Shown piece after piece: positions 1-64,000 of a stretch of 64,000 nt of DNA (within the stretch, counting starts at the first letter, position 1; the number at the start of each line of letters is the position of its first letter). The translations under genes and the position numbers were made by a program. Location: positions 17,995 to 81,994 of the forward strand of contig DATDGC010000020.1 in assembly GCA_036522275.1 (NCBI GenBank), read 5' to 3'. The notes below the pieces were generated by a model. The model was not told the DNA's origin. It was given only the letters and a program-made list of their open reading frames with translations, and made no database searches. This DNA comes from Burkholderiales bacterium (GTDB taxonomy: Bacteria; Pseudomonadota; Gammaproteobacteria; Burkholderiales; JAHFRG01).

Positions 1-2
1 TA

Positions 3-116
3 AACGGCCGGCTGCTTTTGCTTGATGCGCTTTCCATGGAATGGCGCTCCATCAAGCTTGTCAAAGACCCGCTATGCTCTGTTTGCGGTAAAAGAGCGCA
101 AGCGGCGAACGCTTAA
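3..116 (+). CDS. C-terminal fragment of a ThiF/MoeB-family adenylyltransferase; the 5' part lies outside the window
   Basis: Frame-3 translation NGRLLLLDALSMEWRSIKLVKDPLCSVCGKRAQAANA* enters from the window edge. The pattern LLL.DAL....R.IKL..DP.C..CG is typical of MoeB/ThiF C-termini. Stop TAA at 114..116. Confidence 0.5.
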   Translation, partial: NGRLLLLDALSMEWRSIKLVKDPLCSVCGKRAQAANA

Positions 117-691
117 CTTTTTATCATCTCCCGCCACTGCTCGGCCCAGTACTCCATTGGTTTGCGCTTGAAGCCGCTTTTTGCATACTGGTGCCAGCGG
201 CCGGTGACATAGCACATCAAGAGATTCGCCTGCGCCGCGGCGTCCATGTCGGTGGGTAACTCATTCTGGCTCGACGCGAAGCGCAGCGCCTGTTTAATCG
301 ACGCTTCCAGCCGGTCATGCAATTGATTGATGCGCGTTTGCAGCCGGTCGTCCTCGTTCACCAGCGCATCGCCAATCAGCACCCGCGTCATACCCGGATT
401 CTTCTCGGCGAAGCCCAGCAGCATGGTGAGCATCGCTTCCAGCTGTTTCACCCCGCTTTTCTCGTCGGTGGTGATTTTGTTGATAAGGCCGAAGATGGAC
501 TCTTCGATGAATTCAATCAGTCCCTCGAACATCTGCGCCTTGCTGGCAAAATGGCGGTACAAAGCGGCTTCGGAAACATCCAGTTTTGCCGCCAGTGCGG
601 CGGTGGTGATTTTTTCCGCACGCGGGTTTTGCAGCATCTGCGCCAGCGTCTGCAGGATCTGTAATTTGCGTTCACCGTGCTTGGCTGGCAT
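113..691 (-). CDS. slmA: TetR-family regulator, nucleoid occlusion factor SlmA-like
   Basis: 192-aa ORF with an N-terminal TetR HTH (ITTAALAAKLDVSEAALYRHFASKAQMFEGLIEFIE). Overall SlmA-like sequence, next to argB. Confidence 0.7.
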   Translation of the reverse strand: MPAKHGERKLQILQTLAQMLQNPRAEKITTAALAAKLDVSEAALYRHFASKAQMFEGLIEFIEESIFGLINKITTDEKSGVKQLEAMLTMLLGFAEKNPGMTRVLIGDALVNEDDRLQTRINQLHDRLEASIKQALRFASSQNELPTDMDAAAQANLLMCYVTGRWHQYAKSGFKRKPMEYWAEQWREMIKS

Positions 692-721
692 GGCTTAACC
701 CTCGCCTCAAATTTATGACAC

Positions 722-1642
<921 letters not shown>

Positions 1643-1670
1643 TCATTTTACACTCTGCAGCCTTAAAACA

Positions 1671-1697
1671 AAAAAGGCGGCACTAGGCCGCCTTTTA
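1671..1697. terminator. bidirectional intrinsic terminator between argB upstream side and hsp20 3' end
   Basis: AAAAAGGCGGC-ACTAG-GCCGCCTTTTAT: a 6-bp GC stem flanked by an A-run and a T-run. Confidence 0.7.
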
Positions 1698-1713
1698 TCA
1701 AAACACTTCCGTG

Positions 1714-2142
1714 TTACTGGATGTAAAGCTTTTTAGCGGAAACTGCGGCTTTCTTCGGCAATATGAGTTCCAGCACGCCATCAGAGTATTTGGCCTGCGC
1801 CGTGCTTTCGTCCACATCCTGAGAAAGCGCGAAGCTGCGCGAGAATTTTCCGTAATAACGCTCGCTGCGGAGCACTCGCTCGCCATCTTTTTCTTCGTGC
1901 TCTTTCTTCACTTCGGCATTAATGGATATTTGACTGCCGTCAATGGACACGTTGATGTCCTCTTTCTTCACGCCGGGAAGCTCAGCCTGCACTTTATAGG
2001 CATTATCATCTTCAGTAACATCTACCTTGACCGGAAATTGTGACGGACCTTCAATACTCACCGGCCGCACGAAGAAACCCTGCAAAAGATCACCGAACAT
2101 CTCGTCAAACGGGTCGTAACGCGTAATATTTGCCATAAACAA
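1714..2142 (-). CDS. Hsp20/alpha-crystallin family small heat-shock protein
   Basis: 142-aa ORF with an alpha-crystallin domain (AELPGVKKEDINVSIDGSQISI...RSERYYGKFSRSFAL...A.Y.DGVLEL.LPK). Confidence 0.85.
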   Translation of the reverse strand: MFMANITRYDPFDEMFGDLLQGFFVRPVSIEGPSQFPVKVDVTEDDNAYKVQAELPGVKKEDINVSIDGSQISINAEVKKEHEEKDGERVLRSERYYGKFSRSFALSQDVDESTAQAKYSDGVLELILPKKAAVSAKKLYIQ

Positions 2143-2198
2143 ACACCTCCAAATTTAAGACATTAATCAATCGGCGCTTACTTGCACCGTTGTTTCTT

Positions 2199-2227
2199 AT
2201 ATGGGTCGCAATTCGCGCTTTTCAAGT
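2199..2227 (-). promoter_or_regulatory. sigma-32 (RpoH)-type heat-shock promoter for hsp20
   Basis: The minus strand reads CTTGAAA-14 nt-CCCATAT, against the consensus CTTGAAA-N13-15-CCCCATNT. It lies 57 nt upstream of the hsp20 ATG. Confidence 0.6.
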
Positions 2228-2305
2228 GCCGTCCTTCCACTTGTGTTTCCATCCGGAAACGTCTAAATTTATTTACCTTTTCAACTTGGCAGCTTTTGGC
2301 CGATC

Positions 2306-2902
2306 GTGAATAACCAGACAAAATCAGGCCATATCTCAGATGGCGCGCTTGAAGAATATCGCCCGTATCTGTTGCGCTATGCACTGCTGCAATTGCGTGA
2401 CAACGCGCTGGCCGAGGATGCGGTGCAGGAAACTCTGCTGGCGGCGCTGGAGAGCCGCTCCAAGTTTTCCGGCAAATCTTCGCCTAAAACCTGGCTGACC
2501 GGCATCCTCAAGCACAAAATCATCGACCTCTTCCGCAAGCAGGCGAAAGAAGCTACGCAATTCAGCCTCGAGGCAGAGCTGGAAAACGGCGTGGGCGATT
2601 TTGACGTGCTTTTCCAGCCGGATGGGCATTGGAACACGTGGCCGCAGGCTTGGGCCGACCCGCTTAAAAACCTGGAGAACAAGAAATTCTGGGAGATATT
2701 TGAAGTTTGCGCCAAACTGATGCCGGCTAACACCGCTCGGGCGTTCATGATGCGCGAGTTCCTGGGGTCAAGCACCGAAGAAATCTGTAAGGACATGCAA
2801 ATTTCAGCGACCAACTGCTGGGTCATGCTGTACCGCGCGCGCATGAGCCTAAGGCTATGCTTGGAGCATAACTGGTTTGGCGGCAGTTTAGGGGGAAAGT
2901 AA
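2306..2902 (+). CDS. ECF-type RNA polymerase sigma factor (sigma-70 regions 2 and 4)
   Basis: 198-aa ORF with a GTG start. Region 2 is AEDAVQETLLAAL...F.G.SS.KTWL.GILKHKIID.FRK. Region 4 is the HTH STEEICKDMQISATNCWVMLYRARMSLR. Confidence 0.8.
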   Translation: MNNQTKSGHISDGALEEYRPYLLRYALLQLRDNALAEDAVQETLLAALESRSKFSGKSSPKTWLTGILKHKIIDLFRKQAKEATQFSLEAELENGVGDFDVLFQPDGHWNTWPQAWADPLKNLENKKFWEIFEVCAKLMPANTARAFMMREFLGSSTEEICKDMQISATNCWVMLYRARMSLRLCLEHNWFGGSLGGK

Positions 2903-3072
2903 TGCTGACCTGCAAGGAAGTTTCAATGCTGGTATCGCACTCCCTGGACCGCCGCTTGAGTCTGGTAGAATGGGTAGGCCTGAGAATACACCTTTTTCTT
3001 TGCGACGGCTGCAGGCACTTCCGCGAGCAGATGGCCTTCATCCGGCGCGCCTGCCAGCGTTATCCGGACTGA
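2902..3072 (+). CDS. small zf-HC2 (ZAS-type) anti-sigma factor, 56 aa; absent from the ORF track
   Basis: The ATG overlaps the sigma stop codon (TAATG). Translation is MLTCKEVSMLVSHSLDRRLSLVEWVGLRIHLFLCDGCRHFREQMAFIRRACQRYPD* and contains the H-x3-C-x2-C motif (HLFLCDGC). Confidence 0.6.
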   Translation: MLTCKEVSMLVSHSLDRRLSLVEWVGLRIHLFLCDGCRHFREQMAFIRRACQRYPD

Positions 3073-3171
3073 ACTCAGGGAAATTTCGGCGGTGAATTCC
3101 TATGGGGGGTTTCGCGCATCCTAACCGGAAAGCTTCGGTAGCAAACGCGTGGAACTCGATCAGAGGTTTCT

Positions 3172-3618
3172 TTAGGGCGCGGTGCTGCGCACTTCGGCCT
3201 GCACTTCCACCACCGTCTTGCTGCGGTCAGCACGCTGCAAAGTGAAGCGCAGCGGTACTTTGTCGCCCCGCTTCAAAGACTTTTTCAAATCCAGCAGCAT
3301 GATGTGTAATCCGCCAGGCTCAAACTTCACCGTTTGCTTCGCGGGCAACTCGAGACTTTCCAGCTGCCGCATAGTCATGATACCGTTCTCCAACCGCATC
3401 GAATGAATTTCTACGCTGCCCGCTACCGGGCTTGAAGCCGCAACCAGCTTGCTTGGCGCAGCACTGCTGATTTCCAGATAAGCGCCCGCCACGCGTTGGC
3501 CGGGAGCCGTGGTCCTCACCCAGGCATGAGCGACCGTTACGGCCTCATCAGCATGAATAGCGGGGCTGCCAAAGCAAAGTACCAGGGTAAGGGTGGCTGA
3601 TTTGAACGTTTTTAACAT
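3172..3618 (-). CDS. periplasmic copper chaperone PCu(A)C (DUF461)
   Basis: Signal peptide MLKTFKSATLTLVLCFGSPAIHA. Also HAWVR...G.R..GAYL.I and the H.M...M.M pattern (VEIHSMRLENGIMTMRQ), plus GGLHIML. Trimmed to the internal ATG because the longer ORF overlaps dacC. Confidence 0.75.
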   Translation of the reverse strand: MLKTFKSATLTLVLCFGSPAIHADEAVTVAHAWVRTTAPGQRVAGAYLEISSAAPSKLVAASSPVAGSVEIHSMRLENGIMTMRQLESLELPAKQTVKFEPGGLHIMLLDLKKSLKRGDKVPLRFTLQRADRSKTVVEVQAEVRSTAP

Positions 3619-3669
3619 GAACTCAGTCTTCACGCAGAACGCAACACATTTGGTATATAATTTTCTTTT

Positions 3670-4803
3670 ATGCAAAAGATGAAACCCTTATTACTATTCC
3701 TGCTGTTCCCGTCACTGCTTTTCGCCCAGCAACTGCCTGTTCCCCAAGCACCCTCGATCGCGGCTAAATCCTATTTGCTCACCGATTTTTACAGCAAGCA
3801 AGTTCTGGTCGGGCAAAATATCAACGAGCGTATCGAGCCTGCGTCGCTAACCAAATTGATGACCGCCTATCTCACTTTCACCGCGCTCAAGCAAAAACAA
3901 ATCACCCTCGAGCAGATGCTTCCGATATCCACCCGCGCCTGGCGTGCCGAAGGCTCGCGCATGTTCATCGAACCCGACAAACCGGTTAAGGTGGACGAAT
4001 TGATACATGGGATGGTAGTGCAATCCGGCAACGACGCCTGCATCGCGCTCGCCGAAGGCATCGCCGGCAGCGAGGAAGTTTTCGCGCAGATGATGAACCG
4101 CGAAGCGCAGCGTCTGGAAATGAAAAACACGCATTTCACGAATTCCACGGGATTGCCTCATCCGCAGCATTACTCTACTGCATATGACCTGTCTTTGCTC
4201 GCAGCAGCAATAATACGCGAATTCCCTGAATACTACCCGCTGTATTCGGTCAAGGAGTACAAGTACAACAACATTTCGCAGACCAACCGCAACCGTCTTC
4301 TGTGGACCGACCCCTATGTGGATGGGATGAAAACCGGTTATACCGAAAATGCGGGTTACTGCCTCATTTCTACCGCGAAAAGAGGCTCGCGGCGACTGCT
4401 TTCAGTAGCCCTGGGCGCTGCGTCGGACAGCGCTCGAGCTATCGAAAGCCAGAAGCTTCTCAATTACGGTTTCCAGTTCTATGACACGCTGCGCCTCTAT
4501 GCAAAAGGTCAGGCGGTGACCAGTTTCGCGGTATGGAAGGGCACCGAAAATTCGGTCAAGGCGGGATTCGCGGAGGATGTTTACTTAAGCATCCCCAAAG
4601 GCCAGTCAGAGCGCCTGAAAGCCACCATGGAAAGCCGGCAACCGCTGATTGCGCCGATCAGCGCCGGGCAAAACGTCGGCATGGTCAAGCTTACCCTGGA
4701 TGGCAAACCGGTAGCAGAATATCCAGTGATTGCACTTGAGAACGTGGAACTCGCCAACATCCTGGGTCGCGAATGGGATAGCCTGCGGCTGCTTTTTAAT
4801 TAA
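3670..4803 (+). CDS. dacC: serine-type D-Ala-D-Ala carboxypeptidase (PBP5/6 class)
   Basis: Signal peptide, followed by SLTK (SxxK), SGND (SxN) and KTGYT (KTG). Confidence 0.9.
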   Translation: MQKMKPLLLFLLFPSLLFAQQLPVPQAPSIAAKSYLLTDFYSKQVLVGQNINERIEPASLTKLMTAYLTFTALKQKQITLEQMLPISTRAWRAEGSRMFIEPDKPVKVDELIHGMVVQSGNDACIALAEGIAGSEEVFAQMMNREAQRLEMKNTHFTNSTGLPHPQHYSTAYDLSLLAAAIIREFPEYYPLYSVKEYKYNNISQTNRNRLLWTDPYVDGMKTGYTENAGYCLISTAKRGSRRLLSVALGAASDSARAIESQKLLNYGFQFYDTLRLYAKGQAVTSFAVWKGTENSVKAGFAEDVYLSIPKGQSERLKATMESRQPLIAPISAGQNVGMVKLTLDGKPVAEYPVIALENVELANILGREWDSLRLLFN

Positions 4804-4816
4804 GGTTGTTTTTCAA

Positions 4817-5686
4817 TTGAGCACGGTTTATTTAAACGGTAGATTCATGCCCCTCGAGGAGGCGCGCGTTCCGGTGCTGGACCGCGGTTTCATTTTTGGC
4901 GACGGGGTGTATGAAGTTATTCCCGCGTACTCGCGAAAGCCATTCCGCCTCAAGGAGCATCTCAAGCGACTGCAGACAAGCCTGGACGGCATTCGCCTCA
5001 ACAACCCGCACAGCGATTCCCAATGGGTCGAGTTGCTTGCGCAACTCGTCACGCAAAACCAAGGCGAGGACCAGTATATTTATTTGCACATCACGCGCGG
5101 AGTGGCGAAGCGCGACCACGCTTTCCCCAAACAGGTCCAGCCCACAGTGTTCATAATGAGCACGCCGCTGCAAACCACACCCCCGGAACTTTTGAAAACC
5201 GGGGTAGCAGCTATTACCGCCCAAGATAACCGCTGGCTGCGTGGCGACATGAAGACGATTTCGTTGTTGCCCAATGTGCTGCTGCGGCAAATGGCGGTGG
5301 ATGGTGACGCAGGTGAGACCGTCCTGGTGCGCGACGGCTTTCTTACCGAAGGCGCAGCAAGCAATATCTTCGTGGTGAAAAACGGTGTGGTGCTCGCGCC
5401 GCCGAAAAATCACCTGATACTCCCCGGCATTACTTATGATGTGGTGCTGGAATTGGCAGCCGCTCATTCCATCCCGCACCAGGTGAGAGCGGTTTCCGAA
5501 GCCGAAGTGCGCACCGCACAGGAACTCTGGATGACTTCTTCCGGCAAAGAAGTATTGGCCATCACTACTCTGGATAACCAACCGGTGGGTGACGGCAAGC
5601 CTGGCAAGCTGTTCTGGCGCATGCATGAGTTGTATCAAAACTATAAAGCGACGGCAATGCGGCGGAGTGAGGCGCAGCACATATAA
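4817..5686 (+). CDS. class IV aminotransferase, D-amino-acid aminotransferase-like
   Basis: YLNGRFMPLEEARVPVLDRGFIFGDGVYEV is a fold-type IV N-terminus. The start is uncertain: TTG at 4817 or ATG at 4847. The ORF-track start at 4730 overlaps dacC. Confidence 0.7.
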   Translation: MSTVYLNGRFMPLEEARVPVLDRGFIFGDGVYEVIPAYSRKPFRLKEHLKRLQTSLDGIRLNNPHSDSQWVELLAQLVTQNQGEDQYIYLHITRGVAKRDHAFPKQVQPTVFIMSTPLQTTPPELLKTGVAAITAQDNRWLRGDMKTISLLPNVLLRQMAVDGDAGETVLVRDGFLTEGAASNIFVVKNGVVLAPPKNHLILPGITYDVVLELAAAHSIPHQVRAVSEAEVRTAQELWMTSSGKEVLAITTLDNQPVGDGKPGKLFWRMHELYQNYKATAMRRSEAQHI

Positions 5687-5701
5687 TATTAGAGCCGGTT
5701 A

Positions 5702-5968
5702 ATGGGCATAGAGCCTTCATTGATTGAATACCCGTGCTCTTTCCCTATCAAGATTATGGGCAAAAGCCAAGCAGGATTTGCACAAGCAATGATGCAAATC
5801 GTGATGCGTCACGCCCCCGACTTTGACCCCGCCAACATGGATATGAAGTCCAGCAAAAAAGGCAAGTACCTGAGCCTCACCTGCATCATTCAGGCCTCAT
5901 CGCGCGCCCAACTGGATGATCTCTATCGCGAGCTATGCGATCACCCGATGGTGGTGATGGTGCTCTAA
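5702..5968 (+). CDS. ybeD: YbeD/DUF493 family protein
   Basis: 88 aa with IEYPCSFPIKIMGK. Conserved position upstream of lipB. Confidence 0.85.
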   Translation: MGIEPSLIEYPCSFPIKIMGKSQAGFAQAMMQIVMRHAPDFDPANMDMKSSKKGKYLSLTCIIQASSRAQLDDLYRELCDHPMVVMVL

Positions 5969-5970
5969 AA

Positions 5971-6060
5971 CGTGAAAGGTGAAAAGTGAAGAGTGAAATG
6001 CCCAACACCAGAGAGACTCTGCTCTCTCCCGTTTCACGTTTCACGTTTCACGCTTCACCC
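5971..6060. repeat. tandem-repeat-armed hairpin H1
   Basis: Left arm (GTGAAAN)x4 at 5971..6000. Right arm (TTTCACG)x3-4 at 6031..6060. A small GAGAG/CTCTC hairpin sits in the centre. Confidence 0.8.
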
Positions 6061-6663
6061 TTAATCAAACGCTTAGGCTTGGTTGAGTACCTGCCTACTT
6101 GGCGCGCGATGCAGGATTTCACTGCGCGGCGCAATGCCGATACCGAAGACGAACTCTGGCTTATCCAGCACCCGCCAGTTTACACCCTGGGCCTGAACGG
6201 AAAACCGGAACATTTGCCTCAAGATACCGCGATTCCCGTTATCAAAACCGACCGCGGCGGCCAGATCACCTACCACGGACCCGGTCAAATCATCGCTTAT
6301 CTGCTACTCGATATGCGGCGCTTAAACATCGGCGCGCGCGGGCTGGTTAAGCGCATGGAACAGTCAGTGATAGACTTGCTTGAAGGTTACGGTATAAGCG
6401 CACAAGCCCGTATTGATGCCCCGGGTGTGTATGTGAACGGCTCAAAAATCGCCGCATTGGGGTTGCGAATTAGACAAGGTTGCTGCTACCACGGCCTTGC
6501 GCTCAACGTGGACATGGATTTGCTGCCGTTTCGAGCGATCAATCCTTGCGGCCATCCGGGCATGCAAGTCACGCAGCTGCGCGATTTGGGCGTTGCTGAT
6601 TCGCTGGCCCGGTTAAGCGAAAAATTATCTGAAAAGCTTACTTATCACCTGCGCAAAAAATGA
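5998..6663 (+). CDS. lipB: octanoyltransferase LipB
   Basis: [25 protein letters not shown] and LNV..DL.PF..INPCG. The only in-frame starts (GTG 5986, ATG 5998) lie inside hairpin H1. Confidence 0.9.
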
Positions 6664-7616
6664 ACCCCGCATCCGAAAATCTCAGGCAAAAAGGCGCAGC
6701 CAAGACTGCGCGCATTCCAATCAAGATTGTGCCGCTGCAGAAACTTAAAAAGCCCGATTGGATCCGCGTAAGGTCTGCAAACAGCGCGCGCTTCTACGAT
6801 ATCAAACGCATACTGCGCGAACATAAGCTGCACACAGTCTGCGAAGAAGCCTCATGCCCCAATATCGGCGAATGTTTCGGGAAAGGCACGGCGACGTTCA
6901 TGATTCTGGGAGACCTGTGCACCCGGCGTTGCCCATTCTGCGATGTAGCCCACGGCAAGCCGCTTCCGCCAGATGCTGACGAGCCAGTGAATCTCGCCAA
7001 GACGATAGCCGCGCTGAATCTCCATTACGTGGTGATCACCAGCGTGGACCGTGATGATTTGCGCGACGGCGGCGCCCGGCATTTCGCCGATTGCATCCGT
7101 TGTGTGCACGAATTATCGCCGCAAACCCGCATCGAAACGCTGGTGCCTGATTTTCGCGGGCGGCTGGAGATTGCCCTGGACATTTTAAGCACCTGCCCGC
7201 CGGATGTGATGAACCACAACTTGGAAACCGTGCCGCGGCTATACAAGCAGGCACGTCCGGGCGCTGACTACCGGAATTCACTGAAACTGCTCAAGGACTT
7301 CAAATCACGCTTCCCGAACATTCCGACTAAATCGGGTTTGATGCTGGGTTTGGGTGAAACCGACGAGGAAATCCTGGAAGTCATGCGCGATCTGCGCGAT
7401 CACCATGTGGACATGCTCACACTCGGGCAGTACCTTCAGCCGAGCAGCTATCATCTGCCGGTGCTGCGCTACGCGGAGCCTGCGGTGTTCAAAAGCCTTG
7501 AAGAACAAGCCAGGGAAATGGGTTTCCTGCACGCCGCGTGCGGGCCGCTGGTGCGCTCAAGCTACCACGCCGATGAACAAGCTCATGAGGCAGGACTGGT
7601 CAGCGGCGCAATCTAA
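6660..7616 (+). CDS. lipA: lipoyl synthase LipA
   Basis: [12 protein letters not shown] plus the radical [15 protein letters not shown] overlap with lipB. Confidence 0.95.
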
Positions 7617-7651
7617 CCGAATAACCTTTCGCTGCTTGAAGGACCCCGCTG

Positions 7652-8176
7652 TCAAGCACCCACAGGCGCGGCGAGCTTCTCTTCTATCAGCCGGTGCAAC
7701 TGGGCGAAATCCGGCTCGCCGAGGATACGCTTGATGATGTTGCCGCGCTTGTCGATGATAAAAGTGGTTGGAGTGAGCTGCACGTCGCCAAAGGCCTGTG
7801 CGAGGCTTCCCCGCACATCCAGCGCCACTTTGAAGGGCAGTGCATTTTTCTCAGTGTAATTCAATACGTAATTGGGGGGATCGTAGCTCATGGCGACGGC
7901 GATGGTCTCGAGACCTTGCGTCTGATATTTACGGTAGGTGTCTATCATCCGCGGCATTTCGTGGATGCAGCCGACGCAACTGGTGGCCCAGAAATTCACA
8001 AGCACCACCTTGCCGCGCAGGCTCCCCATAGAGATTTTCTCGCCTTTCAGCGAAGTAAACGTCACCTGCGGCGCCGGTGACTCCTGCGACACCGCTTGCG
8101 CAAACAGCAGCGCCAGCAGCGCGGCCAGCGCCAGCAAAATCAGAAAGCGTTTGTTTTTAACCATGGGTTCAAGCAA
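7652..8176 (-). CDS. TlpA/ResA-family periplasmic thiol:disulfide oxidoreductase
   Basis: Signal/anchor sequence, then a thioredoxin fold with WATSCVGC (CxxC). Confidence 0.75.
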   Translation of the reverse strand: MLEPMVKNKRFLILLALAALLALLFAQAVSQESPAPQVTFTSLKGEKISMGSLRGKVVLVNFWATSCVGCIHEMPRMIDTYRKYQTQGLETIAVAMSYDPPNYVLNYTEKNALPFKVALDVRGSLAQAFGDVQLTPTTFIIDKRGNIIKRILGEPDFAQLHRLIEEKLAAPVGA

Positions 8177-8235
8177 GCCGCAGAAACGGGAAAATTAGTG
8201 TGTGCTTTTTTGCCGTGTTTGTCATCCTGTTCCTT

Positions 8236-8632
8236 AGAGCCTCTAACATAATGAAACGAATAATGCGACGGCGTCGGTTTCGGAGGCAGGCCGCGAAGCG
8301 AGCCGCGCCGTTGGGTCACTCCCCAATAAGCGGCGAGCGACAAAGGCATGCGCCGAAAGCGCCCCGGACTCGGTCTCGCGCAGCGTGGTGCGGGAAGGGG
8401 CGCAAGCTGCCGCAAACATATCGTTAAACGGGGCGCTCATGCTGCCGCTCCCGCACCCCAAGCTTCGCTTACCGTGTCGCGGCAACCGCCGTCCCCAAGG
8501 GTTGCGGCCAAAAAGCGCGCCTGCTTCGTTGCTCGGCTTACTCGATGTCCCGGCATCGAGTTGCGCCACGCGTCCCGCATTCATCGCTTTTTGGCCAGCT
8601 ACGCAAATCCGTTTCATTATGTTAGAGGCTCT
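8236..8632. repeat. dispersed non-coding element, copy A (full length)
   Basis: 8236..8258 (AGAGCCTCTAACATAATGAAACG) is the exact reverse complement of 8610..8632. The interior is homologous to 48050..48450, and in part to 43766..44034 and 23432..23562. Confidence 0.85.
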
Positions 8633-11433
8633 TAATGTGCTTTTTCCCAGTTCGGTCCCGCCCCAACATCTACAACCAGCGGTACTTCCAATTTGGCAAC
8701 ACCACACATGAGCTTCGGCAACTCGGATTTCAGCAACCCGAGTTCGTCATCCGGCACTTCCAGCACCAGCTCGTCGTGCACTTGCATGATGAGCCTGGCT
8801 TTGAGCTGCTTTTGCCTAAGCCACTCGTGCACCGCAATCATGGCAAGTTTTATAAGATCCGCAGCGGTGCCCTGCATCGGCGCGTTGATTGCCGCGCGCT
8901 CCGCACCCTGCCGGTGCGCGCCGTTGGAGCTGTAGATGTCGGGAAGCCAAAGCCTTCTGCCAAGCACGGTTTCCACAAAGCCCTGTTGCTTGGCTAGTTC
9001 GCGGGTGCGCTGCATGTAGTCCGCAACCCCCGTGTAACGGGCGAAATAACGTTCCATGTAAAGCTGTGCCGCTGCTCGCTCGATGCCCAACTGGCTGGCC
9101 AAACCGAACGCAGACATGCCGTAAATCAGGCCGAAATTAATCACCTTGGCATAGCGCCGCTGCTCCGCCCCGACTTCCTTCGGAGGAATGCCGAAAATCT
9201 CTGCTGCGGTGGCGCGGTGGATGTCCTCGCCTGCGGCAAAGGCTTTGAGCAGGTTCGCGTCCCGCGAAATATGCGCCATGATGCGAAGTTCAATTTGCGA
9301 ATAGTCTGCTGATACAATCTGGTGGCCGGCGGAAGCAATAAACGCTTCGCGGATTCTGCGTCCTTCCTGGGAGCGCACCGGAATGTTCTGCAGGTTGGGA
9401 TCGTTGCTGGCAAGTCTGCCTGTTACCGCAACCGCCTGAGCATAATTGGTGTGCACCCGCCCGGTGGCCGGGTCCACCATGCGCGGTAGCTTATCCGTGT
9501 ACGTGGACTTAAGTTTGGCCAGGCCGCGGTAATCAAGGATGAGCTTGGGCAAAGGGTAATCCAGTGCGAGCTCCTGCAACACATCTTCATCGGTGGATGG
9601 CGCGCCGCCGGGCGTTTTCTTCACCACCGGAAGTTTGTGGCGCTCGAACAGGATTTCCTGTATCTGCTTCGGCGAATTGAGATTGAACGGTTGTTCCGCA
9701 AGCCGGTACACCTCGGTTTCAAGTTCCAGCATTCTGTTTCCCAATTCGCGGCTTTGTTCCCCCAGCAGTTTCACATCCAGCAGCACGCCGTTTCTCTCCA
9801 TGTCAAAGAGCACTTCGAGGAGCGGCATCTCTATACGCCGGTAAATCATCTCCAGTTTGGGGTCGGCAGCAATTTGCGGATATAGTGCCTGATGCAGTTG
9901 TAGCGTGATGTCGGCGTCTTCAGCCGCATATTCGGTGGCTTTGTCCACTGCCACCTGCTCAAAACTGATCCGCCCGGCGCCTTTCCCGGTCACTTCATCA
10001 TAAGTGATGGTTTTGACGCCGAGATGACGCTCCGCCAGATTGTCCATGTCATGCGCCCTGTGGCTTTCCAGCACATAGGATTGCAGCAAGGTGTCATGCG
10101 CAATGCCGGAAAGCACGACGTCGTGATTGGCGAAGATGTGCTTGTCATACTTGAGGTTCTGTCCAAGTTTGGGTTTTCCCGGATCTTCCAGCCAGGGCTT
10201 GAGCCGCTGTATAACCTGATGGAAATCAAGCTGAGCCGGCGCGCCGGAATAACGGTGCGCAAGCGGAATATAAGCGGCATGGTGCACTTCCACCGAGAAT
10301 GATATCCCGACCAACTTGTCCTGCAGCGGATCCAGCCCAGTGGTTTCGGTATCCACCGCCACCAATTGCGCCGCGTGAATACGCTTCAGCCATTTTTCCA
10401 GTTGTGCTTCGGTCAGAACGGTTTCGTAATTCTTTTGTGAGGGGTGAGGAGTAAGTGATGAGTGGCTTGGGCTCACCACTTGGTTTATGGCTTGATCTGA
10501 CTCCTTACTTCTTACGCCTAACCCCTTACTCTCTTTAAGCCAGTTTTTGAATTCAAATCGTTCGAACAGTTCGGCAAGTTTTGCGCTGTCGGGAGATTGC
10601 GGCACGAGATCATCCAGGCTTACCGGCAAAGCCACATCGCATTTGACGGTAAGCAGCTGGCGCGCTTGAGGAAGCCAGTCGAGAGATTTGCGCAAATTCT
10701 CCCCGACGACGCCGGGTATATCATTTGCATGCACCATCAGGTTGTCGAGCGTTTGATACTGTGTCAGCAGCTTCACCGCGGTTTTCGGCCCGACCTTGTC
10801 CACGCCAGGCACGTTATCCACACTGTCGCCAATCAGCGTCAGATACTCCAAGATACGTGAAGGCCCCACGCCGAATTTGGCAAGTACCCCCTGCTCATCA
10901 AGTTTTTCATTGCTCATGGTGTTGATGAGCGTAACCTGCGGGTTAACCAATTGCGCAAGGTCCTTGTCCCCGGTGGAAACGATGCTCTTTATCCCCTCGC
11001 GTGCGGCAAGCACGGTAAGCGTACCGATGACGTCGTCCGCCTCCACGCCTTCAATGATGAGCAGTGGCCAACCCAGGGCACGGATGCATTCGTGGAGTGG
11101 TTCAATCTGGACTGCTAAATCTTCCGGCATCGCAGGCCGGTTGGCCTTGTATTCGGGATACCACTCTTCGCGGAAGGTTTTGCCTTTTGCGTCAAACACG
11201 CAAGCGCTATAATCGGCCTTGTACTCGCTGTGCAAACGGCGCAGCATGTTGAGCACACCGTAAATCGCGCTCGTGGGCTCGCCCCGTCGGTTGCGCAAAT
11301 CGGGCAGTGCGTGAAATGCGCGGTAAAGGTACGAGGAGCCGTCAACCAAGAGCAACGTTTTGCTTCCGCTTGACGGTGCCTCGTGTTCCCTGTTGGAGTT
11401 TCCGGCAGCGTTTTTCATTTCGCCCTGCCGCAC
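8632..11433 (-). CDS. polA: DNA polymerase I
   Basis: 933 aa: 5' nuclease (LLLVDGSSYLYRAF), 3'-5' exonuclease (VAVDTETTGL) and pol domain (DYSQIELR, QVHDELV). Confidence 0.97.
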   Translation of the reverse strand: MRQGEMKNAAGNSNREHEAPSSGSKTLLLVDGSSYLYRAFHALPDLRNRRGEPTSAIYGVLNMLRRLHSEYKADYSACVFDAKGKTFREEWYPEYKANRPAMPEDLAVQIEPLHECIRALGWPLLIIEGVEADDVIGTLTVLAAREGIKSIVSTGDKDLAQLVNPQVTLINTMSNEKLDEQGVLAKFGVGPSRILEYLTLIGDSVDNVPGVDKVGPKTAVKLLTQYQTLDNLMVHANDIPGVVGENLRKSLDWLPQARQLLTVKCDVALPVSLDDLVPQSPDSAKLAELFERFEFKNWLKESKGLGVRSKESDQAINQVVSPSHSSLTPHPSQKNYETVLTEAQLEKWLKRIHAAQLVAVDTETTGLDPLQDKLVGISFSVEVHHAAYIPLAHRYSGAPAQLDFHQVIQRLKPWLEDPGKPKLGQNLKYDKHIFANHDVVLSGIAHDTLLQSYVLESHRAHDMDNLAERHLGVKTITYDEVTGKGAGRISFEQVAVDKATEYAAEDADITLQLHQALYPQIAADPKLEMIYRRIEMPLLEVLFDMERNGVLLDVKLLGEQSRELGNRMLELETEVYRLAEQPFNLNSPKQIQEILFERHKLPVVKKTPGGAPSTDEDVLQELALDYPLPKLILDYRGLAKLKSTYTDKLPRMVDPATGRVHTNYAQAVAVTGRLASNDPNLQNIPVRSQEGRRIREAFIASAGHQIVSADYSQIELRIMAHISRDANLLKAFAAGEDIHRATAAEIFGIPPKEVGAEQRRYAKVINFGLIYGMSAFGLASQLGIERAAAQLYMERYFARYTGVADYMQRTRELAKQQGFVETVLGRRLWLPDIYSSNGAHRQGAERAAINAPMQGTAADLIKLAMIAVHEWLRQKQLKARLIMQVHDELVLEVPDDELGLLKSELPKLMCGVAKLEVPLVVDVGAGPNWEKAH
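10437..10533. repeat. tandem-repeat-armed hairpin H2, inside polA
   Basis: Left arm GTGAGGGGTGAGGAGTAAGTGATGAGTGG. Right arm CTCCTTACTTCTTACGCCTAACCCCTTACTCTC. The arms are complementary allowing G-U pairs. Confidence 0.75.
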
Positions 11434-11469
11434 AAGTTAAACTTTAAATTCATTAAACGGATTTCCAAA

Positions 11470-12198
11470 ATGAACCTTCCAGAAAAGCTGCAACAATCAA
11501 TTACCCCGGAATTTCTTGAGAAAACGTGGTCAGCGCGCGAATCCTGGCGCGTATTTGCGATTATGGCAGAATTTGTGGAGGCCACGGAACGCTTGAGTGC
11601 GATACGCCCCGCAGTAAGCATTTTCGGCAGCTCGCGCTCTTCGCCAGATCACCCCTTTTACAAGCTCGCTGAAGCCATCGCACGGCAACTGTCGGATGCG
11701 GGTTTCAGCGTCATTTCCGGCGGCGGGCCCGGCATCATGGAAGCCGCCAACAAAGGGGCATATTTCGGCACAAGCCCAAGCATTGGCCTGAATATCCAGC
11801 TGCCGCACGAGCAACACAGCAACGCCTACCAGGATATCAGCCAGACATTCCGGCATTTCTTTGCGCGCAAGGTGATGTTCGTGAAGTTCGCCAGCGCTTA
11901 CGTGGTGCTGCCCGGCGGCTTCGGCACGCTGGATGAACTGATGGAAGCGCTCACCCTGGTACAGACCGGCAAAACGCGCAAAATGCCCATCATCCTGGTG
12001 CACGAACCATTCTGGCGCGGAATGCTGGACTGGTTCAAGCAGGTGTTGGTTACGGAAAACATGATGGACGCCGAGGATCTGCATCTCATCCAGGTCATCA
12101 ACGAACCCAAAGCAGTGGTGGACGCGATATTCAATCATTACGAGAAGCGCGGTTTCGAGCCTTCGGCGCAAGAGCGGGAAATCCAACTTAACCTGTAA
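11470..12198 (+). CDS. LOG/TIGR00730-family protein (putative nucleotide 5'-monophosphate nucleosidase)
   Basis: GGGPGIMEA and PGGFGTLDEL motifs. ATG at 11470; the longer ORF overlaps the polA start. Confidence 0.8.
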   Translation: MNLPEKLQQSITPEFLEKTWSARESWRVFAIMAEFVEATERLSAIRPAVSIFGSSRSSPDHPFYKLAEAIARQLSDAGFSVISGGGPGIMEAANKGAYFGTSPSIGLNIQLPHEQHSNAYQDISQTFRHFFARKVMFVKFASAYVVLPGGFGTLDELMEALTLVQTGKTRKMPIILVHEPFWRGMLDWFKQVLVTENMMDAEDLHLIQVINEPKAVVDAIFNHYEKRGFEPSAQEREIQLNL

Positions 12199-12252
12199 AT
12201 GCCTGTCTGATGATAAACTAATATATTTCGCTTCCGGGCAAACCACTCAACA

Positions 12253-12585
12253 ATGATGCGCCTCATTGCCGCCACCATGTTTTGTCTTGCGCTGTCTGCG
12301 TTTGCACAGAGCAACCAGCCGAAGGATTTGCAGCCTCTGCCCGAAGCACCACCACCGCAGCCGCAGATTGACCCGTCACTGGAACCGGAAGTGACCATCA
12401 TAAAGCGCGGCAAGGAAACCGTAGAAGAATACCGCGTGCACGGTAAGCTCTACATGATCAAGGTCACACCGTCCCACGGCGTTCCTTATTACCTGCTTGA
12501 TGAAAACGGCACCGGCAAGTTCTCCCGCCGCGACGATTTGGATAATCCGGTCAAGGTACCGATGTGGGTGATATTTTCGTTCTAA
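12253..12585 (+). CDS. DUF2782-like secreted protein
   Basis: Signal peptide, then EEYRVHGKLYMIKVTPSHGVPYYLLD. Confidence 0.6.
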   Translation: MMRLIAATMFCLALSAFAQSNQPKDLQPLPEAPPPQPQIDPSLEPEVTIIKRGKETVEEYRVHGKLYMIKVTPSHGVPYYLLDENGTGKFSRRDDLDNPVKVPMWVIFSF

Positions 12586-12661
12586 AGCGTCAGCTTCCAG
12601 CCTTCAGCAAAACCTAATCTCGACACAACGCCTGCAGCTGGACGCTGACAACTAATAAACC

Positions 12662-13606
12662 ATGTCCGTATTCACTACCGTCACTCCGGAACAGCTCTCG
12701 GAGTGGCTGAAAAACTACTCGCTCGGCACACTCACTGGCTTGCGCGGCATCGCTTCCGGCATCGAGAACACCAATTACTTCTTGGATACCACTCACGGCC
12801 GTTACGTGCTCACGCTGTTCGAGAAACTGCGTGCAGAAGAGCTGCCGTTTTACCTCAACCTGATGTCGCACTTGGCAAGCCACGGTATTCCCTGCCCCGA
12901 CCCGATTGCTAATCTGCAAAACAACTTCTTAAGTGAACTCAACGGCAGGCCGGCGTGCATCGTCACCTGTCTCGATGGAGTGGATTTAAAGACCCCCACA
13001 TCCGATCATTGTGCTGAAGTGGGTGAGTTGCTTGCCAACCTGCATCTTGCGGGTCAAACCTATCCAGTGAAAATGGAAAATCCACGCGGCACGCGCTGGT
13101 GGACTGCCACCGCCCCGCAACTCATGCCTTTTCTGTCGCAAATTGAAGCGGAACTGCTCAAGGAGGAACTGCACTTCCAGTCGCTTTACCGTTACCAGGA
13201 TTTGCCGCGCGGTGTGATTCACGCCGACTTGTTCCGCGACAATGTGCTGTTCCACAACGATACCATCAGTGGGGTCATAGATTTCTATTTCGCCTGCAAT
13301 GATGTATTGCTCTACGACGTGGCTATCACCGTCAATGATTGGTGCGTGACTGCGAGCTATGAACTGGATGCCGGGCGCACCCAGGCACTGCTTTCGGCCT
13401 ATCATGCCAGCCGCCCCTTCACCGCAAACGAGCGTGAGGCCTGGCCGGTGATGCTGCGCGCCGGCGCGCTTCGCTTCTGGATCTCGCGTTTATATGATTT
13501 TCACTTGCCGCGGCCAGGGGAGCTCACTCATGCCAAGGACCCCAAACATTTCATGAACATCCTCAAGCAACACGCCAGCGGAAAATCCGGCGTAGTTTGG
13601 CCGTGA
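12662..13606 (+). CDS. thrB: homoserine kinase (ThrB, APH-fold type)
   Basis: N-terminus MSVFT.V....L..WL..Y.LG.L....[10 protein letters not shown] and the catalytic region [13 protein letters not shown]. Confidence 0.85.
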
Positions 13607-13686
13607 GTCAAGCAACCGGCTTCAAATATTGTGCAAATCGGTGTAACTTAGAAACGTAAACAAAAAGTCTTCTTGGGAGGTACATC

Positions 13687-14394
13687 ATGGAACCACGTCA
13701 AGTCGCCGCCGGTCAGGGATGGCAATGGATCGTCGAGGGATTTGGTCTCTTTAAAAAAAGCCCGGTTATCTGGGTGGTCCTAGTTATCATTCTTTTCCTG
13801 ATCGCCATAGCGTTGCATTTTATTCCGATACTGGGACCCCTGGTGCTGTATATCCTGTCACCAGTATTTCTCGGCGGATTGATGGTGGGCTGCAAAGCGC
13901 AGCAAAACGGCGAAGAACTAGAAATCACGCATCTTTTTGCCGGCTTCAAGAAAAACACCAACGCGCTTATCGCGCTGGGCGGCATCTACCTAGTCGGGCA
14001 AATCATCATCCTCGCCGTGATGTTCATTCTCGGCGGCAGCGCCATCATCAGCCTCATGAAAGGCGGCGAGCCCGACCTCGCGGCGATGACCGCAGCGATG
14101 AGTGGCGCTATACTTGCGGTACTGGTTGCGCTCGCTCTCTATGTGCCGCTTGCCATGGCGTTGTGGTTCGCCCCGGCGCTCGCAATATTCAATAACATGC
14201 AACCAGTTCCTGCGCTGAAATCAAGCTTCGACGCCTGCCTGAAAAACATTGTTCCATTTTTGATTTATGGCATCGCGATCTTCGTGCTCGCGCTAATTGC
14301 CAGCATTCCGCTGTTCCTCGGTTTCCTGGTTTTGGTTCCGGTGATTTTTGCCTCGATTTATATCAGCTACCGGGATATTTACACTGGCGCTTAG
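13687..14394 (+). CDS. multi-pass inner-membrane protein of unknown function (BPSS1780-like)
   Basis: 235 aa with about 5 hydrophobic helices. N-terminus GQGWQWIVEGFGLFKKSP. Confidence 0.5.
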   Translation: MEPRQVAAGQGWQWIVEGFGLFKKSPVIWVVLVIILFLIAIALHFIPILGPLVLYILSPVFLGGLMVGCKAQQNGEELEITHLFAGFKKNTNALIALGGIYLVGQIIILAVMFILGGSAIISLMKGGEPDLAAMTAAMSGAILAVLVALALYVPLAMALWFAPALAIFNNMQPVPALKSSFDACLKNIVPFLIYGIAIFVLALIASIPLFLGFLVLVPVIFASIYISYRDIYTGA

Positions 14395-14408
14395 ACCGAT
14401 GATGCTCA

Positions 14409-16592
14409 TCAGGCCGGCGTCAGCTTGGCGTATTCCAGCGCCAGCCATTTCACCCCGGCTTTGTGAAAATTGACCTGCACCCTGGCATCCGCCCCGCGTC
14501 CTTCGGCGTTGACGATCACCCCCGCACCAAATTTCGGGTGCAGCACATTCTGGCCGATACGCCACGGCAGTGAAGGTTGAGCGTTGAGTGTTGAGTGTTG
14601 AGCGTGGGGGGCAGACGCACCCGTGTCTTGAACGCTGAATGCTGAACCCTTAACTCTCAACCCGGAGTTGATCCGCTTCATCAGATTTTCGGGAATTTCC
14701 TGTACAAAACGAGAAGCGATGTTATAGCGCGTCTGCCCGTGCAGCATGCGGTTTTGTGAAAAGCTTAAGTAAAGCCTGCGCCGGGCGCGGGTGAGCGCCA
14801 CGTACATCAATCTTCGTTCTTCTTCCAGTCCGCCGTCTTCAACCAGGCTTTGTTCGTGCGGAAACAAACCCTCTTCCAAGCCGCTGACGAACACTGTGTG
14901 AAATTCCAAACCTTTTGCCGAATGCACGGTCATCAGCTGCAATGCATCCACGCCTTCGCCTGCCTGGCGCTCGCCGGCCTCCAATGCAGCGTGCGTCAAA
15001 AAATCCACCAACATGTTTTGTGCACTCCCTTCGGCGTTTTCATTAATGAAGCTGGCCACAGCATTGATGAGTTCGCCCAAGTTTTCCAGACGATCGGCGC
15101 CGTCTTTCTGCCCCTGGTAATGCTGTTTGAGACCACTGTGTTCGATGACGTGCTCGATTATTTCTTGCAGCGTCAGGCCTGCGCTGGCTTCGCGCAGCGA
15201 CTTGATCAAGGCAACAAAGCCTTCGATGCCTTTTTTCTGCGCTGTTTCCCTTCCCTGTCCTTTATTCTGCGTTCTGCGCAGCGCCGCCTGCCATAAGCTG
15301 CTGTGGTGCTCCAGGGTATCTACCTGCAATTGCTCGAGGCTGCGGTTGCCGATCCCGCGCAGCGGGAAATTGATCACTCGCAGCAGTGCGCCATCGTCAT
15401 CCGGATTGGCAAAGAGGCGAAGATAGGCGAGTGCGTGCTTGATTTCCTGGCGCTCAAAAAAGCGCAGACCGCCGTACACTCGATACGGAATCGCGGCGGA
15501 AAACAGCGCGTGCTCCAATACCCTGGACTGGGCATTGGAACGGTAGAGCACCGCAATGTCACAAAATTTGACACCTTCCGCTGCAAGTGCTTTCACTTCT
15601 TCAACGATAAATCCCGCTTCTTCGAGGTCATTGGCGGCTTCATAGAGGCGCAATGGCTCGCCATGCCCTTCGGCAGTCCATAGGTTTTTGCCGAACCGCG
15701 CCTTGTTGTGGCGGATCAGCGCATTCGCGGCATCCAGAATGTTGCCGTGCGAGCGGTAGTTCTGCTCAAGCTTGATGACCTTGGTTGCGCCGAAGTCCTG
15801 CTCAAAACTTAGCATGTTTCCGGCGCTCGCGCCGCGGAAAGCGTAAATAGACTGGTCATCATCACCCACTGCGAACACCGCATTGTTTTGGCCCGCAAGC
15901 AGTTTTAGCCACAGGTATTGCAAACGGCTGGTGTCCTGGAGTTCGTCCACCAGAATATGCTGGAAGCGGCCGCGGTAATGCTCGCGCAGGATTTCATTGC
16001 GTGACAGTAGTTCGAATGAGCGCAGCAGCAGTTCAGCAAAATCCGTCACACCCTCGCTCTGGCACAACTCGTCATAGGCGGCGTAAAGCTCGTTAAGCTT
16101 GCGGGAAAAATCATCGAACGCTTCAACCTGCGTAGCGCGCAGACCCTGTTCTTTTGCGTCGTTGATAAAGTACTGCAGCTGTTTTGGCGGGTATTTCTCA
16201 TCGTCGACGTTAAGACTTTTCATGAGGCGCTTGATCAGTGCCAATTGATCTGCGCTATCCATGATTTGAAACAGTTGCGGCAAGCCGGCATCGCGGTAGT
16301 GCGCGCGCAGCAGGCGATTACATAACCCATGAAACGTGCCAACCCACATACCGTGGGTGTTAATCGGCAGTATCGCTGAAATGCGCGCGAGCATTTCCTT
16401 CGCCGCCTTGTTGGTGAAGGTTACCGCGAGGATGCCCATGGGACTGGCCTGTCCGGTCTGAATCAGCCAGGCAATGCGCGTGGTGAGCACGCGCGTCTTG
16501 CCGCTGCCCGCGCCGGCAAGAACCAGCGCAGATTGCCTAGGCAGGGTGACGGATTCGAGCTGCTGGGGATTTAACCCGGAAAGAATGGACAT
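14409..16592 (-). CDS. uvrD: DNA helicase II (UvrD/Rep family, SF1)
   Basis: LNPQQ, AGAGSGKTRVLT, DELQDTS, VGDDDQSIY.FRGA and MTVHSAKGLEF. Confidence 0.95.
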   Translation of the reverse strand: MSILSGLNPQQLESVTLPRQSALVLAGAGSGKTRVLTTRIAWLIQTGQASPMGILAVTFTNKAAKEMLARISAILPINTHGMWVGTFHGLCNRLLRAHYRDAGLPQLFQIMDSADQLALIKRLMKSLNVDDEKYPPKQLQYFINDAKEQGLRATQVEAFDDFSRKLNELYAAYDELCQSEGVTDFAELLLRSFELLSRNEILREHYRGRFQHILVDELQDTSRLQYLWLKLLAGQNNAVFAVGDDDQSIYAFRGASAGNMLSFEQDFGATKVIKLEQNYRSHGNILDAANALIRHNKARFGKNLWTAEGHGEPLRLYEAANDLEEAGFIVEEVKALAAEGVKFCDIAVLYRSNAQSRVLEHALFSAAIPYRVYGGLRFFERQEIKHALAYLRLFANPDDDGALLRVINFPLRGIGNRSLEQLQVDTLEHHSSLWQAALRRTQNKGQGRETAQKKGIEGFVALIKSLREASAGLTLQEIIEHVIEHSGLKQHYQGQKDGADRLENLGELINAVASFINENAEGSAQNMLVDFLTHAALEAGERQAGEGVDALQLMTVHSAKGLEFHTVFVSGLEEGLFPHEQSLVEDGGLEEERRLMYVALTRARRRLYLSFSQNRMLHGQTRYNIASRFVQEIPENLMKRINSGLRVKGSAFSVQDTGASAPHAQHSTLNAQPSLPWRIGQNVLHPKFGAGVIVNAEGRGADARVQVNFHKAGVKWLALEYAKLTPA
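14570..14663. repeat. tandem-repeat-armed hairpin H3, inside uvrD
   Basis: Left arm (GTTGAGY)x4-5 at 14570..14609. Right arm TTGAACGCTGAATGCTGAACCCTTAACTCTCAACCC at 14628..14663. Confidence 0.75.
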
Positions 16593-16663
16593 GCAGGGCT
16601 GCTCAATGCCGGTTTGCTAAACCAAACATTATAAGCGATGGCCGTTACTTAACCGAAGCAGGA

Positions 16664-17536
16664 TCAGCCGAGCTTCTTCTTTTCCTTCAGCTCGAGAATA
16701 AGCGGCGTAAAAATGAGTTGCATCGCCAAACCCATTTTGCCGCCGGGCACGACGATGCAATTCGGCCGCGACATGAAGGAATCGTGGATCATGGTGAGCA
16801 GATACGGGAAGTTCACGCCCTTGGGGTTGCGGAAACGGATCACCACAAAACTCTCGTCCGCCGTCGGAATGTCGCGAGCGATGAACGGATTGGAAGTGTC
16901 CACCGTCGGCACGCGCTGGAAATTAATGTGGGTGCGTGAAAACTGCGGAGTGATGTAATAAACATAATCACGCATTCGCCGCAGGATGGTCTGCGTCACC
17001 ACCTCGATCGAGTAGCCGCGGTCCTTCATGTCGCGGTGAATCTTCTGTATCCATTCCAGGTTGACGATCGGCACCACGCCGATCAGCAAATCGACATGTT
17101 TGGCCACATTGACGTCCTGTGTGACCACCCCGCCGTGCAGTCCTTCGTAAAACAGGAGCTCGCTGCCTTCCGGCAACGGCTCCCATGGCGTGAAAGTGCC
17201 CGGCGCCTGCTTATATGGCGCGGCTTCCTCCTCGTTGTGAAGATACCGCCGCATTCTGCCGGTGCCATTCTCACCGTACTGGCGGAACAAGGTTTCCAGT
17301 TCCTGGAACAGGTTGGCTTCCTGACCGAAATGACTGATGGCACGCTCGCCGCTTTTTTCCGCTTTGGCGATCTGGCGCTTCATGTCTTCGCGGTCATAAC
17401 GGTGAAAGCTGTCCCCTTCTACGGTTACGGCATTGATTTCCTCGCGGTGGAAAATGTGCTGGAAGGTCTGCGTGACCAAGCTGGTGCCCGCTCCCGAAGA
17501 ACCGGTTACCGCAATGACCGGATGTTTGCGCGACAT
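16664..17536 (-). CDS. prk: phosphoribulokinase
   Basis: 290 aa. PVIAVTGSSGAGTS P-loop and full-length PRK-like sequence (EGDSFHRYDR..., NLEWIQKIHRD). Confidence 0.9.
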   Translation of the reverse strand: MSRKHPVIAVTGSSGAGTSLVTQTFQHIFHREEINAVTVEGDSFHRYDREDMKRQIAKAEKSGERAISHFGQEANLFQELETLFRQYGENGTGRMRRYLHNEEEAAPYKQAPGTFTPWEPLPEGSELLFYEGLHGGVVTQDVNVAKHVDLLIGVVPIVNLEWIQKIHRDMKDRGYSIEVVTQTILRRMRDYVYYITPQFSRTHINFQRVPTVDTSNPFIARDIPTADESFVVIRFRNPKGVNFPYLLTMIHDSFMSRPNCIVVPGGKMGLAMQLIFTPLILELKEKKKLG

Positions 17537-17719
17537 TGAGGCATTCGCTCCTGAAATCGACCCGCGTTATTCTAGACTTTATGCAGCATAAATAGTACAC
17601 CAAAAATCATAAGCAACAGTTACATTTCGTTATTGTTACGATAGGAGTTTTTTAAATGCGTTGCGCGAAAATCGCTTTGGCGCAAGAAAAAAAACAGTCT
17701 CGCTTGGCCTACTGCTTGA

Positions 17720-20350
<2,631 letters not shown>

Positions 20351-20353
20351 ATA

Positions 20354-20423
20354 GCGTAAGGAGTAAGGGGTGCGGGCATAAAGCATGGGTTTACACCTCA
20401 CTCCTAACTCCTCACCCTTTACC
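20354..20423. repeat. tandem-repeat-armed hairpin H4 (leuS-lptE spacer)
   Basis: Left arm GCGTAAGGAGTAAGGGGTG. Right arm CACCTCACTCCTAACTCCTCACCCTTTACC. Same GTRAGGRG motif as H2. Confidence 0.7.
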
Positions 20424-20439
20424 TGATAAAAGGTTGAGC

Positions 20440-20925
20440 ATGCGTGTCATTCTTACAGGTGTACTTATCCTGCTGCTATCCGCTTGTGGCTTTCACTTGC
20501 GCGGGCAGACCACGCTGCCGTTTGAAACCTTGTATGTCAACGCTTCCGACAGTTCCGCTTTCGCCACGCAACTAAAGCGCTCATTGCTGGCGGGCACCAA
20601 CGCCCACTTGAGCAACAGTCCTAAGGACGCGCAGGCCATTTTCGATCTGGTGAGCGAAACTCAGGATAAGCAAATTTTGAGCGTGAACACCGGCGGCACC
20701 GTAGCCGAATACGAGTTGCACTATCGCGTGGCTTTCCGCGTGCATGACAACCAAGGCCACGACTGGATGCCACAGACTGAAATCGCTATCAAGCGTGAGG
20801 TCACATACAGCGACGCGCAAGTGCTGGCCAAGGAATCCGAAGAAGCGCTTCTTTACAAGGACATGCAAAGCGACGCCGTGCAGCAGGTGATGCGGCGCCT
20901 GAGCGCGGCCAAAGACCCCCTCTAG
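20440..20925 (+). CDS. lptE: LPS-assembly lipoprotein LptE
   Basis: Lipobox LLLSACGFHLRG. Conserved leuS-lptE-holA order. Confidence 0.75.
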   Translation: MRVILTGVLILLLSACGFHLRGQTTLPFETLYVNASDSSAFATQLKRSLLAGTNAHLSNSPKDAQAIFDLVSETQDKQILSVNTGGTVAEYELHYRVAFRVHDNQGHDWMPQTEIAIKREVTYSDAQVLAKESEEALLYKDMQSDAVQQVMRRLSAAKDPL

Positions 20926-20947
20926 AACCTATCTCATCAATGGTCAC

Positions 20948-21973
20948 ATGCGTATACACACCGGACAACTCCAGCAGCACTTGCAGCGCGGACAGAAATC
21001 CCTCTACACGGTTTACGGCGACGAACCGCTGCTGGCACTGGAGGCCGCGGACCTGATACGCGCGGCAGCAAGGCAAGCGGGCTTTGCCGAGCGTGAAATT
21101 TTCACCGCCGAAGCCGGATTTGACTGGCAGCGCCTTGCGATGAGCAGCAGAAGCCTGTCGTTGTTTGCCAGCAAAAAATTGATTGATCTGCGCGTCCCTT
21201 CCGGAAAACCCGGCAACGAGGGCGCACAGGCAATTGAAGATTTTTGCTCTGCAATGGGGCCCGATCTGATGGGCTTGGTGGTGCTGCCGAAGCTCGACCG
21301 GCAAGCGCTGAACTCCAAATGGTTTGGAGTACTGGCAAGCAAGGGCGTGGTAGTAAGCGCCAAAGCGGTGGAACGGACGCAGTTGCCGCAGTGGATAGCG
21401 GGGCGTCTCGCGGCACAAGGCCAGAGCGCCGATGCCGATACCTTGCAGTTTATTGCCGATCGTGTTGAAGGCAATTTGCTCGCCGCACATCAGGAAGTGC
21501 AAAAGCTTGCGCTGCTGTTCGCGCCTGGAAAACTGGGCTTCGAGCAGGTCAAGGAGGCGGTGCTGGAAGTCGCGCGTTACGACGTATTTAAACTCAGCGA
21601 AGCGATGCTGATGTCAGACGCAGTGCGTGTCACGCGCATTCTCGAGGGTTTGCGCGGCGAGGGGGTGGCGCCGCCGCTCATTCTGTGGGCGGTGAGCGAG
21701 GACATCCGCGCACTGCTTAAAATCGTAAGCGGCATGGAGCAAGGCAATGCTTTGCCGCAGTTGTTACGCGAAGTGCGCGTCTGGGGCACGCGCCAGGAAC
21801 TCATGCAGCGCGCCGCCAAGCGCTCGCGCAAAAGCGTGCTGGAAGACGCGCTTTTGCACGCAGCACGGCTCGACCGCATGATTAAAGGTTTGGCCTCCGG
21901 CAATATCTGGGACGAGTTCCTGCAACTGGGATTGCGTTTCTGTTCCGGCCCGGTCGGGGTTAAAATGCACTAA
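20948..21973 (+). CDS. holA: DNA polymerase III delta subunit
   Basis: 341 aa, HolA-like ([10 protein letters not shown]..., L.N.W), downstream of lptE. Confidence 0.85.
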
Positions 21974-21975
21974 TC

Positions 21976-23241
21976 ATGGATATTCTCGACATCAAAGCTT
22001 ATATGCAGGGCGTTGGACGCGAAGCGCGCGCCGCCTCCCGTTTCATGGCCCGCGCCGACACCAAATCCAAAAACAAGGCGCTTACGGCTATGGCGCAGGC
22101 GATACGGCGCGAAGCCAAGAGCCTGCTCGCAGCAAACAGCAAGGATATGGAGTCTGCGCGCGCTAACAAGCTGGATGACGCGCTGCTGGATCGTCTTACG
22201 CTTTCGGCAAAAGACATAGACAGCATGGCCGAAGGCCTGCTGCAGATAGTGCAGCTGCCCGACCCGGTGGGCGAAATCAGCGGGCTCAGCTACCGCCCCT
22301 CAGGAATTCGAGTCGGAAAAATGCGCGTGCCGCTAGGAGTTGTAGGCATTATTTATGAAGCGCGCCCCAACGTCACCGCGGATGCGGCGGGGCTTTGTCT
22401 CAAAGCCGGCAACGCGGCAATTCTGCGCGGCGGGTCGGAAGCGATGCATTCCAATCAGGCCATTGCCACACTGGTGCGTGAAGGATTAAGAACAGCGGGG
22501 CTGCCGGAAACCGCAGTGCAGGTGATTGAAACCACCGACCGCGCCGCCGTAGGCGAATTGGTGACGATGAAGGATTACGTGGATGTCCTCGTGCCGCGCG
22601 GCGGCAAGAGTCTGATTGAGCGCATCTCGAGTGAGGCGCGCATTCCAGTCATCAAGCATCTGCACGGTGTGTGCCATGTTTATATTGACGACCAGGCCGA
22701 TATGGAAAAAGCGGTGCGCATCGCCGACAACGCCAAGACGCAGCGCTACGGCACCTGCAACACCATGGAGACACTGCTGGTGGCGGAAACGATTGCGCCC
22801 AAGGTGCTGCCAAAGTTGTGCAAGATTTATCTGGATAAAGGCGTCGAATTGCGCGGCGATCAAGCCTCGCGCGTTCTGGTGCCGCAAATGAAAGCGGCGA
22901 CCGAGGAAGACTGGCATACCGAATATCTTGCCCCGATCCTGAGCGTGCGCGTGGTGAAAAATCTCGACCAGGCGATTGAGCACATCGCCACTTACGGTTC
23001 GCAACATACCGATGCTATCGTCACAGAAGACCACGGCCACGCCATGCGTTTCCTGCGCGAAGTGGATTCGAGTTCGGTGATGGTCAATGCCTCGACACGC
23101 TTTGCAGACGGTTTCGAATACGGGTTGGGCGCGGAAATCGGCATTTCCACCGACAAATTTCACGCTCGCGGCCCGGTTGGGCTGGAAGGGCTCACGTCGC
23201 AGAAATTTATTGTGCTCGGCGACGGTCAAATACGGGAATGA
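21976..23241 (+). CDS. proA: gamma-glutamyl phosphate reductase
   Basis: 421 aa with [15 protein letters not shown] and CNTMETLLV. Confidence 0.95.
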
Positions 23242-23245
23242 TTTT

Positions 23246-23570
23246 GCCGGGGGCAGCCCGGCTGCTGGTTACTTTTTCTTGCTTGGCCAAGAAAAAGTAA
23301 CCAAAAAGAAAGCCACCCCGGTTCCGCGCCCCTTCGACAAGCTCAGGGGTTCCCTGCGTTGCTCGCCAAACCGGGCGGCTGCGCAACTCAACCTCGGCCT
23401 TACGGCCTCGGGATTCGGACAGTGCTCGCCGGCGCCCCGGACTCGGACTCGCACAGCGTGGAGCGGGAAGGGGCGCAAGCTGCCGCAGGAGACACCGTGA
23501 AACGGGGCGCTATTGCTGCCGCTCCCGCACCTAAGAGCTTCGCTCACCGTGTCGCGGCAGCCCCCCGGCA
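23246..23570. repeat. dispersed non-coding element, copy B (composite: D-type module fused to the A/C-type core)
   Basis: 23246..23431 is homologous to the reverse complement of 48995..49217 and includes the perfect hairpin GGTTACTTTTTCTTG-CTTGGC-CAAGAAAAAGTAACC (23267..23302). 23432..23562 is homologous to the core at 8359..8490. Confidence 0.8.
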
Positions 23571-23623
23571 TGGCTACGCTACTCGGCGACGGAACAGGGG
23601 CTTTCTATTAACGTTGAATAATT

Positions 23624-25339
23624 ATGAGCAAACTACTGGAAGTTCGTGTTCCGGATATTGGGGATTTCAAAGATGTTCCGGTAATCGAAGTCCTGGTGAA
23701 AGCCGGAGACACCGTCGCCAAGGAAGATCCGCTGATCACGCTGGAATCGGACAAGGCAACCATGGACATTCCCGCCCCGCAGGCGGGAGCGGTGAAAGAG
23801 GTCAAGATCAAAATCGGCGATAAGGTGTCGCAAGGCTCGCTGATTCTCACGCTGCACACCGCAGCTTCCGCACCCGCTGAATCCCCCAAATCAGTTCAAG
23901 CCTCGCCCGCTGTTACGGCTCCCAAACCCGCTGCCGATATTCATGCTGAAGTTGCGGTGCTGGGCGCCGGCCCCGGCGGGTATACCGCGGCGTTCCGCGC
24001 TGCCGATCTGGGCAAGCAAGTGGTGCTGATCGAACGCTATCCCAATTTGGGAGGGGTTTGCCTCAATGTCGGCTGCATTCCCTCCAAGGCATTGCTGCAC
24101 GTGGCCAAGGTCATCGGCGAAGCGGAGGAAATGGCGCATCAAGGTGTGAGTTTCGGCAAACCCAAAATCGAAATTGACAAACTTCGCACCTGGAAGCAAA
24201 GCGTAACCGGCAAACTGAGCAAAGGCTTGGCCGGACTTGCCAGGCAGCGCAAGGTGCGGATATTGCAAGGCGTGGCCAAGTTCGCTTCATCCCATATGCT
24301 GCGTGTGGAAACTCAGGATGGCGTGAAAACCGTGTCCTTCGATTACTGCATCATCGCAGCGGGATCGCAAGCGGCAAAGATTCCCGGTTTTCCCGACGAC
24401 CCGCGCATCATGGATTCAACCAGCGCGCTGGAAATCCAGGACATTCCACAAAAATTGCTGGTGATAGGAGGGGGCATCATCGGGCTTGAATTGGCGTGCG
24501 TGTACGATGCGCTGGGCTCGAAAATCAGCGTGGTGGAGCTGCTTGATGGTTTGATGCTCGACGTGGATCGCGATCTTATCAAGCCCCTGCAAAAACGCAT
24601 TGAAAAGCGTTACGAGGGGATTTATCTCAAAACCAAAGCTATTAAAATCGAACCGCAAAAAGACGGCTTAAAAGTGCATTTTGACGGCGACAATGCGCCA
24701 AAGCCGCAGCTGTTCGACCGTGTCCTGATAGCGGTTGGAAGACAGCCTAATGGCAAAGCCATAGCCGCAGAGAACGCCGGTGTTCAGTTGACCGACAAGG
24801 GTTTTATTCCGGTTGACAAACAGCAGCGCACCAGCGTGCCGCATATTTTCGCGATAGGCGACATCGTTGGCGAGCCGATGCTCGCGCACAAAGCGAGCCA
24901 TGAAGGCAAGGTTGCCGCCGAAGTCATCGCCGGACACAAAGTGGCATTCGATGCTCGCACCATTCCATCGGTCGCCTACACCGACCCTGAAGTGGCATGG
25001 ATGGGTTTGACCGAGACTAAAGCCAAGGAACAAAACATCGAGTATGAAAAGGCGGTATTTCCCTGGGCGGCGAGCGGTCGCGCGTTGGCCCAGGGACGCG
25101 ACGAAGGGATGACCAAGCTGCTCTTCGACAAAAACACCAACAGGCTCCTCGGCGCGGGCATAGTGGGGCCAAACGCTGGCGAGCTGATTTCCGAAACCGT
25201 GCTGGCGCTGGAAATGGGAGCTGACGCGCAAGATATCGGGCTTACCATCCATCCCCATCCCACGCTGTCGGAGACCGTGTTTTTCTCCGCCGAAATAGCG
25301 GAAGGCACCGTCACCGATCTTTACATTCCGAAAAAGTAG
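23624..25339 (+). CDS. lpdA: dihydrolipoyl dehydrogenase (E3) with an N-terminal lipoyl domain
   Basis: Lipoyl domain (LITLESDKATMDIPAP), followed by the FAD/NAD E3 core (GGVCLNVGCIPSK, HAHPTLSE-like HPHPTLSE). Confidence 0.9.
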   Translation: MSKLLEVRVPDIGDFKDVPVIEVLVKAGDTVAKEDPLITLESDKATMDIPAPQAGAVKEVKIKIGDKVSQGSLILTLHTAASAPAESPKSVQASPAVTAPKPAADIHAEVAVLGAGPGGYTAAFRAADLGKQVVLIERYPNLGGVCLNVGCIPSKALLHVAKVIGEAEEMAHQGVSFGKPKIEIDKLRTWKQSVTGKLSKGLAGLARQRKVRILQGVAKFASSHMLRVETQDGVKTVSFDYCIIAAGSQAAKIPGFPDDPRIMDSTSALEIQDIPQKLLVIGGGIIGLELACVYDALGSKISVVELLDGLMLDVDRDLIKPLQKRIEKRYEGIYLKTKAIKIEPQKDGLKVHFDGDNAPKPQLFDRVLIAVGRQPNGKAIAAENAGVQLTDKGFIPVDKQQRTSVPHIFAIGDIVGEPMLAHKASHEGKVAAEVIAGHKVAFDARTIPSVAYTDPEVAWMGLTETKAKEQNIEYEKAVFPWAASGRALAQGRDEGMTKLLFDKNTNRLLGAGIVGPNAGELISETVLALEMGADAQDIGLTIHPHPTLSETVFFSAEIAEGTVTDLYIPKK

Positions 25340-25343
25340 CGCC

Positions 25344-26111
25344 TCACTGCGCAGTGGCAGGCTGTTGCAACAGGCTCGCAAACTGCATGAGTTCCTTCTC
25401 CTGCAGGTCGGATACCACCCAAAACGCCATTCCCGAATCCTTCCAGTGAATCAGGTTATATCCCTGCTTGGTTTTCGTCCGTACCAAGCTTTTCTCGCGC
25501 GACTCTTCAGGCCAGATGAATAGATTGATGAAATGCTTGCGATGTCCGTATACCAGCGCCGCCACAGGTCTGTTGTTGATGTAATCAAGCCGGCCGCCGA
25601 TTAGCGGAAAACCCTGAGTAGTTAAATCGAGGACCTCCGGCGAAAAATCCAATTTGCCGTTGAACCATGGCTTCACCGTGTGCTGGTCGGAGGAAGCCAC
25701 ATCCGCCAAATGATCCGCCATCAGCGAACGCACATGGCCTGAGATGATTTCTTCCGTAAGGAGCTCGTCTTCGGAAGCCGCGTTAAAATGCAGCGCCACG
25801 CCCCAGGTAATTACCACCGCGAAAGCCATTGAAGCGGCAAAGCCCAGCCAGTTTAAGCTTGGCTGCCTGTAATCAATCGCTTTTTTGCCTTGCTTCGGCA
25901 AAGCAGCGCGTATGCGCGCTTCAAGCCATTGCGGTGCCGCGTAATAGCTCACGCGCTCGCGAATAGCGGACCGCATAGCGGTTTCCTGAGAGTAAACCGC
26001 GTTGCAAGCAGCGCAACCCTCAAGGTGTTTTTCAATTTCCACGGCGCGCACCAAATCGATTTCCTTATCGAGGTGGCCGTGCATCAGATTCCGGGTTTCA
26101 TTGCAATTCAT
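25344..26111 (-). CDS. membrane-spanning anti-sigma factor (zf-HC2 N-terminus, periplasmic C-terminal domain)
   Basis: HLEGCAAC (H-x3-C-x2-C) and one TM helix (LGFAASMAFAVVITWGVAL). The start lies 2 nt after the sigma stop. Confidence 0.7.
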   Translation of the reverse strand: MNCNETRNLMHGHLDKEIDLVRAVEIEKHLEGCAACNAVYSQETAMRSAIRERVSYYAAPQWLEARIRAALPKQGKKAIDYRQPSLNWLGFAASMAFAVVITWGVALHFNAASEDELLTEEIISGHVRSLMADHLADVASSDQHTVKPWFNGKLDFSPEVLDLTTQGFPLIGGRLDYINNRPVAALVYGHRKHFINLFIWPEESREKSLVRTKTKQGYNLIHWKDSGMAFWVVSDLQEKELMQFASLLQQPATAQ

Positions 26112-26112
26112 T

Positions 26113-26631
26113 TCACTTCTCCTGCATAACCCGCTCAAGCGAGTCGCGAAGCATTTTCCTCGCGCGGGCGAGTCGTGACATCACTGTGCCGAGCGGAATG
26201 CCGGCTACGGTCGCGATTTCCTTGTAGGAAAGATCTTCAAGCTCTCGCATAATCAGTATTTCCCTGAACTCCAGCGACAGCGTTTCAAGCGCAAGGTCAA
26301 GCAACCGCTTGTCGGCGTTTTGCAGCATCAAGGTTTGCGGATCGCTACCGCTGTCCGCCTCGGCGTGCTCCTCCTCGTCAAAAGAATCGTGCAACTCCTG
26401 GACACGATTCTGTTTCAACCAGGTGTAACAAGTGTTGCGCACAATGGCCAGCAGCCAGGCGCGTCCGTCATCGCCCCGGAAGCTGTCAAAAAACTTAAAA
26501 GCACGCAAGTACGCTTCCTGCACCATATCCTCCGCGTCGTGATCATTGCGGGTCAGCCAACGCGCCAGGTTATAGGCACTGCTGAGATGCGGCAGCGCGA
26601 TTTCTTCAAAGCGCCGGTTCTTATCAGCCAA
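26113..26631 (-). CDS. ECF-type RNA polymerase sigma factor
   Basis: 172 aa with an apparent TTG start. Region 2 is DAEDMVQEAYLRAF. Region 4 is LSYKEIATVAGIPLGTVMSRLARAR. Confidence 0.85.
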   Translation of the reverse strand: MADKNRRFEEIALPHLSSAYNLARWLTRNDHDAEDMVQEAYLRAFKFFDSFRGDDGRAWLLAIVRNTCYTWLKQNRVQELHDSFDEEEHAEADSGSDPQTLMLQNADKRLLDLALETLSLEFREILIMRELEDLSYKEIATVAGIPLGTVMSRLARARKMLRDSLERVMQEK

Positions 26632-26650
26632 AGATATTCCTCTTCTGTAT

Positions 26651-26677
26651 TACCGAATATCGCACCATTTTATTCCC
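26651..26677 (-). promoter_or_regulatory. candidate ECF-type promoter for the sigma/anti-sigma operon
   Basis: The minus strand reads GGGAATA-N15/16-CGGTA, about 20 nt upstream of the sigma start. Confidence 0.3.
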
Positions 26678-26700
26678 TAAACCGAATTAAAACGAATACC

Positions 26701-26729
26701 GGGAATATTGGCAGCACGCTAAAGGTTAT
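26701..26729 (+). promoter_or_regulatory. candidate ECF-type promoter for the divergent exported-protein cluster
   Basis: The plus strand reads GGGAAT-N17/18-GGTTAT, 64 nt upstream of the ATG at 26793. Confidence 0.3.
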
Positions 26730-26792
26730 GCAGGGTAGAGACGGCTTGATTGGCAAACCGTCTTGACCAACCTTCCATATAGGAGATTCAAA

Positions 26793-27035
26793 ATGTTTAC
26801 GAATAGAAACAGATTGTCAGCTCTTGCATTAGGCACCTTGCTCTCGATCTCTGCGCTTCAGCCTGCTCTGGCAGCAGAAGACACCAAAGTAGACGTCAAA
26901 ATGGCGTGGAATTCTCAGCAGAGCGGCGACGCCCCTTGCATGGATTCCAAGAAACAAGTTAACGACAATGCCGTCAAGACAGACAACTCGCCTGACACAT
27001 GGTATGAGCGCCAAAGCAGGATCCCAGGCGGCTAA
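26793..27035 (+). CDS. small secreted protein of unknown function (about 55-aa mature form)
   Basis: AGGAGA SD 6 nt upstream of the ATG. Signal peptide MFTNRNRLSALALGTLLSISALQPALA. The mature part is hydrophilic with one Cys. Confidence 0.5.
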   Translation: MFTNRNRLSALALGTLLSISALQPALAAEDTKVDVKMAWNSQQSGDAPCMDSKKQVNDNAVKTDNSPDTWYERQSRIPGG

Positions 27036-27069
27036 TAATGTCTCGAAACTAGGTGATTTATTTCCGGAA

Positions 27070-27098
27070 TTCCCCGAAGGCAACTTCGGGGAATATTT
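27070..27098 (+). terminator. strong hairpin / possible attenuator between the small secreted-protein gene and the metallophosphoesterase gene
   Basis: TTCCCCGAAG-GCAA-CTTCGGGGAA: a perfect 10-bp stem with a GNRA-type tetraloop, followed by TATTT. Confidence 0.5.
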
Positions 27099-27157
27099 CG
27101 GGTGCGAATCCGGTTATACAAGTTACGGACCTCTTAAATTGATACAAGGAGACTCAA

Positions 27158-28063
27158 ATGAAAAAGCAAATGGACCGGCGGCAGTTTCTTAAACTGGCCG
27201 GCCTGGGCGGCGTGGTGTTTGTTTCCGGCCTTGCCGGCTGCGCCAGCGCAGGAAGAAAACCGGGCGCGACGGCTTACGACGATTTCTATTTTGTGCAGCT
27301 TTCGGATACCCATTGGGGATTCGAGGGCGAGGCAGTCAATCCCGACGCCAAAGGCACATTAAAAAAAGCGGTGGCAGCGGTGAACAACCTGAACGAAAAA
27401 CCTGATTTCATCATGTTTACCGGCGACCTTACCCACATCACCGATGATCCCAAAATTCGCAGGCAACGGCTTGCCGAATTCCGCGAGATCGTGAGCGAGC
27501 TTAAGGTGACAAACGTTCACTTCATGCCCGGCGAGCACGATGCCTCTCTCGACCGCGGCGCAGCCTTTCAGGAATTTTTCGGCAAAACGCACTATACCTT
27601 CGACCACAAAGGTGTGCATTTCATCGTGGTTGATAACGTTTCCGATCCGGGCGCGAAAATAGGCGATGAACAACTGCAGTGGCTAAGCGCTGATTTGCAG
27701 CAGCAGGACAAGGACGCGCGCATCGTGGTATTCACGCACCGACCGCTGTGGGATCTTTATCCGAAATGGGACTGGGCAACACGCGATGGGGCAAAGGCGA
27801 TTGACCTGCTTATGCCGTACAACAACGTCACGGTGTTTTACGGCCATATCCACCAGGAGAATCACCACATGACGGGGCACATAGCGCACCATTCCGCAAA
27901 ATCGCTGATTTTCCCGCTGCCCGTAGCCGGTTCGCAGCCCAAGCGCGAGCCGCTTCCATGGGACGCTTCCCAGCCTTACCGGGGTCTGGGCTACAGAAGC
28001 GTCGAAGCCGAGGTGGAAACGGCCGAATACGTAATCACTGAATACCCGGTGCTGAAAGGTTGA
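27158..28063 (+). CDS. Tat-exported lipoprotein, calcineurin-like metallophosphoesterase
   Basis: Twin-arginine signal DRRQFLKLAG with lipobox LAGC. Metallophosphoesterase motifs SDTHWG, GDLTH, GEHD and GHIH. Confidence 0.8.
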   Translation: MKKQMDRRQFLKLAGLGGVVFVSGLAGCASAGRKPGATAYDDFYFVQLSDTHWGFEGEAVNPDAKGTLKKAVAAVNNLNEKPDFIMFTGDLTHITDDPKIRRQRLAEFREIVSELKVTNVHFMPGEHDASLDRGAAFQEFFGKTHYTFDHKGVHFIVVDNVSDPGAKIGDEQLQWLSADLQQQDKDARIVVFTHRPLWDLYPKWDWATRDGAKAIDLLMPYNNVTVFYGHIHQENHHMTGHIAHHSAKSLIFPLPVAGSQPKREPLPWDASQPYRGLGYRSVEAEVETAEYVITEYPVLKG

Positions 28064-28066
28064 AAT

Positions 28067-28432
28067 ATGAACAGAAGCTCACTGTGGATGAGTGTTGTTG
28101 TGCTCACGTCAGCCTTCATTGCCTCAACCGCCGGCTACGTGACCGCTGAACCGACCGAGCGGGTAATCAAGATTACCGCCAAGGCGTTTGAATATGTTCC
28201 CAATGAAATCACGCTGAAAAAAGGCGAGCTAGTGGTGCTGGAGCTTACATCGCAGGACCTGTTTCATGGTTTCAACATAAGCGATCTTGGCCTGCGCGCC
28301 GATCTGCCCCCGGGCAAAACCGCGCGGGTGCAGCTTACGCCGGACAAGACCGGCGACTTCGAATTCCACTGCGACAACTTTTGTGGCATCGGCCACGAAA
28401 ACATGAACGGGGTTATCCACGTCGTCGAGTAA
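28067..28432 (+). CDS. exported cupredoxin-domain protein with a CuA-type ligand motif
   Basis: Signal/anchor sequence. HGFNI, then FHCDNFCGIGHENM (C-x3-C-x3-H-x2-M). Confidence 0.7.
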   Translation: MNRSSLWMSVVVLTSAFIASTAGYVTAEPTERVIKITAKAFEYVPNEITLKKGELVVLELTSQDLFHGFNISDLGLRADLPPGKTARVQLTPDKTGDFEFHCDNFCGIGHENMNGVIHVVE

Positions 28433-28632
28433 TCGGGATTACGCCTGTATAATGGCGGTCTTTTACGCAAAGCCGAGCAATGCAGGTATTTTTGACCTCC
28501 GCAGTGCTGGCCACGGCTGCCGTAATCTGTGACAAGAAACAGCTCCTGTCTTTTGTGCAGGTGGCAAGGCTGCGTCGTCCTTATCCCATCATCTCTGAAT
28601 CAGGTATGCTTGTTATTTCCCGCGAGGCTTCC

Positions 28633-29460
28633 ATGAAACGGCTTATAACCGTCCTGTCGCTTACCACCTTCCTTCCCTCTTTGTTCGCCCCGGTTTTTGC
28701 GGCAAGCGAAACCGAGCTGCTGCTCGATCAGGCTATCGCAGGAAATCACCGCGAAGCGAAAAACAAGGCGCGCGATGTCTATCGCCACCCCAAGGAGACT
28801 TTGCTGTTTTTCGGATTGAAGCCCAGCATGACGGTGGTGGAAATCTGGCCGGGCGGCGGCTGGTACACCGAGATCCTGGCGCCGGTTTTGCGCGACAAAG
28901 GCAAGCTGTATGAGGCGAGCTTCGCCGTGCAATTGAAAGCCACCCCAGACCTCCGCAGAGAAATCGAACAGGATTACCGGAAAAAACTCGCGCAACATCC
29001 CGAAATCTACGACAGGATCATCCACACTGAGCTGCAGGCACCCGAATATACCGCGATTGCCCCGCGCGGCGCGGCAGACCTGGTGCTCACTTTTCGCAAC
29101 GTGCACAACTGGGCAAAAGACGTCAGCGCTGATGCTATTTTCAAAACCTTTTACGATGTGTTGAAACCCGGTGGCATCCTCGGCGTAACCGATCACCGCG
29201 CCAAACCCGGCACGCCGCTTGAAGATATGATCCGCAGCGGCTACGTAACCGAGGACTATGTGATTGAGCATGCCAAGCGCGCCGGTTTCCAGCTGGTGGC
29301 CAAATCGGAAATCAACGCCAACCCCAAAGACACCAAGGACCATCCCAAAGGCGTATGGACGCTGCCGCCGATGCTGCGCCTCGGCAATCAGGACAGAGAA
29401 AAATATCTGGCGATCGGTGAGAGCGACCGCATGACCCTCAAGTTCGTGAAACCGAAATAA
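28633..29460 (+). CDS. signal-peptide-bearing class I SAM-dependent methyltransferase-like protein
   Basis: MKRLITVLSLTTFLPSLFAPVFA signal peptide. Rossmann motif I-like VVEIWPGGGWYT, and LKPGGILGV. Confidence 0.6.
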   Translation: MKRLITVLSLTTFLPSLFAPVFAASETELLLDQAIAGNHREAKNKARDVYRHPKETLLFFGLKPSMTVVEIWPGGGWYTEILAPVLRDKGKLYEASFAVQLKATPDLRREIEQDYRKKLAQHPEIYDRIIHTELQAPEYTAIAPRGAADLVLTFRNVHNWAKDVSADAIFKTFYDVLKPGGILGVTDHRAKPGTPLEDMIRSGYVTEDYVIEHAKRAGFQLVAKSEINANPKDTKDHPKGVWTLPPMLRLGNQDREKYLAIGESDRMTLKFVKPK

Positions 29461-29461
29461 T

Positions 29462-30967
29462 TCAACCCTTCCTCTCACGCAGTCCGGCGGGAATCAGCCA
29501 GCGATCGAGCAATTCAAATCCACCCTGCAGCATAAGAGCCAGCGCCGCCGCGGGAATCGCGCCGGCAAGCAGTGTAGCGCTGTCATTCAACGCCAACCCC
29601 CGCACAATTCGCTCGCCATAACCGCCGGCGCCGACAAAGGCGGCGATGGTCGCGGTTCCGACGTTAATCACCGCCGAGGTTTTGATACCGGCGAGAATCG
29701 CACGCGACGCAAGAGGCAGTTCAATCAGCCGCAGGCGTGCGAATAAAGGCAGCCCCAGGGATTGCGCCGCTTCCTTGAGCGAAGGTTGGATATCGCTGAG
29801 CCCGGCATAAGCATTTCTCACAATCGGCAAAAGCGCATACAGAAACAGCGCAATCAGCGCCGGGATGACGCCGATGGTGCCGAGAGCTGAGATCAAAAAT
29901 GCGAGCAGAGCCAGCGACGGCAGGGTTTGAATCACTCCGACTACCGAAAGAATCGTTTGCCTGGCCGCAGGCACGTAGGCGGCGCAGACCCCCAGCGGAA
30001 TGCCCAGCACTATCGCCCCTCCGAGCGACACAAATACCAGCAGCAAGTGTTCAGCAGTCAAGTACCAGAAATCTGCGGCAAAGAGCAGGGTGAGAAAATT
30101 TCTCCCGGCGCTCTCGGCCGGTTTATGCCCTGCGCCGGCGGAAAGGAAATTCGCAGCGATGGCGGCAAACGGCTTGCCTGTAAGCTCCGCCTCAGCGTTC
30201 ATCGCCACCATCTGCTTTTCGGATATCCCACTCTCAAGTTTTTGCAACGCCGCCCAGGTTTTTGGAAAACGGCCGGGCACATCGAGGCGGTAGAGCAACA
30301 GCGCATCGTAAGAAGGGAAAAAGTGTTTGTCGTCGTTCAGCACGCGCAGGCCATATCTGGTGATTTTGGCGTCGGTAGAATAAATGTCCATGACATCGAT
30401 CTTGCCTTTGGCCAGCGCCTCATAAGCCAGGCCGTGATCGAGGCCGAGTGGGTCGAACGGCAGCGTATATGCGCTTTTGAGAGGCGGCCAGCCGTCCTTG
30501 CGGTTTAAGAATTCATGCGACAATCCCAATTTCAGTTCCGGCTTGCGGGCAAGATCGCTGATGCTGGATATGCCGAGCCGCGCGGCGCGCGTATCCAGCA
30601 TGGCGAGTGCATAAGTGTTGTCGAATCCCAGCGGCACCGCCGCCAGGCCGAGCGGCGCAAGTTCGCGGTTGAGCGACACAAGATCGCCAACCGCACTCTT
30701 TTTCAGCAACTCGAACCAGATGGTTCCGGAATATTCCGGATAAATGTCGATGCTCCCGCTTTGCAACGCCGCAATTAGTATCCCGGTATTGCCCAGCCCT
30801 TGTTTGTGCACCACCTTCGCTTCATTGGCACGGCTTGCGGTTTGCGACAGTATTTCGCCGAGAATATAGGATTCGGTGAAGCGCTTGGAGCCGATGTTGA
30901 GCGTGACTTCGGCAAAGGCCGCGGGCGCAAGCAACAGCAGCAAAAGGCACAGTGTTTTGATCTTCAT
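29462..30967 (-). CDS. ABC transporter with fused substrate-binding and permease domains (glycine betaine/choline/osmoprotectant type)
   Basis: 501 aa. The N-terminus is an OpuBC-like binding domain with a signal peptide. The C-terminus is a permease with an EAA-like loop (EAAQSLGLPLFARLRLIELP). Confidence 0.8.
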   Translation of the reverse strand: MKIKTLCLLLLLLAPAAFAEVTLNIGSKRFTESYILGEILSQTASRANEAKVVHKQGLGNTGILIAALQSGSIDIYPEYSGTIWFELLKKSAVGDLVSLNRELAPLGLAAVPLGFDNTYALAMLDTRAARLGISSISDLARKPELKLGLSHEFLNRKDGWPPLKSAYTLPFDPLGLDHGLAYEALAKGKIDVMDIYSTDAKITRYGLRVLNDDKHFFPSYDALLLYRLDVPGRFPKTWAALQKLESGISEKQMVAMNAEAELTGKPFAAIAANFLSAGAGHKPAESAGRNFLTLLFAADFWYLTAEHLLLVFVSLGGAIVLGIPLGVCAAYVPAARQTILSVVGVIQTLPSLALLAFLISALGTIGVIPALIALFLYALLPIVRNAYAGLSDIQPSLKEAAQSLGLPLFARLRLIELPLASRAILAGIKTSAVINVGTATIAAFVGAGGYGERIVRGLALNDSATLLAGAIPAAALALMLQGGFELLDRWLIPAGLRERKG

Positions 30968-31707
30968 TACAGCATTTCCGCGACCAACGAGCGCTGCGCG
31001 TGGATGAATTGCCTGACGTACGGTTCGGCGGGATGATGCAGCAATTCCTCCAGGGCGCCCCGTTGTACGACCCGGCCCTCGCGCAGCAGCACGATATCGG
31101 AGGCGAAATAAGCCGCCTCGTTCATATCGTGTGTCACCAGAATGACCGTTTTGCCAAGATGCGTGAAAATACCCTTGAGCTCGGTTTGCAGTTCGCTGCG
31201 TACTATCGGGTCGAGCGCGCCTAATGGTTCATCGAGGAGCAGCACATCGGGATCGAGCATCAGCGCGCGCATCAGCCCGACGCGCTGACGCTGGCCGCCG
31301 GAGAGTTCTTGCGGATGGCGTGAAAGCATGGCATGCGGGAGCCTCACCAGCTCTGCCAAATAATTCACCCGCTCGTTAATCCAGGATGGGGTGCGTCGCA
31401 GGAAGCACGCAAGCAAAGTCACGTTGTCGCGCGCTGTCAAATGCGGAAACAGGCCGCCGTCCTGAATCACGTAGCCGATGGCATGACGCGCGCGCTCCAC
31501 GTTATCGACGGTCATGGGCTCGCCGTTGAAAACCACCCGGCCATTGTCGGGTTGAACCAGCCCCAGCATCAGCCGAAGCAGCGTGGATTTGCCGCATCCG
31601 CTTGGACCGATCAGCGCGGTTATCTTGCCCGTAGCGAACTGCAAGCTGGTTGGCGCGAGAGCAAGCCGCTTTCCATACGTTTTGGAAACGTTTTCTAACG
31701 CAATCAT
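30967..31707 (-). CDS. ABC transporter ATP-binding protein (osmoprotectant type)
   Basis: Walker A GPSGCGKST, signature LSGGQRQR and Walker B LLLDEP. Confidence 0.85.
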   Translation of the reverse strand: MIALENVSKTYGKRLALAPTSLQFATGKITALIGPSGCGKSTLLRLMLGLVQPDNGRVVFNGEPMTVDNVERARHAIGYVIQDGGLFPHLTARDNVTLLACFLRRTPSWINERVNYLAELVRLPHAMLSRHPQELSGGQRQRVGLMRALMLDPDVLLLDEPLGALDPIVRSELQTELKGIFTHLGKTVILVTHDMNEAAYFASDIVLLREGRVVQRGALEELLHHPAEPYVRQFIHAQRSLVAEML

Positions 31708-31825
31708 CTGATTTGAATTGATGCAAGAGGCGAGCTAGCCTAGCATTAGCGGCGCAGTTACGCCACTTCGCGGAACGGCACTATCAAGGTAGAATTGCAC
31801 TGTTAATTTCTCCGGAGAGCCGCAT

Positions 31826-32686
31826 ATGGACTCACAATTCTTGAGCCTCAAGCCCAAGACCGAATTCACCCGCCGCGAGTTCGTGGTGAGCATGCTGGCC
31901 ACCGGGTTTGCGCTCGCCGTGCAGCCCGTATCTGCGCAAACGATCCACACCGACGACGAAGGACTTACCGCAGGCGAAGTGAAAATTCCGGTACTAGACG
32001 GCAAGATTCCTGCATACCGTGCGATGCCTGCCAAGGGCAGAGGGTTTCCGGTGGTGCTGGTGGTGCAGGAAATCTTTGGCGTGCATGAGCATATTAAAGA
32101 TGTATGTCGGCGCTTCGCTAAACTAGGCTATCTGGCGATCGCGCCGGAACTCTACGCGCGCCAGGGCAATGTGTCGAAGCTCTCGGACATTCAGCAGATT
32201 CTGGATCAAGTCGTATCCAATGTGCCGGACGCGCAAGTCATGTCCGACTTAGATGCTACGGCGACCTGGGCGGGGAAAAACCGTGGCAACACGAAAAAAC
32301 TGGGTATCACCGGTTTCTGTTGGGGCGGGCGCATCGTCTGGCTATATGCCGCGCACAGCAGCGAGCTCAAAGCCGGAGTCGCGTGGTACGGAGCACTGCT
32401 TTGGAAAACCAACAAGCTCCAGCCCAAAAATCCGATTGATATGGCGGGACTGCTCAAGGCGCCGGTGCTTGGCCTCTACGGCGGCGCCGACCCGGGCATT
32501 CCGCTCGATGCCGTGGAAGCTCTGCGCAAAGCGCTCAAAGCCGCTAAAAGCAAATCGGAAATCGTGGTTTATCCCGACACGCCGCACGGCTTTCACGCCG
32601 ACTACCGGCCGAGTTACCGCAAGGAGCAGGCTGAAGACGGCTGGAAGCGGCTTAAGCAATGGTACAAGACTCACGGCGTTGCTTAG
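31826..32686 (+). CDS. dienelactone hydrolase family protein with a Tat-like signal
   Basis: [17 protein letters not shown] signal. DLH core [18 protein letters not shown] and HGF. Confidence 0.8.
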
Positions 32687-32705
32687 AACTCAAGGACCAA
32701 TACTG

Positions 32706-33383
32706 ATGCGTATTCTGCCCGGCATTTTTGTCTGGTTCATGTTCAGCCTGCAGGCGCACGCTGTTGACCTTGCGAGTCTCAGCAACAAAGATGTGGTCGC
32801 AGGTCTTAAAGAAGCGTTAAGCCAGAGTTCGAACGCCGCAGTAGCAAAACTCGGCGTGAAAAACGGCTTTCTCGGCAACCAGCGCGTGAAAATCCCGCTG
32901 CCTGACAAGCTGCAGAAAATAGACGGGGCAATGCACAAGTTTGGTCTGGGCAAGTATTCCGACGAAGTCATCGTCAGCATGAACCGCGCGGCAGAGGCCG
33001 CGGTACCCGAGGCCAAGACGCTACTGCTGGACGCGGTGAAGAAAATGAGCGTGAAGGACGCCAAAGGCATCCTCACCGGCGGTGACGATGCGGCAACTCA
33101 GTATTTCCGCAGCAACACCGAAAGCCAACTGCGCGCCAAGTTCCTGCCGATCGTCACCAAGACTGTGCGCCAAGTCGGAGCAGTGGAAAAATATAACGAA
33201 TTTACCGGAAAGGCCTCGGCGCTGGGGCTTACTGACCCTCCTAAATTGGAACCGTACGTCACGCAGAAAGCTCTGGACGGGCTGTTCCTGATGATGAAAG
33301 ATGAGGAAAAAGCCATTCGCAGCAACCCGGCCGACTACAGCGGCAAGCTCCTGAAAAAAGTGTTCAGCGCGGTGGCCCGTTAG
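32706..33383 (+). CDS. DUF4197-like secreted protein
   Basis: Signal peptide MRILPGIFVWFMFSLQAHA. Also GLKEAL......AV..L...NGF and KIPLP. The upstream part of ORF 32253..33383 overlaps the DLH gene and was trimmed. Confidence 0.65.
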   Translation: MRILPGIFVWFMFSLQAHAVDLASLSNKDVVAGLKEALSQSSNAAVAKLGVKNGFLGNQRVKIPLPDKLQKIDGAMHKFGLGKYSDEVIVSMNRAAEAAVPEAKTLLLDAVKKMSVKDAKGILTGGDDAATQYFRSNTESQLRAKFLPIVTKTVRQVGAVEKYNEFTGKASALGLTDPPKLEPYVTQKALDGLFLMMKDEEKAIRSNPADYSGKLLKKVFSAVAR

Positions 33384-33406
33384 ATTTTGCCAAACGGGGG
33401 GTTTTC
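33376..33406 (+). terminator. weak candidate intrinsic terminator
   Basis: CCCGTT-N11-AACGGG, followed by GGGGTTTTCTG. Confidence 0.35.
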
Positions 33407-33485
33407 TGTGACTTGAATGATGCGCCACGACCTCATAAAGTGGGATATCGGGGTATAATAAATAACCATCCAGCATGACGTGTCT

Positions 33486-33902
33486 ATGACGAGCTGCGAG
33501 CTATGCGCATCATCCGGTGGCGAAATCATGTGGCGGGACATGCTATGCCGCGTGGTGCTGGTCAACGACCCGGAGCATCCCGGGTTATGCCGTGTGATAT
33601 GGGATAAGCATACCCGCGAAATGACCGATCTGGCCGAAATCGAACGTCAGCATATGCTGCGTGTGGTATGCGCAGTGGAGAAGGTATTGCGCGACTTGCT
33701 CATCCCGGACAAAATCAACCAGGCGAGCCTGGGCAATGTTACTCCTCATTTGCACTGGCATGTAATTCCGCGTTATCGGGTTGATCCGCATTTTCCCAAT
33801 CTGGTGTGGGGGCAAAAACTGCGCTCTACTCCGCACCTTTTGCCCCGAAAATTTAAAGCAAAGCTGCAAGCCTCTTTGCAAATGACGCTTAACCCGCATT
33901 GA
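33486..33902 (+). CDS. HIT-family (histidine triad) protein
   Basis: N-terminal CELC and the histidine triad PHLHWHVIPR. An alternative GTG start is at 33480. Confidence 0.8.
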   Translation: MTSCELCASSGGEIMWRDMLCRVVLVNDPEHPGLCRVIWDKHTREMTDLAEIERQHMLRVVCAVEKVLRDLLIPDKINQASLGNVTPHLHWHVIPRYRVDPHFPNLVWGQKLRSTPHLLPRKFKAKLQASLQMTLNPH

Positions 33903-33917
33903 AAAAGTGATACCCAG

Positions 33918-35519
33918 ATGCTGACGACGCCGCTTCCCGACATCCGACCAGGAACCACCACAGAGTTGAGCGACGCCGCTTCCTGCAAGCACTGGGTTGA
34001 GAAATTGCCGCTCACCAACCCTACACAGGCACACCAGGCAATAACCACAGAGCTTAAGCGTTTCCTGCAATTTAAGATGGGTCCGCTGGAGCGCCTCAAA
34101 ATGCTTGAACAGCTGCGCGAGACAGCGGAGTTGGTACAGACGGAGTGTGCAAAGAAATACGCCGCCAAACCGCTGCCGATGGCTGCGACGGAACTGATGT
34201 TGTGGAAACAGGTGGTTGAACTGTGGCAGACCCTGAGGGCGGCGTATCAGCGCTGCCTGCAGGATGCTGTTGAAGGCGGCGAAGAGGCGACAAAAAACGC
34301 CGCGCTCATTTGCCAGCGCTGCGTGCGTTACACGACATTATCCATTTTGGAGTATTACCTGACCAACCAGGAAGTTGGCTTGGATTTGCGGCGGCACCTG
34401 CATACGCTGTATGCGTTTGCCGAAAAACACGGCTTTGCCGATGCTGCGGTGCGTGACAGTCTTAACCGGGAAGTGAATGCCACAAGCTGCGCTGCGACCT
34501 ATGCCCAGGCGCTGTTGCTCGGCCTTGGCAATCCCTATTCGCTCACGCCCAAGCAGCTCGAACTCGCCAGGCGCTGGCTGGAAAAATGGGGCGATAATAT
34601 CAGTATCACAACTACACCGTCTGAGGGCGCATTTGTGCTGGCGGTAGATCTTGAAGGCAACCAGGGCGCGAATCCCGGGCACCAAGCAAGCGCTCCCGCT
34701 TCGACCCGCTATCTTGTCGTAGATGACCTGGCCAAAAACCTCATGAAGAGAATTGTGCTGCTCGAACAAGGGCAGTCGCCTGCGGAACTCGGCCTCGGCG
34801 CAGATTGCACGCAACCCGGCTGCGAGAGCCTTCTGAAGCTGCTTTACCAGCAGTGGTGCAAGCCGGGCAGCGCGGCGGTAAATCCACGCCGTCAGATAGA
34901 GAATACATTGCAAGTTTGTATCGGTATTCCGGCGATTCATTATTTTGTCAGTGGCAAACCGTTCAAGCAGCCCGGATCCCCGCAACTCTCCCGCCAAGAG
35001 GAAGAAGAGCTGGCGACCTTCGGTCACCTGAGCAAGCAGCGCGAAGTAATGCGGGCTTCGCAAATGGGTTATGCCCTGGAATCCTGGAAAACCATAAACG
35101 ATGGGCCCCAGGGTTTCGGCCTGGTGCGCGCGCCGGAGGGCGGCGGGTCACGCATGAACCTCCACCAGCTTATCGGAGTCTGTCCGGCAGACAGCAAGAC
35201 ATTTTTATTGTGTGTGGTGCAATGGCTCACTCTCAAGCAAAACGGTGAATTGCATCTCGGCGTGCGCACGCTGCCGGGAATTCCCGAACCCGTTGCGGTA
35301 CGGCCATTTGGGGGAGTCACAGGGCCTGTTTACGTACAGGCCTTTCTACTGCCGGATGTGGCGGATCAGAAGATCGAACCTTCGCTGATTCTTCCCGGCG
35401 GCTGGTTTCAGACGAGGCGGGTCATAGAGGTGTTTACCAGCGAGCCGCAGCGCGTAAAACTCACCAAGCTCCTGGAAAAAGGCAGCGACTACGAGCAGGT
35501 AGACTTTGGAAGTGCATAA
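33918..35519 (+). CDS. 533-aa conserved hypothetical protein: helical N-terminal region and a possible degenerate PilZ-like C-terminal barrel
   Basis: Long ORF with coding-like composition. The C-terminal part has REVMR (RxxxR), then INDGPQGFG and beta-rich sequence. No confident family call. Confidence 0.55.
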   Translation: MLTTPLPDIRPGTTTELSDAASCKHWVEKLPLTNPTQAHQAITTELKRFLQFKMGPLERLKMLEQLRETAELVQTECAKKYAAKPLPMAATELMLWKQVVELWQTLRAAYQRCLQDAVEGGEEATKNAALICQRCVRYTTLSILEYYLTNQEVGLDLRRHLHTLYAFAEKHGFADAAVRDSLNREVNATSCAATYAQALLLGLGNPYSLTPKQLELARRWLEKWGDNISITTTPSEGAFVLAVDLEGNQGANPGHQASAPASTRYLVVDDLAKNLMKRIVLLEQGQSPAELGLGADCTQPGCESLLKLLYQQWCKPGSAAVNPRRQIENTLQVCIGIPAIHYFVSGKPFKQPGSPQLSRQEEEELATFGHLSKQREVMRASQMGYALESWKTINDGPQGFGLVRAPEGGGSRMNLHQLIGVCPADSKTFLLCVVQWLTLKQNGELHLGVRTLPGIPEPVAVRPFGGVTGPVYVQAFLLPDVADQKIEPSLILPGGWFQTRRVIEVFTSEPQRVKLTKLLEKGSDYEQVDFGSA

Positions 35520-35630
35520 AGTCCGGTAAAACCCTTGGAAAAACCACTGTGTTAGCATTAGTTTTTGTTTTGCCCCAACTCGGTTATGATGATTTCCTGA
35601 ACGCAACGGCGGTTTCTTTGCGGACTCATC

Positions 35631-36041
35631 ATGGCAGGGCTCGACAAAAGCACCCCAACCCCGACTGAAATCAAGCTGCACCAGAAATCACGGGTATTGG
35701 AAATTTCCTTTTCCGACGGCAAAATCTTTCAGATTCCGTACGAATTTCTGCGCGTATATTCTCCTTCCGCCGAAGTGCGCGGTCACGGCCCGGGACAGGA
35801 AGTACTGCAGGTCGGCAAGAAAAATGTCGAGATTACCCGAATCGAGCCTGTAGGCAGCTATGCAGTGCAACCCTGTTTCTCGGATGGCCATGATACCGGC
35901 ATTTACTCATGGGATTACCTGTACCTGCTGGGGGTGAACCAGGAAAGCATGTGGCAGGAATACTTGAAACGCATGCAAACCGCGGGAGCAAGCCGCGAAC
36001 CGGTTGCCGGAGCGTTTGAGTCCCGTCCCAAATCCAAATAG
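35631..36041 (+). CDS. DUF971 family protein
   Basis: L.I.FSDGK...IPYEFLRVYSPSAE and FSDGHDTGIYSWDYLY. Confidence 0.75.
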   Translation: MAGLDKSTPTPTEIKLHQKSRVLEISFSDGKIFQIPYEFLRVYSPSAEVRGHGPGQEVLQVGKKNVEITRIEPVGSYAVQPCFSDGHDTGIYSWDYLYLLGVNQESMWQEYLKRMQTAGASREPVAGAFESRPKSK

Positions 36042-36153
36042 CAACCGCCCAGGAAAGCAATGCAAACTGAGAATATCTGCCGATCACAGAATGCATGGAG
36101 AATTTCATCTTTTACTTCCGTGTTCGTCCGGCTAATGTTTTTTAAGTTTGGTT

Positions 36154-36888
36154 ATGAGTAAATCTACCGATTTCGGTTTTCAAAAAATTGCCGAAGAGGA
36201 AAAAACCTCCCGGGTTGCGGGCGTATTCAACTCGGTGGCAAACCGCTACGACCTGATGAACGACCTCATGTCGTTGGGCGCGCACCGGCTGTGGAAACGT
36301 TTCACCGTCGAATTGAGCGCAGTCAAGGCCGGCGATCGTGTGCTTGATATTGCCGGCGGCACCGCGGATATGAGCCTGCTCTTCGCCAAGCGCGTGGGCG
36401 AAAGCGGCACAGTATGGTTCACCGACATCAACAACAGCATGCTTAAGCTCGGCCGCGATCGGCTGCTCGACAAAGGGCTGCCATTACCGGTCACACAATG
36501 CGACGCGGAAAAACTGCCTTTCCCCAGCGATTACTTCGATTGCGTGAGCGTTGCCTATGGTCTCAGGAACATGACGCACAAGGATTTGGCGCTCAAGGAA
36601 ATGCTGCGCGTGTTAAGACCCGGCGGGCGGCTTTTGGTGCTGGAGTTTTCCAAAATCTGGAAACCCCTGCAGCCGCTCTACGATGTGTATTCGTTCAAGG
36701 TATTACCGGCTCTGGGCAAGCTCGTCGTCAACGACGCAGACAGCTACCACTATCTCGCCGAATCCATCCGCATGCACCCTTCCCAGGAAGAACTGAAGCA
36801 GATGATGGAAAGCGCGGGATTCGAGCGCGTCGAATACTTCAACCTCAGCGCAGGTGTCGTCGCGCTGCACCGCGGCTACAAGTTTTAA
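36154..36888 (+). CDS. ubiE: ubiquinone/menaquinone C-methyltransferase UbiE
   Basis: FGF..I....K...[22 protein letters not shown] and LD.AGGT.D. Confidence 0.92.
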
Positions 36889-36894
36889 AACTCA

Positions 36895-38334
36895 GTGGAC
36901 ACTATCACGGTTAATCCTCCCGGATTGCAATCACGCTTCACTGGCGCATTCAAAGTCATTCTCATTAACCTCTATGAGCTGGGACGGCAACCCTTTGCGC
37001 TGGCCGAACCCGCGGCATGGCTGAAACGCGAGGGATTTGAAGTTACCTGCCTTGATCTTTCCTTGCAAAAGCTCGATGCGGAGGCGCTGGCAGAAACTTC
37101 GCTGGTCGCCATATACGTCGGCATGCACACTGCAACGCGCATTGCAGTGAAAGCGCTGCCACACATCAAACAGCTTGCTCCCGGGGCGCACCTGTGCGTC
37201 TATGGCTTGTACGCGCCCATGAATGAAGTGCTCTTGAGAAGCCTCGGGGTGCAAACCGTACTTGGCGGTGAATTCGAGCCGGGACTGCTAAATCTGGCAC
37301 AACGGCTCAGAAACAAGCAAATCTCTGCTACGCAAGTTGAACCGGTGGTTAATCTGAACAAAATCGATTTTGTAGTGCCTGAGCGTTCGATTCTTCCGCA
37401 TTTGCAGCACTACACCCGGCTGGAACTGCCTGACGGAAGCAAAAAAGTGGTTGGCTTTGCCGAAGCCAGCCGCGGCTGCAAACATCTATGCCGCCATTGC
37501 CCGGTGGTGCCGGTGTACCGGGGCAAGTTCCGCATTGTGCCGGTGGAGGTAGTGCTGGCGGATATCCGCCAGCAGGTAGCGATGGGCGCGCAGCATATTT
37601 CCTTCGGCGACCCTGATTTCTTCAACGGCCCGGCCCATGCCCTGAAAATCGTGCGCGCGTTGCACGGGGAATTTCCCAAAATCACTTACGACGCCACTAT
37701 CAAAGTGCAGCACCTAATCAAACATGCGAGCCTCTTGTCGGAATTGAAAAAAACCGGCTGCCTGTTCATTACCTCGGCAGTGGAATCAGTGGACGACCGC
37801 ATTCTTGAATACCTGGCCAAAAACCACTCGAGTGAGGATTTCAACCGCGTTGTAGCGCTGATGCGCGAAGCTGGTATCGCTTTTTCTCCGACTTTTGTCG
37901 CATTCACCCCGTGGATCACGCTCGAAGGTTATATCGAACTGTTGCGGCGTATCGCCGATCTCGATCTCGTTGAAAGCGTGCCGCCGGTGCAACTTTCCAT
38001 TCGCCTGCTGATTCCCGAAGGTTCATACCTGCTGCAATTGCCGGGTTTTCGCGATCTCACCGAGGATTTCGACCCGGGTCTTTTGGGCTATCCGTGGCGG
38101 CATCGCGATCCGCGGGTGGATCGCCTGCAAAGCCAGGTGCAATCGCTGGTTGAACAGTCGAAGAAGCTCCCGCGCCGCGAAGCGTTCGAACACGTCTGGC
38201 AAACGGCGCATGGCGCGCTGGGCATTCCCATTCCTGCTTTGCCCAAGTCCAAAAACCAAGAACCGGCCCCCCGATTATCCGAGTCCTGGTATTGCTGTGC
38301 CGAGCCAACCCATCAGCAGTTGCAGAGTTTTTAG
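36895..38334 (+). CDS. B12-binding-domain radical SAM protein with a C-terminal CCAEP tail
   Basis: GTG start 6 nt after the ubiE stop. N-terminal B12-binding-like domain. CKHLCRHC (C-x3-C-x2-C) at 37477..37500. WYCCAEPT at 38287..38310, 8 residues from the C-terminus. Confidence 0.8.
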   Translation: MDTITVNPPGLQSRFTGAFKVILINLYELGRQPFALAEPAAWLKREGFEVTCLDLSLQKLDAEALAETSLVAIYVGMHTATRIAVKALPHIKQLAPGAHLCVYGLYAPMNEVLLRSLGVQTVLGGEFEPGLLNLAQRLRNKQISATQVEPVVNLNKIDFVVPERSILPHLQHYTRLELPDGSKKVVGFAEASRGCKHLCRHCPVVPVYRGKFRIVPVEVVLADIRQQVAMGAQHISFGDPDFFNGPAHALKIVRALHGEFPKITYDATIKVQHLIKHASLLSELKKTGCLFITSAVESVDDRILEYLAKNHSSEDFNRVVALMREAGIAFSPTFVAFTPWITLEGYIELLRRIADLDLVESVPPVQLSIRLLIPEGSYLLQLPGFRDLTEDFDPGLLGYPWRHRDPRVDRLQSQVQSLVEQSKKLPRREAFEHVWQTAHGALGIPIPALPKSKNQEPAPRLSESWYCCAEPTHQQLQSF

Positions 38335-38380
38335 GGACGAACCTGGCGTCCTTGGCGCCTTGGCAGCTTGGAATTAATAA

Positions 38381-39628
38381 ATGAAGCACATACTCCTCCT
38401 TCTTCCAACCACCTCTTACCGCAACAACGATTTCCTCGCCGCGGCCGAAGCGCTCAACGCCGAAATCATCAGCACAGCCGATTACTGCCATCAACTCGCG
38501 CCGCAATGGGGATTGACGCCCATCATGTCGGTGCATTTCGATATGCCCGAACAGGCAGCGGGAACCATCCTGCAAGCGCTTACGCGCAAGCCCGAAGCGG
38601 TGCTGGCGGTGGATGATCACGGCCTCGAGCTTGCGGCATTACTCAATGAGCGCCTTGGGCTTACAGGAAACAAGCCGCAGGCGGTGCGAAGGCTGCGCGA
38701 CAAACTGGCATTCCGCAAGCTGCTCAGCGCGCATGGATTCAACTGCCCTGAATTTCATCATCTGCCGGATAACGACGATCCTGCCGCCCTAATTCCGCGG
38801 CTGCGTTTCCCGGTAGTGGTCAAAGCAAGAAGACTCTCGGCGAGCCGCGGCGTAATCCGTGCCGACAATCCACAGCAATACCTGCAGGCCATAACCCGGG
38901 TGCGCGCAATCCAGAACAAGGCCGACCGCGACGCTGCAGCGCTTGGCCTGGTTATAGAAAGCTTTATTCCAGGGATGGAATACGCTCTTGAAGGCCTACT
39001 GGAAGATGGTCACCTCAAAACCCTCGCGCTCTTTGACAAGCCTGATCGGCTGGATGGGCCCTATTTCGAGGAAACGCTTTATGTCACGCCCTCACGGCTG
39101 CCGCGAAAAACCCAGGATGAGATACAGCAAACTGTGCAGCGCGCCTGTAATGTCGCAGGACTGACTACCGGCCCAACGCATGCGGAAATGCGCTTGAACA
39201 GCGCAGGCATCTGGCTTCTGGAAATTGCAGCGCGCTCAATCGGCGGCTTGTGCGGGCGTGTATTGCGCCATACATTGGGAATGAGCATCGAGGAACTGAT
39301 TTTGCGTCATGCTCTGGGCGAAAAGCTCCCCGCACCTGACTTTGACTGCGCTGCCGGCGTAATGATGATCCCGATCCCGATGCGCGGCATATATCAGGGT
39401 GTGCACAATCTCGACCTCGCCGGGAAATTGCCGGGCATCGCCGATATCCAAATCACCGCTGAAATCGGGCATATCGTCATTCCGCCGCCTGAAGGCGCAA
39501 GCTATCTCGGCTTTATTTTTGCCAGCGCCGCGAACCCGCAGGAGGTTGAATCGGTCATAAGATCAGCGCACCGGTGTTTGCAATTTGATATTCAGCCCGA
39601 ATTCCAAATGGTAGAATCTTCAACATGA
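38381..39628 (+). CDS. ATP-grasp domain protein (carboxylate-amine/L-amino-acid-ligase-like)
   Basis: 415 aa with a pre-ATP-grasp domain. RDKLAFRKLL, PVVVKARRLSASRGV, ESFIPGMEYALEG and THAEMRL. Confidence 0.75.
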   Translation: MKHILLLLPTTSYRNNDFLAAAEALNAEIISTADYCHQLAPQWGLTPIMSVHFDMPEQAAGTILQALTRKPEAVLAVDDHGLELAALLNERLGLTGNKPQAVRRLRDKLAFRKLLSAHGFNCPEFHHLPDNDDPAALIPRLRFPVVVKARRLSASRGVIRADNPQQYLQAITRVRAIQNKADRDAAALGLVIESFIPGMEYALEGLLEDGHLKTLALFDKPDRLDGPYFEETLYVTPSRLPRKTQDEIQQTVQRACNVAGLTTGPTHAEMRLNSAGIWLLEIAARSIGGLCGRVLRHTLGMSIEELILRHALGEKLPAPDFDCAAGVMMIPIPMRGIYQGVHNLDLAGKLPGIADIQITAEIGHIVIPPPEGASYLGFIFASAANPQEVESVIRSAHRCLQFDIQPEFQMVESST

Positions 39629-40452
39629 AACATACCGCCATAAAAAGATTTATCCTGCTGCTCGTTCTTGCCTTGGTAAGCCTTGGGTTTGCCAGCCATG
39701 ACGCTCCAGCAGCCAAGCGCCTCGGCAGCGGGAGCAGCCTCGGCAAGCAGCATGATTCGGCAAGCCGTCACGCCTCGCCCATCACCCCGCCTCCAGCCCA
39801 GGCCCCCTCACCTGCTCCAGCGGGCAGTACCTGGCTGTTCGCGGGATTGGCGGCAGGCGGATTGCTTGCGGCTTTGTTTACCGGCGGCGCCTTTAATGGA
39901 ATCCGCTTCGCAGACATAGCGATGATCGCGCTGCTGTTTGGAGCGGTGTTTTTCATCATTCGCATATTGCGCAAGAAACCGGTAAACGAACCGATGCAGT
40001 ACGCTGCGCTGGGAGCGGAAACCACGCCTTCGCTGCCGGCAAGGATGTTCGGCGGCGTGGCACGACCTGCGCCCTATCCGGTTGGTTTCGAAATCGACCC
40101 TTTCCTGCGCAACGCCAAGGCGGGCTTCATCCGCCTGCAAGCCGCGAATGACAACAAGGAACTCGACACTATCCGCGACTACACGACACCGGAAACGTTT
40201 GATGAATTGAGCAAGCAAATCGCAACGCGCGGCAATGACCCGAAAAAAACCGACATCATCACGCTCGATGCGGAAGTGCTGGACGTGGTAATTGAAGATA
40301 ATTTGGCCATTGCCAGTGTGCGCTTCAGCGGGCTCATCCGTGAAGCCACCGGCGCACCAGCCCGGCCGTTCTATGAAATCTGGAACGTGCAGAAATACCT
40401 GGGCGAGCCCGATTCGGTGTGGCTGCTCGCCGGCATTCAGCAAGTTCGCTGA
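39625..40452 (+). CDS. Tim44-like domain membrane protein
   Basis: ATGA overlap with the ATP-grasp gene. Signal/TM regions, a Pro/Ala-rich linker, and a C-terminal Tim44-like domain (FDP..FL..AK..F..LQ.A.D......IRDY.TPE.F). Confidence 0.7.
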   Translation: MKHTAIKRFILLLVLALVSLGFASHDAPAAKRLGSGSSLGKQHDSASRHASPITPPPAQAPSPAPAGSTWLFAGLAAGGLLAALFTGGAFNGIRFADIAMIALLFGAVFFIIRILRKKPVNEPMQYAALGAETTPSLPARMFGGVARPAPYPVGFEIDPFLRNAKAGFIRLQAANDNKELDTIRDYTTPETFDELSKQIATRGNDPKKTDIITLDAEVLDVVIEDNLAIASVRFSGLIREATGAPARPFYEIWNVQKYLGEPDSVWLLAGIQQVR

Positions 40453-40461
40453 ATCCTCCGA

Positions 40462-41019
40462 ATGTTCGATGCGGCTTTGAACCATCTGCTGCGCAGCGAA
40501 TCCTGGGCTCGCGGGCGGCTTAAACCCTTTGCCGGCAAGACTGCGCATTTCCTGGTTCCGCCGTTTTCTTTGTCGCTCACCGTTACCTCCAGTGGCGAAG
40601 TGGCAAAGGCTGCGGACGATGCGGCGCCTGATGCCAAATTTGCCCTCACTCCGCCGCTACTGCTGCGTCTTCTCGGGCGCGACGAGGCAGCTTATAAGCA
40701 GGTTGAAATTACCGGGGACAGCGATTTTGCCGGCGAAATCGCTTATATCGCAAAAAACCTGCGCTGGGACGCGGCGGAGGATTTAAGCCGTATTTTCGGC
40801 GATATCGCGGCGCAGCGCATCGTCAGCACCGCTCAAAGTTTCAACACCTGGGGCAAGCAGACGTTCGACAGCTTGAGCCGCTCTTTTGCCGAATACTGGA
40901 TCGAAGAACGGCCGCTGATTGCAAAATCCGCTCACGTTAAACAATTCATCGCCGAAGTGGATGCCCTGCGCGATGATGTCGAGCGCCTGGAAAAGCGCGT
41001 TGAAAAGCTAGCCCGCTAG
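40462..41019 (+). CDS. ubiJ: ubiquinone biosynthesis accessory factor UbiJ (SCP2 domain)
   Basis: N-terminus A.LNHLL....WAR..L.PFAGK...F. Positioned directly upstream of ubiB. Confidence 0.75.
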
Positions 41020-41044
41020 CTCGCCTGGCGGTTACAATCCGCGC

Positions 41045-42562
41045 ATGCGGCTATTCCGTCTCCTCAAAATTATCAGCATCAGCCTGCGTTTCGGCCTCGA
41101 TGAGTTTTTCCTCGGGCACGAACGCGTGCGTGCACTGCGCGTGCTGCTTAAGTTTTTGTTGTTTTGGCGCATGCTCAGAAAACCCCGTGCCGAACGGCTG
41201 CGCCTGGCGCTGGAAGCGCTGGGGCCGATTTTCGTCAAATTCGGCCAGGTGCTGTCCACGCGACGCGACCTGCTTCCTTCCGACATTGCGGATGAGCTGG
41301 CGAAACTTCAAGACCAGGTTCCTCCTTTCCCCTCCGCGCAAGCCATTGCCATCCTGGAGAAGGTATACGGCAAACCTTTGGACCTGGTGTTTCGGAAATT
41401 CGAGGCGCAACCTGTAGCAAGTGCATCCGTCGCTCAAGTGCATCTCGGAGTGCTCGATAACGGGACTGAAGTGGCGGTCAAAATCCTGCGCCCCGGCATT
41501 GCCGCAGCGATTGCCAAAGATTTGGCGCTGCTGGATATCGGCGCTACGCTGATTGAAACGCTGTGGGCGGACGGCAAGCGCTTGAAGCCGCACCAAGTGG
41601 TTGCGGAATTCGAGAAGCATCTTTACCACGAATTGGATCTTATGCACGAGGCGGCCAACGCCAGTCAACTGCGGCGCAATTTCGAAAATTCCCCGCTGCT
41701 GCAGGTTCCCGAAGTGTATTGGGACTATTGCTCGACTGAAGTCATGGTAATGCAGCGCATGCATGGCACGCCGATCAGCCAGGTTGCAGCATTGCGCGAG
41801 CAGGGCGTGGATATCCCTAAACTGGCGCGAGCCGGCGTGGAAATTTTCTTCACCCAGGTTTTGCGCGACGGCTTTTTCCACGCCGACATGCATCCGGGCA
41901 ATATTTTCGTCACGCCGCAAGGACAATACATCGCTCTCGATTTTGGCATCATGGGGACGCTCGACGTCGTAGATAAGAATTACCTTGCACAGAATTTCCT
42001 CGCATTTTTCCGCCGTGACTACAAGCGGGTTGCCGAGGCGCACATCGAATCGGGCTGGATTCCCAAGGAGACGCGGGTTGATGAATTCGAGGCCGCCATT
42101 CGCGCAGTATGCGAGCCGATTTTCGACAAGCCTCTCAAGGACATTTCCTTCGGCAAGCTGCTGTTGCGGCTGTTCCAGACTGCGCGCCGCTTCAATGTGG
42201 AAATCCAGCCGCAACTCGTCATGCTACAAAAGACACTGCTGAACATTGAGGGGCTTGGGCGCGAGCTCGACCCCAACCTGGACTTATGGAAAACCGCCAA
42301 GCCTTTCCTCGAGCGCTGGATGAGCGAGCAAGTGGGTTGGCGGGGCTTAATCCACCGTATCCGCCAGGAAGCACCCTATTGGAGCACCCTGCTGCCACAA
42401 CTGCCTCGCCTTATTTACCGCGTGCTCAGCGAAGACCGCTCGCAGCAACTGCAACAAGAATTGCACCAGCTGCGAACCGAGCACCAGCGCCAAAATGAAT
42501 GGCTGGCGCTCATCGCCGCTTTGCTTGCGGCCACGCTGATCTTGCTTATTTTTTCCATTTAA
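41045..42562 (+). CDS. ubiB: ubiquinone biosynthesis regulatory kinase-like protein UbiB
   Basis: [35 protein letters not shown] and C-terminal TM helices. Confidence 0.93.
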
Positions 42563-42678
42563 AGCCGGCTCCGTTGCCGCGCTGGCAGCGGCGTCTTGAC
42601 CGGGATTATCTCCGGTAATTCGGTTCCAATCTTTTCCGCATTTGCTAGAATAAGCGACTTTCAGTAATCGGACAGAGC

Positions 42679-43764
42679 ATGGCGCTTCTGGAAATCCGCA
42701 ATGTCACCCGCCGCTTCGGCGATCTGGTCGCAGTAGATAACGTCAGTATCAATATCGAGGCAGGAGAATTCTTCACTCTGCTCGGCCCTTCGGGTTGCGG
42801 CAAAACCACGCTGCTGCGGATGATTGCGGGATTCGATTTGCCCGACGACGGGCAGATCCTGCTCGAAGGCAAGGACCTCGCGGGCACGCCGCCGGAGAAA
42901 CGCCCGATTCATACCGTGTTTCAGAGTTACGCGTTGTTTCCGCACATGACGGTTACGGGCAACGTTTCTTTCCCGCTGAAAATGGCGGGCAAAGCCGCCG
43001 ACGAAATCCACGCCAAGGTCAAGGAAGTGCTGGACTTGGTTCATCTCTCGGATAAAGGCGAAAGTTTCCCGCATGAACTGTCCGGAGGCCAGAAGCAGCG
43101 TGTGGCGCTCGCCCGCGGACTGGTTAACCAGCCGCGACTGTTGATGCTCGATGAACCGCTGGGGGCGCTGGATGCCAAGCTGCGCGAGGAAATGCAAATC
43201 GAGCTTATAACTTTGCAACGCGATGTTGGTATTACGTTCGTGTTTGTAACCCACTCGCAGGCTGAGGCGCTCGCGCTTTCACATCGTATTGCGGTGATGA
43301 ATGCCGGCAGGATCGAGCAGATGGACGAGCCTTCCAAAATCTACAGTTTTCCCGCAAACCGTTTTGTCGCCGACTTCATTGGCCGCATCAACATGCTGCA
43401 AGCCGAAGTGCTGGAAGCGGCCTCCGATCATCTGCGCATCCGCATTCCCGGCATGGGTGAAGTGCGGGCGCCCGCCAAAACCGGTGCCGCGCGCGGCCAG
43501 AAAGGAATGCTGGCGCTGCGCCCCGAGCAGGTGCGTATTGCCGCCAAGATTGATGATGTTGCGCGCGACAATCACTTCCCCGGAAAAGTTCGTGATTTTC
43601 TGTATGTGGGCGACATCACCACTTATATCGTTGACCTTAACAACGGCGCGAAAATTGAAGCGCTGCTGCCTAATTCGGCGCCGGGGCGCGCCAAATTCTT
43701 CGAAATCGGCGATGCTGTCGAGGTCGCCTGGCGCCAGGATGCGGGATTATTCCTAAGTGAATAA
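42679..43764 (+). CDS. potA: spermidine/putrescine-type ABC transporter ATP-binding protein
   Basis: GPSGCGKTT, LSGGQKQRVALAR, LMLDEPLGALD and a C-terminal TOBE-like domain. Confidence 0.85.
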   Translation: MALLEIRNVTRRFGDLVAVDNVSINIEAGEFFTLLGPSGCGKTTLLRMIAGFDLPDDGQILLEGKDLAGTPPEKRPIHTVFQSYALFPHMTVTGNVSFPLKMAGKAADEIHAKVKEVLDLVHLSDKGESFPHELSGGQKQRVALARGLVNQPRLLMLDEPLGALDAKLREEMQIELITLQRDVGITFVFVTHSQAEALALSHRIAVMNAGRIEQMDEPSKIYSFPANRFVADFIGRINMLQAEVLEAASDHLRIRIPGMGEVRAPAKTGAARGQKGMLALRPEQVRIAAKIDDVARDNHFPGKVRDFLYVGDITTYIVDLNNGAKIEALLPNSAPGRAKFFEIGDAVEVAWRQDAGLFLSE

Positions 43765-43765
43765 A

Positions 43766-44034
43766 AGAGCTCATCTCGGGAATATCCACGTGATGCGTTG
43801 CGGTCCAGAAAGCGATGACTGCAAGGCGCGAGGAGGCCGCATAGTACTCCTATGCAACGACGAGCAACACCGCAGGCGCGCTTTTCTGGCCGCAACCCTA
43901 TGGGACGGGGCGATTTTGGGCCACTTCGGCGTTGCTCGCCGCTTATTTGGAATGGCCAAACTGCGCGCCTCGCGCCTAGAACTGTCACCAAAATCGCCGC
44001 CGTCGCACGCGCGGCTGTTCCCGAGATGAGCTCT
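43766..44034. repeat. dispersed non-coding element, copy E (internally deleted)
   Basis: 43766..43782 (AGAGCTCATCTCGGGAA) is the exact reverse complement of 44018..44034. The interior is homologous to both flanking thirds of copy A in reverse orientation and lacks the central core. Confidence 0.8.
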
Positions 44035-44922
44035 CTAAACTCCGCCCGCGTCACCAAATGGCTCGTCAGCGGGCCGCCGTTTCTTTACCTGACGCTGTTT
44101 TTTCTGCTGCCCAGCCTCATCATGGTGGTGGCCTCTTTCCGCTATCCCGGAGACTATGGCGGTCTCGCGCCGATCTTCGGAATCGAACCAGGCAAGGAAG
44201 CCGGGCTCACGCTGGAGACTTACCGGTTTTTTTTCAGCGATTTCATCTACACCCAGGTTTTCATCAAGTCTTTCGGCGTCGCGCTCGCCACCACGCTGGT
44301 TTGCCTGCTGATGGCGTATCCGCTGGCGTTGCTGATTGCTCACAGCCCGAAGAAGCACCGTGACTTCATGGTGCTGCTGGTGATTCTCCCTTTCGCCAGC
44401 AATTTCCTGATCCGGGTTTACGCCTGGATGATTATTCTCGGCCCGCAGTCGGCTTTCAGCCTCGCGGTCAATCACGCACTCGGCTGGTTCGGTATCGCGC
44501 CGGTGCCTTTGCTGTTCTCTTCGTTCGCGGTGCTGGTGGGCATGGTGTATGTGCACCTGCCGTTCATGGTGCTGCCGCTTTACACTAATCTGGAAAAGCA
44601 TGACCCGGTATTGCTTGACGCTGCGCAAGACCTGGGCGCGAACGCGTGGGATCGATTTTGGAAAGTCACCTGGCCGTTGTCGCTCCCCGGCGTGTATTCC
44701 GGCGCGGCGCTGGTATTCATCCCGGTGCTCGGCATGTTCGCCATTCCCGACATCCTCGGCGGCACCGGCGACATTCTCATCGGCAACCTGATTAAAGACC
44801 AGTTCCTCGGCACGCGCGACTGGCCGTTCGGCAGCACGCTTTCCATTATGCTCACCATCGCCGTGCTCTCGCTTGCGGGCATCACCGCCGTCATTAGCCG
44901 TCAAGGCGTTAGAAATGCGTAG
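44026..44922 (+). CDS. potB: polyamine ABC transporter permease (PotB-like)
   Basis: 6-TM permease with an EAA loop (LLDAAQDLGANAWDRFWKVTWPLSLPG). The ATG at 44026 is the only plausible start before the first TM helix, and it lies inside the right terminal repeat of copy E. Confidence 0.8.
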   Translation: MSSLNSARVTKWLVSGPPFLYLTLFFLLPSLIMVVASFRYPGDYGGLAPIFGIEPGKEAGLTLETYRFFFSDFIYTQVFIKSFGVALATTLVCLLMAYPLALLIAHSPKKHRDFMVLLVILPFASNFLIRVYAWMIILGPQSAFSLAVNHALGWFGIAPVPLLFSSFAVLVGMVYVHLPFMVLPLYTNLEKHDPVLLDAAQDLGANAWDRFWKVTWPLSLPGVYSGAALVFIPVLGMFAIPDILGGTGDILIGNLIKDQFLGTRDWPFGSTLSIMLTIAVLSLAGITAVISRQGVRNA

Positions 44923-45694
44923 AAGCTCCTGGCTGTGGTCGATTTCGGCGCTGGTGTACGCGTTTCTTTACGTGCCACTTATCATCGTCGTGTTGTATTC
45001 GTTTAACGACTCGCGGCTCAACGCCGAATGGGTGGGCTTCACCTTCAACTGGTACCATGTGCTGTTTAACGATGAACAGATGATTCACGCAGCGGTTAAT
45101 TCGCTCACCATCGCCGTTGTTTCCAGCCTCGTTGCCACCGCTTTGGGTACCATGGCGGGCATCGCTATTCACCGCTATAAGCCGAAACTACTTCCGTTCA
45201 TGGTGATCACGCCGGTGGCGATGCCGGAAATCCTGTTGGGTGTTTCCCTGCTCCTGTTTTTCATTCAGGTGATGAACCTCACGCTCGGAATGCTCTCAAT
45301 CATCATCGCCCACATTACGTTCTGTATCGGCTTTGTCGCCATCGTGGTGCGCGCGCGGCTGGCAGGAATGGATGAGAGCATTTTTGAAGCGGCGCGCGAT
45401 CTCGGCGCCACGCCGTGGCAAACGTTCAGGTTGGTCACCTTCCCGCTGATTATGCCCGGGGTAATCGCCGGAGCGCTGATGTCGTTCACCCTTTCGATTG
45501 ATGATTTCGTGATTACCTTCTTCACCGTGGGTGTGGGCGTTTCTACGCTGCCGCTGCAGATTTACTCGATGATCAAGATTGCAGTCACGCCTGAAGTGAA
45601 CGCCGTCTCCACCCTGCTCATGCTGCTCACCCTCACCACCATCATCGTCGCATCCAAATTCGCGCCTGATGTGCTGCGTGGAGCCGTAAAATGA
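44915..45694 (+). CDS. potC: polyamine ABC transporter permease (PotC-like)
   Basis: EAARDLGATPWQTFRLVTFPLIMPG. The start overlaps the potB stop. Confidence 0.85.
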   Translation: MRRSSWLWSISALVYAFLYVPLIIVVLYSFNDSRLNAEWVGFTFNWYHVLFNDEQMIHAAVNSLTIAVVSSLVATALGTMAGIAIHRYKPKLLPFMVITPVAMPEILLGVSLLLFFIQVMNLTLGMLSIIIAHITFCIGFVAIVVRARLAGMDESIFEAARDLGATPWQTFRLVTFPLIMPGVIAGALMSFTLSIDDFVITFFTVGVGVSTLPLQIYSMIKIAVTPEVNAVSTLLMLLTLTTIIVASKFAPDVLRGAVK

Positions 45695-46869
45695 AAGCCG
45701 GGCTGCTCCTCGTGCTTCTACTGGCGAGCGGCAACGCGCTCGCTGCGGACGAGTTGCATCTCTATAACTGGAACAACTACATCTCGGAAGGCACGGTCGA
45801 GCGCTTTGAGAAATTCTGCAACTGCAAACTGGTACAGGACTATTACGGCGACAACGAGGAAATGCTGGCCAAGCTCGCTGCCGGCGCGACTGGCTACGAC
45901 CTTCTCGTGCCGACACAAAATGCGGTGGATTCACTCATCAAGCAAAACGCACTCAAGCCCCTCGACAAGTCGCTGTTGCCCAACCTCAAGAACATCAAGC
46001 CGGAGTATTTGAACCGCGACTTCGATCCGGGCAATAAATTCTCGGTGCCCTATGCCTATTCGACCACGGTAATCGGCTACAACGAGCAGAAGATGCAGGA
46101 ACTGGGACTGCCCACCGATACCTGGGCGGTGATTTTCGAGCCCAAATACTTAACAAAAGTAAAAGGCCGGGTCACCGTGCTCGACTCACAGCGGGAACTC
46201 ATAGCCGCCGCAATGAAATACCTCGGCTATTCCATCAACAACACCGACGAGGAGAAATGGAAACAGGCACGCGACCTGATCATCCGCGCCAAACCCTACT
46301 GGGCGGCGTTCAACGCGCAGAGCTACATCAAGGAGCTCACGGTTGGAAATATCTGGCTGGCGCATGGCTATTCCAACGATTTTTTCCAGGCGGAGCAAGA
46401 CGCGCAAAAAGCCGGGCGCAAGTTCACCATCAACTGGAGAATTCCCGAGGAAGGCGCGGTGATCGGAATGGATAATATGGTGGTGCACAAATCCGGGCCA
46501 CGGCCGGATCTGGCGCATAAGTTCATCAACTTCATGCTTGAAGGCGAAAACTCGGCGGAGCTGACCAACCTTATCGGCGCGGGCAATCCCAATGCCGCGG
46601 CGCTGCCATACATCAAGCCTGAAATCGCGCAAAACCCCGCCATTTTTCCCGACGAGCAAACCATCAAGCATCTGGAGTTCATGAAAGACTTCGACCGCAA
46701 GCAGCGCCGAGTCATGTCGAGGATGTGGACCGAGATCAAGCTCAAGCAGAGCGAAGACGACTCGACTTTTTGGAAAGGACTCGCGGTGTTGCTTGGCTTG
46801 TTTGTGTTTGCGGTCCTCGGGTTGGCCGCCTATAAACGTTTAGCCGCGCCACGAGGCCGGGCAGCCTAG
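45691..46869 (+). CDS. polyamine-binding periplasmic protein (PotD/PotF family) with an extra C-terminal hydrophobic helix
   Basis: Signal peptide, then LHLYNWNNYI and a PotD/F-like body. The last ~45 aa contain GLAVLLGLFVFAVLGLAAY. Confidence 0.8.
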   Translation: MKAGLLLVLLLASGNALAADELHLYNWNNYISEGTVERFEKFCNCKLVQDYYGDNEEMLAKLAAGATGYDLLVPTQNAVDSLIKQNALKPLDKSLLPNLKNIKPEYLNRDFDPGNKFSVPYAYSTTVIGYNEQKMQELGLPTDTWAVIFEPKYLTKVKGRVTVLDSQRELIAAAMKYLGYSINNTDEEKWKQARDLIIRAKPYWAAFNAQSYIKELTVGNIWLAHGYSNDFFQAEQDAQKAGRKFTINWRIPEEGAVIGMDNMVVHKSGPRPDLAHKFINFMLEGENSAELTNLIGAGNPNAAALPYIKPEIAQNPAIFPDEQTIKHLEFMKDFDRKQRRVMSRMWTEIKLKQSEDDSTFWKGLAVLLGLFVFAVLGLAAYKRLAAPRGRAA

Positions 46870-46896
46870 CGGCGAAAACCCCGTTGCCCGCTAAAT

Positions 46897-47574
46897 TTAT
46901 TCGACCTCAATCGTACCGTTCACATTAACCGTAACTTGGCTGGTGCCGCCTTCCACATTGGGCGCGGCAACTTCCTGTGCCGCTATACCGCGCGCAAGCA
47001 CCGGGCGAGGATGAAACCCGCTGGTGTTAACGCTCATTCTGCGTATCTTGAATTCCCGTCCTTTGAGCGATTGTTTCACGATATCGGCGCGGCCGCGGAA
47101 ATTGGAAATGGCTTCGGCAATCAACTCATTCTCCGCCTGCCGCCGGGCTTCAGGAGATACCGTAAAGCCGAGATAAGAAAGCTGCAACGTAGACTGCAAC
47201 TTGCCGATGAGATTGGAGAGGGCGCTGAAATCCTTGCTCTCGAGGCGAATTTCAGAGCGTACGCGCCACGCTTCCAGCAGCTTATTCTTGCCGTAAACCG
47301 GGTAAGTCTGATAGCCCTCAGTTCTCGCCTTAACGTTTTTTACATCCCCGGCCACTCGCAATGCTTCATTCACGATTTTATTCACTGAATTGGAGACCCG
47401 CGCGGGGTTCTCGCCGCTTTGCTCCACGTACAAGGATGCCGTCATCAAATCGTTCTGGATTTCTCGCTGCGCTTCAGCCTGCAAGTCCACTACGTTATAG
47501 CGCAGTGGCTCCTCAGCGGGATGCGCATTCCCCACTGCGGCGAGAAATAAATACGCAAGAAGAGCGGTTCTCAT
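46897..47574 (-). CDS. SIMPL/DUF541 family periplasmic protein (YggE-like)
   Basis: Signal peptide and DUF541-like sequence over 225 aa. Confidence 0.65.
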   Translation of the reverse strand: MRTALLAYLFLAAVGNAHPAEEPLRYNVVDLQAEAQREIQNDLMTASLYVEQSGENPARVSNSVNKIVNEALRVAGDVKNVKARTEGYQTYPVYGKNKLLEAWRVRSEIRLESKDFSALSNLIGKLQSTLQLSYLGFTVSPEARRQAENELIAEAISNFRGRADIVKQSLKGREFKIRRMSVNTSGFHPRPVLARGIAAQEVAAPNVEGGTSQVTVNVNGTIEVE

Positions 47575-47584
47575 GTTGCGATTT

Positions 47585-48025
47585 TTAAAGCTGCGAAGTG
47601 CAATTCGGGCAGCGCTTGGCCTTTATCGAGATGCTCGAAAAGCACTGCGGGCATTCCTTGGTGGCAGGCTTGGTTTGTTCCTGTTTTTTGACCTTGTTAA
47701 TGGCGCGAATCAGCATAAACACCGCGAATGCCACAATCACAAAGCTCACCACCGCGTTAAGGAACTTGCCGTAGTTGATGGTGACCGCGCCGGCTTTCTG
47801 CGCTTCCGCCAGAGAAGCGTACGGCGCCGCCGCAGCCGCCCCTTGTTTGAGCACCACAAAAAGATTGGAAAAATCCACATTGCCGAGAATCAGCCCGATG
47901 GGCGGCATGATGACGTCAGCCACCAGCGATTGCACGATGGCGCCGAAAGCTGCGCCGATGATAATGCCCACCGCCATGTCCACCACGTTGCCGCGCATGG
48001 CGAATTCCTTGAACTCGTTAAGCAT
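47585..48025 (-). CDS. mscL: large-conductance mechanosensitive channel MscL with a C-terminal CxxC...CxxC zinc-ribbon tail
   Basis: [35 protein letters not shown]. The tail is [24 protein letters not shown]. Confidence 0.9.
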
Positions 48026-48049
48026 GGCTTACCTCCCGTAAAGTCAAAG

Positions 48050-48450
48050 GGAACCTCTGATTAAGTCCTCCACGGATTGCGTTGCTGGCAAAATGTGGAT
48101 GGATGCGAGGCGCGCGACGAAGGTCGTAGCCTGGACTACGAAGCCAAGGAGCGCAACGACGCAGACGCCGCATTTTGCCGCAACCCAGATGGGACGGCTG
48201 CCGCGACACGGTCAGCGAAGCTTGGGGTGCGGGAGCGGCAGCATGAGCGCCCCGTTCCACAATGTTTCTTGCGGTAGCTTGCGCCCCTTCCCGCTCCACG
48301 CTGTGCGAGACCGAGTCCGGGGCGCCTTTCCGGGCGGTCTGCTTTGTCGCTCGGCTTGCCAAGGGTGGTGGCCATTGGCTGCGCCTCGCTTCGCGCATCC
48401 CATCCAGGAAAGCGGCCGTCGCAACTGCGAGGGACTTAATCAGAGGTTCC
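48050..48450. repeat. dispersed non-coding element, copy C (full length, inverted relative to copy A)
   Basis: 48050..48068 (GGAACCTCTGATTAAGTCC) is the exact reverse complement of 48432..48450. The interior aligns end to end with the reverse complement of copy A. Confidence 0.85.
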
Positions 48451-48489
48451 ATAGCATTCATTACTTGCAGTGCTAATGAATTTTAAGCG

Positions 48490-48813
48490 CTAAACGGTCG
48501 CCTTGTGAAGCGTTCTCTTCAAGCGATGAATCGTGCGCCGAATGTTTTTGAGCTGGGCATGGTCATGGGCAGCCAGAACCTCATCTCGTTTCTTCTTCAA
48601 CTCCCGGATTTGGGTCTTGATTGCAGTTTTGTTGACCCCCACCACCTCATGATGCCCGTGCATGGCAATGTTCAGGGCCTTGCACAGGGCAACCAGCAGA
48701 TGGTCTTTGTTTAGCTGGGAATAACCCTTCACCGCCTCGTGTTCGGTACCTTTGGCGATTTCCCTGAGCTCCGCCACGGTTTTGCCTTTCAGCTCTTCAA
48801 AGGTGTAAGCCAT
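48490..48813 (-). CDS. small basic protein with a Rho_N/SAP-like N-terminal helix-extended-helix
   Basis: Strong SD (AAGGAGG) upstream. N-terminus MAYTFEELKGKTVAELREIAKG. The C-terminus is a Lys/Arg/His-rich helix. Confidence 0.55.
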   Translation of the reverse strand: MAYTFEELKGKTVAELREIAKGTEHEAVKGYSQLNKDHLLVALCKALNIAMHGHHEVVGVNKTAIKTQIRELKKKRDEVLAAHDHAQLKNIRRTIHRLKRTLHKATV

Positions 48814-48934
48814 AGCTTTGATCCTCCTTACTAAATATCTTGACGTGATACTCCAAGTGATGATGGTAATCTTAAATCGGCTCTAATCCCATTATTTGCC
48901 TTACCCCTTCTGAGCCGCCAAGCGACGAAGTCAA

Positions 48935-49217
48935 ATCGGGGGCTGCCGCAATTATGTCCCCATCTGCGGCGCTGAGGTTTGGAAGGCAAGTTGGGGGATT
49001 CCGGCGAGCACTGTCTGAGCACGTGGCTGCAAAGCGGATCGTGCGAGTTGCGCAGCCGCCCAACTTGCCAACAAACCGAAGGAAGCCCTGAGCCAACGAA
49101 GGGCCGGCGCAGCGGGGCGGCTTTCTCTTTGGTTACTTTCGCTTGGCCGCGCAAGAGAAAGTAACCGGCTGTCGGGCCGCCCCCGACACAAACCACCAGC
49201 CGCCGGGCTGCCACCGG
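48935..49217. repeat. dispersed non-coding element, copy D (second module type)
   Basis: Homologous to the reverse complement of 23246..23431. Contains the hairpin GGTTACTTTCGCTTG-GCCGCG-CAAGAGAAAGTAACC (49131..49166). It abuts the metH stop codon. Confidence 0.75.
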
Positions 49218-52200
49218 CTAATTATCATATCCTAAGATCGGCGCGAGCCATTTTTCCGTCTCGGCCAGACTCATTCCTTTGCGGCGCGCATAGTCATCGG
49301 CCTGGTCCTTGCCGATTTTGCCTACTGCAAAATAGCCGGACTCAGGATGAGAGAAATAAAAGCCGCTCACGGCTGCGGCCGGCAGCATGGCGAAACTTTC
49401 GGTAAGCGTAATCCCGACTTCCGGCGCTTGCAACAGGTCAAATAACGCCCCTTTTTCGGTGTGGTCCGGGCATGCGGGATAGCCGGGCGCGGGGCGGATG
49501 CCGCGGTATTTCTCCGCAACCAGCGCTTCACTGTCCAGGTTCTCATCCGGCGCATAACCCCAGAACTCGCGCCGCACGCGCAGGTGCATGTGCTCAGCAA
49601 AAGATTCGGCAAGCCGGTCGGCGAGCGCTTTCAGCATGATGGCGTTGTAATCATCGTGCTTCTCTTCATACGCTATGACTCGCGCATCGATGCCGATGCC
49701 CGCGGTAACCGCAAAGGCGCCGATGTAATCCTTCACTCCGGAATCCCTGGGTGCGATGAAATCGGCGAGGCACTGGTTGAGATTGCCTTGCGGCTTGACA
49801 TTCTGCTGGCGCAGGTTGTGAAAAGTCATCGCCACTTTGGCGCGCGATTCGTCGGCATAAATCTCGATGTCGTCGCTGTTCACCAAGTTGGCGGGGAACA
49901 AGCCAATCACCGCATTGGCTTTGAGCCATTTTTCCTCGATGATGAGCTTCAGCATCGCTTGCGCGTCCTGGAAAAGATTGCGCGCGGCTTCGCCAACGAC
50001 TTCATCCTGCAAAATCGCCGGGTAGCGGCCCGAGAGTTCCCAGGTCTGGAAAAACGGCGTCCAGTCTATGCAGGACACAAGCTCCCGCAAAGGATAGTCC
50101 TTAAACGCTTTTAAACCGATGAAGCCTGGTTTTGGCGGCACGTAATGCTTCCATTCTGTTTTCAGGCCGTTTTTTCTCGTCTCAACGAGCTTGTGCAGCG
50201 GCTGGCCTTTCTTTTCCCTGTGTTGCACGCGCACCTTTTCATATTCCTGCTTGATGCCTTCAATGTAGCCGTTGCGCTGCTCATCGGAGAGCAGCTTGCT
50301 GCACACGCCCACGCTGCGCGAAGCATCCGGCACCCAGATGGTGGCCCCCTGGTAGCCGGGTTCTATTTTCACCGCGGTATGCACCCGCGAAGTGGTTGCC
50401 CCGCCGATCAACAGCGGGATGGTGAAGCCTTCGCGCTGCATCTCCTTCGCTACATGTACCATTTCTTCCAGCGAAGGTGTAATCAATCCTGACAGCCCGA
50501 TGATATCGGCCTGCTCGTCGCGCGCGGTCTGCAGGATTTTGGCGCAAGGCGCCATCACCCCGAGATTAATCACCTCGTAGTTATTACATTGGAGCACCAC
50601 GGAGACGATGTTCTTGCCGATGTCATGCACATCGCCCTTAACCGTGGCAATCACAATCTTGCCTTTGGGCTTTTGCGCTTCGCCTGATTTCCGCTTTTCC
50701 GCTTCGATGTAAGGCACGAGATGGGCCACCGCGCGCTTCATCACCCGCGCCGATTTCACGACTTGCGGCAAAAACATTTTGCCCGATCCGAACAAATCGC
50801 CCACCACATTCATACCGTCCATCAGCGGCCCTTCTATCACCTGGATCGGGCGTTGGTATTTACTGCGCGCTTCCTCGGTGTCCTCGATAATGTAAGCGTC
50901 AATGCCTTTCACCAGCGCGTGGGTGAGCCGCTCCCCGACGCTGCCTTTGCGCCACGACAAATCTTCAATGGCGGTCTTCGCCTGTCCTTCCACGGTCTCG
51001 GCGAATCGCACCAGGCGCTCCGCTGCATCCGGACGGCGGTTCAACACAATATCCTCGACCCGCTCCAGCAGATCTTTGGGAATTTCCTCGTACACGCCAA
51101 GTTGTCCGGCGTTGACGATGCCCATTGTCATGCCCGCCTTGACCGCGTGATACAGAAACACGGTATGTATCGCCTCGCGCACCGCGTCATTGCCGCGAAA
51201 GGAAAACGAGACGTTGGACACGCCGCCGCTCACCTTGGCGTGCGGCAGCGCGCGTTTGATGGCGCGCGTTGCTTCGAGGTAGTCCACGCCGTAATTGCTG
51301 TGCTCTTCAATCCCGGTGGCAATCGCGAAAATGTTGGGGTCAAAAATGATGTCTTCGGGCGCGAAGCCGGCCTCTTTCAACAGCAGATGATACGAGCGCG
51401 TGCAGATTTCGATTTTGCGCGCGAGCGTATCCGCCTGGCCTTTCTCATCGAAAGCCATCACCACCACGGCGGCGCCGTAGCGCCGCGCGAGACGCGCGTG
51501 CTTGATGAATTCCGCTTCGCCTTCTTTCATGCTGATGGAATTCACCACACACCTGCCCTGCACGCATTTCAGGCCCGCTTCAATCGCTTCCCATTTCGAG
51601 GAATCAATCATCACCGGCTCCCGCGAGATGTCGGGCTCGGAGGCAATGAGGTTCAAAAACTTCGCCATCGCCTGTTTGGAATCAAGCATCGCCTCGTCCA
51701 TATTCACGTCGATCATCTGCGCGCCGTTTACCACCTGTTGCCGCGCCACGCTCAGCGCTTCCCCATAGTTGCCATTAAGAATCAGCCGCGCGAAGGCTTT
51801 GGAGCCGGTGACATTGGTGCGCTCGCCGATGTTGACGAACAGCGAATCATCGCCGATGTTGAGCGGTTCCAGTCCTGACAGGCGCAGTATTTTCTTGATA
51901 TTCGGCACCACGCGCGGTGGAATGCCCTGCACCGCGGCATGAATCGCTTTGATATGCGCGGGAGTGGTGCCGCAGCAGCCGCCGACGATGTTGATAAAGC
52001 CGCTTTGCGCGAATTCCTTCAGGAAACCGGCGGTATCTTCCGGTCCTTCCGGAAAACCCGTAGGAGAAAGCGGATCGGGAAGACCGGCATTAGGATAGGC
52101 GCAGACATATGTGTCGGCAATATTCGACAATTCTTCGATATACGGGCGCATCAGTTTTGCGCCGAGAGCGCAGTTAAGCCCGATGGAAAGCGGCTGCGCG

Positions 52201-52955
52201 TGACGCACCGAGTTCCAGAAGGCCTCGGTGGTTTGCCCGGTAAGCGTGCGTCCGGATTGGTCGGTGATGGTGCCTGAAATCATCACCGGCACGCGGCACC
52301 GACCCGCCTGCGGGCCGATGACTTTGTTGCCTGCTTCGGCGGCTTCCAGCTCTTCGAAAACCGTCTCAACAGCGAAAATCGCCGCTTTGGCGTTGAGGGT
52401 GTCGAAAATGGTTTCAAGCAAGAGAATGTCCACACCGCCGTCGAGCAGGCCGCGCACGGCTTCGCTATAAGCCGCGACCAGAGCGTCAAACGTGATGTTG
52501 CGGAAACCCGGATCGTTGACATCCGGTGAAATCGAGGCGGTCTTGTTGGTGGGTCCCAAAGCGCCTGCGACAAAGCGCGGCTGGTCCGGTGCTTTGGCGG
52601 TGAATTCATCCGCCAATTCGCGTGCGAGTTTGGCCGCGCTCAAATTCAACTCGTAAACCAGATGCTCCAGGTGGTAATCCGCCTGCGACGGCGCATTGGA
52701 ATTGAAGGTGTTGGTCTCGATGATGTCCGCCCCCGCTTGCAGGTACGCGCAATGAATATCGCGGACAATCCGCGGCTGGGTGAGCGTGAGCAAATCGTTG
52801 TTGCCTTTGAGGTCGTGCGGAAAATCGGCAAAGCGGCTCCCCCGATAATCGCTTTCTCCGAGCTTGTGGCTCTGGATCATCGTGCCCATGGCGCCATCCA
52901 GAATCAGGATGCGCTGTCTAAGCAATTGTTCGAGTAGTGAAGCGCGCGTCTGCAT
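49218..52955 (-). CDS. metH: cobalamin-dependent methionine synthase
   Basis: 1245 aa covering the Hcy-binding, pterin-binding, B12-binding ([11 protein letters not shown]) and AdoMet activation domains. Confidence 0.97.
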
Positions 52956-52971
52956 GATAAAATTCGTCGCA

Positions 52972-53011
52972 ATAAAAACAAAAAACCCGTGCTGCTTAAC
53001 GCGGACGGGTT
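52972..53011 (-). terminator. intrinsic terminator downstream of the VIT-family gene
   Basis: The minus strand reads AACCCGT-N14-ACGGGTT, followed by TTTTGTTTTTATT. Confidence 0.6.
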
Positions 53012-53121
53012 GTGTCTCGCTTTAGCAGTATTTGTTAAGCGCCCGCAAGCTGAAATCAAATCGGCGCAGTTAGGGCAACAAATTACCTTGTAGTCTCGGC
53101 CTTGTCAACTTTCATTAAGTT

Positions 53122-54177
53122 TCAGGCAAGACTGACGCCCAGCAATTTGCCGATCAGGTAGGTTGCGCCTCCGGCTGCGGCGCCAATGACCAGCATGCGC
53201 GAACCGCTGAAAAGCGCGTGGCGGCCGGTGAAGAGGCTCAATACCGCGCCGACGATGAAGAGCGAGACCGCGCTGAGCACAATGGAAAGGAAAAGACTTT
53301 TGTCGCCGGCGGCAAACAGAAAAGGCAAAACCGGAATGGCGCTGCCGAAAGCAAAAGAAAAGAAAGAAGACAGCGCAGCGCCGCGAGGCGAGCCGAGATC
53401 TTCCGGATTGAGCCCCAGTTCTTCGCGTGCCAGCGTATCCAGCGCTTTCTCCGGATCGGTCAAAACGCCTTCCGCGAGGCGTTGCGCTTCGCTTTTCGGT
53501 AAGCCGCGCGCCTCGTAAATCAGCGCAAGTTCCGCCGCTTCCTCCTCAGGATATTGCTCGAGCTCTTCGCGCTCAAGCCCGATTTGGTACTCATACATTT
53601 CGCGCTGTGAGCGTACCGAAACATATTCCCCGGCCGCCATGGAAAACGCTCCGGCAAGCAGCCCTGCAATACCTGAAAGCAGGACCACGGCATTATCCGC
53701 GGTCGCACCCGCCACCCCCAAAATCAGGCTGGCGTTCGACACCAGGCCGTCATTCACGCCGAACACCGCGGCACGCAGATTTCCGCCGCTTCCCACCCCG
53801 CGATGGCGGCGGCCGACTTCTTCGAGGCTCAGCGGCATCGCATGGCCGGGTTCATCCTTGGTGTAAAGCGACATGCCTCGCACTTTCATCGCCGCAAGCG
53901 CCGGGCGCATGCGGCGCGGACCTAATAACTTCAGGAGAAAAGCGACCACCCGCGTACGCAGATCGGGCGTGTATCCTTGCGGGACGTTGACGTTATCGCC
54001 GCCGTCGCGGATTATTTGCGCCCAAATCAGCGCCTGCTTTTCGGCAGCGTCCGCAAGTTCCAGAAAAAGCGCCTGGCGAGAACTCCCCGCTTCAGCTGCG
54101 GCCACTAAACGATAAAGATGGGCGGAGCGCTTTTCCTCGCGCCAGTTTTCTACAACACCCGCGGCGTTCTTGGCCAT
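53122..54177 (-). CDS. VIT1/CCC1-family iron/manganese transporter with an N-terminal ferritin-like domain
   Basis: N-terminal helical EKRSAHLYR...EK.A..WA domain. C-terminal VIT body (FGVNDGLVSN, 5 TM helices). Confidence 0.8.
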   Translation of the reverse strand: MAKNAAGVVENWREEKRSAHLYRLVAAAEAGSSRQALFLELADAAEKQALIWAQIIRDGGDNVNVPQGYTPDLRTRVVAFLLKLLGPRRMRPALAAMKVRGMSLYTKDEPGHAMPLSLEEVGRRHRGVGSGGNLRAAVFGVNDGLVSNASLILGVAGATADNAVVLLSGIAGLLAGAFSMAAGEYVSVRSQREMYEYQIGLEREELEQYPEEEAAELALIYEARGLPKSEAQRLAEGVLTDPEKALDTLAREELGLNPEDLGSPRGAALSSFFSFAFGSAIPVLPFLFAAGDKSLFLSIVLSAVSLFIVGAVLSLFTGRHALFSGSRMLVIGAAAGGATYLIGKLLGVSLA

Positions 54178-54810
54178 TTATTGTCTCCATGACGTCAGGT
54201 TCACTTGGAGCCGACCGATAGGCGCGTTTTGCACGGGATAATCATCCACTATCCACCCAATCGTTGCATTTTTGTTCACTTTCAGAAGCGTCGCCTGATT
54301 GAGCAAAGCTGTCGTGGTATAAATAACCATAAATCTTTCACCGGCTGCGCGCGGGTTCATGGCTATTTCCATCTCCAGCCAGGCGTGATTCATGCTATTA
54401 CCCGAATTAATTGGAATCACAATACCGTTATCCACCTTTCGCGTGACATGATAGTCCGCATCGAGAAACATCACCACAGGACTGAATATGTACGGCTCTC
54501 CGGAGCGCTTTTCCTTGTCGACGAAATAACTGCTGACAATAACAAAATACGGTTTTGCTGCTACCGGCAGGCTGAAAGCCTTGAAATAGCTCTTGCCGCC
54601 ATCGAACAGAAAGGCGGTGCTGCTGCGGTCTATCGTGGCGCTTTCGGTTGCACCAAGCTTGAGCGGCTGGAAATAAAACTGCTCGTAGCTCGCGCAGCAC
54701 ACCGCCGCTGTTTCGAGATCGCTTTTGACCGGATCCACAGGCTTATCCGATGCACAGGAAGATACCAAGACACACGCGAATAGCAGGATAATGAGCATTG
54801 TTTTTTTCAT
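54178..54810 (-). CDS. lipoprotein, possibly MalM-family
   Basis: Lipobox LVSSCAS. Loose resemblance to MalM (CC.S...F.F..L; ..MVIYTT). The stop abuts the VIT start (TAAATG). Confidence 0.4.
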   Translation of the reverse strand: MKKTMLIILLFACVLVSSCASDKPVDPVKSDLETAAVCCASYEQFYFQPLKLGATESATIDRSSTAFLFDGGKSYFKAFSLPVAAKPYFVIVSSYFVDKEKRSGEPYIFSPVVMFLDADYHVTRKVDNGIVIPINSGNSMNHAWLEMEIAMNPRAAGERFMVIYTTTALLNQATLLKVNKNATIGWIVDDYPVQNAPIGRLQVNLTSWRQ

Positions 54811-54848
54811 AAGGCCAACTTTAGGGGGATATCAGGCTCGCAGTCAAA

Positions 54849-56354
54849 TCAACCCCCGGTGCGGTCGAAGAAACGCCGGTATTGCACGGCTTCCGCCACA
54901 TGAGTGGCAATGATATGCGGCGCTTCAGCCAAATCAGCGATACTGCGCGCGACTTTCAAAATCCGGTGATACGCGCGCGCGGAGAGGCTCAAGCGGCTGA
55001 TCGCTTGCTTCAGCAATTCCAGGCCTTGGGAATCGGGTATGCAAATGCGGTCGATTTCTTTGGTGGCAAGCTGTGCATTAGGCTTGCCCTGACGCGCCAG
55101 CTGCTGCTGATAGGCCGCTTCGATGCGCGCCTTGATGGCGCTGGAAGGCTCGCCGCTTGCATGCCGGGTCAGTTCTTCTTCAGGCACCGCGGGGACTTCG
55201 ATTTGAATGTCTATGCGATCGAGCAGCGGCCCGGAAATCTTGCTTCGGTAACGCGCCACCTGATCAGGCGTGCATCTGCACTTGCCGCTGAAATGCCCCA
55301 GATACCCGCACGGGCAGGGATTCATCGCTGCAATCAACTGGAACTGCGCCGGGAAATCCGCCTGGCGCGCGGCGCGCGAGATGGTGATGCGCCCCGATTC
55401 CAACGGCTCGCGCAGCACTTCCAATACTTTTCTATCGAACTCGGGCAGTTCATCGAGGAACAACACACCGTGCAGCGCCAGCGAAATCTCGCCGGGCCGC
55501 GGATTGCCGCCACCGCCCACCAGTGCAACCGCTGAAGCGGTGTGATGCGGGGCGCGGTAGGGCCGTTTTTTCCAATTCTCGATCTTAAAACCGCCGCTCG
55601 CCAGCGACTGGATCGATGCCGATTCAAGCGCCTGCTCTTCGGTCATCTCCGGCAAAACACCCGGAAAACGCGCAGCCAGCATGCTTTTCCCCGTGCCGGG
55701 CGGCCCCACCATCAGCACGCTATGACCTCCGGCTGCCGCGATTTCCAGCGCGCGCTTGGCGTGCGCCTGGCCTTTTACTTCCTGCATATCGTCATAGCTC
55801 GGTGCTGCAGCCTGAAGTTTTTCCACATGGCGCTTAAGCGGCTCGTGCCCATTGAAATGCGCGCATACCTGCAGGAGCGAAGTCGCCGGATAGACTTCAG
55901 CCTCTTCAACCAGCGCAGCTTCGGCAGCGTTCTCCAACGGCAGGATAAATGCACGGCCAGAGCGGGAGGCGCAATAGGTCATCGCCAATGCGCCGCGTAT
56001 CGGGCGCAGCTCGCCGGTCAATGCGAGTTCTCCAGCGAGTTCATAATCCGCGAGCTTGCCGGAAGGAATTTGATGGGATGCGGCAAGTATTCCCAAGGCA
56101 ATCGGCAAATCGAAACGCCCGCTCTCCTTGGGAAGATCCGCCGGCGCCAAATTTACCGTAATGCGCCTTGCAGGAAACTGGAAGCGGCAATTCAACAGCG
56201 CCGCACGCACGCGGTCTTTGCTTTCCTTCACTTCGGCTTCTGGCAGGCCGACGATGGTAAAGCTTGGCAAACCTGAGCCAAGATGCACTTCCACGGTAAC
56301 TAGCGGCGCTTCCATACCAGCAAGCGCACGGCTGTAGAGGACGGCAAGGCTCAT
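54849..56354 (-). CDS. comM: YifB/ComM-family Mg-chelatase-like AAA+ ATPase
   Basis: MSLAV.YSRA..G..A..V.VEVHL..GLP.F.IVGL, GPPGTGKSMLA and GVLFLDELPEF. Confidence 0.9.
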   Translation of the reverse strand: MSLAVLYSRALAGMEAPLVTVEVHLGSGLPSFTIVGLPEAEVKESKDRVRAALLNCRFQFPARRITVNLAPADLPKESGRFDLPIALGILAASHQIPSGKLADYELAGELALTGELRPIRGALAMTYCASRSGRAFILPLENAAEAALVEEAEVYPATSLLQVCAHFNGHEPLKRHVEKLQAAAPSYDDMQEVKGQAHAKRALEIAAAGGHSVLMVGPPGTGKSMLAARFPGVLPEMTEEQALESASIQSLASGGFKIENWKKRPYRAPHHTASAVALVGGGGNPRPGEISLALHGVLFLDELPEFDRKVLEVLREPLESGRITISRAARQADFPAQFQLIAAMNPCPCGYLGHFSGKCRCTPDQVARYRSKISGPLLDRIDIQIEVPAVPEEELTRHASGEPSSAIKARIEAAYQQQLARQGKPNAQLATKEIDRICIPDSQGLELLKQAISRLSLSARAYHRILKVARSIADLAEAPHIIATHVAEAVQYRRFFDRTGG

Positions 56355-56363
56355 GAATTAAAT

Positions 56364-56439
56364 GGACAGGATTAACAGGATTAACAAGAAAACCTTAATT
56401 TTATCCTGTGAATCCTGAAACAATCCTGTTAGTCCTGTC
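56364..56439. repeat. tandem-repeat-armed hairpin H5 (ubiK-comM spacer)
   Basis: Left arm GGACAGGATTAACAGGATTAACAAG. Right arm ATCCTGTGAATCCTGAAACAATCCTGTTAGTCCTGTC. The outer 18 nt pair at 17/18 positions. Confidence 0.8.
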
Positions 56440-56689
56440 TATTGGTTTTTTTCTGCAGCAAGGCCTCTTCCAGTTTGGCCACGCGCTTTTCCATTTCGGT
56501 AAGTTTCTCGCGGGTGCGCTTCAAGACTTCCTGCTGCACGTCGAATTCTTCACGGGTAATCAGATCGAGGCGGGCGAACAGCGAAGCAAACAGCGCACGG
56601 GCGTTTTTTTCAATATCCTTCGCCGGGCTTTGCGCGAGGACTTCGCTCACCTTTTTGCTCATCTCATCCAGAATTTTCGGATTCAGCAT
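56429..56689 (-). CDS. ubiK: ubiquinone biosynthesis accessory factor UbiK (YqiC/BMFP family)
   Basis: ARLDLITREEFDVQQEVL.RTREKL..LE.RV..LE. ATG at 56689; the longer ORF start is upstream in the porin regulatory region. Confidence 0.7.
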   Translation of the reverse strand: MLNPKILDEMSKKVSEVLAQSPAKDIEKNARALFASLFARLDLITREEFDVQQEVLKRTREKLTEMEKRVAKLEEALLQKKTNRQD

Positions 56690-56736
56690 ATTTCTCCTTT
56701 GCCTTATCAGGAAAGTGTAGCAAATTTGCCGCTCCA

Positions 56737-56757
56737 TGCGCACCGTATCTGTGCGCA
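56737..56757. promoter_or_regulatory. NtrC-like enhancer palindrome
   Basis: TGCGCAC-CGTATCT-GTGCGCA, with GCAC-N7-GTGC spacing as in TGCACC-N5-GGTGCA. A further TGGTGCA half-site is at 56780..56786. Confidence 0.45.
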
Positions 56758-56847
56758 GCTCTTTTAATCGGCTTTAAAGTGGTGCACGTTTTTTTCCGGC
56801 AATCTGCATTAGGCGAGTAACCGACTGATTCGCATGACAATTAAATC

Positions 56848-56863
56848 TGGCACAGGCCATGCT
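56848..56863 (+). promoter_or_regulatory. sigma-54 promoter upstream of porin-glnK-amtB
   Basis: TGGCACAGGCCATGCT matches TGGCAC-N5-TTGCW (-24 GG and -12 GC correctly spaced). It lies 48 nt upstream of the porin ATG. Confidence 0.65.
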
Positions 56864-56910
56864 AGAGCATACCTGCAGTTTTACGTTCCCATTCAACATA
56901 AGGAATCAAA

Positions 56911-58478
<1,568 letters not shown>

Positions 58479-58488
58479 GGAGAACAGC

Positions 58489-59895
58489 ATGAAACGCATA
58501 CTTACCTCTCTGCTTTTATTTGCAGCGCTGAACTTCAGCGGTCTATCGCTGGCAGCCGATGAGCAAAAGGCGCCTGAAGCCGCGCCAGTTGCAGCTGCTG
58601 CTCCGGGCGCTGCGCCTGCCGCTCCTGCAGCGCCCACTGCGCCTGTGGTGGTCAATGTCGACAAAATCAATTCCGGCGACACGGCGTGGATGCTGGCTTC
58701 AACCGCGTTGGTGCTGATGATGACCATCCCCGGGCTTGCTCTCTTCTACGGGGGCATGGTGCGCAAGAAAAACGTGCTGGCGACGGTGATGCAAAGCTTT
58801 GCCGTCACCTGTCTGGTGACAGTGGTGTGGATGGTTATCGCCTACAGTCTTGCCTTTACACCAGGGAGTACGCCTTATTTTGGCAGCCTCAGCCGCCTGT
58901 TCCTGAATGGCATGATTTTTCAGAACGGCTCTAAGGTCGCGGTCTCGCACTTGGGGCTTACCGTTCCCGAATCGGTGTACATGTGCTTCCAAATGACTTT
59001 CGCCATCATTACGCCGGCGCTGATTTGCGGCTCGTTCGCCGACCGCATGAAATTTTCTGCATTGCTGTGGTTTATGGGCATTTGGCAGGTGTTGGTGTAC
59101 TCAACCATCGCGCACTGGGTGTGGGAGCCTTCGGGCTGGCTCGCCGTCTTGGGCGTGCTCGACTTTGCGGGCGGCACGGTGGTGCATATCAATTCCGGTA
59201 TCGCGGGTCTCGCCGCGGTGTTGGTGCTGGGCAAACGCGTGGGTTATGGCAAGGAAGCCATGCCTCCGCATAACCTGGTGCTCACCGTCATCGGCGCATC
59301 TTTGCTGTGGGTGGGTTGGTTCGGCTTCAACGCCGGTTCCGCGGTGGCGGCTGACGGCCGTGCCGGCATGGCAATGGCGGTGACCCAAATCGCCACCGCA
59401 ACGGCGGCGCTCTCCTGGATGTTCACAGAGTGGATCGTCAAGGGCAAACCCTCCGTTCTCGGCATCTGCTCAGGTGCGGTGGCGGGGCTGGTGGCTATCA
59501 CACCAGCTTCAGGCTTCGTCGCGCCGATCGGCTCGCTTTGGATCGGAGTCGCAGCGGGTGTGTTCTGCTTCTTTGCTTGCACCACGGTCAAAAATATGCT
59601 CGGCTACGACGATTCGCTGGATGCCTTCGGGGTGCACTGCGTAGGCGGCTTTACCGGTGCGATTCTCACCGGCGTGTTCGCAGTGAAGGACATCGGCGGT
59701 ACCGCCGGCGTGCTGGAAGGAAATCCCGGGCAGTTGCTCATACAGTTCATCGGCGCTTCTTCGACTCTCATTTTCAGCTTCGTCATGAGCTTCATCATCT
59801 TCAAGGTGCTCGATATGGTGATGGGCATAAGGGTCACCGAAGAACAGGAACGCGAAGGGTTGGATATCGCCCTGCACGGCGAGCAAGTGTTGTAA
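58489..59895 (+). CDS. amtB: ammonium transporter AmtB
   Basis: Signal peptide, then DTAWML, GGTVVHINSG and FGVHCVGG. Confidence 0.93.
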   Translation: MKRILTSLLLFAALNFSGLSLAADEQKAPEAAPVAAAAPGAAPAAPAAPTAPVVVNVDKINSGDTAWMLASTALVLMMTIPGLALFYGGMVRKKNVLATVMQSFAVTCLVTVVWMVIAYSLAFTPGSTPYFGSLSRLFLNGMIFQNGSKVAVSHLGLTVPESVYMCFQMTFAIITPALICGSFADRMKFSALLWFMGIWQVLVYSTIAHWVWEPSGWLAVLGVLDFAGGTVVHINSGIAGLAAVLVLGKRVGYGKEAMPPHNLVLTVIGASLLWVGWFGFNAGSAVAADGRAGMAMAVTQIATATAALSWMFTEWIVKGKPSVLGICSGAVAGLVAITPASGFVAPIGSLWIGVAAGVFCFFACTTVKNMLGYDDSLDAFGVHCVGGFTGAILTGVFAVKDIGGTAGVLEGNPGQLLIQFIGASSTLIFSFVMSFIIFKVLDMVMGIRVTEEQEREGLDIALHGEQVL

Positions 59896-59920
59896 ACGTC
59901 ATAACAAGAAGTTCTCCTGA

Positions 59921-59948
59921 AGGGGCGCGCAAGCGCCCCTTTTTTTTC
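59921..59948 (+). terminator. intrinsic terminator after amtB
   Basis: AGGGGCGC-GCAA-GCGCCCCT, followed by T9. Confidence 0.85.
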
Positions 59949-60009
59949 GCCCGCATGGCCGTGCGCATTCCGTTACAATAGTCTTTCCTTTCTCAAAGCT
60001 GCATTTTCC

Positions 60010-61302
60010 ATGGCCGTTCCCCATCTAACCGCTGCGTTTCCCGGGCATGTGCCCGAACTGGAAATAAAACTGGTGGAGGAGGTTTCCACCATCGAGCACT
60101 GGCTGCGCGGCCAATGGCAGGAGCACAGCGTGCCGTTCTACGCTTCGGTGGATTTGCGCAACAGCGGTTTCAAGCTCGCGCCGGTGGACACTAATCTCTT
60201 TCCCGGCGGCTTCAACAACCTCACCCCGGATTTCCTGCCGTTGTGTGTTCAGGCAGCTATGGTCGCGGTGGAAAAAGTCTGTCCTGACGCAAAAGGCGCG
60301 TTGCTGATTCCGGAAAATCACACACGCAATACGTTTTATCTACAAAACGTCGCAACGCTGCAATCCATCCTGCGCCAGGCGGGAATGAATGTGCGCATCG
60401 GCAGCTTGCTTCCCGAAATCACCGCACCCACGGAGTTGAAGCTTCCGGACGGTAAAAGCCTACTGCTGGAACCACTGGTGCGCAAAGGTAATCGCCTGGG
60501 GCTTGCCAATTTCGACCCTTGCGTGGTGGTTTTAAATAACGATTTATCAGCGGGCATTCCGGAAATTTTAAAAAACCTGGGACAATCGGTGTTGCCGCCC
60601 CTGCACGCCGGCTGGGCGACACGGCGCAAATCGAATCACTTTAGCGCTTACAATCGAGTCGCCGAGGAATTCGCCAAACTCATCGGCATTGATCCTTGGC
60701 TGATCAACCCCTATTTTGCGACCTGTGGTGAAATCAATTTCCAAGAGCACCGCGGCGAGGAATGTCTGGCCAGTTGGGTGGAGCAGATCCTGAGTGACAT
60801 TCGCGCCAAATACCAGGAATACGGCATCAAGGAACAGCCTTTTGTCATCGTCAAGGCCGATGCCGGCACTTACGGCATGGGCATTATGACGGTGAAGGAC
60901 GCTTCCGAAGTGCGGGGCTTGAGCAGCAGACAGCGCAAAAAGATGGCGGTGGTCAAGGAAGGATTGGCGGTTACCGAAGTCATGGTGCAGGAAGGCGTGC
61001 ATACCTATGAAAGCATCAACGATGCGGTGGCCGAGCCGGTTGTATACATGATTGATCATTTCGTGGTGGGCGGGTTTTACCGCGTGCACACCAGCCGCGG
61101 TACGGACGAAAACCTCAACTCGCCCGGAATGCATTTTGTACCATTGGCATTCGAGAGCCCCTGCTCGCTGCCCGATCCGACACAGCCCGGCTGCGTACCC
61201 AACCGTTTTTATGCTTATGGAGTCATTGCAAGGCTCGCGCTGCTCGCCGCAGCCATTGAGCTAGAGCAAAGCGAAAAAGCTTTCGAGAAAGCGACTATTT
61301 AG
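60010..61302 (+). CDS. gshA: glutamate--cysteine ligase (compact proteobacterial type)
   Basis: 430 aa. FYASVDLRNSGFKLAPVDTNLFPGGFNNL. Immediately upstream of gshB. Confidence 0.8.
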   Translation: MAVPHLTAAFPGHVPELEIKLVEEVSTIEHWLRGQWQEHSVPFYASVDLRNSGFKLAPVDTNLFPGGFNNLTPDFLPLCVQAAMVAVEKVCPDAKGALLIPENHTRNTFYLQNVATLQSILRQAGMNVRIGSLLPEITAPTELKLPDGKSLLLEPLVRKGNRLGLANFDPCVVVLNNDLSAGIPEILKNLGQSVLPPLHAGWATRRKSNHFSAYNRVAEEFAKLIGIDPWLINPYFATCGEINFQEHRGEECLASWVEQILSDIRAKYQEYGIKEQPFVIVKADAGTYGMGIMTVKDASEVRGLSSRQRKKMAVVKEGLAVTEVMVQEGVHTYESINDAVAEPVVYMIDHFVVGGFYRVHTSRGTDENLNSPGMHFVPLAFESPCSLPDPTQPGCVPNRFYAYGVIARLALLAAAIELEQSEKAFEKATI

Positions 61303-61304
61303 TT

Positions 61305-62255
61305 ATGAACTTCGCTTTCATTCTCGATCCTCTTGACACCCTCAAGGTTTACAAGGACTCCAGCTTCGCCATGATGGTTGAGGCGGCATCCCGCGGCCAT
61401 GCGCTCTACGTCATGCAGCAGCAGGATGTGATATTGCAGCTCGGCCGGGTGCTGGGACATGCCAGAAAACTCACGCTGACCGGGAATGAGGACGACTGGT
61501 ATCGGGCCGGCGAGATTGAAATAATGCCGCTTGAGCGCTTCGATGTGGTGCTGATGCGCAAGGACCCGCCGTACGATATGGAGTACATCTACAGCACTTA
61601 TTTGCTGGAACTCGCCGAAGCACAGGGAGCAAGAGTTTTCAACAAGCCAAAGGCATTGCGTGATTTCAACGAAAAGCTCGCCATCGCCAAATTCAATGAA
61701 TTTACCGTACCAAGCCTGGTAACGCGTCGGGCCGAGCTGATCTTGAAATTCCTAGCGCAGCATCAAGACGTGATTCTCAAACCGCTCGACGGAATGGCGG
61801 GGCGATCGGTGTTCCGCATACGCGAACAGGATGTGAATCTCAACGCCACCATCGAAACGCTGACCCAGCATGGGACACGGACCATCATGTCGCAACGCTA
61901 CATCCCGGAAGTTGTCAAAGGCGACAAGCGCATTCTGCTGATTGACGGAAAACCGGTGCCTTATGCCTTGGCGCGCATCCCCAAGCCGGGAGAGACCCGC
62001 GCTAATCTCGCCGCCGGAGGAACTGGAGTGGCGCAGCCGCTCTCGCCGCGCGACCAGGAAATCGCCGTAGCTCTGGGGCCGCAACTTGGCAAGGAAGGTT
62101 TGATTCTGGTCGGGCTCGATGTGATAGGCGACTATCTCACCGAAATCAATGTCACCAGTCCTACCTGCATGCGGGAGATAACCGATCAGACGGGCTTCAA
62201 TGTCGCTGGAATGATGATTGATACGCTGGTAAAAACAGTGAAGCGCAAGACCTGA
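61305..62255 (+). CDS. gshB: glutathione synthetase
   Basis: F..DP...........SF.MM.EA..RGH, and the ATP-grasp GDKRILLIDG and NLAAGG. Confidence 0.93.
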   Translation: MNFAFILDPLDTLKVYKDSSFAMMVEAASRGHALYVMQQQDVILQLGRVLGHARKLTLTGNEDDWYRAGEIEIMPLERFDVVLMRKDPPYDMEYIYSTYLLELAEAQGARVFNKPKALRDFNEKLAIAKFNEFTVPSLVTRRAELILKFLAQHQDVILKPLDGMAGRSVFRIREQDVNLNATIETLTQHGTRTIMSQRYIPEVVKGDKRILLIDGKPVPYALARIPKPGETRANLAAGGTGVAQPLSPRDQEIAVALGPQLGKEGLILVGLDVIGDYLTEINVTSPTCMREITDQTGFNVAGMMIDTLVKTVKRKT

Positions 62256-62471
62256 GAACAAACCCTGCCCTCACCGACCGTTCTTCCTGATAGATTACTT
62301 CCGAAGCGCAGTGAAGTCTCCGTCACCCGGGCACCCAATAAGCACCCGGAATTTCTGGAAAAAAATACGGTAATTCGCGAAATTCCTAAAAGGCAACGGG
62401 CCAGGTATTGCTGCTTTGTTGAAGTCGCTGGAGTAAAATTAACTTAATGGTTATCTTATTTAGGAGCTGAG

Positions 62472-62885
62472 ATGGTAGGCATTTTGATTGTCGCGCATGG
62501 CACCCTGGGTGAAAGCCTGATCCACTGTGTAAGCAATGTCATGGGCAGCCGCCCGCCACAACTGATGCAAATCGGGGTGACTGTACATGACGACCCACAG
62601 GCGATCTTGCCGCAGGCGCTGAAACTCGTGAAACAGCTCGATCAGGGTAAGGGCGTGCTGGTGTTAAGCGATATCTACGGCGCGACGCCGTGCAATATCG
62701 CGGCTAAACTGCTGATCCCCGAAAAAGTGGAAGGGGTGGTGGGCGTCAACCTGCCGATGTTGATTCGCGCTCTCACCTATCGTAACGAGCCGCTGAAAAT
62801 AGTGGTGGAAAAAGCGCTCTCCGGCGGCTGTGAAGGCGTGCTGCACATCGCCACGGACGTTTATGATGCCGCAACGGGAAGCTGA
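62472..62885 (+). CDS. PTS EIIA component, mannose/fructose class
   Basis: MVGILIVAHG with the active-site His, and the LSDIYGATP loop. Confidence 0.8.
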   Translation: MVGILIVAHGTLGESLIHCVSNVMGSRPPQLMQIGVTVHDDPQAILPQALKLVKQLDQGKGVLVLSDIYGATPCNIAAKLLIPEKVEGVVGVNLPMLIRALTYRNEPLKIVVEKALSGGCEGVLHIATDVYDAATGS

Positions 62886-63135
62886 AATCATCAACAAGCT
62901 TGGGCTGCACGCGCGCGCCGCGGCCAAACTCACCCAGCTCGCCGGACGGTTCAAGAGTGATATTTGGCTATCGCGCAACGGCCAGCGCGTCAACGCCAAA
63001 AGCATCATGGGCGTGATGATGCTCGCCGCAAGCAAAGGAAGCTCAATTAGCATCGAAGCCAGCGGCGAGGATGAAAATGAAGCGCTGCAGGCACTTGTAG
63101 ATTTGATAGGCAGTTGTTTCGGGGAAGGCGAATGA
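62863..63135 (+). CDS. ptsH: HPr-family phosphocarrier protein
   Basis: IINKLGLHARAAAKL (His-15 motif) and NAKSIMGVMML (Ser-46 region). Overlaps the EIIA 3' end. Confidence 0.85.
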   Translation: MMPQREAEIINKLGLHARAAAKLTQLAGRFKSDIWLSRNGQRVNAKSIMGVMMLAASKGSSISIEASGEDENEALQALVDLIGSCFGEGE

Positions 63136-64000
63136 GCTTCACCATGCACGGCATCGGGGTATCCGGAGGAATTGCCATCGGGCAGGCACACCTGCTTTCG
63201 CACGCCACGCTGGAAGTTGCGCATTACACCGTGCGCGAACATGAAGTCGCAAACGAGATCGCGCGTTTTGACGCCGCGATCAAGGAAGTGCAAGCAGAAC
63301 TGCAAACCCTGCATGAAAACATGGCGGCCAACGTCCCCGCCGAGCTCGCCGCCTTCCTAGACCTGCACCGGATGATTCTCTCCGACCCTATCATCTCCAA
63401 AGCCGCGCGGAAACGCATCGAAGAACAGCGCTGCAACGCCGAGTGGGCGCTCAAGCAGCAAATGGACGAACTGCTCGAGCGGTTTGACCAGATCGAAGAT
63501 GCCTACCTGCGCGAGCGCAAAGTCGACGTGGTCCAGGTAGGCGAACGCGTACTGAAAGCGCTGCTGGGTCACCCGGGACACGTGCCCCCGCCTGCCGACC
63601 TCGAGCAGAACAGCATCCTCGTTGCGCATGACTTGAGTCCGGCGGAACTCATTTTATTCAAGCAGCATCGCTTCGCCGCCTTCATTACCGACATCGGCGG
63701 GCCGATGTCGCACACCGCGATTGTCGCTCGCAGCTTGAACGTTCCATCGATTGTGGCGCTGCATCAGGCGCGGCAATTGGTGCGCGAAGAAGACACACTG
63801 GTGGTAGACGGCACCCAGGGCGTGGTAATTGTCAATCCTGACAAGGAGGTTCTCGCCGAGTATAAGCTGCGCCAAAACCAGAGAGAACTCGAGCGGCAGA
63901 AGCTTAAACGCCTGAAACTTACCCGCTCTACGACTTTGGATGGCACGGCGGTGGAATTGCAAGCCAACATCGAGTTGCCGCAGGACATCGAGCAGGTGAA
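63132..64000 (+). CDS. ptsI: phosphoenolpyruvate-protein phosphotransferase (Enzyme I); 3' end beyond the window; absent from the ORF track
   Basis: ATGA overlap with ptsH. Translation begins MSFTMHGIGVSGGIAIGQAHLL and contains the GGPMSHTAIVARSL active-site His. The frame is open to the window edge. Confidence 0.9.
   Translation, partial: MSFTMHGIGVSGGIAIGQAHLLSHATLEVAHYTVREHEVANEIARFDAAIKEVQAELQTLHENMAANVPAELAAFLDLHRMILSDPIISKAARKRIEEQRCNAEWALKQQMDELLERFDQIEDAYLRERKVDVVQVGERVLKALLGHPGHVPPPADLEQNSILVAHDLSPAELILFKQHRFAAFITDIGGPMSHTAIVARSLNVPSIVALHQARQLVREEDTLVVDGTQGVVIVNPDKEVLAEYKLRQNQRELERQKLKRLKLTRSTTLDGTAVELQANIELPQDIEQV

Follow-up and report, generated by a model that had tools for sequence, protein, structure and literature searches.

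Hairpins whose arms are built of tandem 7-base repeats are an obscure kind of bacterial repeat that has already been reported, the closest known cases being convergent pairs of the heptamer GGGAATC in Xanthomonas and, in cyanobacteria, the short tandemly repeated repetitive (STRR) hairpins. In X. campestris and X. axonopodis, there are 70–75 cases per genome in which two close tandem-repeat (SSR) arrays of this heptamer, typically of about 4 units, lie on opposite strands in a convergent, G-first arrangement (Rehm et al., 2015, PMC4692102). About 90% of these pairs are intergenic and near the end of the upstream ORF, at a mean of 28 nt, with no leading or lagging strand preference and with length and sequence varying at the same loci between related species (PMC4692102). 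The cyanobacterial STRR hairpins are formed by 7-bp repeats located, for example, between hupS and hupL, and they have been proposed to stabilise transcripts and to couple translation (PMC2670836). Heptanucleotide long SSRs are over-represented in prokaryotes and outnumber all other long-SSR classes in many genomes, including those of Burkholderia (Betaproteobacteria), with polymerase slippage as the proposed cause; such surveys, as cited, concern direct arrays and their description includes neither inverted pairing nor G-first handedness (Mrazek et al., 2007, via PMC4692102 and PMC4679880).

Hairpins of this kind occur in the window (the whole 64,000-nucleotide stretch of DNA that was analysed), which derives from an uncultured betaproteobacterium. 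As with the STRR hairpins, hairpin-capable 7-bp tandem units lie between genes of one operon. The STRR repeats, however, occur in a different phylum and use a limited number of units across the genome, few paired arrays are reported for the GGGGAYT set of Nostoc, and in-frame copies in housekeeping genes, here polA and uvrD, are not described in the STRR accounts compared. With the Xanthomonas pairs, the hairpins share tandem heptamers, a convergent G-first arrangement, mostly intergenic positions near the upstream ORF and variation at the locus. Nonetheless, the host here is an uncultured betaproteobacterium, and Xanthomonas has a single genome-wide unit capable of forming a G-quadruplex, whereas the units are site-specific here and most are unable to form one; two copies are also in frame in the polA and uvrD linkers and one member has a 9-nt unit. 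Both known kinds are without known function.

Small palindromic repeats at operon junctions also include the Rickettsia palindromic elements (RPE) and REP/BIME/REPIN, with RPEs being found in frame within protein-coding genes without destroying them. Each of these families has a conserved consensus and consists of dispersed copies of one sequence, RAYT transposases being responsible for moving REPINs. The present hairpins are likewise small palindromes at operon junctions, with in-frame copies as in RPE, but their arms are simple tandem repeats lacking a common consensus. The original prediction recognised no named repeat class, which is understandable, although related kinds had been reported in Xanthomonas (PMC4692102) and cyanobacteria (PMC2670836). 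The best explanation, to which a probability of roughly 60% is given, is that these sites are convergent pairs of SSR arrays which change in place by unit-wise slippage and are kept where they are harmless.

Architecture and Placement of the Hairpins

The five hairpins of the original prediction (H1–H5) were all found where it had placed them, and their grouping into a single family by architecture was upheld, the shared traits being arms of tandem repeats around a unique centre, pairing in more than one register and a unit sequence particular to each site. A scan for inverted repeats with multi-register pairing recovered all five, with registers spaced by exactly 7 nt in H1–H4 and by 9–11 nt in H5. 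The unit, predicted to be of 6–9 nt, is of 9 nt in H5 and of 7 nt in all of H1–H4, the 8-mer proposed for H4 being corrected to GTAAGGR. A sixth, degenerate site (H6) had been overlooked; with it, the unit is of 7 nt in five sites and of 9 nt in one (Table 1). Three period-7 clusters with three registers occur in the window, compared to 0.00 in 40 dinucleotide shuffles, and four with two registers, compared to a shuffle mean of 0.53. DNA folding z-scores were -4.9 (H1), -2.1 (H2), -2.4 (H3), -2.0 (H4) and -4.7 (H5), and Tandem Repeats Finder detected the arms of H1, H3 and H5. Period 7 stood out among the periods not divisible by 3: betaproteobacterial loci (1.6 Mb) showed 9 clusters versus 1–2 for periods 5, 8, 10 and 11, and metagenome contigs (0.7 Mb) showed 59 versus 0–14.

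Table 1. Positions of the six hairpins and their parts in the window
Feature	Position	Strand	Unit or content	Location
H1	5972..6058	.		between ybeD/DUF493 (stop 5966-5968) and lipB
H1 5' arm	5972-5999		GTGAAAN x4	
H1 centre	6000-6030		small internal stem AGAGAG/CTCTCT	
H1 3' arm	6031-6058		GTTTCAC-type x4	
H2	10437..10533	read on -		in polA, linker between 5'-nuclease and 3'-5' exonuclease domains
H2 5' arm	10437-10464		GTGAGGR/GTAAGTG	
H2 3' arm	10501-10533		CYTTACN	
H6	12588..12654	.		fills DUF2782–APH spacer
H6 5' arm	12588-12608		NNTCAGC units	
H6 3' arm	12634-12654		GCTGANN	
H3	14574..14663	read on -		in uvrD, linker between UvrD_C and Tudor domains
H3 5' arm	14574-14608		GTTGAGY x4-5	
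H3 3' arm	14629-14663			
H4	20356..20423	.		between leuS stop (20348-20350) and lptE start (ATG 20440)
H4 5' arm	20356-20376		GTAAGGR x2, next GTGCGGG	
H4 3' arm	20397-20423		CCTCAC/CCTAAC units	
H5	56361..56443	.	9-nt unit, ACAGGATTA	between ubiK-like BMFP gene and comM start (56354)
H5 5' arm	56364-56386			
H5 3' arm	56404-56439		irregular spacing, 9-11 nt	

The centres of H1–H5 are unrelated and their units differ, so that there is no common core. A GTRAGGR unit family is common to H2 and H4, and a GTTSAGN family occurs in uvrD, in the polA of L087–L089 and at the ptsI–HPr junction of L212. Such recurrence at several loci is not predicted from independent slippage of random seeds.

Pfam assigned the genes concerned as DUF493/ybeD-lipB, polA, uvrD, leuS-lptE and BMFP(ubiK)-comM, which bears out the host genes named in the original prediction (lipB, polA, uvrD and ubiK/comM). 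Beyond merely being "in" polA and uvrD, H2 and H3 are translated in frame in interdomain linkers, the respective regions corresponding to Pfam gaps at residues 279–330 and 614–678. The reading frame is intact in all orthologues, and a unit that falls in the TGA frame carries C instead (GTTCAG). A hairpin of the H3 unit family is found at the equivalent place in the uvrD of L081, L088 and L089. No clear mirrored variant units were found between the H2 arms.

H1, H4, H5 and H6 occupy almost all of the short spacers between co-directional genes, starting 2–5 nt past the stop codon or overlapping it, as H5 does with the stop (56429–56431) of the ubiK-like BMFP gene on the - strand. The counterparts of these spacers in L084 measure 2–14 nt. 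At H1, a lipB-frame ORF starts at a GTG (5986) within the 5' arm and then reads across the hairpin. Intrinsic terminators were considered and rejected, given centres of 15–40 nt and a sense strand without a T-run after the hairpin. The location of H2 and H3 in interdomain gaps and of the intergenic copies in short spacers speaks in favour of persistence at tolerated positions.

Turnover and Conservation in Relatives

Comparison with relatives, an avenue proposed in the original prediction, revealed that the hairpins turn over in place, with gain and loss at the same junctions, indels of units and, in the polA linker, replacement of the unit family; H1 is a contrary case. Over 8.8 kb shared with the 95.7% identical strain L214, the only indel of at least 6 nt is one of 14 nt, exactly two units, in an arm of H6, the counterpart of which in L081 (8753–8831) is better preserved. 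H4 has one 7-nt unit more in L081 than in the window and is missing in L084, where the leuS–lptE gap is 2 nt. H5 is missing in L211 and L213 at 93% comM identity, and its junction in L212 contains an unpaired 8-nt direct array. The polA linker of L087–L089 holds a relic 5' GTAAGGA array together with a different GTTCAGR/CTSAACN hairpin. Identities of 0.65–0.89 for hairpins, compared to 0.80–0.93 for genes, indicate that most copies evolve faster than their flanks.

H1 has arms of 4+4 units in both the window and L090 and of 5+1 in L089, with a relic in L081 and none in L084. Between the window and L090, 92 of its 97 nt (95%) are identical, against 79–81% for the flanking genes, and no 60-nt stretch of a 2.8-kb alignment is better conserved than H1 (0.92–0.97, versus 0.42–0.58 for other spacers); third positions of synonymous ybeD codons match in 43 of 76 cases. 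Conservation above that of spacers and synonymous sites argues for a function at H1 beyond mere tolerance. H3 matches L214 at every position across about 95 nt, against an expectation of about 4 differences. Both the conservation of H1 and this identity of H3 count against the preferred explanation.

Handedness of the Arms

In the five sites first listed, the G-rich arm lies at the lower coordinate whichever strand the host gene is on, which the original prediction read as a polarity that the chromosome sets by replication direction or strand. That reading is refuted on logic, since reverse-complementing A-loop-rc(A) gives A-rc(loop)-rc(A), and a G-rich 5' arm thus makes the hairpin G-first on either strand. 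This was computed as the G-C excess of the 5' arm on the + and - strands (H1 +10/+5, H2 +15/+14, H3 +15/+7, H4 +11/+14, H5 +3/+4). By this symmetry, the shared polarity is uninformative on replichore or transcribed strand. Additionally, among the 49 hairpins that could be classified on unrelated, arbitrarily oriented metagenome contigs (0.7 Mb), 47 are G-first and 2 are C-first; a strict test of handedness gave 13 and 0; the window's own H6 is not G-first; there is no relevant GC skew switch along the window; and the strand-asymmetric bias of G·T versus A·C mismatches tracks gene orientation rather than chromosome strand. Chromosomal polarity is consequently almost beyond belief, while the remaining handedness, G-first as opposed to C-first, is strand-independent, real and widespread. 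The G-first bias, as well as the origin of complementary arms, lies beyond slippage alone.

Candidate Origins and Roles

It is conceivable, although we consider it doubtful, that the hairpins function in cis as RNA stem-loops where operon genes meet, acting past the stop codon of the upstream gene. Envisaged roles include stop-start proximity for translational coupling, masking or exposure of the downstream start, shielding of the upstream mRNA from 3' exonucleases and provision of RNase III sites; the same roles have been suggested for the STRR hairpins (PMC2670836). The hairpin begins 2–8 nt past the stop of a long ORF in the window and in other taxa (L002, L008, L017, L058, L112, L134, L143 and L166), often with the downstream start 5–17 nt beyond it, and unpaired GTGAAAN arrays begin 0–9 nt past a sense-strand stop in nine cases, with none in the C-rich orientation beginning closer than 18 nt to a stop. 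The conservation of H1 points in the same direction, along with the in-frame lipB GTG that the window and L090 both have in the 5' arm. Against such roles stand the absence of H1, H4 or H5 at equivalent junctions of close relatives, the fast evolution of most copies and the presence of two copies within coding sequence, in which termination or processing would do damage. Antisense RNA folds better than sense at all six sites (z-scores in uvrD orthologues of -2.1 to -3.5, versus 0 to -2.1 for sense), and an Rfam search, giving no match, also counts against this explanation. RNA roles and slippage are overlapping rather than mutually exclusive.

Miniature mobile elements, namely MITE-, REP- or RPE-like palindromes that insert, including in frame, and then decay, appear improbable. 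Presence and absence do vary among relatives, a small number of unit families is met again at unlinked loci, several such hairpins often share one contig and the in-frame copies resemble Rickettsia palindromic elements. The sites, however, show no shared consensus, conserved core or visible target-site duplication, and no terminal inverted repeats apart from the SSR itself; filled sites are set apart from empty ones by diffuse sequence change rather than by a clean insertion, variation takes the form of whole units within one arm and unit families in polA are replaced at a fixed position. Even less credence is given to the arrays being bound by a protein that recognises repeats of 7 bp or 7 nt, whether a ribbon-helix-helix protein on heptad arrays in DNA or a one-heptamer-per-domain protein, such as a cold-shock protein, on RNA. 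The omega repressor binds heptad arrays, direct or inverted. The strict 7-nt period and the binding of one CspB protein per heptamer (PMC4679880) would agree with this idea, but units differ from site to site within one genome and change at a fixed site between relatives, so that no sequence-specific binder fits, and the window has no linked candidate gene.

Under the preferred explanation of slippage-grown paired arrays, each site would be an array and its reverse complement around a unique 15–40 nt centre, rather than a copy of one mobile sequence; with this arrangement, either strand, or its RNA, can fold into a long multi-register stem. Replication slippage would lead to unit-wise growth, shrinkage and change in place, with arm complementarity probably kept through intrastrand template switching within the palindrome, an arm-to-arm templating that we infer. 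The G-first handedness would be a property of the class, probably reflecting a filter or bias linked to the 5'-to-3' direction of synthesis; speculatively, if an arm rich in C and poor in G emerged first, it would remain unpaired and offer a Rho loading site. Arrays would survive only where an insertion of about 70–100 nt does no harm. One such place may be the short untranslated gap between operon genes that are closely packed and probably coupled in translation, with the hairpin starting 2–8 nt past the upstream stop codon; there, a hairpin would bring the flanks together in RNA, which may explain why it is paired arrays, and not single ones, that survive at junctions. The other may be disordered interdomain linkers of proteins, with a length that is a multiple of 3 and alteration of units that would read as stops. 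Some copies are likely to have come under constraint later, as at H1, which is strongly conserved and overlaps the likely start of lipB translation.

Shared architecture and relation to known repeats

The hairpins of the window share one architecture, as the original prediction had described for five of them: 3-5 tandem units make up the 5' arm, and a unique centre separates it from a complementary 3' arm. The concept of a family holds. All five, lying at ybeD-lipB (H1), in polA (H2), in uvrD (H3), at leuS-lptE (H4) and at ubiK-comM (H5), were recovered by a multi-register inverted-repeat scan of the window (windows of 12 nt with 10 or more matches, and three or more diagonals), a register being an alternative pairing offset of the arms. 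The register spacing is exactly 7 nt in H1-H4 and 9-11 nt in H5; a degenerate sixth member (H6), revealed by comparison with relatives, has a spacing of 7 nt. Units of GTGAAAN, GTRAGGR, GTTGAGY, NNTCAGC and ACAGGATTA were detected, with a length of 9 nt in H5 and 7 nt elsewhere. Three-register clusters with a 7-nt step number 3 in the window and 0 in 40 dinucleotide-preserving shuffles, while two-register clusters number 4 against a mean of 0.53 in the same number of such shuffles, and the DNA folding z-scores of the sites range from -2.0 to -4.9. Tandem Repeats Finder places the period-7 arrays of the window in these sites only, apart from one trivial GGCGCGC doublet, and the window thus holds no unpaired heptamer array. 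Chance and low complexity are ruled out by the shuffle controls together with the comparisons between periods.

Genes adjoining the sites were confirmed by Pfam. The sites are restricted to short operon junctions and interdomain linkers, with the reading frame maintained in the coding copies. An Rfam search gave no match anywhere in the window. Intrinsic (Rho-independent) termination was also rejected, as no site was flagged by a simple consensus scan and the centres span 15-40 nt; a T-run follows the hairpin at H5 only, and there it lies on the antisense strand. The window also has two copies of a 36-nt palindrome unrelated to the hairpins, GGTTACTTTnnCTTG-N6-CAAGnnAAAGTAACC, with none expected in 100 shuffles; they may represent a small repeat family of their own, or else an operator or a terminator common to both places.

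Position of the hairpins and associated features, with sequence identity of hairpin and flanking gene among relatives
Feature	Coordinates	Location	Hairpin identity	Flanking gene identity
H1		3 nt past ybeD (DUF493) stop, upstream of lipB		
H2		translated in frame in PolA, between 5'-nuclease domains (end aa 278) and 3'-5' exonuclease domain (start aa 331; Pfam)	0.65 (window vs L090)	0.80 (window vs L090)
H3	3' arm (- strand): 14576-14605 of + strand	translated in frame in UvrD, between UvrD_C (end aa 613) and Tudor domain (start aa 679; Pfam)	0.69-0.73	0.86-0.92
H4		start 5 nt past leuS stop; end 17 nt ahead of lptE start	0.85	0.90
H5		overlaps stop of ubiK-like BMFP gene by 15 nt; end 6 nt ahead of comM start		
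H6	~12588-12654	fills DUF2782/APH spacer: 2 nt past stop, 6 nt ahead of start	0.70-0.71	0.85-0.89
lipB frame	5986-6663	window		
36-nt palindrome	23267-23302 and 49131-49166	window		
Direct array of 8-nt units	9925-10000	relative L212		
GTTGAGR/CTCAACA hairpin	1885-1941	relative L212		
Hairpin of 8-nt units	11865-11959	relative L089		
Nested heptamer hairpin	1769-1953	metagenome contig L207		

Several of these properties resemble the GGGAATC pairs of Xanthomonas (PMC4692102). The arms comprise at least two tandem heptamers (H1-H4, H6), and two close arrays lie on opposite strands in a convergent arrangement, the G-rich arm 5' and the C-rich arm 3' (G-first; H1-H5, H6 being otherwise arranged). 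The position is mostly intergenic, near where the upstream ORF ends (H1, H4, H5 and H6; H2 and H3 lie within genes, as do 7-11% of the Xanthomonas arrays), and length and sequence vary at one locus among related genomes. Unlike the single genome-wide Xanthomonas unit, which has G-quadruplex potential, each locus here has its own unit, and four G-tracts occur in no arm of the window hairpins. H5, with its 9-nt unit, matches the heptamer-pair class in architecture only. Similarities also extend to the cyanobacterial STRR hairpins, which are described (PMC2670836) as hairpin-forming 7-bp tandem repeats between operon genes. The host in the present case is instead a betaproteobacterial MAG, a difference from both systems, as are the two in-frame copies and the 9-nt member. 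The units are not known among those of STRR, and we take them not to belong to the cyanobacterial unit families. An excess of heptanucleotide repeats, general among bacteria, is cited in PMC4692102, PMC2670836 and PMC4679880, together with a proposed polymerase slippage favouring units of 7 nt.

Other repeat classes fit less well. REP, BIME and REPIN elements are marked by one palindromic consensus that recurs throughout the genome, and the six sites share architecture only. A MITE is contradicted by the comparison of filled and empty sites, which displays neither clean insertion nor target-site duplication, and by the unrelated centres. Translation in frame within conserved proteins (H2, H3) recalls the Rickettsia-type palindromic elements, but these have a family consensus, whereas H2 and H3 differ in unit and centre. 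The Coxiella IVS is an unrelated direct repeat, and no named class beyond the Xanthomonas heptamer pairs and STRR was found in the literature searched. The hairpins belong to a known but poorly understood repeat class, to which per-locus units, translated copies and a 9-nt member are new.

Turnover and constraint among relatives

Syntenic DNA was taken from relatives at 81-98% PolA identity or 85-93% ComM identity; the closest named taxa among the matches listed are Nitrosospira and Sulfuricella, at about 72% PolA identity. PolA of the window is identical to that of a Burkholderiales MAG, and an exact look-up of its UvrD gave no entry. The presence, absence and length polymorphism for which relatives were to be examined have all been observed, copies being gained and lost in place and changing in length by whole units. 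H1 is present and near-identical in L090, has five 5'-arm units and a single 3'-arm unit in L089, persists as a relic in L081 and is replaced in L084 by a 14-nt spacer with no hairpin. H4 has one additional 7-nt unit in L081 and is absent from L084, where the gap between leuS and lptE is 2 nt, while H5 is absent from relatives at 93% ComM identity. Between the window and a 95.7% identical strain (L214), one arm of H6 differs in length by 14 nt, precisely two units, and no other indel of at least 6 nt occurs in 8.8 kb. At the ubiK/comM junction of a relative at 85% ComM identity, four units of 8 nt (GAGTGAAC) are directly repeated and lack an inverted counterpart, which suggests a tandem-array hot spot at this junction.

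In the coding copies, the sequence turns over within an intact reading frame in every relative compared. The PolA linker has the form GTRAGGR...CYTTAC in the window, L081 and L090, a relic of the GTRAGGR 5' array together with a different hairpin (GTTCAGR...CTSAACN) in L087-L089, and a degenerate GTTCAGG version in L084. The UvrD linker carries a GTTSAGN...CTCAACN hairpin at an equal position in the window, L081, L088 and L089, and in H3 the unit in the would-be-TGA frame has C for G (GTTCAG). Phase-variable contingency SSRs are near-perfect tracts, usually of surface or restriction-modification genes, which are switched on or off as units are gained or lost. For H3, Tandem Repeats Finder gives the 3' arm a purity of 91% over 4.3 units, and a 7-nt slip there would frameshift uvrD ahead of the Tudor domain; no frameshifted allele was found among the five genomes examined, the product being 726-728 aa with its frame intact. 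A general betaproteobacterial trait of the PolA linker was rejected on examination of 62 loci, in which GC-rich linkers score at every period and period-7-specific hairpins are confined to the clade of the window. Gallionella and other Burkholderiales MAGs have heptamer hairpins at other junctions. A hairpin of 8-nt units has been observed downstream of an AhpC-family gene in L089, and one between ptsI and the HPr gene in L212 has the unit family of the uvrD copy.

Most copies diverge faster than their flanking genes. H1 is identical in 92 of 97 positions between the window and L090, with an unchanged 3' arm, in a comparison where ybeD, lipA and polA have 79-81% identity and the third positions of synonymous ybeD codons agree in 43 of 76 cases. 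It is the best-conserved 60-nt stretch over 2.8 kb, other spacers scoring 0.42-0.58. The H3 hairpin has zero differences from that of L214, and these two observations indicate that some copies are constrained. The lipB frame is open from a GTG at 5986, within the 5' arm of H1, and since this in-frame GTG is present in both the window and L090, H1 may overlap the translation start of lipB. The ATG at 5998 of the window is absent from L090, the Pfam domain does not begin until residue 41, and translation could instead start from a TTG near 6080.

Handedness and strand asymmetry

The shared polarity of the five hairpins had been ascribed to the chromosome or its replication, an interpretation that does not survive the symmetry of inverted repeats, by which they are G-first on both strands. 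A hairpin A-loop-rc(A) reverse-complements to A-rc(loop)-rc(A), so that an arm which is rich in G and lies 5' keeps both properties on either strand; the same polarity regardless of gene strand is automatic and carries no information on the direction of replication or transcription. Accordingly, the excess of G over C is positive in the 5' arm and negative in the 3' arm of H1-H5 on both strands. The handedness itself, G-first and not C-first, is non-automatic, strand-independent and general to the class. A metagenome collection was scanned for the array alone, GTGAAANGTGAAANGTGAAA. By a strict test, arrays with a nearby complementary array formed 13 distinct hairpins, all 13 G-first, and a more permissive scan of these contigs (0.7 Mb) gave 59 period-7 hairpins against 0-14 for other periods. 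G-first exceeds C-first by 47 to 2 among the classifiable metagenome hairpins, by 38 to 1 for GTGAAAN-type units and by 9 to 1 for other-unit hairpins on the same contigs, which had not been selected for unit or handedness. H6 departs from this pattern, as does a 9-mer hairpin of a Gallionella MAG. Any mechanism is constrained by the handedness, which has to be linked with 5'-to-3' synthesis or nascent RNA and not with the replichore.

Unpaired GTGAAAN arrays on the metagenome contigs (L091-L210) start 0-9 nt past the stop of a sense-strand ORF in 9 cases, while none in the C-rich orientation starts less than 18 nt from a stop. This count covers ORFs of at least 120 aa and only stops outside the array, given that GTGAAAN holds TGA in all frames. 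Metagenome contigs with one GTGAAAN array often carry several heptamer hairpins of other units, and on one contig a GTTATCA.../...TGATAAC heptamer hairpin is nested in the loop of a GTGAAAC/GTTTCAC hairpin.

RNA folding has also revealed an asymmetry between the strands, with the antisense more stable than the sense at all six sites, by 2-3 kcal/mol in H1, H4 and H5 and by 6-16 kcal/mol in H6, H2 and H3. The antisense RNA is likewise more stable in four uvrD orthologues, and the asymmetry tracks gene orientation, not chromosome strand. Tentatively, the six sites hint at a selection that weakens structure in the sense mRNA, above all in the coding copies, a pattern which is only suggestive.

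Possible origins and significance

Most likely, the arrays arise by slippage, and their arms are probably kept complementary through template switching inside the palindrome. Paired arrays would then survive at tight junctions because the hairpin holds the flanking stop and start codons together. More speculatively, avoidance of Rho might favour the G-first arrangement, since a C-rich, G-poor arm at the front of the transcript would stay single-stranded and recruit this factor. Slippage in its pure form leaves unexplained both the recurrence of a few unit families at unlinked loci and the start of unpaired G-rich arrays 0-9 nt from stops. The main rival to this origin is a functional role of the RNA in coupling, stabilisation or processing, which probably applies to H1, a concrete candidate functional copy owing to its near-identity across lineages whose genes are about 80% identical. 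Across the six sites, selection at the RNA level on the sense strand was rejected, as a sense-RNA element would be expected to fold better in the sense, and it is the antisense that does so.

A further reading, to which we give a probability of roughly 0.15 and which is therefore unlikely, is that G-first tandem-arm hairpins are made by a dedicated, sequence-independent and so far unrecognised process. Candidates are an unknown mobile system and a mechanism, based on a polymerase or on template switching, that advances in steps of 7 nt. The process would operate in many phyla, prefer the first bases past stop codons and sometimes plant translated linker segments, as in PolA and UvrD. If true, such a process would be a source of new RNA structures at operon junctions and of new disordered protein sequence, and the two coding copies could, by slipping, reversibly remove the Tudor domain of UvrD or the Klenow part of PolA.

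In many bacteria, no other long simple repeats are as over-represented as heptamers. Their paired form, which makes hairpins, is found also outside Xanthomonas and cyanobacteria, with its own unit at each locus. Two leads follow from the analysis. One is the G-first handedness, general to the class; the other is the translation of hairpin copies within PolA and UvrD, two essential DNA-repair enzymes whose linkers can retain a translated hairpin through the turnover of its sequence.

Follow-up and report, generated by a model that had tools for sequence, protein, structure and literature searches.

ERIC/IRU and Correia (NEMIS) elements are imperfectly palindromic small intergenic repeats that are found inside operons and can form long hairpins when they are co-transcribed. 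To our knowledge, no mosaic of nested GC-rich modules has been described for them. In the Bacillus cereus group, the MITE-like repeat bcr1 (~155 bp) is flanked by 5-bp direct repeats and has a cruciform-like fold that is kept by compensatory changes (Delihas 2011, PMC3184786). A MITE of Porphyromonas gingivalis has been described as carrying an internal minisatellite, with copies that differ in length (PMC4596501).

Here, a repeat in the polA-tlpA spacer of a Burkholderiales bacterium is compared with these systems. The window, i.e. the whole stretch of DNA that was analyzed, has a length of 64,000 nucleotides. An earlier note on this DNA had described the repeat (copy A) as one non-coding unit of ~400 bp, with a conserved interior and a perfect terminal inverted repeat (TIR) that is different in every copy. 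Copy A consists instead of two nested modules, a ~270-bp TIR-bounded shell and a separate ~125-bp GC-rich core. It is very probably a composite of two non-autonomous mobile repeats, an IS5-ended MITE shell and an independent core. The features in the window are given below; L numbers denote loci found elsewhere.

8237..8631, + strand: shell copy A (A-type), nested core included; TIR arms at ~8237-8258 and 8610-8631, boundaries from the empty polA-tlpA spacers of L061-L063
8234..8236, TTA on the + strand and TAA on the gene strand: left 3-bp target duplication, from the filled versus the empty site
8632..8634, TAA on the - strand: right target duplication, which is the polA stop codon; the polA ORF 8632..11433 ends here
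8359..8486, + strand: nested core in copy A (GCGCCCCGGACTCGG...GTGTCGCGGCAAC); nhmmer match at 8356-8482; absent from the A-type shells of L055 and L034
48050..48450, - strand: shell copy C (C-type, TIR GGAACCTCTGATTAAGTCC); perfect 19-nt arms, nested core at ~48201-48330
43766..44034, - strand: shell copy E (E-type, TIR AGAGCTCATCTCGGGAA), naturally coreless; relatives at L043 340-609 and L020 3036-3304
23431..23557, + strand: core copy B, without a shell, adjoining an F2 repeat; from alignment and nhmmer match
3109..3170, - strand: truncated solo end of a C-type shell (GAAACCTCTGATCGAGTTCC...); from BLAST and nhmmer matches

The arms of copy A (8236-8258 and 8610-8632) are indeed exact reverse complements, perfect over 23 nt and 96% matched over 26 nt. 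The TIRs of copy C (48050-48450) and copy E (43766-44034) are perfect over 19 and 17 nt, respectively. The alignment of copy A with 48050-48450, with the outer parts of 43766-44034 and with the core at 23431-23557 could be reproduced as well. The GC-rich core is common to 8356-8482, 23431-23557 and 48201-48330, and its copies in the window are 91-95% identical in ungapped segments and ~86% identical in a global alignment. Copy E has no core and matches copy A in the outer parts only; it is a complete TIR-bounded shell of 269 bp. Copy B (23431-23557) is the reverse case, a core without a shell. To the copies listed before, a sixth one was added, the truncated shell end at 3109-3170. The interiors of the shells in the window are 63-69% identical to each other and their TIRs 48-58%. 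With lengths of 269-401 bp, the window copies are within the size of bacterial MITEs (under about 600 bp). Copy C is ~90% identical to many copies in other MAGs.

The non-coding nature of the elements, proposed earlier, was borne out: a Pfam search of the ORFs across the elements yielded no match, and the peptide strings that recur across copies do so because the DNA repeats. The window copies are located between co-oriented genes, as had also been noted, and the three shells occur in both orientations relative to the transcription of the flanking genes. Copy E starts 1 nt past the TAA stop (43762-43764) of the gene at 42679..43764. The shell end at 3109-3170 has a small ORF (2903-3073) on one side and the gene at 3172..3675 on the other; the translation of the small ORF contains Cys/His-rich motifs, which we take to be reminiscent of a putative anti-sigma factor.

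To define the ends of copy A, a check that the earlier note had proposed, orthologous polA-tlpA spacers were taken from contigs encoding TlpA homologues. In L061-L063 (TlpA 92% identical), the spacer is empty and reads …GCACAT TGA GGAACAAGATGAC… (short form …GCACAT TGA GGAACAAG…). On the gene strand the window reads …GCACAT TAA [GAGCCTCTAAC…GTTAGAGGCTC] TAA GGAACAGGATGAC… (short form …GCACAT TAA[GAGCC…GGCTC]TAA GGAACAGG…), where the square brackets enclose the element. In the frame adjacent to the polA stop, CAT TAA [element] TAA GGAACA in the window thus stands against CAT TGA GGAACA in the empty site. The spacer is also empty in L058 and in L059/L060. The shell of copy A was inserted as a transposon and duplicated a 3-bp target, T(N)A, namely the polA stop codon. 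A stop was left in place by the insertion; the polA stop is TAA in the window and TGA or TAG in insertion-free relatives (L058, L059, L061).

The empty sites also bear on the origin of the terminal hairpin. The occurrence of three different perfect stems in one window would suit the earlier suggestion of a hairpin that is picked up or made anew at each insertion; this could be a pre-existing palindrome or an inverted target duplication. At the empty polA-tlpA sites of the relatives, however, no palindrome was found, only a T(G/A)A stop codon, and a pre-existing or site-made hairpin is therefore refuted. A hairpin that is foreign to the element can accordingly be given almost no probability.

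One close relative, L055, encodes a TlpA protein identical to that of the window and shares 93-96% identity with the window at the DNA level. The A-type shell of copy A occupies the identical site in L055, but the core is missing, and the element is 273 bp long compared to 397 bp in the window. The A-type shell of L034, which is at a different locus, is also coreless. Since both of these A-type shells are coreless, the core entered copy A after the shell did.

A scan of the genome collection with a 19-mer of the core identified 52 loci, of which about 45 were real copies, in 6-7 Burkholderiales or Betaproteobacteria MAGs. More than 30 shells were found across these 6-7 MAGs. The C-type TIR GGAACCTCTGATTAAGTCC was found with ≤3 mismatches in ~35-36 genome loci of other Burkholderiales MAGs, where it bounds shells with about 80-94% identity to copy C. 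C-type shells without a core, 274-276 bp long, were observed in L008, L002, L016 and L171. The A-type TIR recurs at a second locus, L034, and in L055, and the E-like shells (L043 340-609, L020 3036-3304) carry their own matched arms. Judged from these sequences, the three TIRs in the window are specific for subfamilies (A, C and E) and not for single copies. Nor are the arms perfect in every copy, as the earlier note had it, since single-arm TIR mutations are frequent in the C subfamily.

Copies are also polymorphic between genomes. The window is empty at ~53033-53039, where L020 carries an E-like shell (3036-3304), and at ~56361 and ~13617, where L020 (6633-end) and L050 (2775-3453) carry C-type shells. 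The filled/empty pair at L020 3036 showed no clean duplication, and the filled site has fewer flanking bases. An exact-protein look-up for empty sites of copies E and C returned one contig, which ends inside the element, and no record for the other protein. A plasmid collection searched with copy C by blastn contained a single weak match, to the interior, on a Comamonas plasmid with no annotation there. A literature search on MITEs in nitrifiers and Burkholderiales yielded nothing useful.

The ends of the shells resemble those of the IS5 family. IS5A of E. coli K-12 has the ends GGAAGGTGCGAATAAG and GGAAGGTGCGAACAAGTCCC; the C-type TIR is identical to the E. coli IS5A end at 14/20 positions and the variant TIR of L043, GGAACCTCTGAACAAGTCC, at 15/19. 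A metagenome scan for the TIR, with a query that avoided the subterminal bases of the shell itself, identified at least 120 loci. Among these, L107 2004-3152 (1149 bp) and L141 24-1232 (1209 bp) are full-length insertion sequences that have exactly the 19-nt C-type TIR. Their proteins, of 313 and 321 aa, score 334 and 333 bits, respectively, against NF033581 (IS5 family transposase). Both originate from other metagenomes, and their subterminal regions bear no relation to those of the shell. Among the metagenome matches listed, the C-type TIR also bounds many unrelated MITEs of 150-290 bp. On these similarities, the C-type shell is most likely a non-autonomous IS5-family element. The recurrence of identical TIRs, at many sites that are unrelated as well as at the ends of complete insertion sequences, also speaks against a hairpin made at each site.

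No transposase was found within the window or in the 52 genome loci, nor did the window and the examined loci contain an insertion sequence with A-type or E-type ends; a TIR shared with an autonomous insertion sequence was observed for the C-type only (L107, L141). Beside the solo TIRs of L004, L029 and L001, only housekeeping genes were present and no autonomous element. Two further candidates for an insertion sequence were rejected: in L183 1775-3500 / L171 81-1806 a gene for an MFS transporter separates a solo TIR from a shell, and in L163 1773-3998 (2226 bp) a pair of TIRs encloses two metabolic genes. These arrangements in L163 and L183/L171 could be composite or passenger-carrying, or chance neighbours. 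Among the loci searched for an autonomous element, L184 contains a 338-aa ORF.

Young copies of the C-type TIR class are flanked by clean 4-bp YTAR duplications (TTAA/TTAA, CTAG/CTAG, CTAA/CTAA). Given these young copies, a TA duplication model (IS630-like) for the C-type was dropped. In older C-type copies the target duplications are mostly degenerate, as in copy C of the window (AAAG/ATAG), and that of copy E is likewise imperfect or uncertain. The flanks of older C-type shells look inverted-symmetric (TAR|GG…CC|YTA), which would fit an inverted duplication made at the site, but 4-bp YTAR duplications, the non-palindromic CTAA/CTAA included, explain this symmetry. Copy A differs from the C-type pattern in its GAGCC tip and its 3-bp duplication. 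For the IS1031 group in the IS5 family, insertion at a 3-nt site has been reported as a common property (PMC2516522).

In the mechanism proposed here, a DDE transposase of the IS5 family, provided in trans, would bind both TIRs of the shell, excise it and insert it at a short TA-containing target, which would be duplicated in the process. The duplication is 3 bp, T(N)A, for copy A and 4 bp, YTAR, for the C-type TIR class. The three TIRs in the window would mark three old subfamilies (A, C and E), and the simplest explanation for two arms that are alike within a subfamily would be that both must fit the same transposase. The core would have entered the shell at a fixed C-rich site as a second, independent repeat.

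The earlier note had also considered a structured RNA with a covarying closing helix. When single copies were folded and compared with shuffled sequences, z-scores of -7.4 to -8.1 were obtained. Covariation was analyzed in alignment A2, which contains 16 shells of all subfamilies, coreless or with the core deleted. The A2 consensus is a three-way junction, in which columns 1-31 pair with 261-291 as the closing stem, followed by a left hairpin (32-145), a 2-bp mini-hairpin (146-153) and a right hairpin (154-260). Standard pairs were formed in 93.5% of the cells, compared to 35-40% when the partners were slid, and 51 of the 79 pairs had changes on both sides, compared to 13-19 after sliding. None of 500 shuffles matched the observed pairing values; because the shell sequences are tree-related this shuffle control overstates the significance, and the slid controls, which are fairer, are still far below the observed values. 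Covariation is strong in all 12 helices, and compensatory pairs are present in every long helix. Invariant bases gather at the junction (GCGACGG, CCGTCCC, GGGTTGCGG, GCAACGC). In the C subfamily, paired sites have 2.3-fold fewer private substitutions than unpaired sites, and of the 58 at paired sites 18 are wobble-paired, 18 compensated and 22 pair-breaking. The folding constraint on the shell is real.

This covariation, the fold z-scores of -7 to -8 and the clustering of invariant bases at the junction would all suit a structured non-coding RNA gene or cis-acting RNA motif for which mobility is secondary. The location of the copies between co-oriented genes, where they are probably transcribed, points in the same direction, and bcr1 offers a precedent as a transcribed MITE that is kept folded by compensatory changes (PMC3184786). 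The signal is not strand-specific, however. The consensus fold of the reverse strand is equally good (-85.5 versus -78.6 kcal/mol), and neither the G-U counts (63 on the reverse strand versus 91) nor the A-C counts (22 versus 24) revealed an asymmetry; the three window copies, moreover, lie in both orientations relative to transcription. An Rfam scan of the whole window at the gathering score gave 0 matches, and an E-value scan over copy A chance-level matches only (E ≥0.45). No promoter-like or terminator-like site was found in copy A. In addition, the TIR that forms the closing helix is of the IS5 type and comes with a target duplication, and single copies decay, broken TIR pairs included. 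A shell that is mainly an RNA is therefore considered unlikely. Of the earlier suggestion, the compensatory changes were confirmed and extend over the whole shell, but strand bias and evidence for a discrete RNA gene did not emerge.

The constraint gives no ground for assigning the shell to an RNA gene; it could act on single-stranded DNA, or on RNA of either strand when the shell is co-transcribed. The three-way junction that is kept by compensatory changes argues that shell lineages that kept spreading would have been constrained to fold as a single strand; the folded strand may be DNA during transposition or replication, or RNA upon co-transcription. We know of no need for internal hairpins in IS5-type DDE transposition. 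The strength of the compensatory pattern suggests a role of folding in how such elements spread or are tolerated. Three occurrences of the motif TTGCG are found at the junction (A2 columns 28-36, 140-149 and 254-262): TTGCGACGG close to the left end, GGGTTGCGG in the middle and, on the other strand, TTGCGTTGC close to the right end. A protein might bind at this motif.

The core was found in several settings among the genome loci: inside shells at one fixed position, inside the F2 repeat and with other flanks. In total, at least 8 different flank contexts were observed, including F2 and non-repeat DNA. In L008, L013, L016, L022 and L052 it forms head-to-tail arrays with a period of 126 nt, and in L001, L008, L016 and L050 it is itself interrupted by the insertion of a shell. 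The entry site in the shell is a fixed C-rich sequence (…CCCCG/CCGCGCCG). Coreless A-type shells read GAAA(T/C)CCGCGCCGTCCC, and the filled window copy GAAA[GCGCCCCGG…GTCGCGGCAA]CCGCCGTCCC; for the C-type, coreless shells read GGAAAGCCCCGTCCC and filled ones GGAAAG[GCGCCCCGG…GCGGCAG]CCGTCCC. The junctions of the core inside F2 behave in the same way. The core is located 5' of the C-rich motif; its junctions show no duplication that is clean, and 2-3 bases of the target are absent. A motif of this kind is also present at the 5' end of the core itself, and the head-to-tail arrays may have arisen in this way. The window and L055 differ by 124 nt net, with 4 nt replaced.

No TIR was found in the core and no transposase could be linked to it. 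Folded as DNA, it had a z-score of about 0, i.e. nothing beyond composition, and the alignment of 47 cores gave no consensus structure and no covariation, the copies being too alike to show covariation. IS200/IS605-type elements, which lack a TIR and a target duplication, insert next to a fixed short motif and have subterminal hairpins, were considered for the core; it has no TIR or clean duplication and lies 5' of a C-rich motif, but a significant fold was not found.

Taken by themselves, the missing TIR, fold and covariation, the same position of the core in A-type and C-type shells and the 124-nt net difference from L055 with 4 nt replaced and no clean duplication would be compatible with an indel, not a mobile element, that spreads through gene conversion or homologous recombination and through replication slippage; arrays would be a further product of this. 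Against this stand the at least 8 unrelated flank contexts, F2 and non-repeat DNA included. Furthermore, the right junction in the A-type shell keeps the A-specific CGCCG directly beside the core, which argues against a long conversion tract, and the cores are 86-95% alike compared to 63-69% for their host shells. Such an indel is a less likely but viable explanation. The preferred reading is a core that is independently mobile, or at least independently spreading, as its many contexts, an identity above that of the host shells and the window/L055 difference would indicate.

It is rather improbable that the fold or the core represents something new. In that case the junction would be functional, either as a DNA or RNA structure for mobilisation or as a regulatory or processing RNA that an IS5-type vehicle spreads through operons, or the core would belong to an undescribed class of small site-specific elements that insert 5' of a CCCCG-like motif; such a core might be moved by a recombinase that reads sequence and not ends.

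Further short repeats are also present. The F2 repeat, a third family, is found in the window at 23242-23389 and 49045-49191 (reverse complement); the arms of these copies are 78-81% complementary over 49-95 aligned nt, and the palindrome GGTTACTTTTTCTTGCTTGGCCAAGAAAAAGTAACC lies inside. In other MAGs the core is inserted in F2 at AAAGAAAG^CCACCCCGG, and in the window core copy B is located ~40 nt downstream of F2. A second core variant, of which the first ~36 nt are common with the core, occurs in the loop of the right hairpin (L048 ~620-750, L015 ~500-630, L052 ~1790-1920). GC-rich inserts of ~120 nt (L018 1113-1236, L019, L052) and of ~95 nt (L039 ~2350-2445, L001 ~575-680) were also observed inside shells. 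The lineage thus carries a mosaic of nested short repeats.

The paradox of a conserved interior with differing perfect TIRs is resolved by IS5-type MITE subfamilies and a nested second repeat. Of the outcomes that the earlier note had named as refuting an unusual architecture, a match to a known insertion sequence family was found for the ends. The unusual architecture that this note had claimed is largely explained by such subfamilies, the nested repeat and an ordinary target duplication. The three-armed fold kept by compensatory changes is left as the sole unusual trait of an otherwise ordinary element. A compensatory pattern of this strength is noteworthy in a DDE-type MITE, and the several diverged subfamilies allow tests of the role of folding.

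The repeats also have practical consequences. Public metagenome contigs repeatedly end inside them, as in L053, L054, L056 and L057 (78-152 nt upstream of tlpA), in L186 (70 nt after an ABC ATPase gene) and at the contig ends of L020 and L034; the repeats therefore fragment assemblies. False ORF calls arise over them, and in L055 the element was called as a gene of 117 aa, which has no Pfam match. Located on stop codons and in the spacers of housekeeping operons such as polA-tlpA, they could alter mRNA stability or coupling.

Compared with known systems, the shells have the properties of bacterial MITEs: they are short and non-coding, have TIRs, occur as dispersed polymorphic copies and, for copy A, show a duplication between the filled and the empty site. 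Neither a REP/REPIN element nor a known Rfam family could be recognized in the shell. Integron attC sites share with the shells a structure that is conserved while the sequence varies, but they have no target duplication, whereas the shells have IS5-type TIRs at their ends and no gene cassettes attached to them. An assignment to attC was rejected: the tips are RGARCYT / AGRGYTCY, without the R''/R' consensus (RYYYAAC / GTTRRRY), and the elements are located between housekeeping genes. ERIC/IRU and Correia (NEMIS) elements are single-hairpin palindromes that keep one TIR or consensus per family, in contrast to the shells. The P. gingivalis MITE likewise has a second repeated module in its interior; there it is a tandem minisatellite, whereas the 125-bp core is dispersed and also lives outside the shell (PMC4596501).

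For the ends, the IS5 family is the closest match. The IS5 end GGAAGGTGCGAACAAGTCCC is similar to the shell end GGAACCTCTGA(TT/AC)AAGTCC(C), and the C-type TIR class makes 4-bp YTAR duplications; the 3-bp duplication of copy A is also a length known from this family. In contrast to IS5-family insertion sequences, the shell has no transposase, is 270-400 bp long and has an interior unrelated to their subterminal sequence, and copy A deviates in its 3-bp duplication and GAGCC tip. For the conserved fold, bcr1 appears to be the closest precedent. It is likewise dispersed and non-coding, with short flanking direct repeats, a non-conserved genomic distribution and a compensated fold (PMC3184786). 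The two differ in that bcr1 belongs to another phylum, is unrelated in sequence and has no known IS partner, whereas the ends of the shell match the IS5 family and its fold is a three-way junction that hosts nested repeats.

Follow-up and report, generated by a model that had tools for sequence, protein, structure and literature searches.

We propose, with a probability of roughly 40%, that the radical SAM protein (rSAM) and the ATP-grasp ligase located inside a ubiquinone (ubi) operon of a Burkholderiales bacterium are parts of a widely conserved cassette, usually arranged (YggX)-DUF971-rSAM-ATP-grasp in Beta- and Gammaproteobacteria. This cassette would serve the upkeep of Fe-S clusters, not ubiquinone synthesis, and would use ArsL-like chemistry. 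What we say below on the chemistry of the rSAM and the ligase, and on their physiological role, is put forward with low confidence.

The rSAM and ATP-grasp genes are packed among ubi genes

The window is the whole 64-kb stretch of DNA that was analyzed. The ORFs and coordinates of the cassette and ubi genes were recomputed from it and all agree with those of a preliminary description of this DNA. The features are as follows.

35631..36041, + strand: DUF971 (GBBH-like_N) protein, 136 aa (PF06155, E 1.7e-32)
36148..36888, + strand: ubiE (NF001240 equivalog, 412.9 bits, cut-off 378)
36895..38334, + strand: CCAEP-tail rSAM, GTG start, 479 aa (NF040546)
37477..37500, + strand: CX3CX2C motif CKHLCRHC in the rSAM translation (residues 195-202), with C195, C199 and C202 as predicted [4Fe-4S] ligands
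38287..38310, + strand: WYCCAEPT tail of the rSAM (residues 465-472) with the vicinal C467-C468, DNA read TGG TAT TGC TGT GCC GAG CCA ACC
38381..39628, + strand: ATP-grasp protein, L-amino-acid-ligase type, 415 aa (PF13535 and PF18603)
39625..42562, + strand: Tim44-like, UbiJ (SCP2) and UbiB genes, remainder of the ubi operon and a lineage-specific context
39625..40452, + strand: Tim44-like (PF04280)
40462..41019, + strand: UbiJ/SCP2 (PF02036)
41045..42562, + strand: UbiB (NF003404, 818.6 bits, cut-off 667)

The rSAM starts 6 nt after ubiE and is followed, after 46 nt, by the ATP-grasp gene, which overlaps the Tim44-like gene by 4 nt (ATGA); 9 nt separate the latter from ubiJ, and 25 nt separate ubiJ from ubiB. 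The gene order, the spacings and the operon-like packing of the pair among ubi genes are thus as first described. The same description saw no terminator-like hairpin in this run. None is indeed intergenic, but hairpins are present at 39853, 39928 and 42504 on the + strand, all within coding sequence, and the total number of terminator-like hairpins equals the shuffle expectation (15 against 15.4). No significant structure was found in the 46-nt spacer between rSAM and ATP-grasp (z 0.06).

Judged from its match to the equivalog model, the ubiE product is a bona fide C-methyltransferase of ubiquinone/menaquinone synthesis, and we treat it as context, outside the conserved cassette. The DUF971 gene upstream of ubiE had not been recognized earlier as a member of a conserved unit. 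Its product has relatives in the PDB (2L6N, E 1e-37; 2L6P, E 3e-32). In other species, a DUF971 gene is conserved as the partner preceding the rSAM; in the window ubiE stands between the two. Neither yggX nor suf genes occur within the 64-kb window, which counts against our preferred reading; DUF971 is the sole member of the Fe-S neighborhood set present.

The rSAM belongs to a large family with a Cys-Cys or Cys-Sec tail

Assignment of the rSAM to the CUAEP/CCAEP-tail radical SAM (seleno)proteins was borne out by the NF040546 model, on which the window protein scores 614.2 bits over residues 21-477 (curated cut-off, 500). The two motifs previously reported, CKHLCRHC and WYCCAEPT, are both present, and the latter ends 7 residues, not 8, before the C-terminus. 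Of 55 family sequences (the window protein and 54 representatives), 98% keep the CX3CX2C motif, as does the ArsL-type protein P0369. In the family alignment, C467 is invariant and position 468 is either a Cys or the point of a Sec truncation, with 44 of 150 family representatives terminating at ...W[YF]C. An in-frame TGA followed by the conserved AEPT was found in 63 of the 73 resolvable tails of distant loci, which bears out the expectation that relatives would carry Cys-Sec variants. The window protein itself has a Cys (TGT) and not a Sec at this second position. CU and CC forms switch freely over the family tree. The family comprises 550 representative clusters at E<=1e-30, with 63-89% identity across orders.

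An auxiliary cluster site formed by C52, C101 and C289 was considered and rejected as a family feature: these residues are invariant in close relatives only and are kept in 24-67% of the wide family. Our literature search found no paper characterizing NF040546 or tying it to YggX or DUF971.

ArsL is, by sequence, the closest characterized relative of the rSAM

The ArsL model (NF040542, RCCLKC-tail) is the second-best match of the window rSAM, with 280.9 bits against a cut-off of 450. As a control, the true ArsL P0369 scores 477 bits on the same model (cut-off 450) and is 33% identical to the window rSAM. In the neighbor-joining distance matrix, ArsL lies at 0.70 from the window protein and the most distant family members at 0.72, so that the distance to ArsL lies inside the span covered by the CU/CC family itself. 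From these comparisons, the rSAM family is placed as a large sister family of ArsL. The two share a Rossmann-like N-domain, a CX3CX2C core and a Cys-rich C-terminal tail, and in the alignment the C-C of the window tail falls on the CC of RCCIKC, the ArsL-type tail. However, the ArsL tail provides three ligands (CCxxC) and binds As(III), whereas the window tail provides two (CC or CU, then AEP) and has no third Cys. The ArsL family is also small, 147 sequences against the 550 representative clusters of the CU/CC family, in which many members are selenoproteins. ArsL has arsM and arsQ as neighbors; the window rSAM lacks them, and the cassette partners it with an L-amino-acid ligase, DUF971 and YggX. 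The methyltransferase adjoining the window rSAM is a bona fide UbiE (412.9 against 378 bits) and not an ArsM. To our knowledge, no radical SAM enzyme of canonical fold other than ArsL has so far been found to cleave SAM "the wrong way".

The AF2 model of the rSAM (pLDDT 81, pTM 0.85) predicts a Rossmann-like N-domain, a partial TIM barrel and a helical C-domain carrying the Cys-Cys tail. Its top Foldseek match is AprD4 (6FD2; E 1e-15, TM 0.62-0.66, 17-18% identity). The PDB holds no solved close homologue of the rSAM, AprD4 being also the best match by sequence (E 1e-6). AprD4 is a radical SAM 1,2-diol dehydratase whose Rossmann-like N-domain does not bind cobalamin (PMC12931638); it lacks a Cys-Cys/Sec tail and works in a biosynthetic cluster, with an aminoglycoside as substrate.

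This relationship bears on what the tail does. A doubtful explanation is that the rSAM is a canonical 5'-deoxyadenosyl-radical enzyme in which the Cys-Cys or Cys-Sec tail is a redox shuttle that re-reduces the active site, with a metabolite or protein of Fe-S stress as substrate. Sec is usually a redox residue, and a vicinal Cys-Sec at the C-terminus is reminiscent of thioredoxin reductase with its redox-active tail; the free interconversion of CU and CC, and the fact that the best structural match, AprD4, is a canonical 5'-deoxyadenosine enzyme, also fit this idea. Nevertheless, ArsL, the nearest characterized relative by sequence, binds its substrate with the homologous tail, while AprD4 is only 17-18% identical with a sequence match of E 1e-6.

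The same data speak to cobalamin. The N-terminal domain, previously called B12-binding-type, does resemble such domains at the level of the fold, but the B12-binding model PF02310 gives only 11.8 bits (E 0.23) against a cut-off of 32.1. That the rSAM would be a cobalamin-dependent class B enzyme methylating an unactivated carbon, as first suggested, is accordingly extremely unlikely. Apart from the Rossmann-like domain of the model, this idea draws on structural matches to TsrM, OxsB and MgmA (E 1e-12 to 1e-14), on weak matches to NCBIfam B12 rSAM families and on one relative, P0103, with a PF02310 domain marked weak. Yet the B12 rSAM models score at most 44 bits on the window protein against cut-offs of 251-650, compared with 281 bits for ArsL, and, according to a review, neither ArsL homologues nor AprD4 bind cobalamin (PMC12931638).

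The ATP-grasp protein resembles L-amino-acid ligases

The window ATP-grasp protein contains an ATP-grasp_4 domain (PF13535, E 1.8e-29, 102.9 bits against 27) and a LAL_C2 domain (PF18603, E 3.7e-13, 50 bits against 29.4). This domain pair is common to BL00235, BacD and DdaF, and the best PDB relative is indeed the L-amino-acid ligase BL00235 (3VOT, E 3.7e-33, residues 54-395). Its domains and solved relatives thus place the protein among enzymes of the L-amino-acid-ligase type, with dipeptide formation as its predicted reaction. BL00235, the closest solved relative, takes methionine as N-terminal substrate and yields Met-Gly and Met-Met. Dipeptide antibiotics are the typical setting of L-amino-acid ligases. 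The window ligase, however, scores far too low for the BacD and DdaF equivalogs (35-39 bits against cut-offs of 840-850) and, unlike these three enzymes, is paired with a radical SAM enzyme and does not lie inside a dipeptide-antibiotic cluster.

DUF971, ATP-grasp and YggX are the recurrent neighbors of the rSAM

Neighborhoods were compared at about 160 related loci, 80 from the nearest species and 80 distant ones; neighbors were detected by tblastn, often on short contigs, and related species are non-independent samples. Among the near species loci, DUF971 immediately precedes the rSAM in 55 of the 74 with enough flank, ATP-grasp immediately follows it in 49 of 67 (median gap 15 nt), and YggX is nearby in 40 of 80. 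Suf or NifU genes are near the rSAM in at least 6 loci. The commonest neighbors of all are DUF971 and YggX. The closest sampled homologues of the window DUF971 (P0158, P0221 and P0154) are all found in the order DUF971-rSAM-ATP-grasp; for another one, P0213, the contig ends within the gene after DUF971.

Other architectures exist. In 5 loci (among them L043, L053, L072 and L082), ATP-grasp/IscA-like genes are divergent from YggX-rSAM and DUF971 is missing. In the distant Sec-type branch, YggX stands right before the rSAM in 16 of 68 loci (median 27 nt), ATP-grasp is found in 11 of 33 loci, and 9 of 68 have CDGSH. For one given gene, the probability of falling within 3 kb by chance is about 0.0015. 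ATP-grasp and YggX each adjoin the rSAM there in just a quarter to a third of loci, a point against the preferred reading of a conserved Fe-S cassette. YggX, DUF971 and Suf/NifU are co-localized with the rSAM across species and across different architectures. The Pfam-annotated neighbors of the cassette are Iron_traffic (YggX), Fe-S_biosyn, SufBCDS/NifU, Rieske, Rrf2 and TusA.

Clustering of the ORFs of all loci, done with a crude ORF caller that yields many antisense artefacts in GC-rich contigs, showed no further general neighbor beyond DUF971, ATP-grasp and YggX. Extras specific to subsets of loci were Suf/NifU, IscA-like, CDGSH, crotonase and formyltransferase-like genes. At >=60 aa, no small ORF recurs other than YggX, DUF971 and CDGSH, and no obvious RiPP-like feature was seen, in line with the preliminary description. 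A recurrent methyltransferase partner, by analogy with ArsM, was rejected: none recurs, and L087 and L130 carry UbiE-like genes that are no orthologues of UbiE. A scan for IscR, Fur and OxyR sites detected good IscR type-1-like sites upstream of the cassette only in L027 (21/25 positions) and L024 (18/25), the other loci being indistinguishable from controls.

Published fitness data tie these two commonest neighbors to Fe-S cluster maintenance. Cofitness of DUF971 with YggX, Mrp and BolA was reported in Shewanella and Pseudomonas, and DUF971 mutants are sensitive to cobalt or paraquat (10.1101/072470). PP_5002, a DUF971 protein, was identified in a cobalt Tn-seq screen of P. putida (PMC12041740). 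The DUF971 and YggX proteins of the Fe-S maintenance set in the fitness study of Price et al. are the most frequent neighbors of the rSAM, but in the organisms of that study DUF971 lies beside ubiE or a pha cluster, without rSAM and ligase. We found no paper tying DUF971 or YggX to a radical SAM enzyme.

These neighborhoods, taken with the kinship to ArsL, also allow an arsinothricin-type pathway to be weighed, in which the "warhead" would be an organo-metalloid amino acid formed by the rSAM, and the ligase would convert this into either a detoxified conjugate or a Trojan-horse dipeptide. ArsL is the nearest characterized relative and its CC tail is aligned with that of the rSAM; the "MCCA" variant of the ArsL tail is the most efficient on methylarsenic (PMC13598754), and CU motifs have been linked with organometallic biochemistry (Haft). 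The weak BacD and DdaF matches of the ligase fit dipeptide-antibiotic ligases as well. We nonetheless judge this pathway unlikely. In the ORF clustering, no ars-like cluster, ars gene, exporter or gene for self-resistance is a recurrent neighbor of the cassette, which shares synteny with housekeeping genes in a way that patchy biosynthetic clusters do not. Furthermore, the rSAM family is very large and strongly conserved, whereas that of ArsL is small.

ubi genes rarely flank the rSAM

The preliminary description had linked the pair to ubiquinone and proposed a survey of homologous neighborhoods, in which a usual location away from ubi genes would speak against the link. The survey showed that ATP-grasp often adjoins the rSAM (49/67 near loci) and that the pair is mostly found away from ubi genes: of the 80 loci from the nearest species, only 6 have ubi genes, with ubiE next to the rSAM (3 of the 47 with long flanks), and no true ubi gene stands beside the rSAM in any of the 80 distant loci. 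The UbiE-like genes of L087 and L130 give no match and 34% identity, respectively. Only L001, L004, L005 and L080 have the Tim44-like, UbiJ and UbiB genes after the cassette. The ubi-embedded order is present in two rSAM lineages, the window clade (L001/L004/L005) and L068/L080. In a Stutzerimonas locus (L170), the order is hslVU-DUF971-ubiE-ubiJ-ubiB, without rSAM. In P. putida, an unrelated pha cluster fills the slot after DUF971, which implies that this slot tolerates unrelated insertions.

It is thus very unlikely, in our view, that the pair has a quinone, a precursor of one or a protein of the Ubi complex as its target and owes its position in the operon to work with UbiE, UbiJ and UbiB. 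The tight packing in the window (6-nt gap after ubiE, ATGA overlap with Tim44-like), the embedded order in two lineages and the adjacency of DUF971, a cassette partner, to ubiE even in Stutzerimonas all argue for such a role. Against them stand the 74 near and 80 distant loci without ubi genes beside the rSAM, the non-orthologous UbiE-like genes of L087 and L130, the P. putida pha cluster, and fitness data that put DUF971 with Fe-S maintenance and not with quinone synthesis. The position of the cassette in the ubi operon is a lineage-specific arrangement. Most likely, it arose because DUF971, the gene common to the cassette and the operon, is an old upstream neighbor of ubiE. A residual and indirect tie to ubi genes is observed, since DUF971 lies beside ubiE even without rSAM and the embedded order occurs in two rSAM lineages; tight packing in both could still reflect a functional tie.

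Discussion

The cassette reading suggests the following mechanism. The rSAM most likely works without cobalamin. Its flexible C-terminal Cys-Cys, or Cys-Sec in relatives, would hold a thiophilic atom or a substrate, by analogy with ArsL, in which the tail binds the substrate and not an auxiliary cluster. The enzyme would then attach part of SAM, most likely its 3-amino-3-carboxypropyl group, to what is held, giving a methionine-like amino acid. In an ATP-consuming step, the L-amino-acid ligase could condense this product with another amino acid. YggX and DUF971 may either serve the cluster of the rSAM or act in the same stress response. That the rSAM would cleave SAM at S-C(gamma), as ArsL does, to an aminocarboxypropyl fragment and methylthioadenosine goes beyond what its sequence alone can tell. 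In addition, the two thiol ligands of the tail in place of three, and the absence of nearby ars genes, count against this mechanism.

A broader version is rather unlikely, namely that CU/CC-tail rSAMs are non-canonical aminocarboxypropyl transferases forming a C-S, C-Se or C-metal bond on a swinging tail and, with the ligase, make a new small molecule that keeps Fe-S clusters intact. If this were true, YggX and DUF971, long-standing orphan "Fe-S maintenance" proteins, would gain a concrete biochemical pathway.

Our survey corrects the tempting but weak reading of the rSAM/ATP-grasp pair as new ubiquinone genes. It ties an rSAM family genetically to a dedicated amino-acid ligase, YggX and DUF971, so that three orphan families can be treated as one testable pathway, and it points to a link between non-canonical SAM chemistry and Fe-S cluster or metal-stress physiology in common soil and freshwater bacteria.

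The radical SAM and ATP-grasp genes in the ubi run

Family scans agreed with every gene identity from ubiE to UbiB, and direct reading of the junction DNA gave, in order, gaps of 6 nt and 46 nt, a 4-nt overlap, and gaps of 9 nt and 25 nt.

Genes of the ubiE–UbiB run
36148–36888, +, ubiE (ORF and family scan)
36895–38334, +, radical SAM protein (rSAM), GTG start, 479 aa (ORF and NF040546 match)
38381–39628, +, ATP-grasp (ORF and family scan)
39625–40452, +, Tim44-like (ORF and family scan)
40462–41019, +, UbiJ/SCP2 (ORF and family scan)
41045–42562, +, UbiB (ORF and family scan)

ORFs, junctions and motifs were as reported in the preliminary description: CKHLCRHC occupies residues 195–202 of the rSAM and WYCCAEPT residues 465–472 (codons TGG TAT TGC TGT GCC GAG CCA ACC at 38287–38310), although the tail motif lies 7 residues from the end rather than eight. 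The proposed membership in the CUAEP/CCAEP-tail radical SAM (seleno)protein family was confirmed (NF040546, 614 bits, cut-off 500). Terminator- and promoter-like matches in the run were as frequent as in shuffled sequence, with no intergenic match among them; structure in the 46-nt rSAM/ATP-grasp spacer was not significant. GC content was uniform throughout the region and therefore gives no sign of recent insertion.

A conserved DUF971–rSAM–ATP-grasp unit

One genome per species was scanned, an alignment of close homologues serving as query and yielding at least 582 confirmed relatives, and the best 80 loci (63–89% identity; Burkholderiales, Nitrosomonadales, Acidiferrobacterales, Sulfuricaulis and other Gammaproteobacteria) were retained as a near set, in which neighbours were detected by tblastn with the proteins of the window. 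Among these best 80 of at least 582, a DUF971 gene lay within 1.2 kb upstream of the rSAM in 55 of the 74 loci with enough flank, and in 49 of 67 the ATP-grasp gene followed the rSAM within 1 kb, with a median rSAM to ATP-grasp gap of 15 nt. The conserved unit is thus DUF971–rSAM–ATP-grasp. YggX was found in half of the near loci (40/80): in 29 of them it lies upstream in the same orientation, and in 9 it comes shortly downstream on the other strand. Five loci (L043, L053, L072, L082 and L083) present an alternative architecture lacking DUF971, with ATP-grasp/IscA-like genes divergent from YggX–rSAM.

Some loci carried further features. Two contigs (39 and 17; L007 and L019) of the MAG MFD00962.bin.3.90 bear near-identical DUF971–rSAM–ATP-grasp–YggX cassettes, either by duplication or through strain heterogeneity within the bin. 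At L087, a CcdA/CcdB toxin-antitoxin pair (9234–9799) immediately follows the cassette, and the divergent methyltransferase gene upstream (4911–5702) belongs to the UbiE family without being a UbiE orthologue. In L079 (12654–14423) and four other loci, the gene directly 3' of ATP-grasp encodes a protein of about 530 aa that, by its motifs, resembles the SagB/nitroreductase type.

Linkage to ubi genes is rare

The preliminary description had proposed a ubiquinone role for the rSAM/ATP-grasp pair, which fails the co-occurrence criterion set in that description. Only 6 of the best 80 of at least 582 near loci (L001, L002, L004, L005, L068 and L080) had ubiE, Tim44, ubiJ or ubiB, as did 3 of the 47 with long flanks. 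A further 80 loci (37–46% identity to the seed) came from metagenomes scanned with distant members of the family as seed, and this distant set contained no true ubi gene. In a neighbor-joining tree, the ubi-embedded order corresponds to two lineages, and all remaining lineages are without ubi genes. A functional tie of the cassette to quinones has little support.

The DUF971 gene of the window (35631–36041) encodes a protein that falls into one subfamily with the NMR structures 2L6N (E 1e-37) and 2L6P (E 3e-32). Stutzerimonas (L170) has the order hslVU–DUF971–ubiE–ubiJ–ubiB without the rSAM; DUF971–ubiE is therefore an old adjacency, independent of the rSAM. In P. putida (L169) a pha cluster directly follows DUF971, so that the DUF971/ubiE junction appears to tolerate insertion; phaC1–phaZ–phaC2–phaD (5001–10384 in this P. 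putida-like DNA) stands where Stutzerimonas has ubiE–ubiJ–ubiB (5001–8445). On the simplest reading, the cassette and the ubi operon would have DUF971 in common and would have become one in the lineage of the window.

Between a HIT-family gene and DUF971, the window also encodes a 533-aa protein (33918–35519, +) with no Pfam or NCBIfam match. It is kept at the same position in L001, L002, L004 and L005 (75–84% identity), and L080 has two diverged copies (39–43%).

The cassette recurs in an iron and Fe-S context

Pfam-annotated neighbourhoods of more distant rSAM members and of the closest DUF971 homologues were examined. Beside the cassette were YggX (PF04362, "oxidative damage protection protein"; 133 bits, cut-off 74), an IscA/ErpA-like gene, entire SufBCDS–NifU operons, and Rieske, Rrf2 and TusA genes. 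In the distant branch, 16 of 68 loci had YggX immediately upstream of the rSAM (median 27 nt), an ATP-grasp of this type occurred in 11 of 33, a CDGSH [2Fe-2S] protein in 9 of 68, and DUF971 in a single locus. A given gene has a chance of about 0.0015 of falling within 3 kb of another one, and the many different arrangements argue against simple inherited synteny. Iron and Fe-S genes, YggX included, are the recurrent context of the cassette. This is consistent with independent mutant data: in Shewanella and Pseudomonas, DUF971 was cofit with Mrp, BolA and YggX, its mutants were sensitive to cobalt or paraquat, and it was termed an Fe-S cluster maintenance protein (Price et al., 10.1101/072470), and a cobalt Tn-seq screen in P. 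putida picked out PP_5002, a DUF971 gene (PMC12041740).

The small CDGSH-type gene (PF09360, E 4e-18; L132 1031–1297, −, and eight other distant loci) is located about 39 nt upstream of selenocysteine (Sec)-type rSAM genes, on the opposite strand. Upstream of such genes, subsets of the soil metagenome loci in the distant branch also had a formyltransferase-like gene (10 loci, e.g. L101 181–1167, −) or an enoyl-CoA hydratase gene (13 loci, e.g. L152 7009–7767, +). IscR type-1-like sites precede YggX–rSAM in two Acidiferrobacterales loci, L027 (ATAGTTGACTAAATTGCTCAGACAT, 21/25 consensus positions) and L024 (18/25); no other locus had such sites above the control level.

The rSAM is related to ArsL and carries a Cys-Cys or Cys-Sec tail

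The preliminary description had also read the N-terminal domain as of B12-binding type and the enzyme as a possible class B methylase. This cobalamin methylase reading is without support: PF02310 (B12-binding) scored 11.8 bits (cut-off 32.1), and all cobalamin rSAM families at most 44 bits. The AF2 model (pLDDT 81, pTM 0.85) combines a Rossmann-like N-domain with a partial TIM barrel and a helical C-domain, and its closest structural match is AprD4 (E 1e-15), with TsrM, OxsB, MgmA and MiaB/RimO behind. According to a 2026 review, AprD4 and ArsL homologues bind no cobalamin despite such domains (PMC12931638). A sub-threshold match of residues 40–122 to DUF364, "putative heavy-metal chelation" (E 0.046, 13.8 bits, cut-off 23), probably reflects the shared Rossmann-like fold only.

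ArsL was the second-best family match. The rSAM differs from it in scoring 281 bits, below the cut-off of 450 that a true ArsL (P0369) passes with 477, but resembles it in the position of the CC tail: the two proteins are 33% identical, and the RCCIKC tail of P0369 aligns its CC with C467/C468. With a distance of 0.70, ArsL is at least as close to the window rSAM as the most distant CU/CC members (0.72). ArsL cuts SAM at S–C(gamma) and moves 3-amino-3-carboxypropyl to As(III) held by the tail, which does not house an auxiliary cluster (10.1101/2024.02.01.577332; 10.64898/2026.04.29.721666); with methylarsenic, the tail variant "MCCA" was the most efficient (PMC13598754).

Across the family, no cysteines are near-invariant except the cluster triad and the tail positions C467 and C/U468. 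An exhaustive representative search gave 550 clusters (E ≤ 1e-30); among the best 150 of these 550 representatives, 44 have EPW[YF]C as their very last residues and 36 have CCAEP. Of the 73 tails in the distant loci, 63 have a TGA codon with the conserved AEPT after it. Selenocysteine is therefore real and common in relatives, as had been suggested, and CU and CC forms are intermixed in the tree. Most public Sec-type proteins (P0242–P0341; L089–L168) are called short at the TGA and end at EPW[YF]C, a systematic annotation artefact by which the conserved AEPT tail is lost.

A possible pathway for the rSAM and the ligase

The ATP-grasp protein is of the LAL type: it carries the ATP-grasp_4 and LAL_C2 domain pair, and among solved structures it is closest to BL00235 (3VOT, E 3.7e-33), an L-amino-acid ligase whose products are Met-Gly and Met-Met (PMC6920838). 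An aminocarboxypropyl-X amino acid would be a methionine analogue, which would make the pairing of rSAM and ligase chemically coherent.

Our literature search found no paper on the cassette or characterising the NF040546 family, listed by Haft as uncharacterised. What makes the locus interesting is this rSAM family with its partners, not the tie to ubiquinone proposed in the preliminary description. YggX and DUF971 may either serve the rSAM or act in a common pathway with it. We infer that the rSAM would transfer an aminocarboxypropyl group in an ArsL-like manner, assisted by its tail, that the ligase would then form a dipeptide, and that the cassette may serve Fe-S or metal-stress physiology.

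Follow-up and report, generated by a model that had tools for sequence, protein, structure and literature searches.

The nearest precedent for the element described here is Chunjie, a MITE of Geobacter uraniireducens Rf4 that is about 235 bp long with 21-bp terminal repeats (Chen et al. 2008, as summarised in PMC10969869 and PMC3184786). On the summary given there, Chunjie has a very stable predicted RNA fold and lies inside an ABC-transporter operon, in that case for phosphate uptake, the structure of which is reportedly undisturbed. In these respects it is like the element found between potA and potB, two genes of a polyamine-transporter operon in a Burkholderiales genome, here called copy E. 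Some Chunjie copies are also said to overlap protein genes. Unlike copy E, Chunjie is summarised as A+T-rich with 9-bp direct repeats, and it has no sequence relation to E.

The Correia/NEMIS elements of Neisseria share with the family of copy E their TA termini and their long terminal repeats, present as a hairpin in transcripts with neighbouring genes, and likewise have short and long size classes, frames fused to host genes and sites that are occupied or empty depending on the strain (PMC2229807). They differ in being 104-157 bp with one long stem-loop, an IHF site, promoters and demonstrated RNase III cleavage, whereas the E family has a three-way junction, is G+C-rich and has different arms, its hairpin in a shared transcript being predicted. 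The Rickettsia palindromic elements (RPE) and the intragenic ERIC/RU sequences are, like E, palindromic mobile repeats with stop-free frames that give codons to host proteins (PMC10969869, PMC2759123). These insert in-frame inside genes, whereas E, at an operon junction, has taken over a gene's start and gives the final protein three codons only. In open-access full text no description was found of a terminal repeat that provides a start codon where a stop/start overlap has been broken and that comes with a possible relay frame, nor of this three-way-junction repeat family. The kind of event is known, and copy E illustrates it clearly; the repeat family behind it seems to be undescribed so far.

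The potA/potB junction with and without the element

The window, that is the whole 64-kb stretch of DNA that was analysed, carries potA, encoding the ATPase of an ABC transporter, at 42679-43764 (plus strand, stop TAA at 43762-43764), and potB as now expressed, an open reading frame of 298 aa, at 44026-44922 (plus strand). Between them is copy E, a canonical 269-nt member of a hairpin-forming, MITE-like family, at 43766-44034 (plus strand). Its left terminal inverted repeat, 43766-43782, is AGAGCTCATCTCGGGAA and forms the 5' strand of a stem, P1, with imperfect pairing continuing to about 43790. The right repeat, 44018-44034, is the exact reverse complement over 17 bp, forms the 3' strand of P1 and holds the potB start in use. 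The base of P1 is 2 nt beyond the potA stop. Even at 3 or fewer mismatches the arm occurs at just these two sites in the window; shuffled sequences average 0.17.

The positions of the potA stop, of both arms and of ATG 44026 within the right arm had been given in a preliminary description of this DNA, and all agree with the sequence. That description called ATG 44026 the only plausible potB start. It is the best one, favoured by homologue lengths of 298-299 aa and by the NCBI annotation, in which an identical 298-aa protein from a 'Burkholderiales bacterium' MAG (HEY6280631.1) starts at this ATG, but it is not the sole in-frame ATG, as there are others within copy E at 43852 and 43900. In relatives the orthologous operon has a potABCD-type Pfam set: ABC_tran plus TOBE_2 (PF00005 and PF08402 in the potA orthologue of locus L001), two BPD_transp_1 permeases and a periplasmic binding protein, with the permease named 'spermidine/putrescine transport system permease protein' in JGI. 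The window potC and potD overlap as ATGA.

An uninterrupted potA/potB junction is present in three relatives, L001 (~91% nucleotide identity), L005 (~90%) and L007 (~84%). In these, potB starts within the end of potA, as GTGAATAA, ATGATTAA or ATGCTTAA followed by TTTGTTGAAC, the ancestral overlap having the 8-nt pattern (A/G)TGAnTAA, and the empty sites read TAA-TTTGTTG-AAC. This comparison of insertion-free junctions had been proposed as a check on the start of potB, and it places the ancestral start over the end of potA. The PotB proteins of the relatives are 299 aa and begin M/V-x-N-L-L-N-S, as do many more distant homologues; that of the window begins M-S-S-L-N-S and is one residue shorter. 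The window junction reads GTGAATAA-AA-[GAGCTC...GAGCTC]-TCTA-AACTCC, so that seven ancestral bases (TTTGTTG) are absent and AA and TCTA have been gained. A relic of the ancestral potB start is still present as GTG at 43757-43759 (plus strand), overlapping the potA stop as GTGAATAA, and it is here that potB of L001, L005 and L007 starts. The second carrier of E, L004, has ATG at this position.

These alignments show that copy E inserted just after the shared TAA, severing the old potB start and the first four codons from the remainder of the gene. The first three codons of potB today (M-S-S) were donated by the right arm of E and replace M/V-x-N-L, as both the empty sites and the N-termini of the homologues show. 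Of the two origins that had been proposed for these codons, donation by the element is thus the one borne out by the three empty sites and the PotB homologues. Such a change is tolerated because the first ~10 residues of PotB vary freely across homologues. There is no clean target-site duplication at E. Duplication of TA, TAA or CTAG was considered, and none yields the observed junction without an extra loss of 7-8 nt.

In the other proposed origin the stem was built from gene sequence: the 5' end of potB was there first, as the right arm, and was copied in inverted form to give the left arm. In its favour, the arm holds the start codon and E-type arms were found at no other locus. It expects an uninterrupted potB in a close relative to begin ATGAGCTCT. 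The ancestral 5' end is instead GTGAATAATTTGTTG / GTGAATAATTTGTTGAAC, which has nothing in common with the arm of E. Furthermore, related copies that stand at unrelated loci in other genomes have terminal repeats, such as AGAACCTATCTCAGCAATAC in L082, that can be aligned with this arm column by column, and L052 shows the same CAT/ATG at the same place. An arm derived from the gene is therefore scarcely credible, and can be regarded as already refuted by the empty sites.

A repeat family with a conserved fold

Other members of the family were sought by scanning a motif of one internal hairpin (H1, below) against one genome per species. The loci found are in Casimicrobiaceae and other Burkholderiales MAGs, and include 32 distinct complete copies of 266-286 nt with well-paired inverted-repeat ends, as well as more copies truncated at contig ends. 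Three members, A, C and E, are in the window. Perfect repeat runs in the other complete copies are 12-24 bp. The copies contain only short frames, without a conserved protein, and no transposase gene. By size, repeats, copy number and the existence of occupied and empty sites the family is MITE-like, in the sense of the reviews PMC2229807, PMC3184786 and PMC10969869. E is absent from L001, L005 and L007, and copy C from L001.

The arms vary by subfamily, being GGAGCCTGTCGGGCTT in the largest, GAACCTATCTCAACAATAC in the closest relatives of E, GAGCCTCTAACATAATGAAACG in the copy A type, GGAACCTCTGATTAAGTCC in the copy C type, GGAACCTCTAACATGATAATT in a copy at the potB/potC junction and GAGCTCATCTCGGGAA in copy E. 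Only the outer GRRCCT-like bases are common to them, yet within each copy the arms stay well paired. In the largest subfamily TA is found at both ends in 12 of 21 copies and at the left end in 18 of 21, often inside CTAG; the flanks of the 21 have no common motif beyond TA. This fits a TA-duplicating transposase and is consistent with mobilisation of the IS630/Tc1-mariner kind (as for RUP), although an IS5/IS427-type would fit equally. Neither the potB/potC copy nor copy C has a clean target-site duplication. No matching IS630 repeats were identified for the family, and at no locus examined were family repeats paired more than ~400 nt apart, as in an autonomous partner. A metagenome scan with the E-type arm GAGCTCATCTCGGGAATATC gave three matches, all of them unrelated chance ones.

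A single family member is found beside rfbD on the Citrobacter braakii plasmid pF217-3, an enterobacterial conjugative plasmid (L131 2375-2665, equal to NZ_CP136728.1 89786-90076), with arms CTAGGCT(A/G)TGTCCCTTAATTG. An IS630-family gene near this copy was considered as its mobiliser and set aside, its repeats being unrelated. There were no further members in 72,556 plasmids and none in 5,426 E. coli genomes. At L094 6363-6635 (minus strand) an A-type copy lies 3' of a cysN-like gene, the frame of which enters the arm and takes its stop TAA from it (...AAGMIKEPLT-stop); a cobA/cysG-like gene starts 11 nt past the element. L058 has a lone right-end fragment of a C-type copy of ~45 nt (4760-4806), 72 nt downstream of a complete C-type copy, and the orthologous place in the window (13560-13720) has neither.

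Copy E had been described as internally deleted relative to copy A (8236-8632, minus strand, arms AGAGCCTCTAACATAATGAAACG). The homology on which this was based is real: E 43861-43908 matches copy A 8535-8489 at 87.5% identity and E 43931-44007 matches copy A 8341-8264 at 75.6%, while copy A 8342-8488, between these blocks, has no match in E. However, most of that stretch is a 128-nt module, X (8359-8486), and L023 has an orthologue of copy A that is 273 nt long and is without window positions 8359-8486. With 266-286 nt being canonical in the 32 complete copies, it is the long copies that carry an insertion, and copy E is an ordinary full-length family member.

Module X is also present in copy C (48050-48448, plus strand, arms GGAACCTCTGATTAAGTCC), at 48199-48325 on the minus strand, and it has the same relative position in both copies, near the base of the second internal hairpin (H2). 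A third copy, at 23432-23559, is free-standing, outside any family member. The three (128 nt) have 88-92% mutual identity. Module X has no Rfam match and is absent from every other locus examined. It resembles another small mobile unit, one that prefers a particular site within the family element. Adjoining it at 23432 is another repeat, Z, of ~190 nt, the two copies of which (23242-23432 and, inverted, 49001-49191) are 76% identical; it contains a GGTTACTTTTTCTTG...CAAGAAAAAGTAACC hairpin, and related pieces are found in L082 and L005. A 395-nt C-type copy at L066 2981-3375 has a different insertion, of ~125-165 nt, inside H1, and therefore nested insertions into family elements recur.

The predicted RNA fold of 43750-44060 has an energy of -141 kcal/mol (z = -6.4), and the arms form the closing stem, extended imperfectly inward, as had been expected. 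The consensus from an alignment of 33 copies is a three-way junction, made of P1 and two hairpins that in E are H1 (43797-43896, plus strand), flanked by the invariant GCGTTGC and GCAACCC, and H2 (43904-44004, plus strand), flanked by GGGAC and GTCGCA. Covariation agrees with this consensus. A standard pair is formed in 96.9% of cells, against 34-41% when partners are slid by 1-3 columns, and 53 of 88 pairs have changed on both sides, against 14-27 in the slid controls; none of 500 shuffles reached these values. Departures of the G-U and A-C kinds are symmetric (20 versus 23 column pairs), and family copies point either way with respect to the genes beside them. Either strand could therefore adopt the fold, and on these data an RNA structure is not told from one of single-stranded DNA. 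Rfam 15 has no match in the whole window, with copies A and E giving chance-level values only (E > 0.4), and a tRNA and tmRNA scan found nothing.

A sister of copy E stands at the next junction of the operon, potB/potC, in L001 (10890-11159), L127 (1359-1628) and L130 (1467-1736); this site is empty in the window and in L005. L001 lacks E. The ancestral sequence at this junction, ATGCGTAG, has an 8-nt overlap of potB and potC. In L001 the left arm of the sister copy supplies the last codon and the stop of potB, which ends R-N-L-stop instead of R-N-A-stop. In L127 and L130 the junctions are identical to those of L001 and the interior is inverted. One frame is open across the sister copy in all three, and so in both orientations. 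It starts at an ATG in the arm, one base past the stop that potB now has (TAAcATG), and ends at the ancestral TAG, which the ATG of potC overlaps.

How potB may be translated after the insertion

Translational coupling operates by termination and reinitiation at overlapping stop and start codons, such as ATGA, TAATG and ATGnnTAA. The junction at E differs from ordinary coupling in that a 90-codon, transposon-derived frame, which may serve as a relay, bridges the two genes. This putative relay frame (43757-44029, plus strand) runs from the relic GTG at 43757 across all of E to TGA at 44027-44029, which overlaps the new potB ATG as ATGA. There is thus a start/stop overlap at each end of it, GTGAATAA at potA and ATGA at potB. 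The corresponding frame of L004 (542-814) is open too and also ends in ATGA. Many interior frames of the family lack stops (66 of 180, against 5-10% in shuffles, in the 33-copy alignment plus L127 and L130), so an open frame across E is not significant by itself. Copies of the A and potB/potC types have, on each strand, one frame that is stop-free from end to end of the element, and their arms contain an in-frame ATG.

The anti-Shine-Dalgarno sequence pairs with the 20 nt ahead of ATG 44026 at -1.8 kcal/mol at best, and so there is no Shine-Dalgarno sequence. The suggestion that the potB start is base-paired in the transcript is upheld by the folding model, in which the AUG has a predicted unpaired probability of 0.0004 in free RNA. 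When the RNA up to 43774-43777 is held single-stranded, as a ribosome halted on the potA stop would hold it, this rises to a predicted 0.53-0.60, and the point made about the stem in the preliminary description is therefore sound. A promoter scan found no promoter-like site in 43600-44200, including none inside E that could drive potB alone, so co-transcription is likely.

In the proposed mechanism, ribosomes leaving potA would re-initiate at the old GTG start, translate through the element and unwind it, terminate at the UGA on the new AUG (AUGA) and then re-initiate on potB. A ribosome stopped at the potA stop would also open the stem's outer half and help to expose the AUG. Insertion of E, donation of M-S-S and a relayed potA-potB coupling together are probably the right explanation of the junction. 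We think, from the arrangement of the frames, that a relay through E would keep the coupling rather than lose it. The 17-bp stem, within a fold of predicted energy -141 kcal/mol, could still reduce PotB output.

The same predictions would also serve a reading with no relay, in which the stem hides the AUG and PotB is made only as a ribosome that terminates on potA opens the left arm, or in much smaller amounts than before, so that the PotA:PotB ratio has been weakened or re-tuned by the insertion. The buried AUG, its lack of a Shine-Dalgarno sequence, its exposure once the left arm is single-stranded and the closeness of the stem base to the potA stop, at 2 nt, all accord with this. However, the old start still overlaps the potA stop and its frame crosses E to end on the new AUG, and ribosomes on that frame would unwind the stem anyway; the presence of the insertion allele on two backgrounds 9% apart also argues against strong harm. 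Sequestration without a relay is thus unlikely, though it keeps some weight. Much less likely is that the insertion disabled potB, or is polar on potBCD, with intact frames that merely reflect its recency. A weak terminator-like hairpin at 43927-43941, added to the buried start without a Shine-Dalgarno sequence, could be read in this way, and the 1.1% difference of the element between its two carriers is consistent with a young allele. Against this, the window has intact potB, potC and potD, and L004 and L126 both have an intact potB, with potC open over the portions present on these two short contigs. The dN/dS values are 0.09-0.15; between the two E-bearing lineages that of potB is 0.15, a value that largely reflects divergence that may predate the insertion. 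The allele is in at least two diverged lineages, and the sister element is at the second junction in three lineages, with all genes intact. The relayed coupling remains the preferred reading.

Age and spread of the insertions

Copy E in the window and its counterpart at L004 551-819 differ at 3 of 269 nt (1.1%), all in unpaired positions, while their flanks differ by ~9% (dS 0.24-0.42), with the nearest differences at -4, -8, -10 and +10. The potB/potC copies of L001 and L127 differ at 5 of 270 nt (1.9%) within flanks that differ by 6-13% (nearest -4 and +8). For both, divergence is dense up to the element borders and nearly nil inside. Copy A differs by ~4.8% between the window and L023 and its flanks by 6.8% (nearest -20 and +18), from which it is clear that the elements are not intrinsically slow to change. 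Constraint from the fold was considered as the cause of the low divergence and rejected, as the differences among L001, L127 and L130 are not compensatory and copy A changes nearly as fast as its flanks. L005 is 0.55% from L004 in potB-potC, yet is without E, and differs from it by 5.5% in the last 549 nt of potA; this jump marks a recombination boundary near the junction. Both E alleles have the same irregular junction.

Most simply read, each insertion would have occurred once, later than the deep polymorphism that surrounds it arose, and homologous recombination would then have carried it from lineage to lineage in exchange tracts that end at the edge of heterology. It is improbable that the shared insertions are instead independent, site-specific events of a homing-like kind. 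The collapse of identity exactly at the borders of E and of the potB/potC copy could be so explained, as could the lack of E in L005 despite its closeness to L004 in potB-potC, and the potB/potC copy in both orientations. However, the flanks of the 21 copies have no common motif beyond TA, and a random repeat event would not reproduce the loss of the same 7 nt and the addition of AA and TCTA in both E alleles. Recombination is also frequent, as shown by the gene-by-gene mosaic of divergence (in one pair, 13% in potA, 6% in potB and 8% in potC). A further alternative is that the three-way junction has a role of its own as RNA, whether it is processed by RNase III or RNase E, acts as a sensor or gives rise to an sRNA, and that the copies in operons are kept for this role. 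The strong covariation and the invariance of the four junction motifs (GCGTTGC, GCAACCC, GGGAC and GTCGCA) across subfamilies with differing arms would agree with this, and RNase III cleaves transcribed Correia elements (PMC2229807). The lack of an Rfam family match, the equal frequency of G-U and A-C departures, which favours neither strand, the copies in both orientations relative to flanking genes, the uncompensated differences of the potB/potC copies and the divergence of copy A at about the rate of its flanks all speak against it and make a retained RNA function quite improbable. One insertion per site, spread by recombination, is the simplest account of the shared copies.

It is also conceivable, if doubtful, that the family as a whole is adapted to operons, with arms that contain start and stop codons, a body that is stop-free on both strands and ends that pair with each other. 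Such an element would rebuild coupling by a relay where it lands on overlaps, and its alleles would be spread by recombination and possibly favoured.

The family is worth describing for its conserved three-way junction, its differing yet paired arms and its excess of stop-free frames, and can serve as a recombination marker for uncultured soil Burkholderiales. Copy E is also a warning for annotation, in that a true gene start can lie inside a repeat. The case shows that a transposon can land where an operon is most fragile, at the stop and start that coupled genes share, without destroying this point. If the relay is true, it would explain by one simple, general rule how operons can tolerate some hairpin repeats within them.
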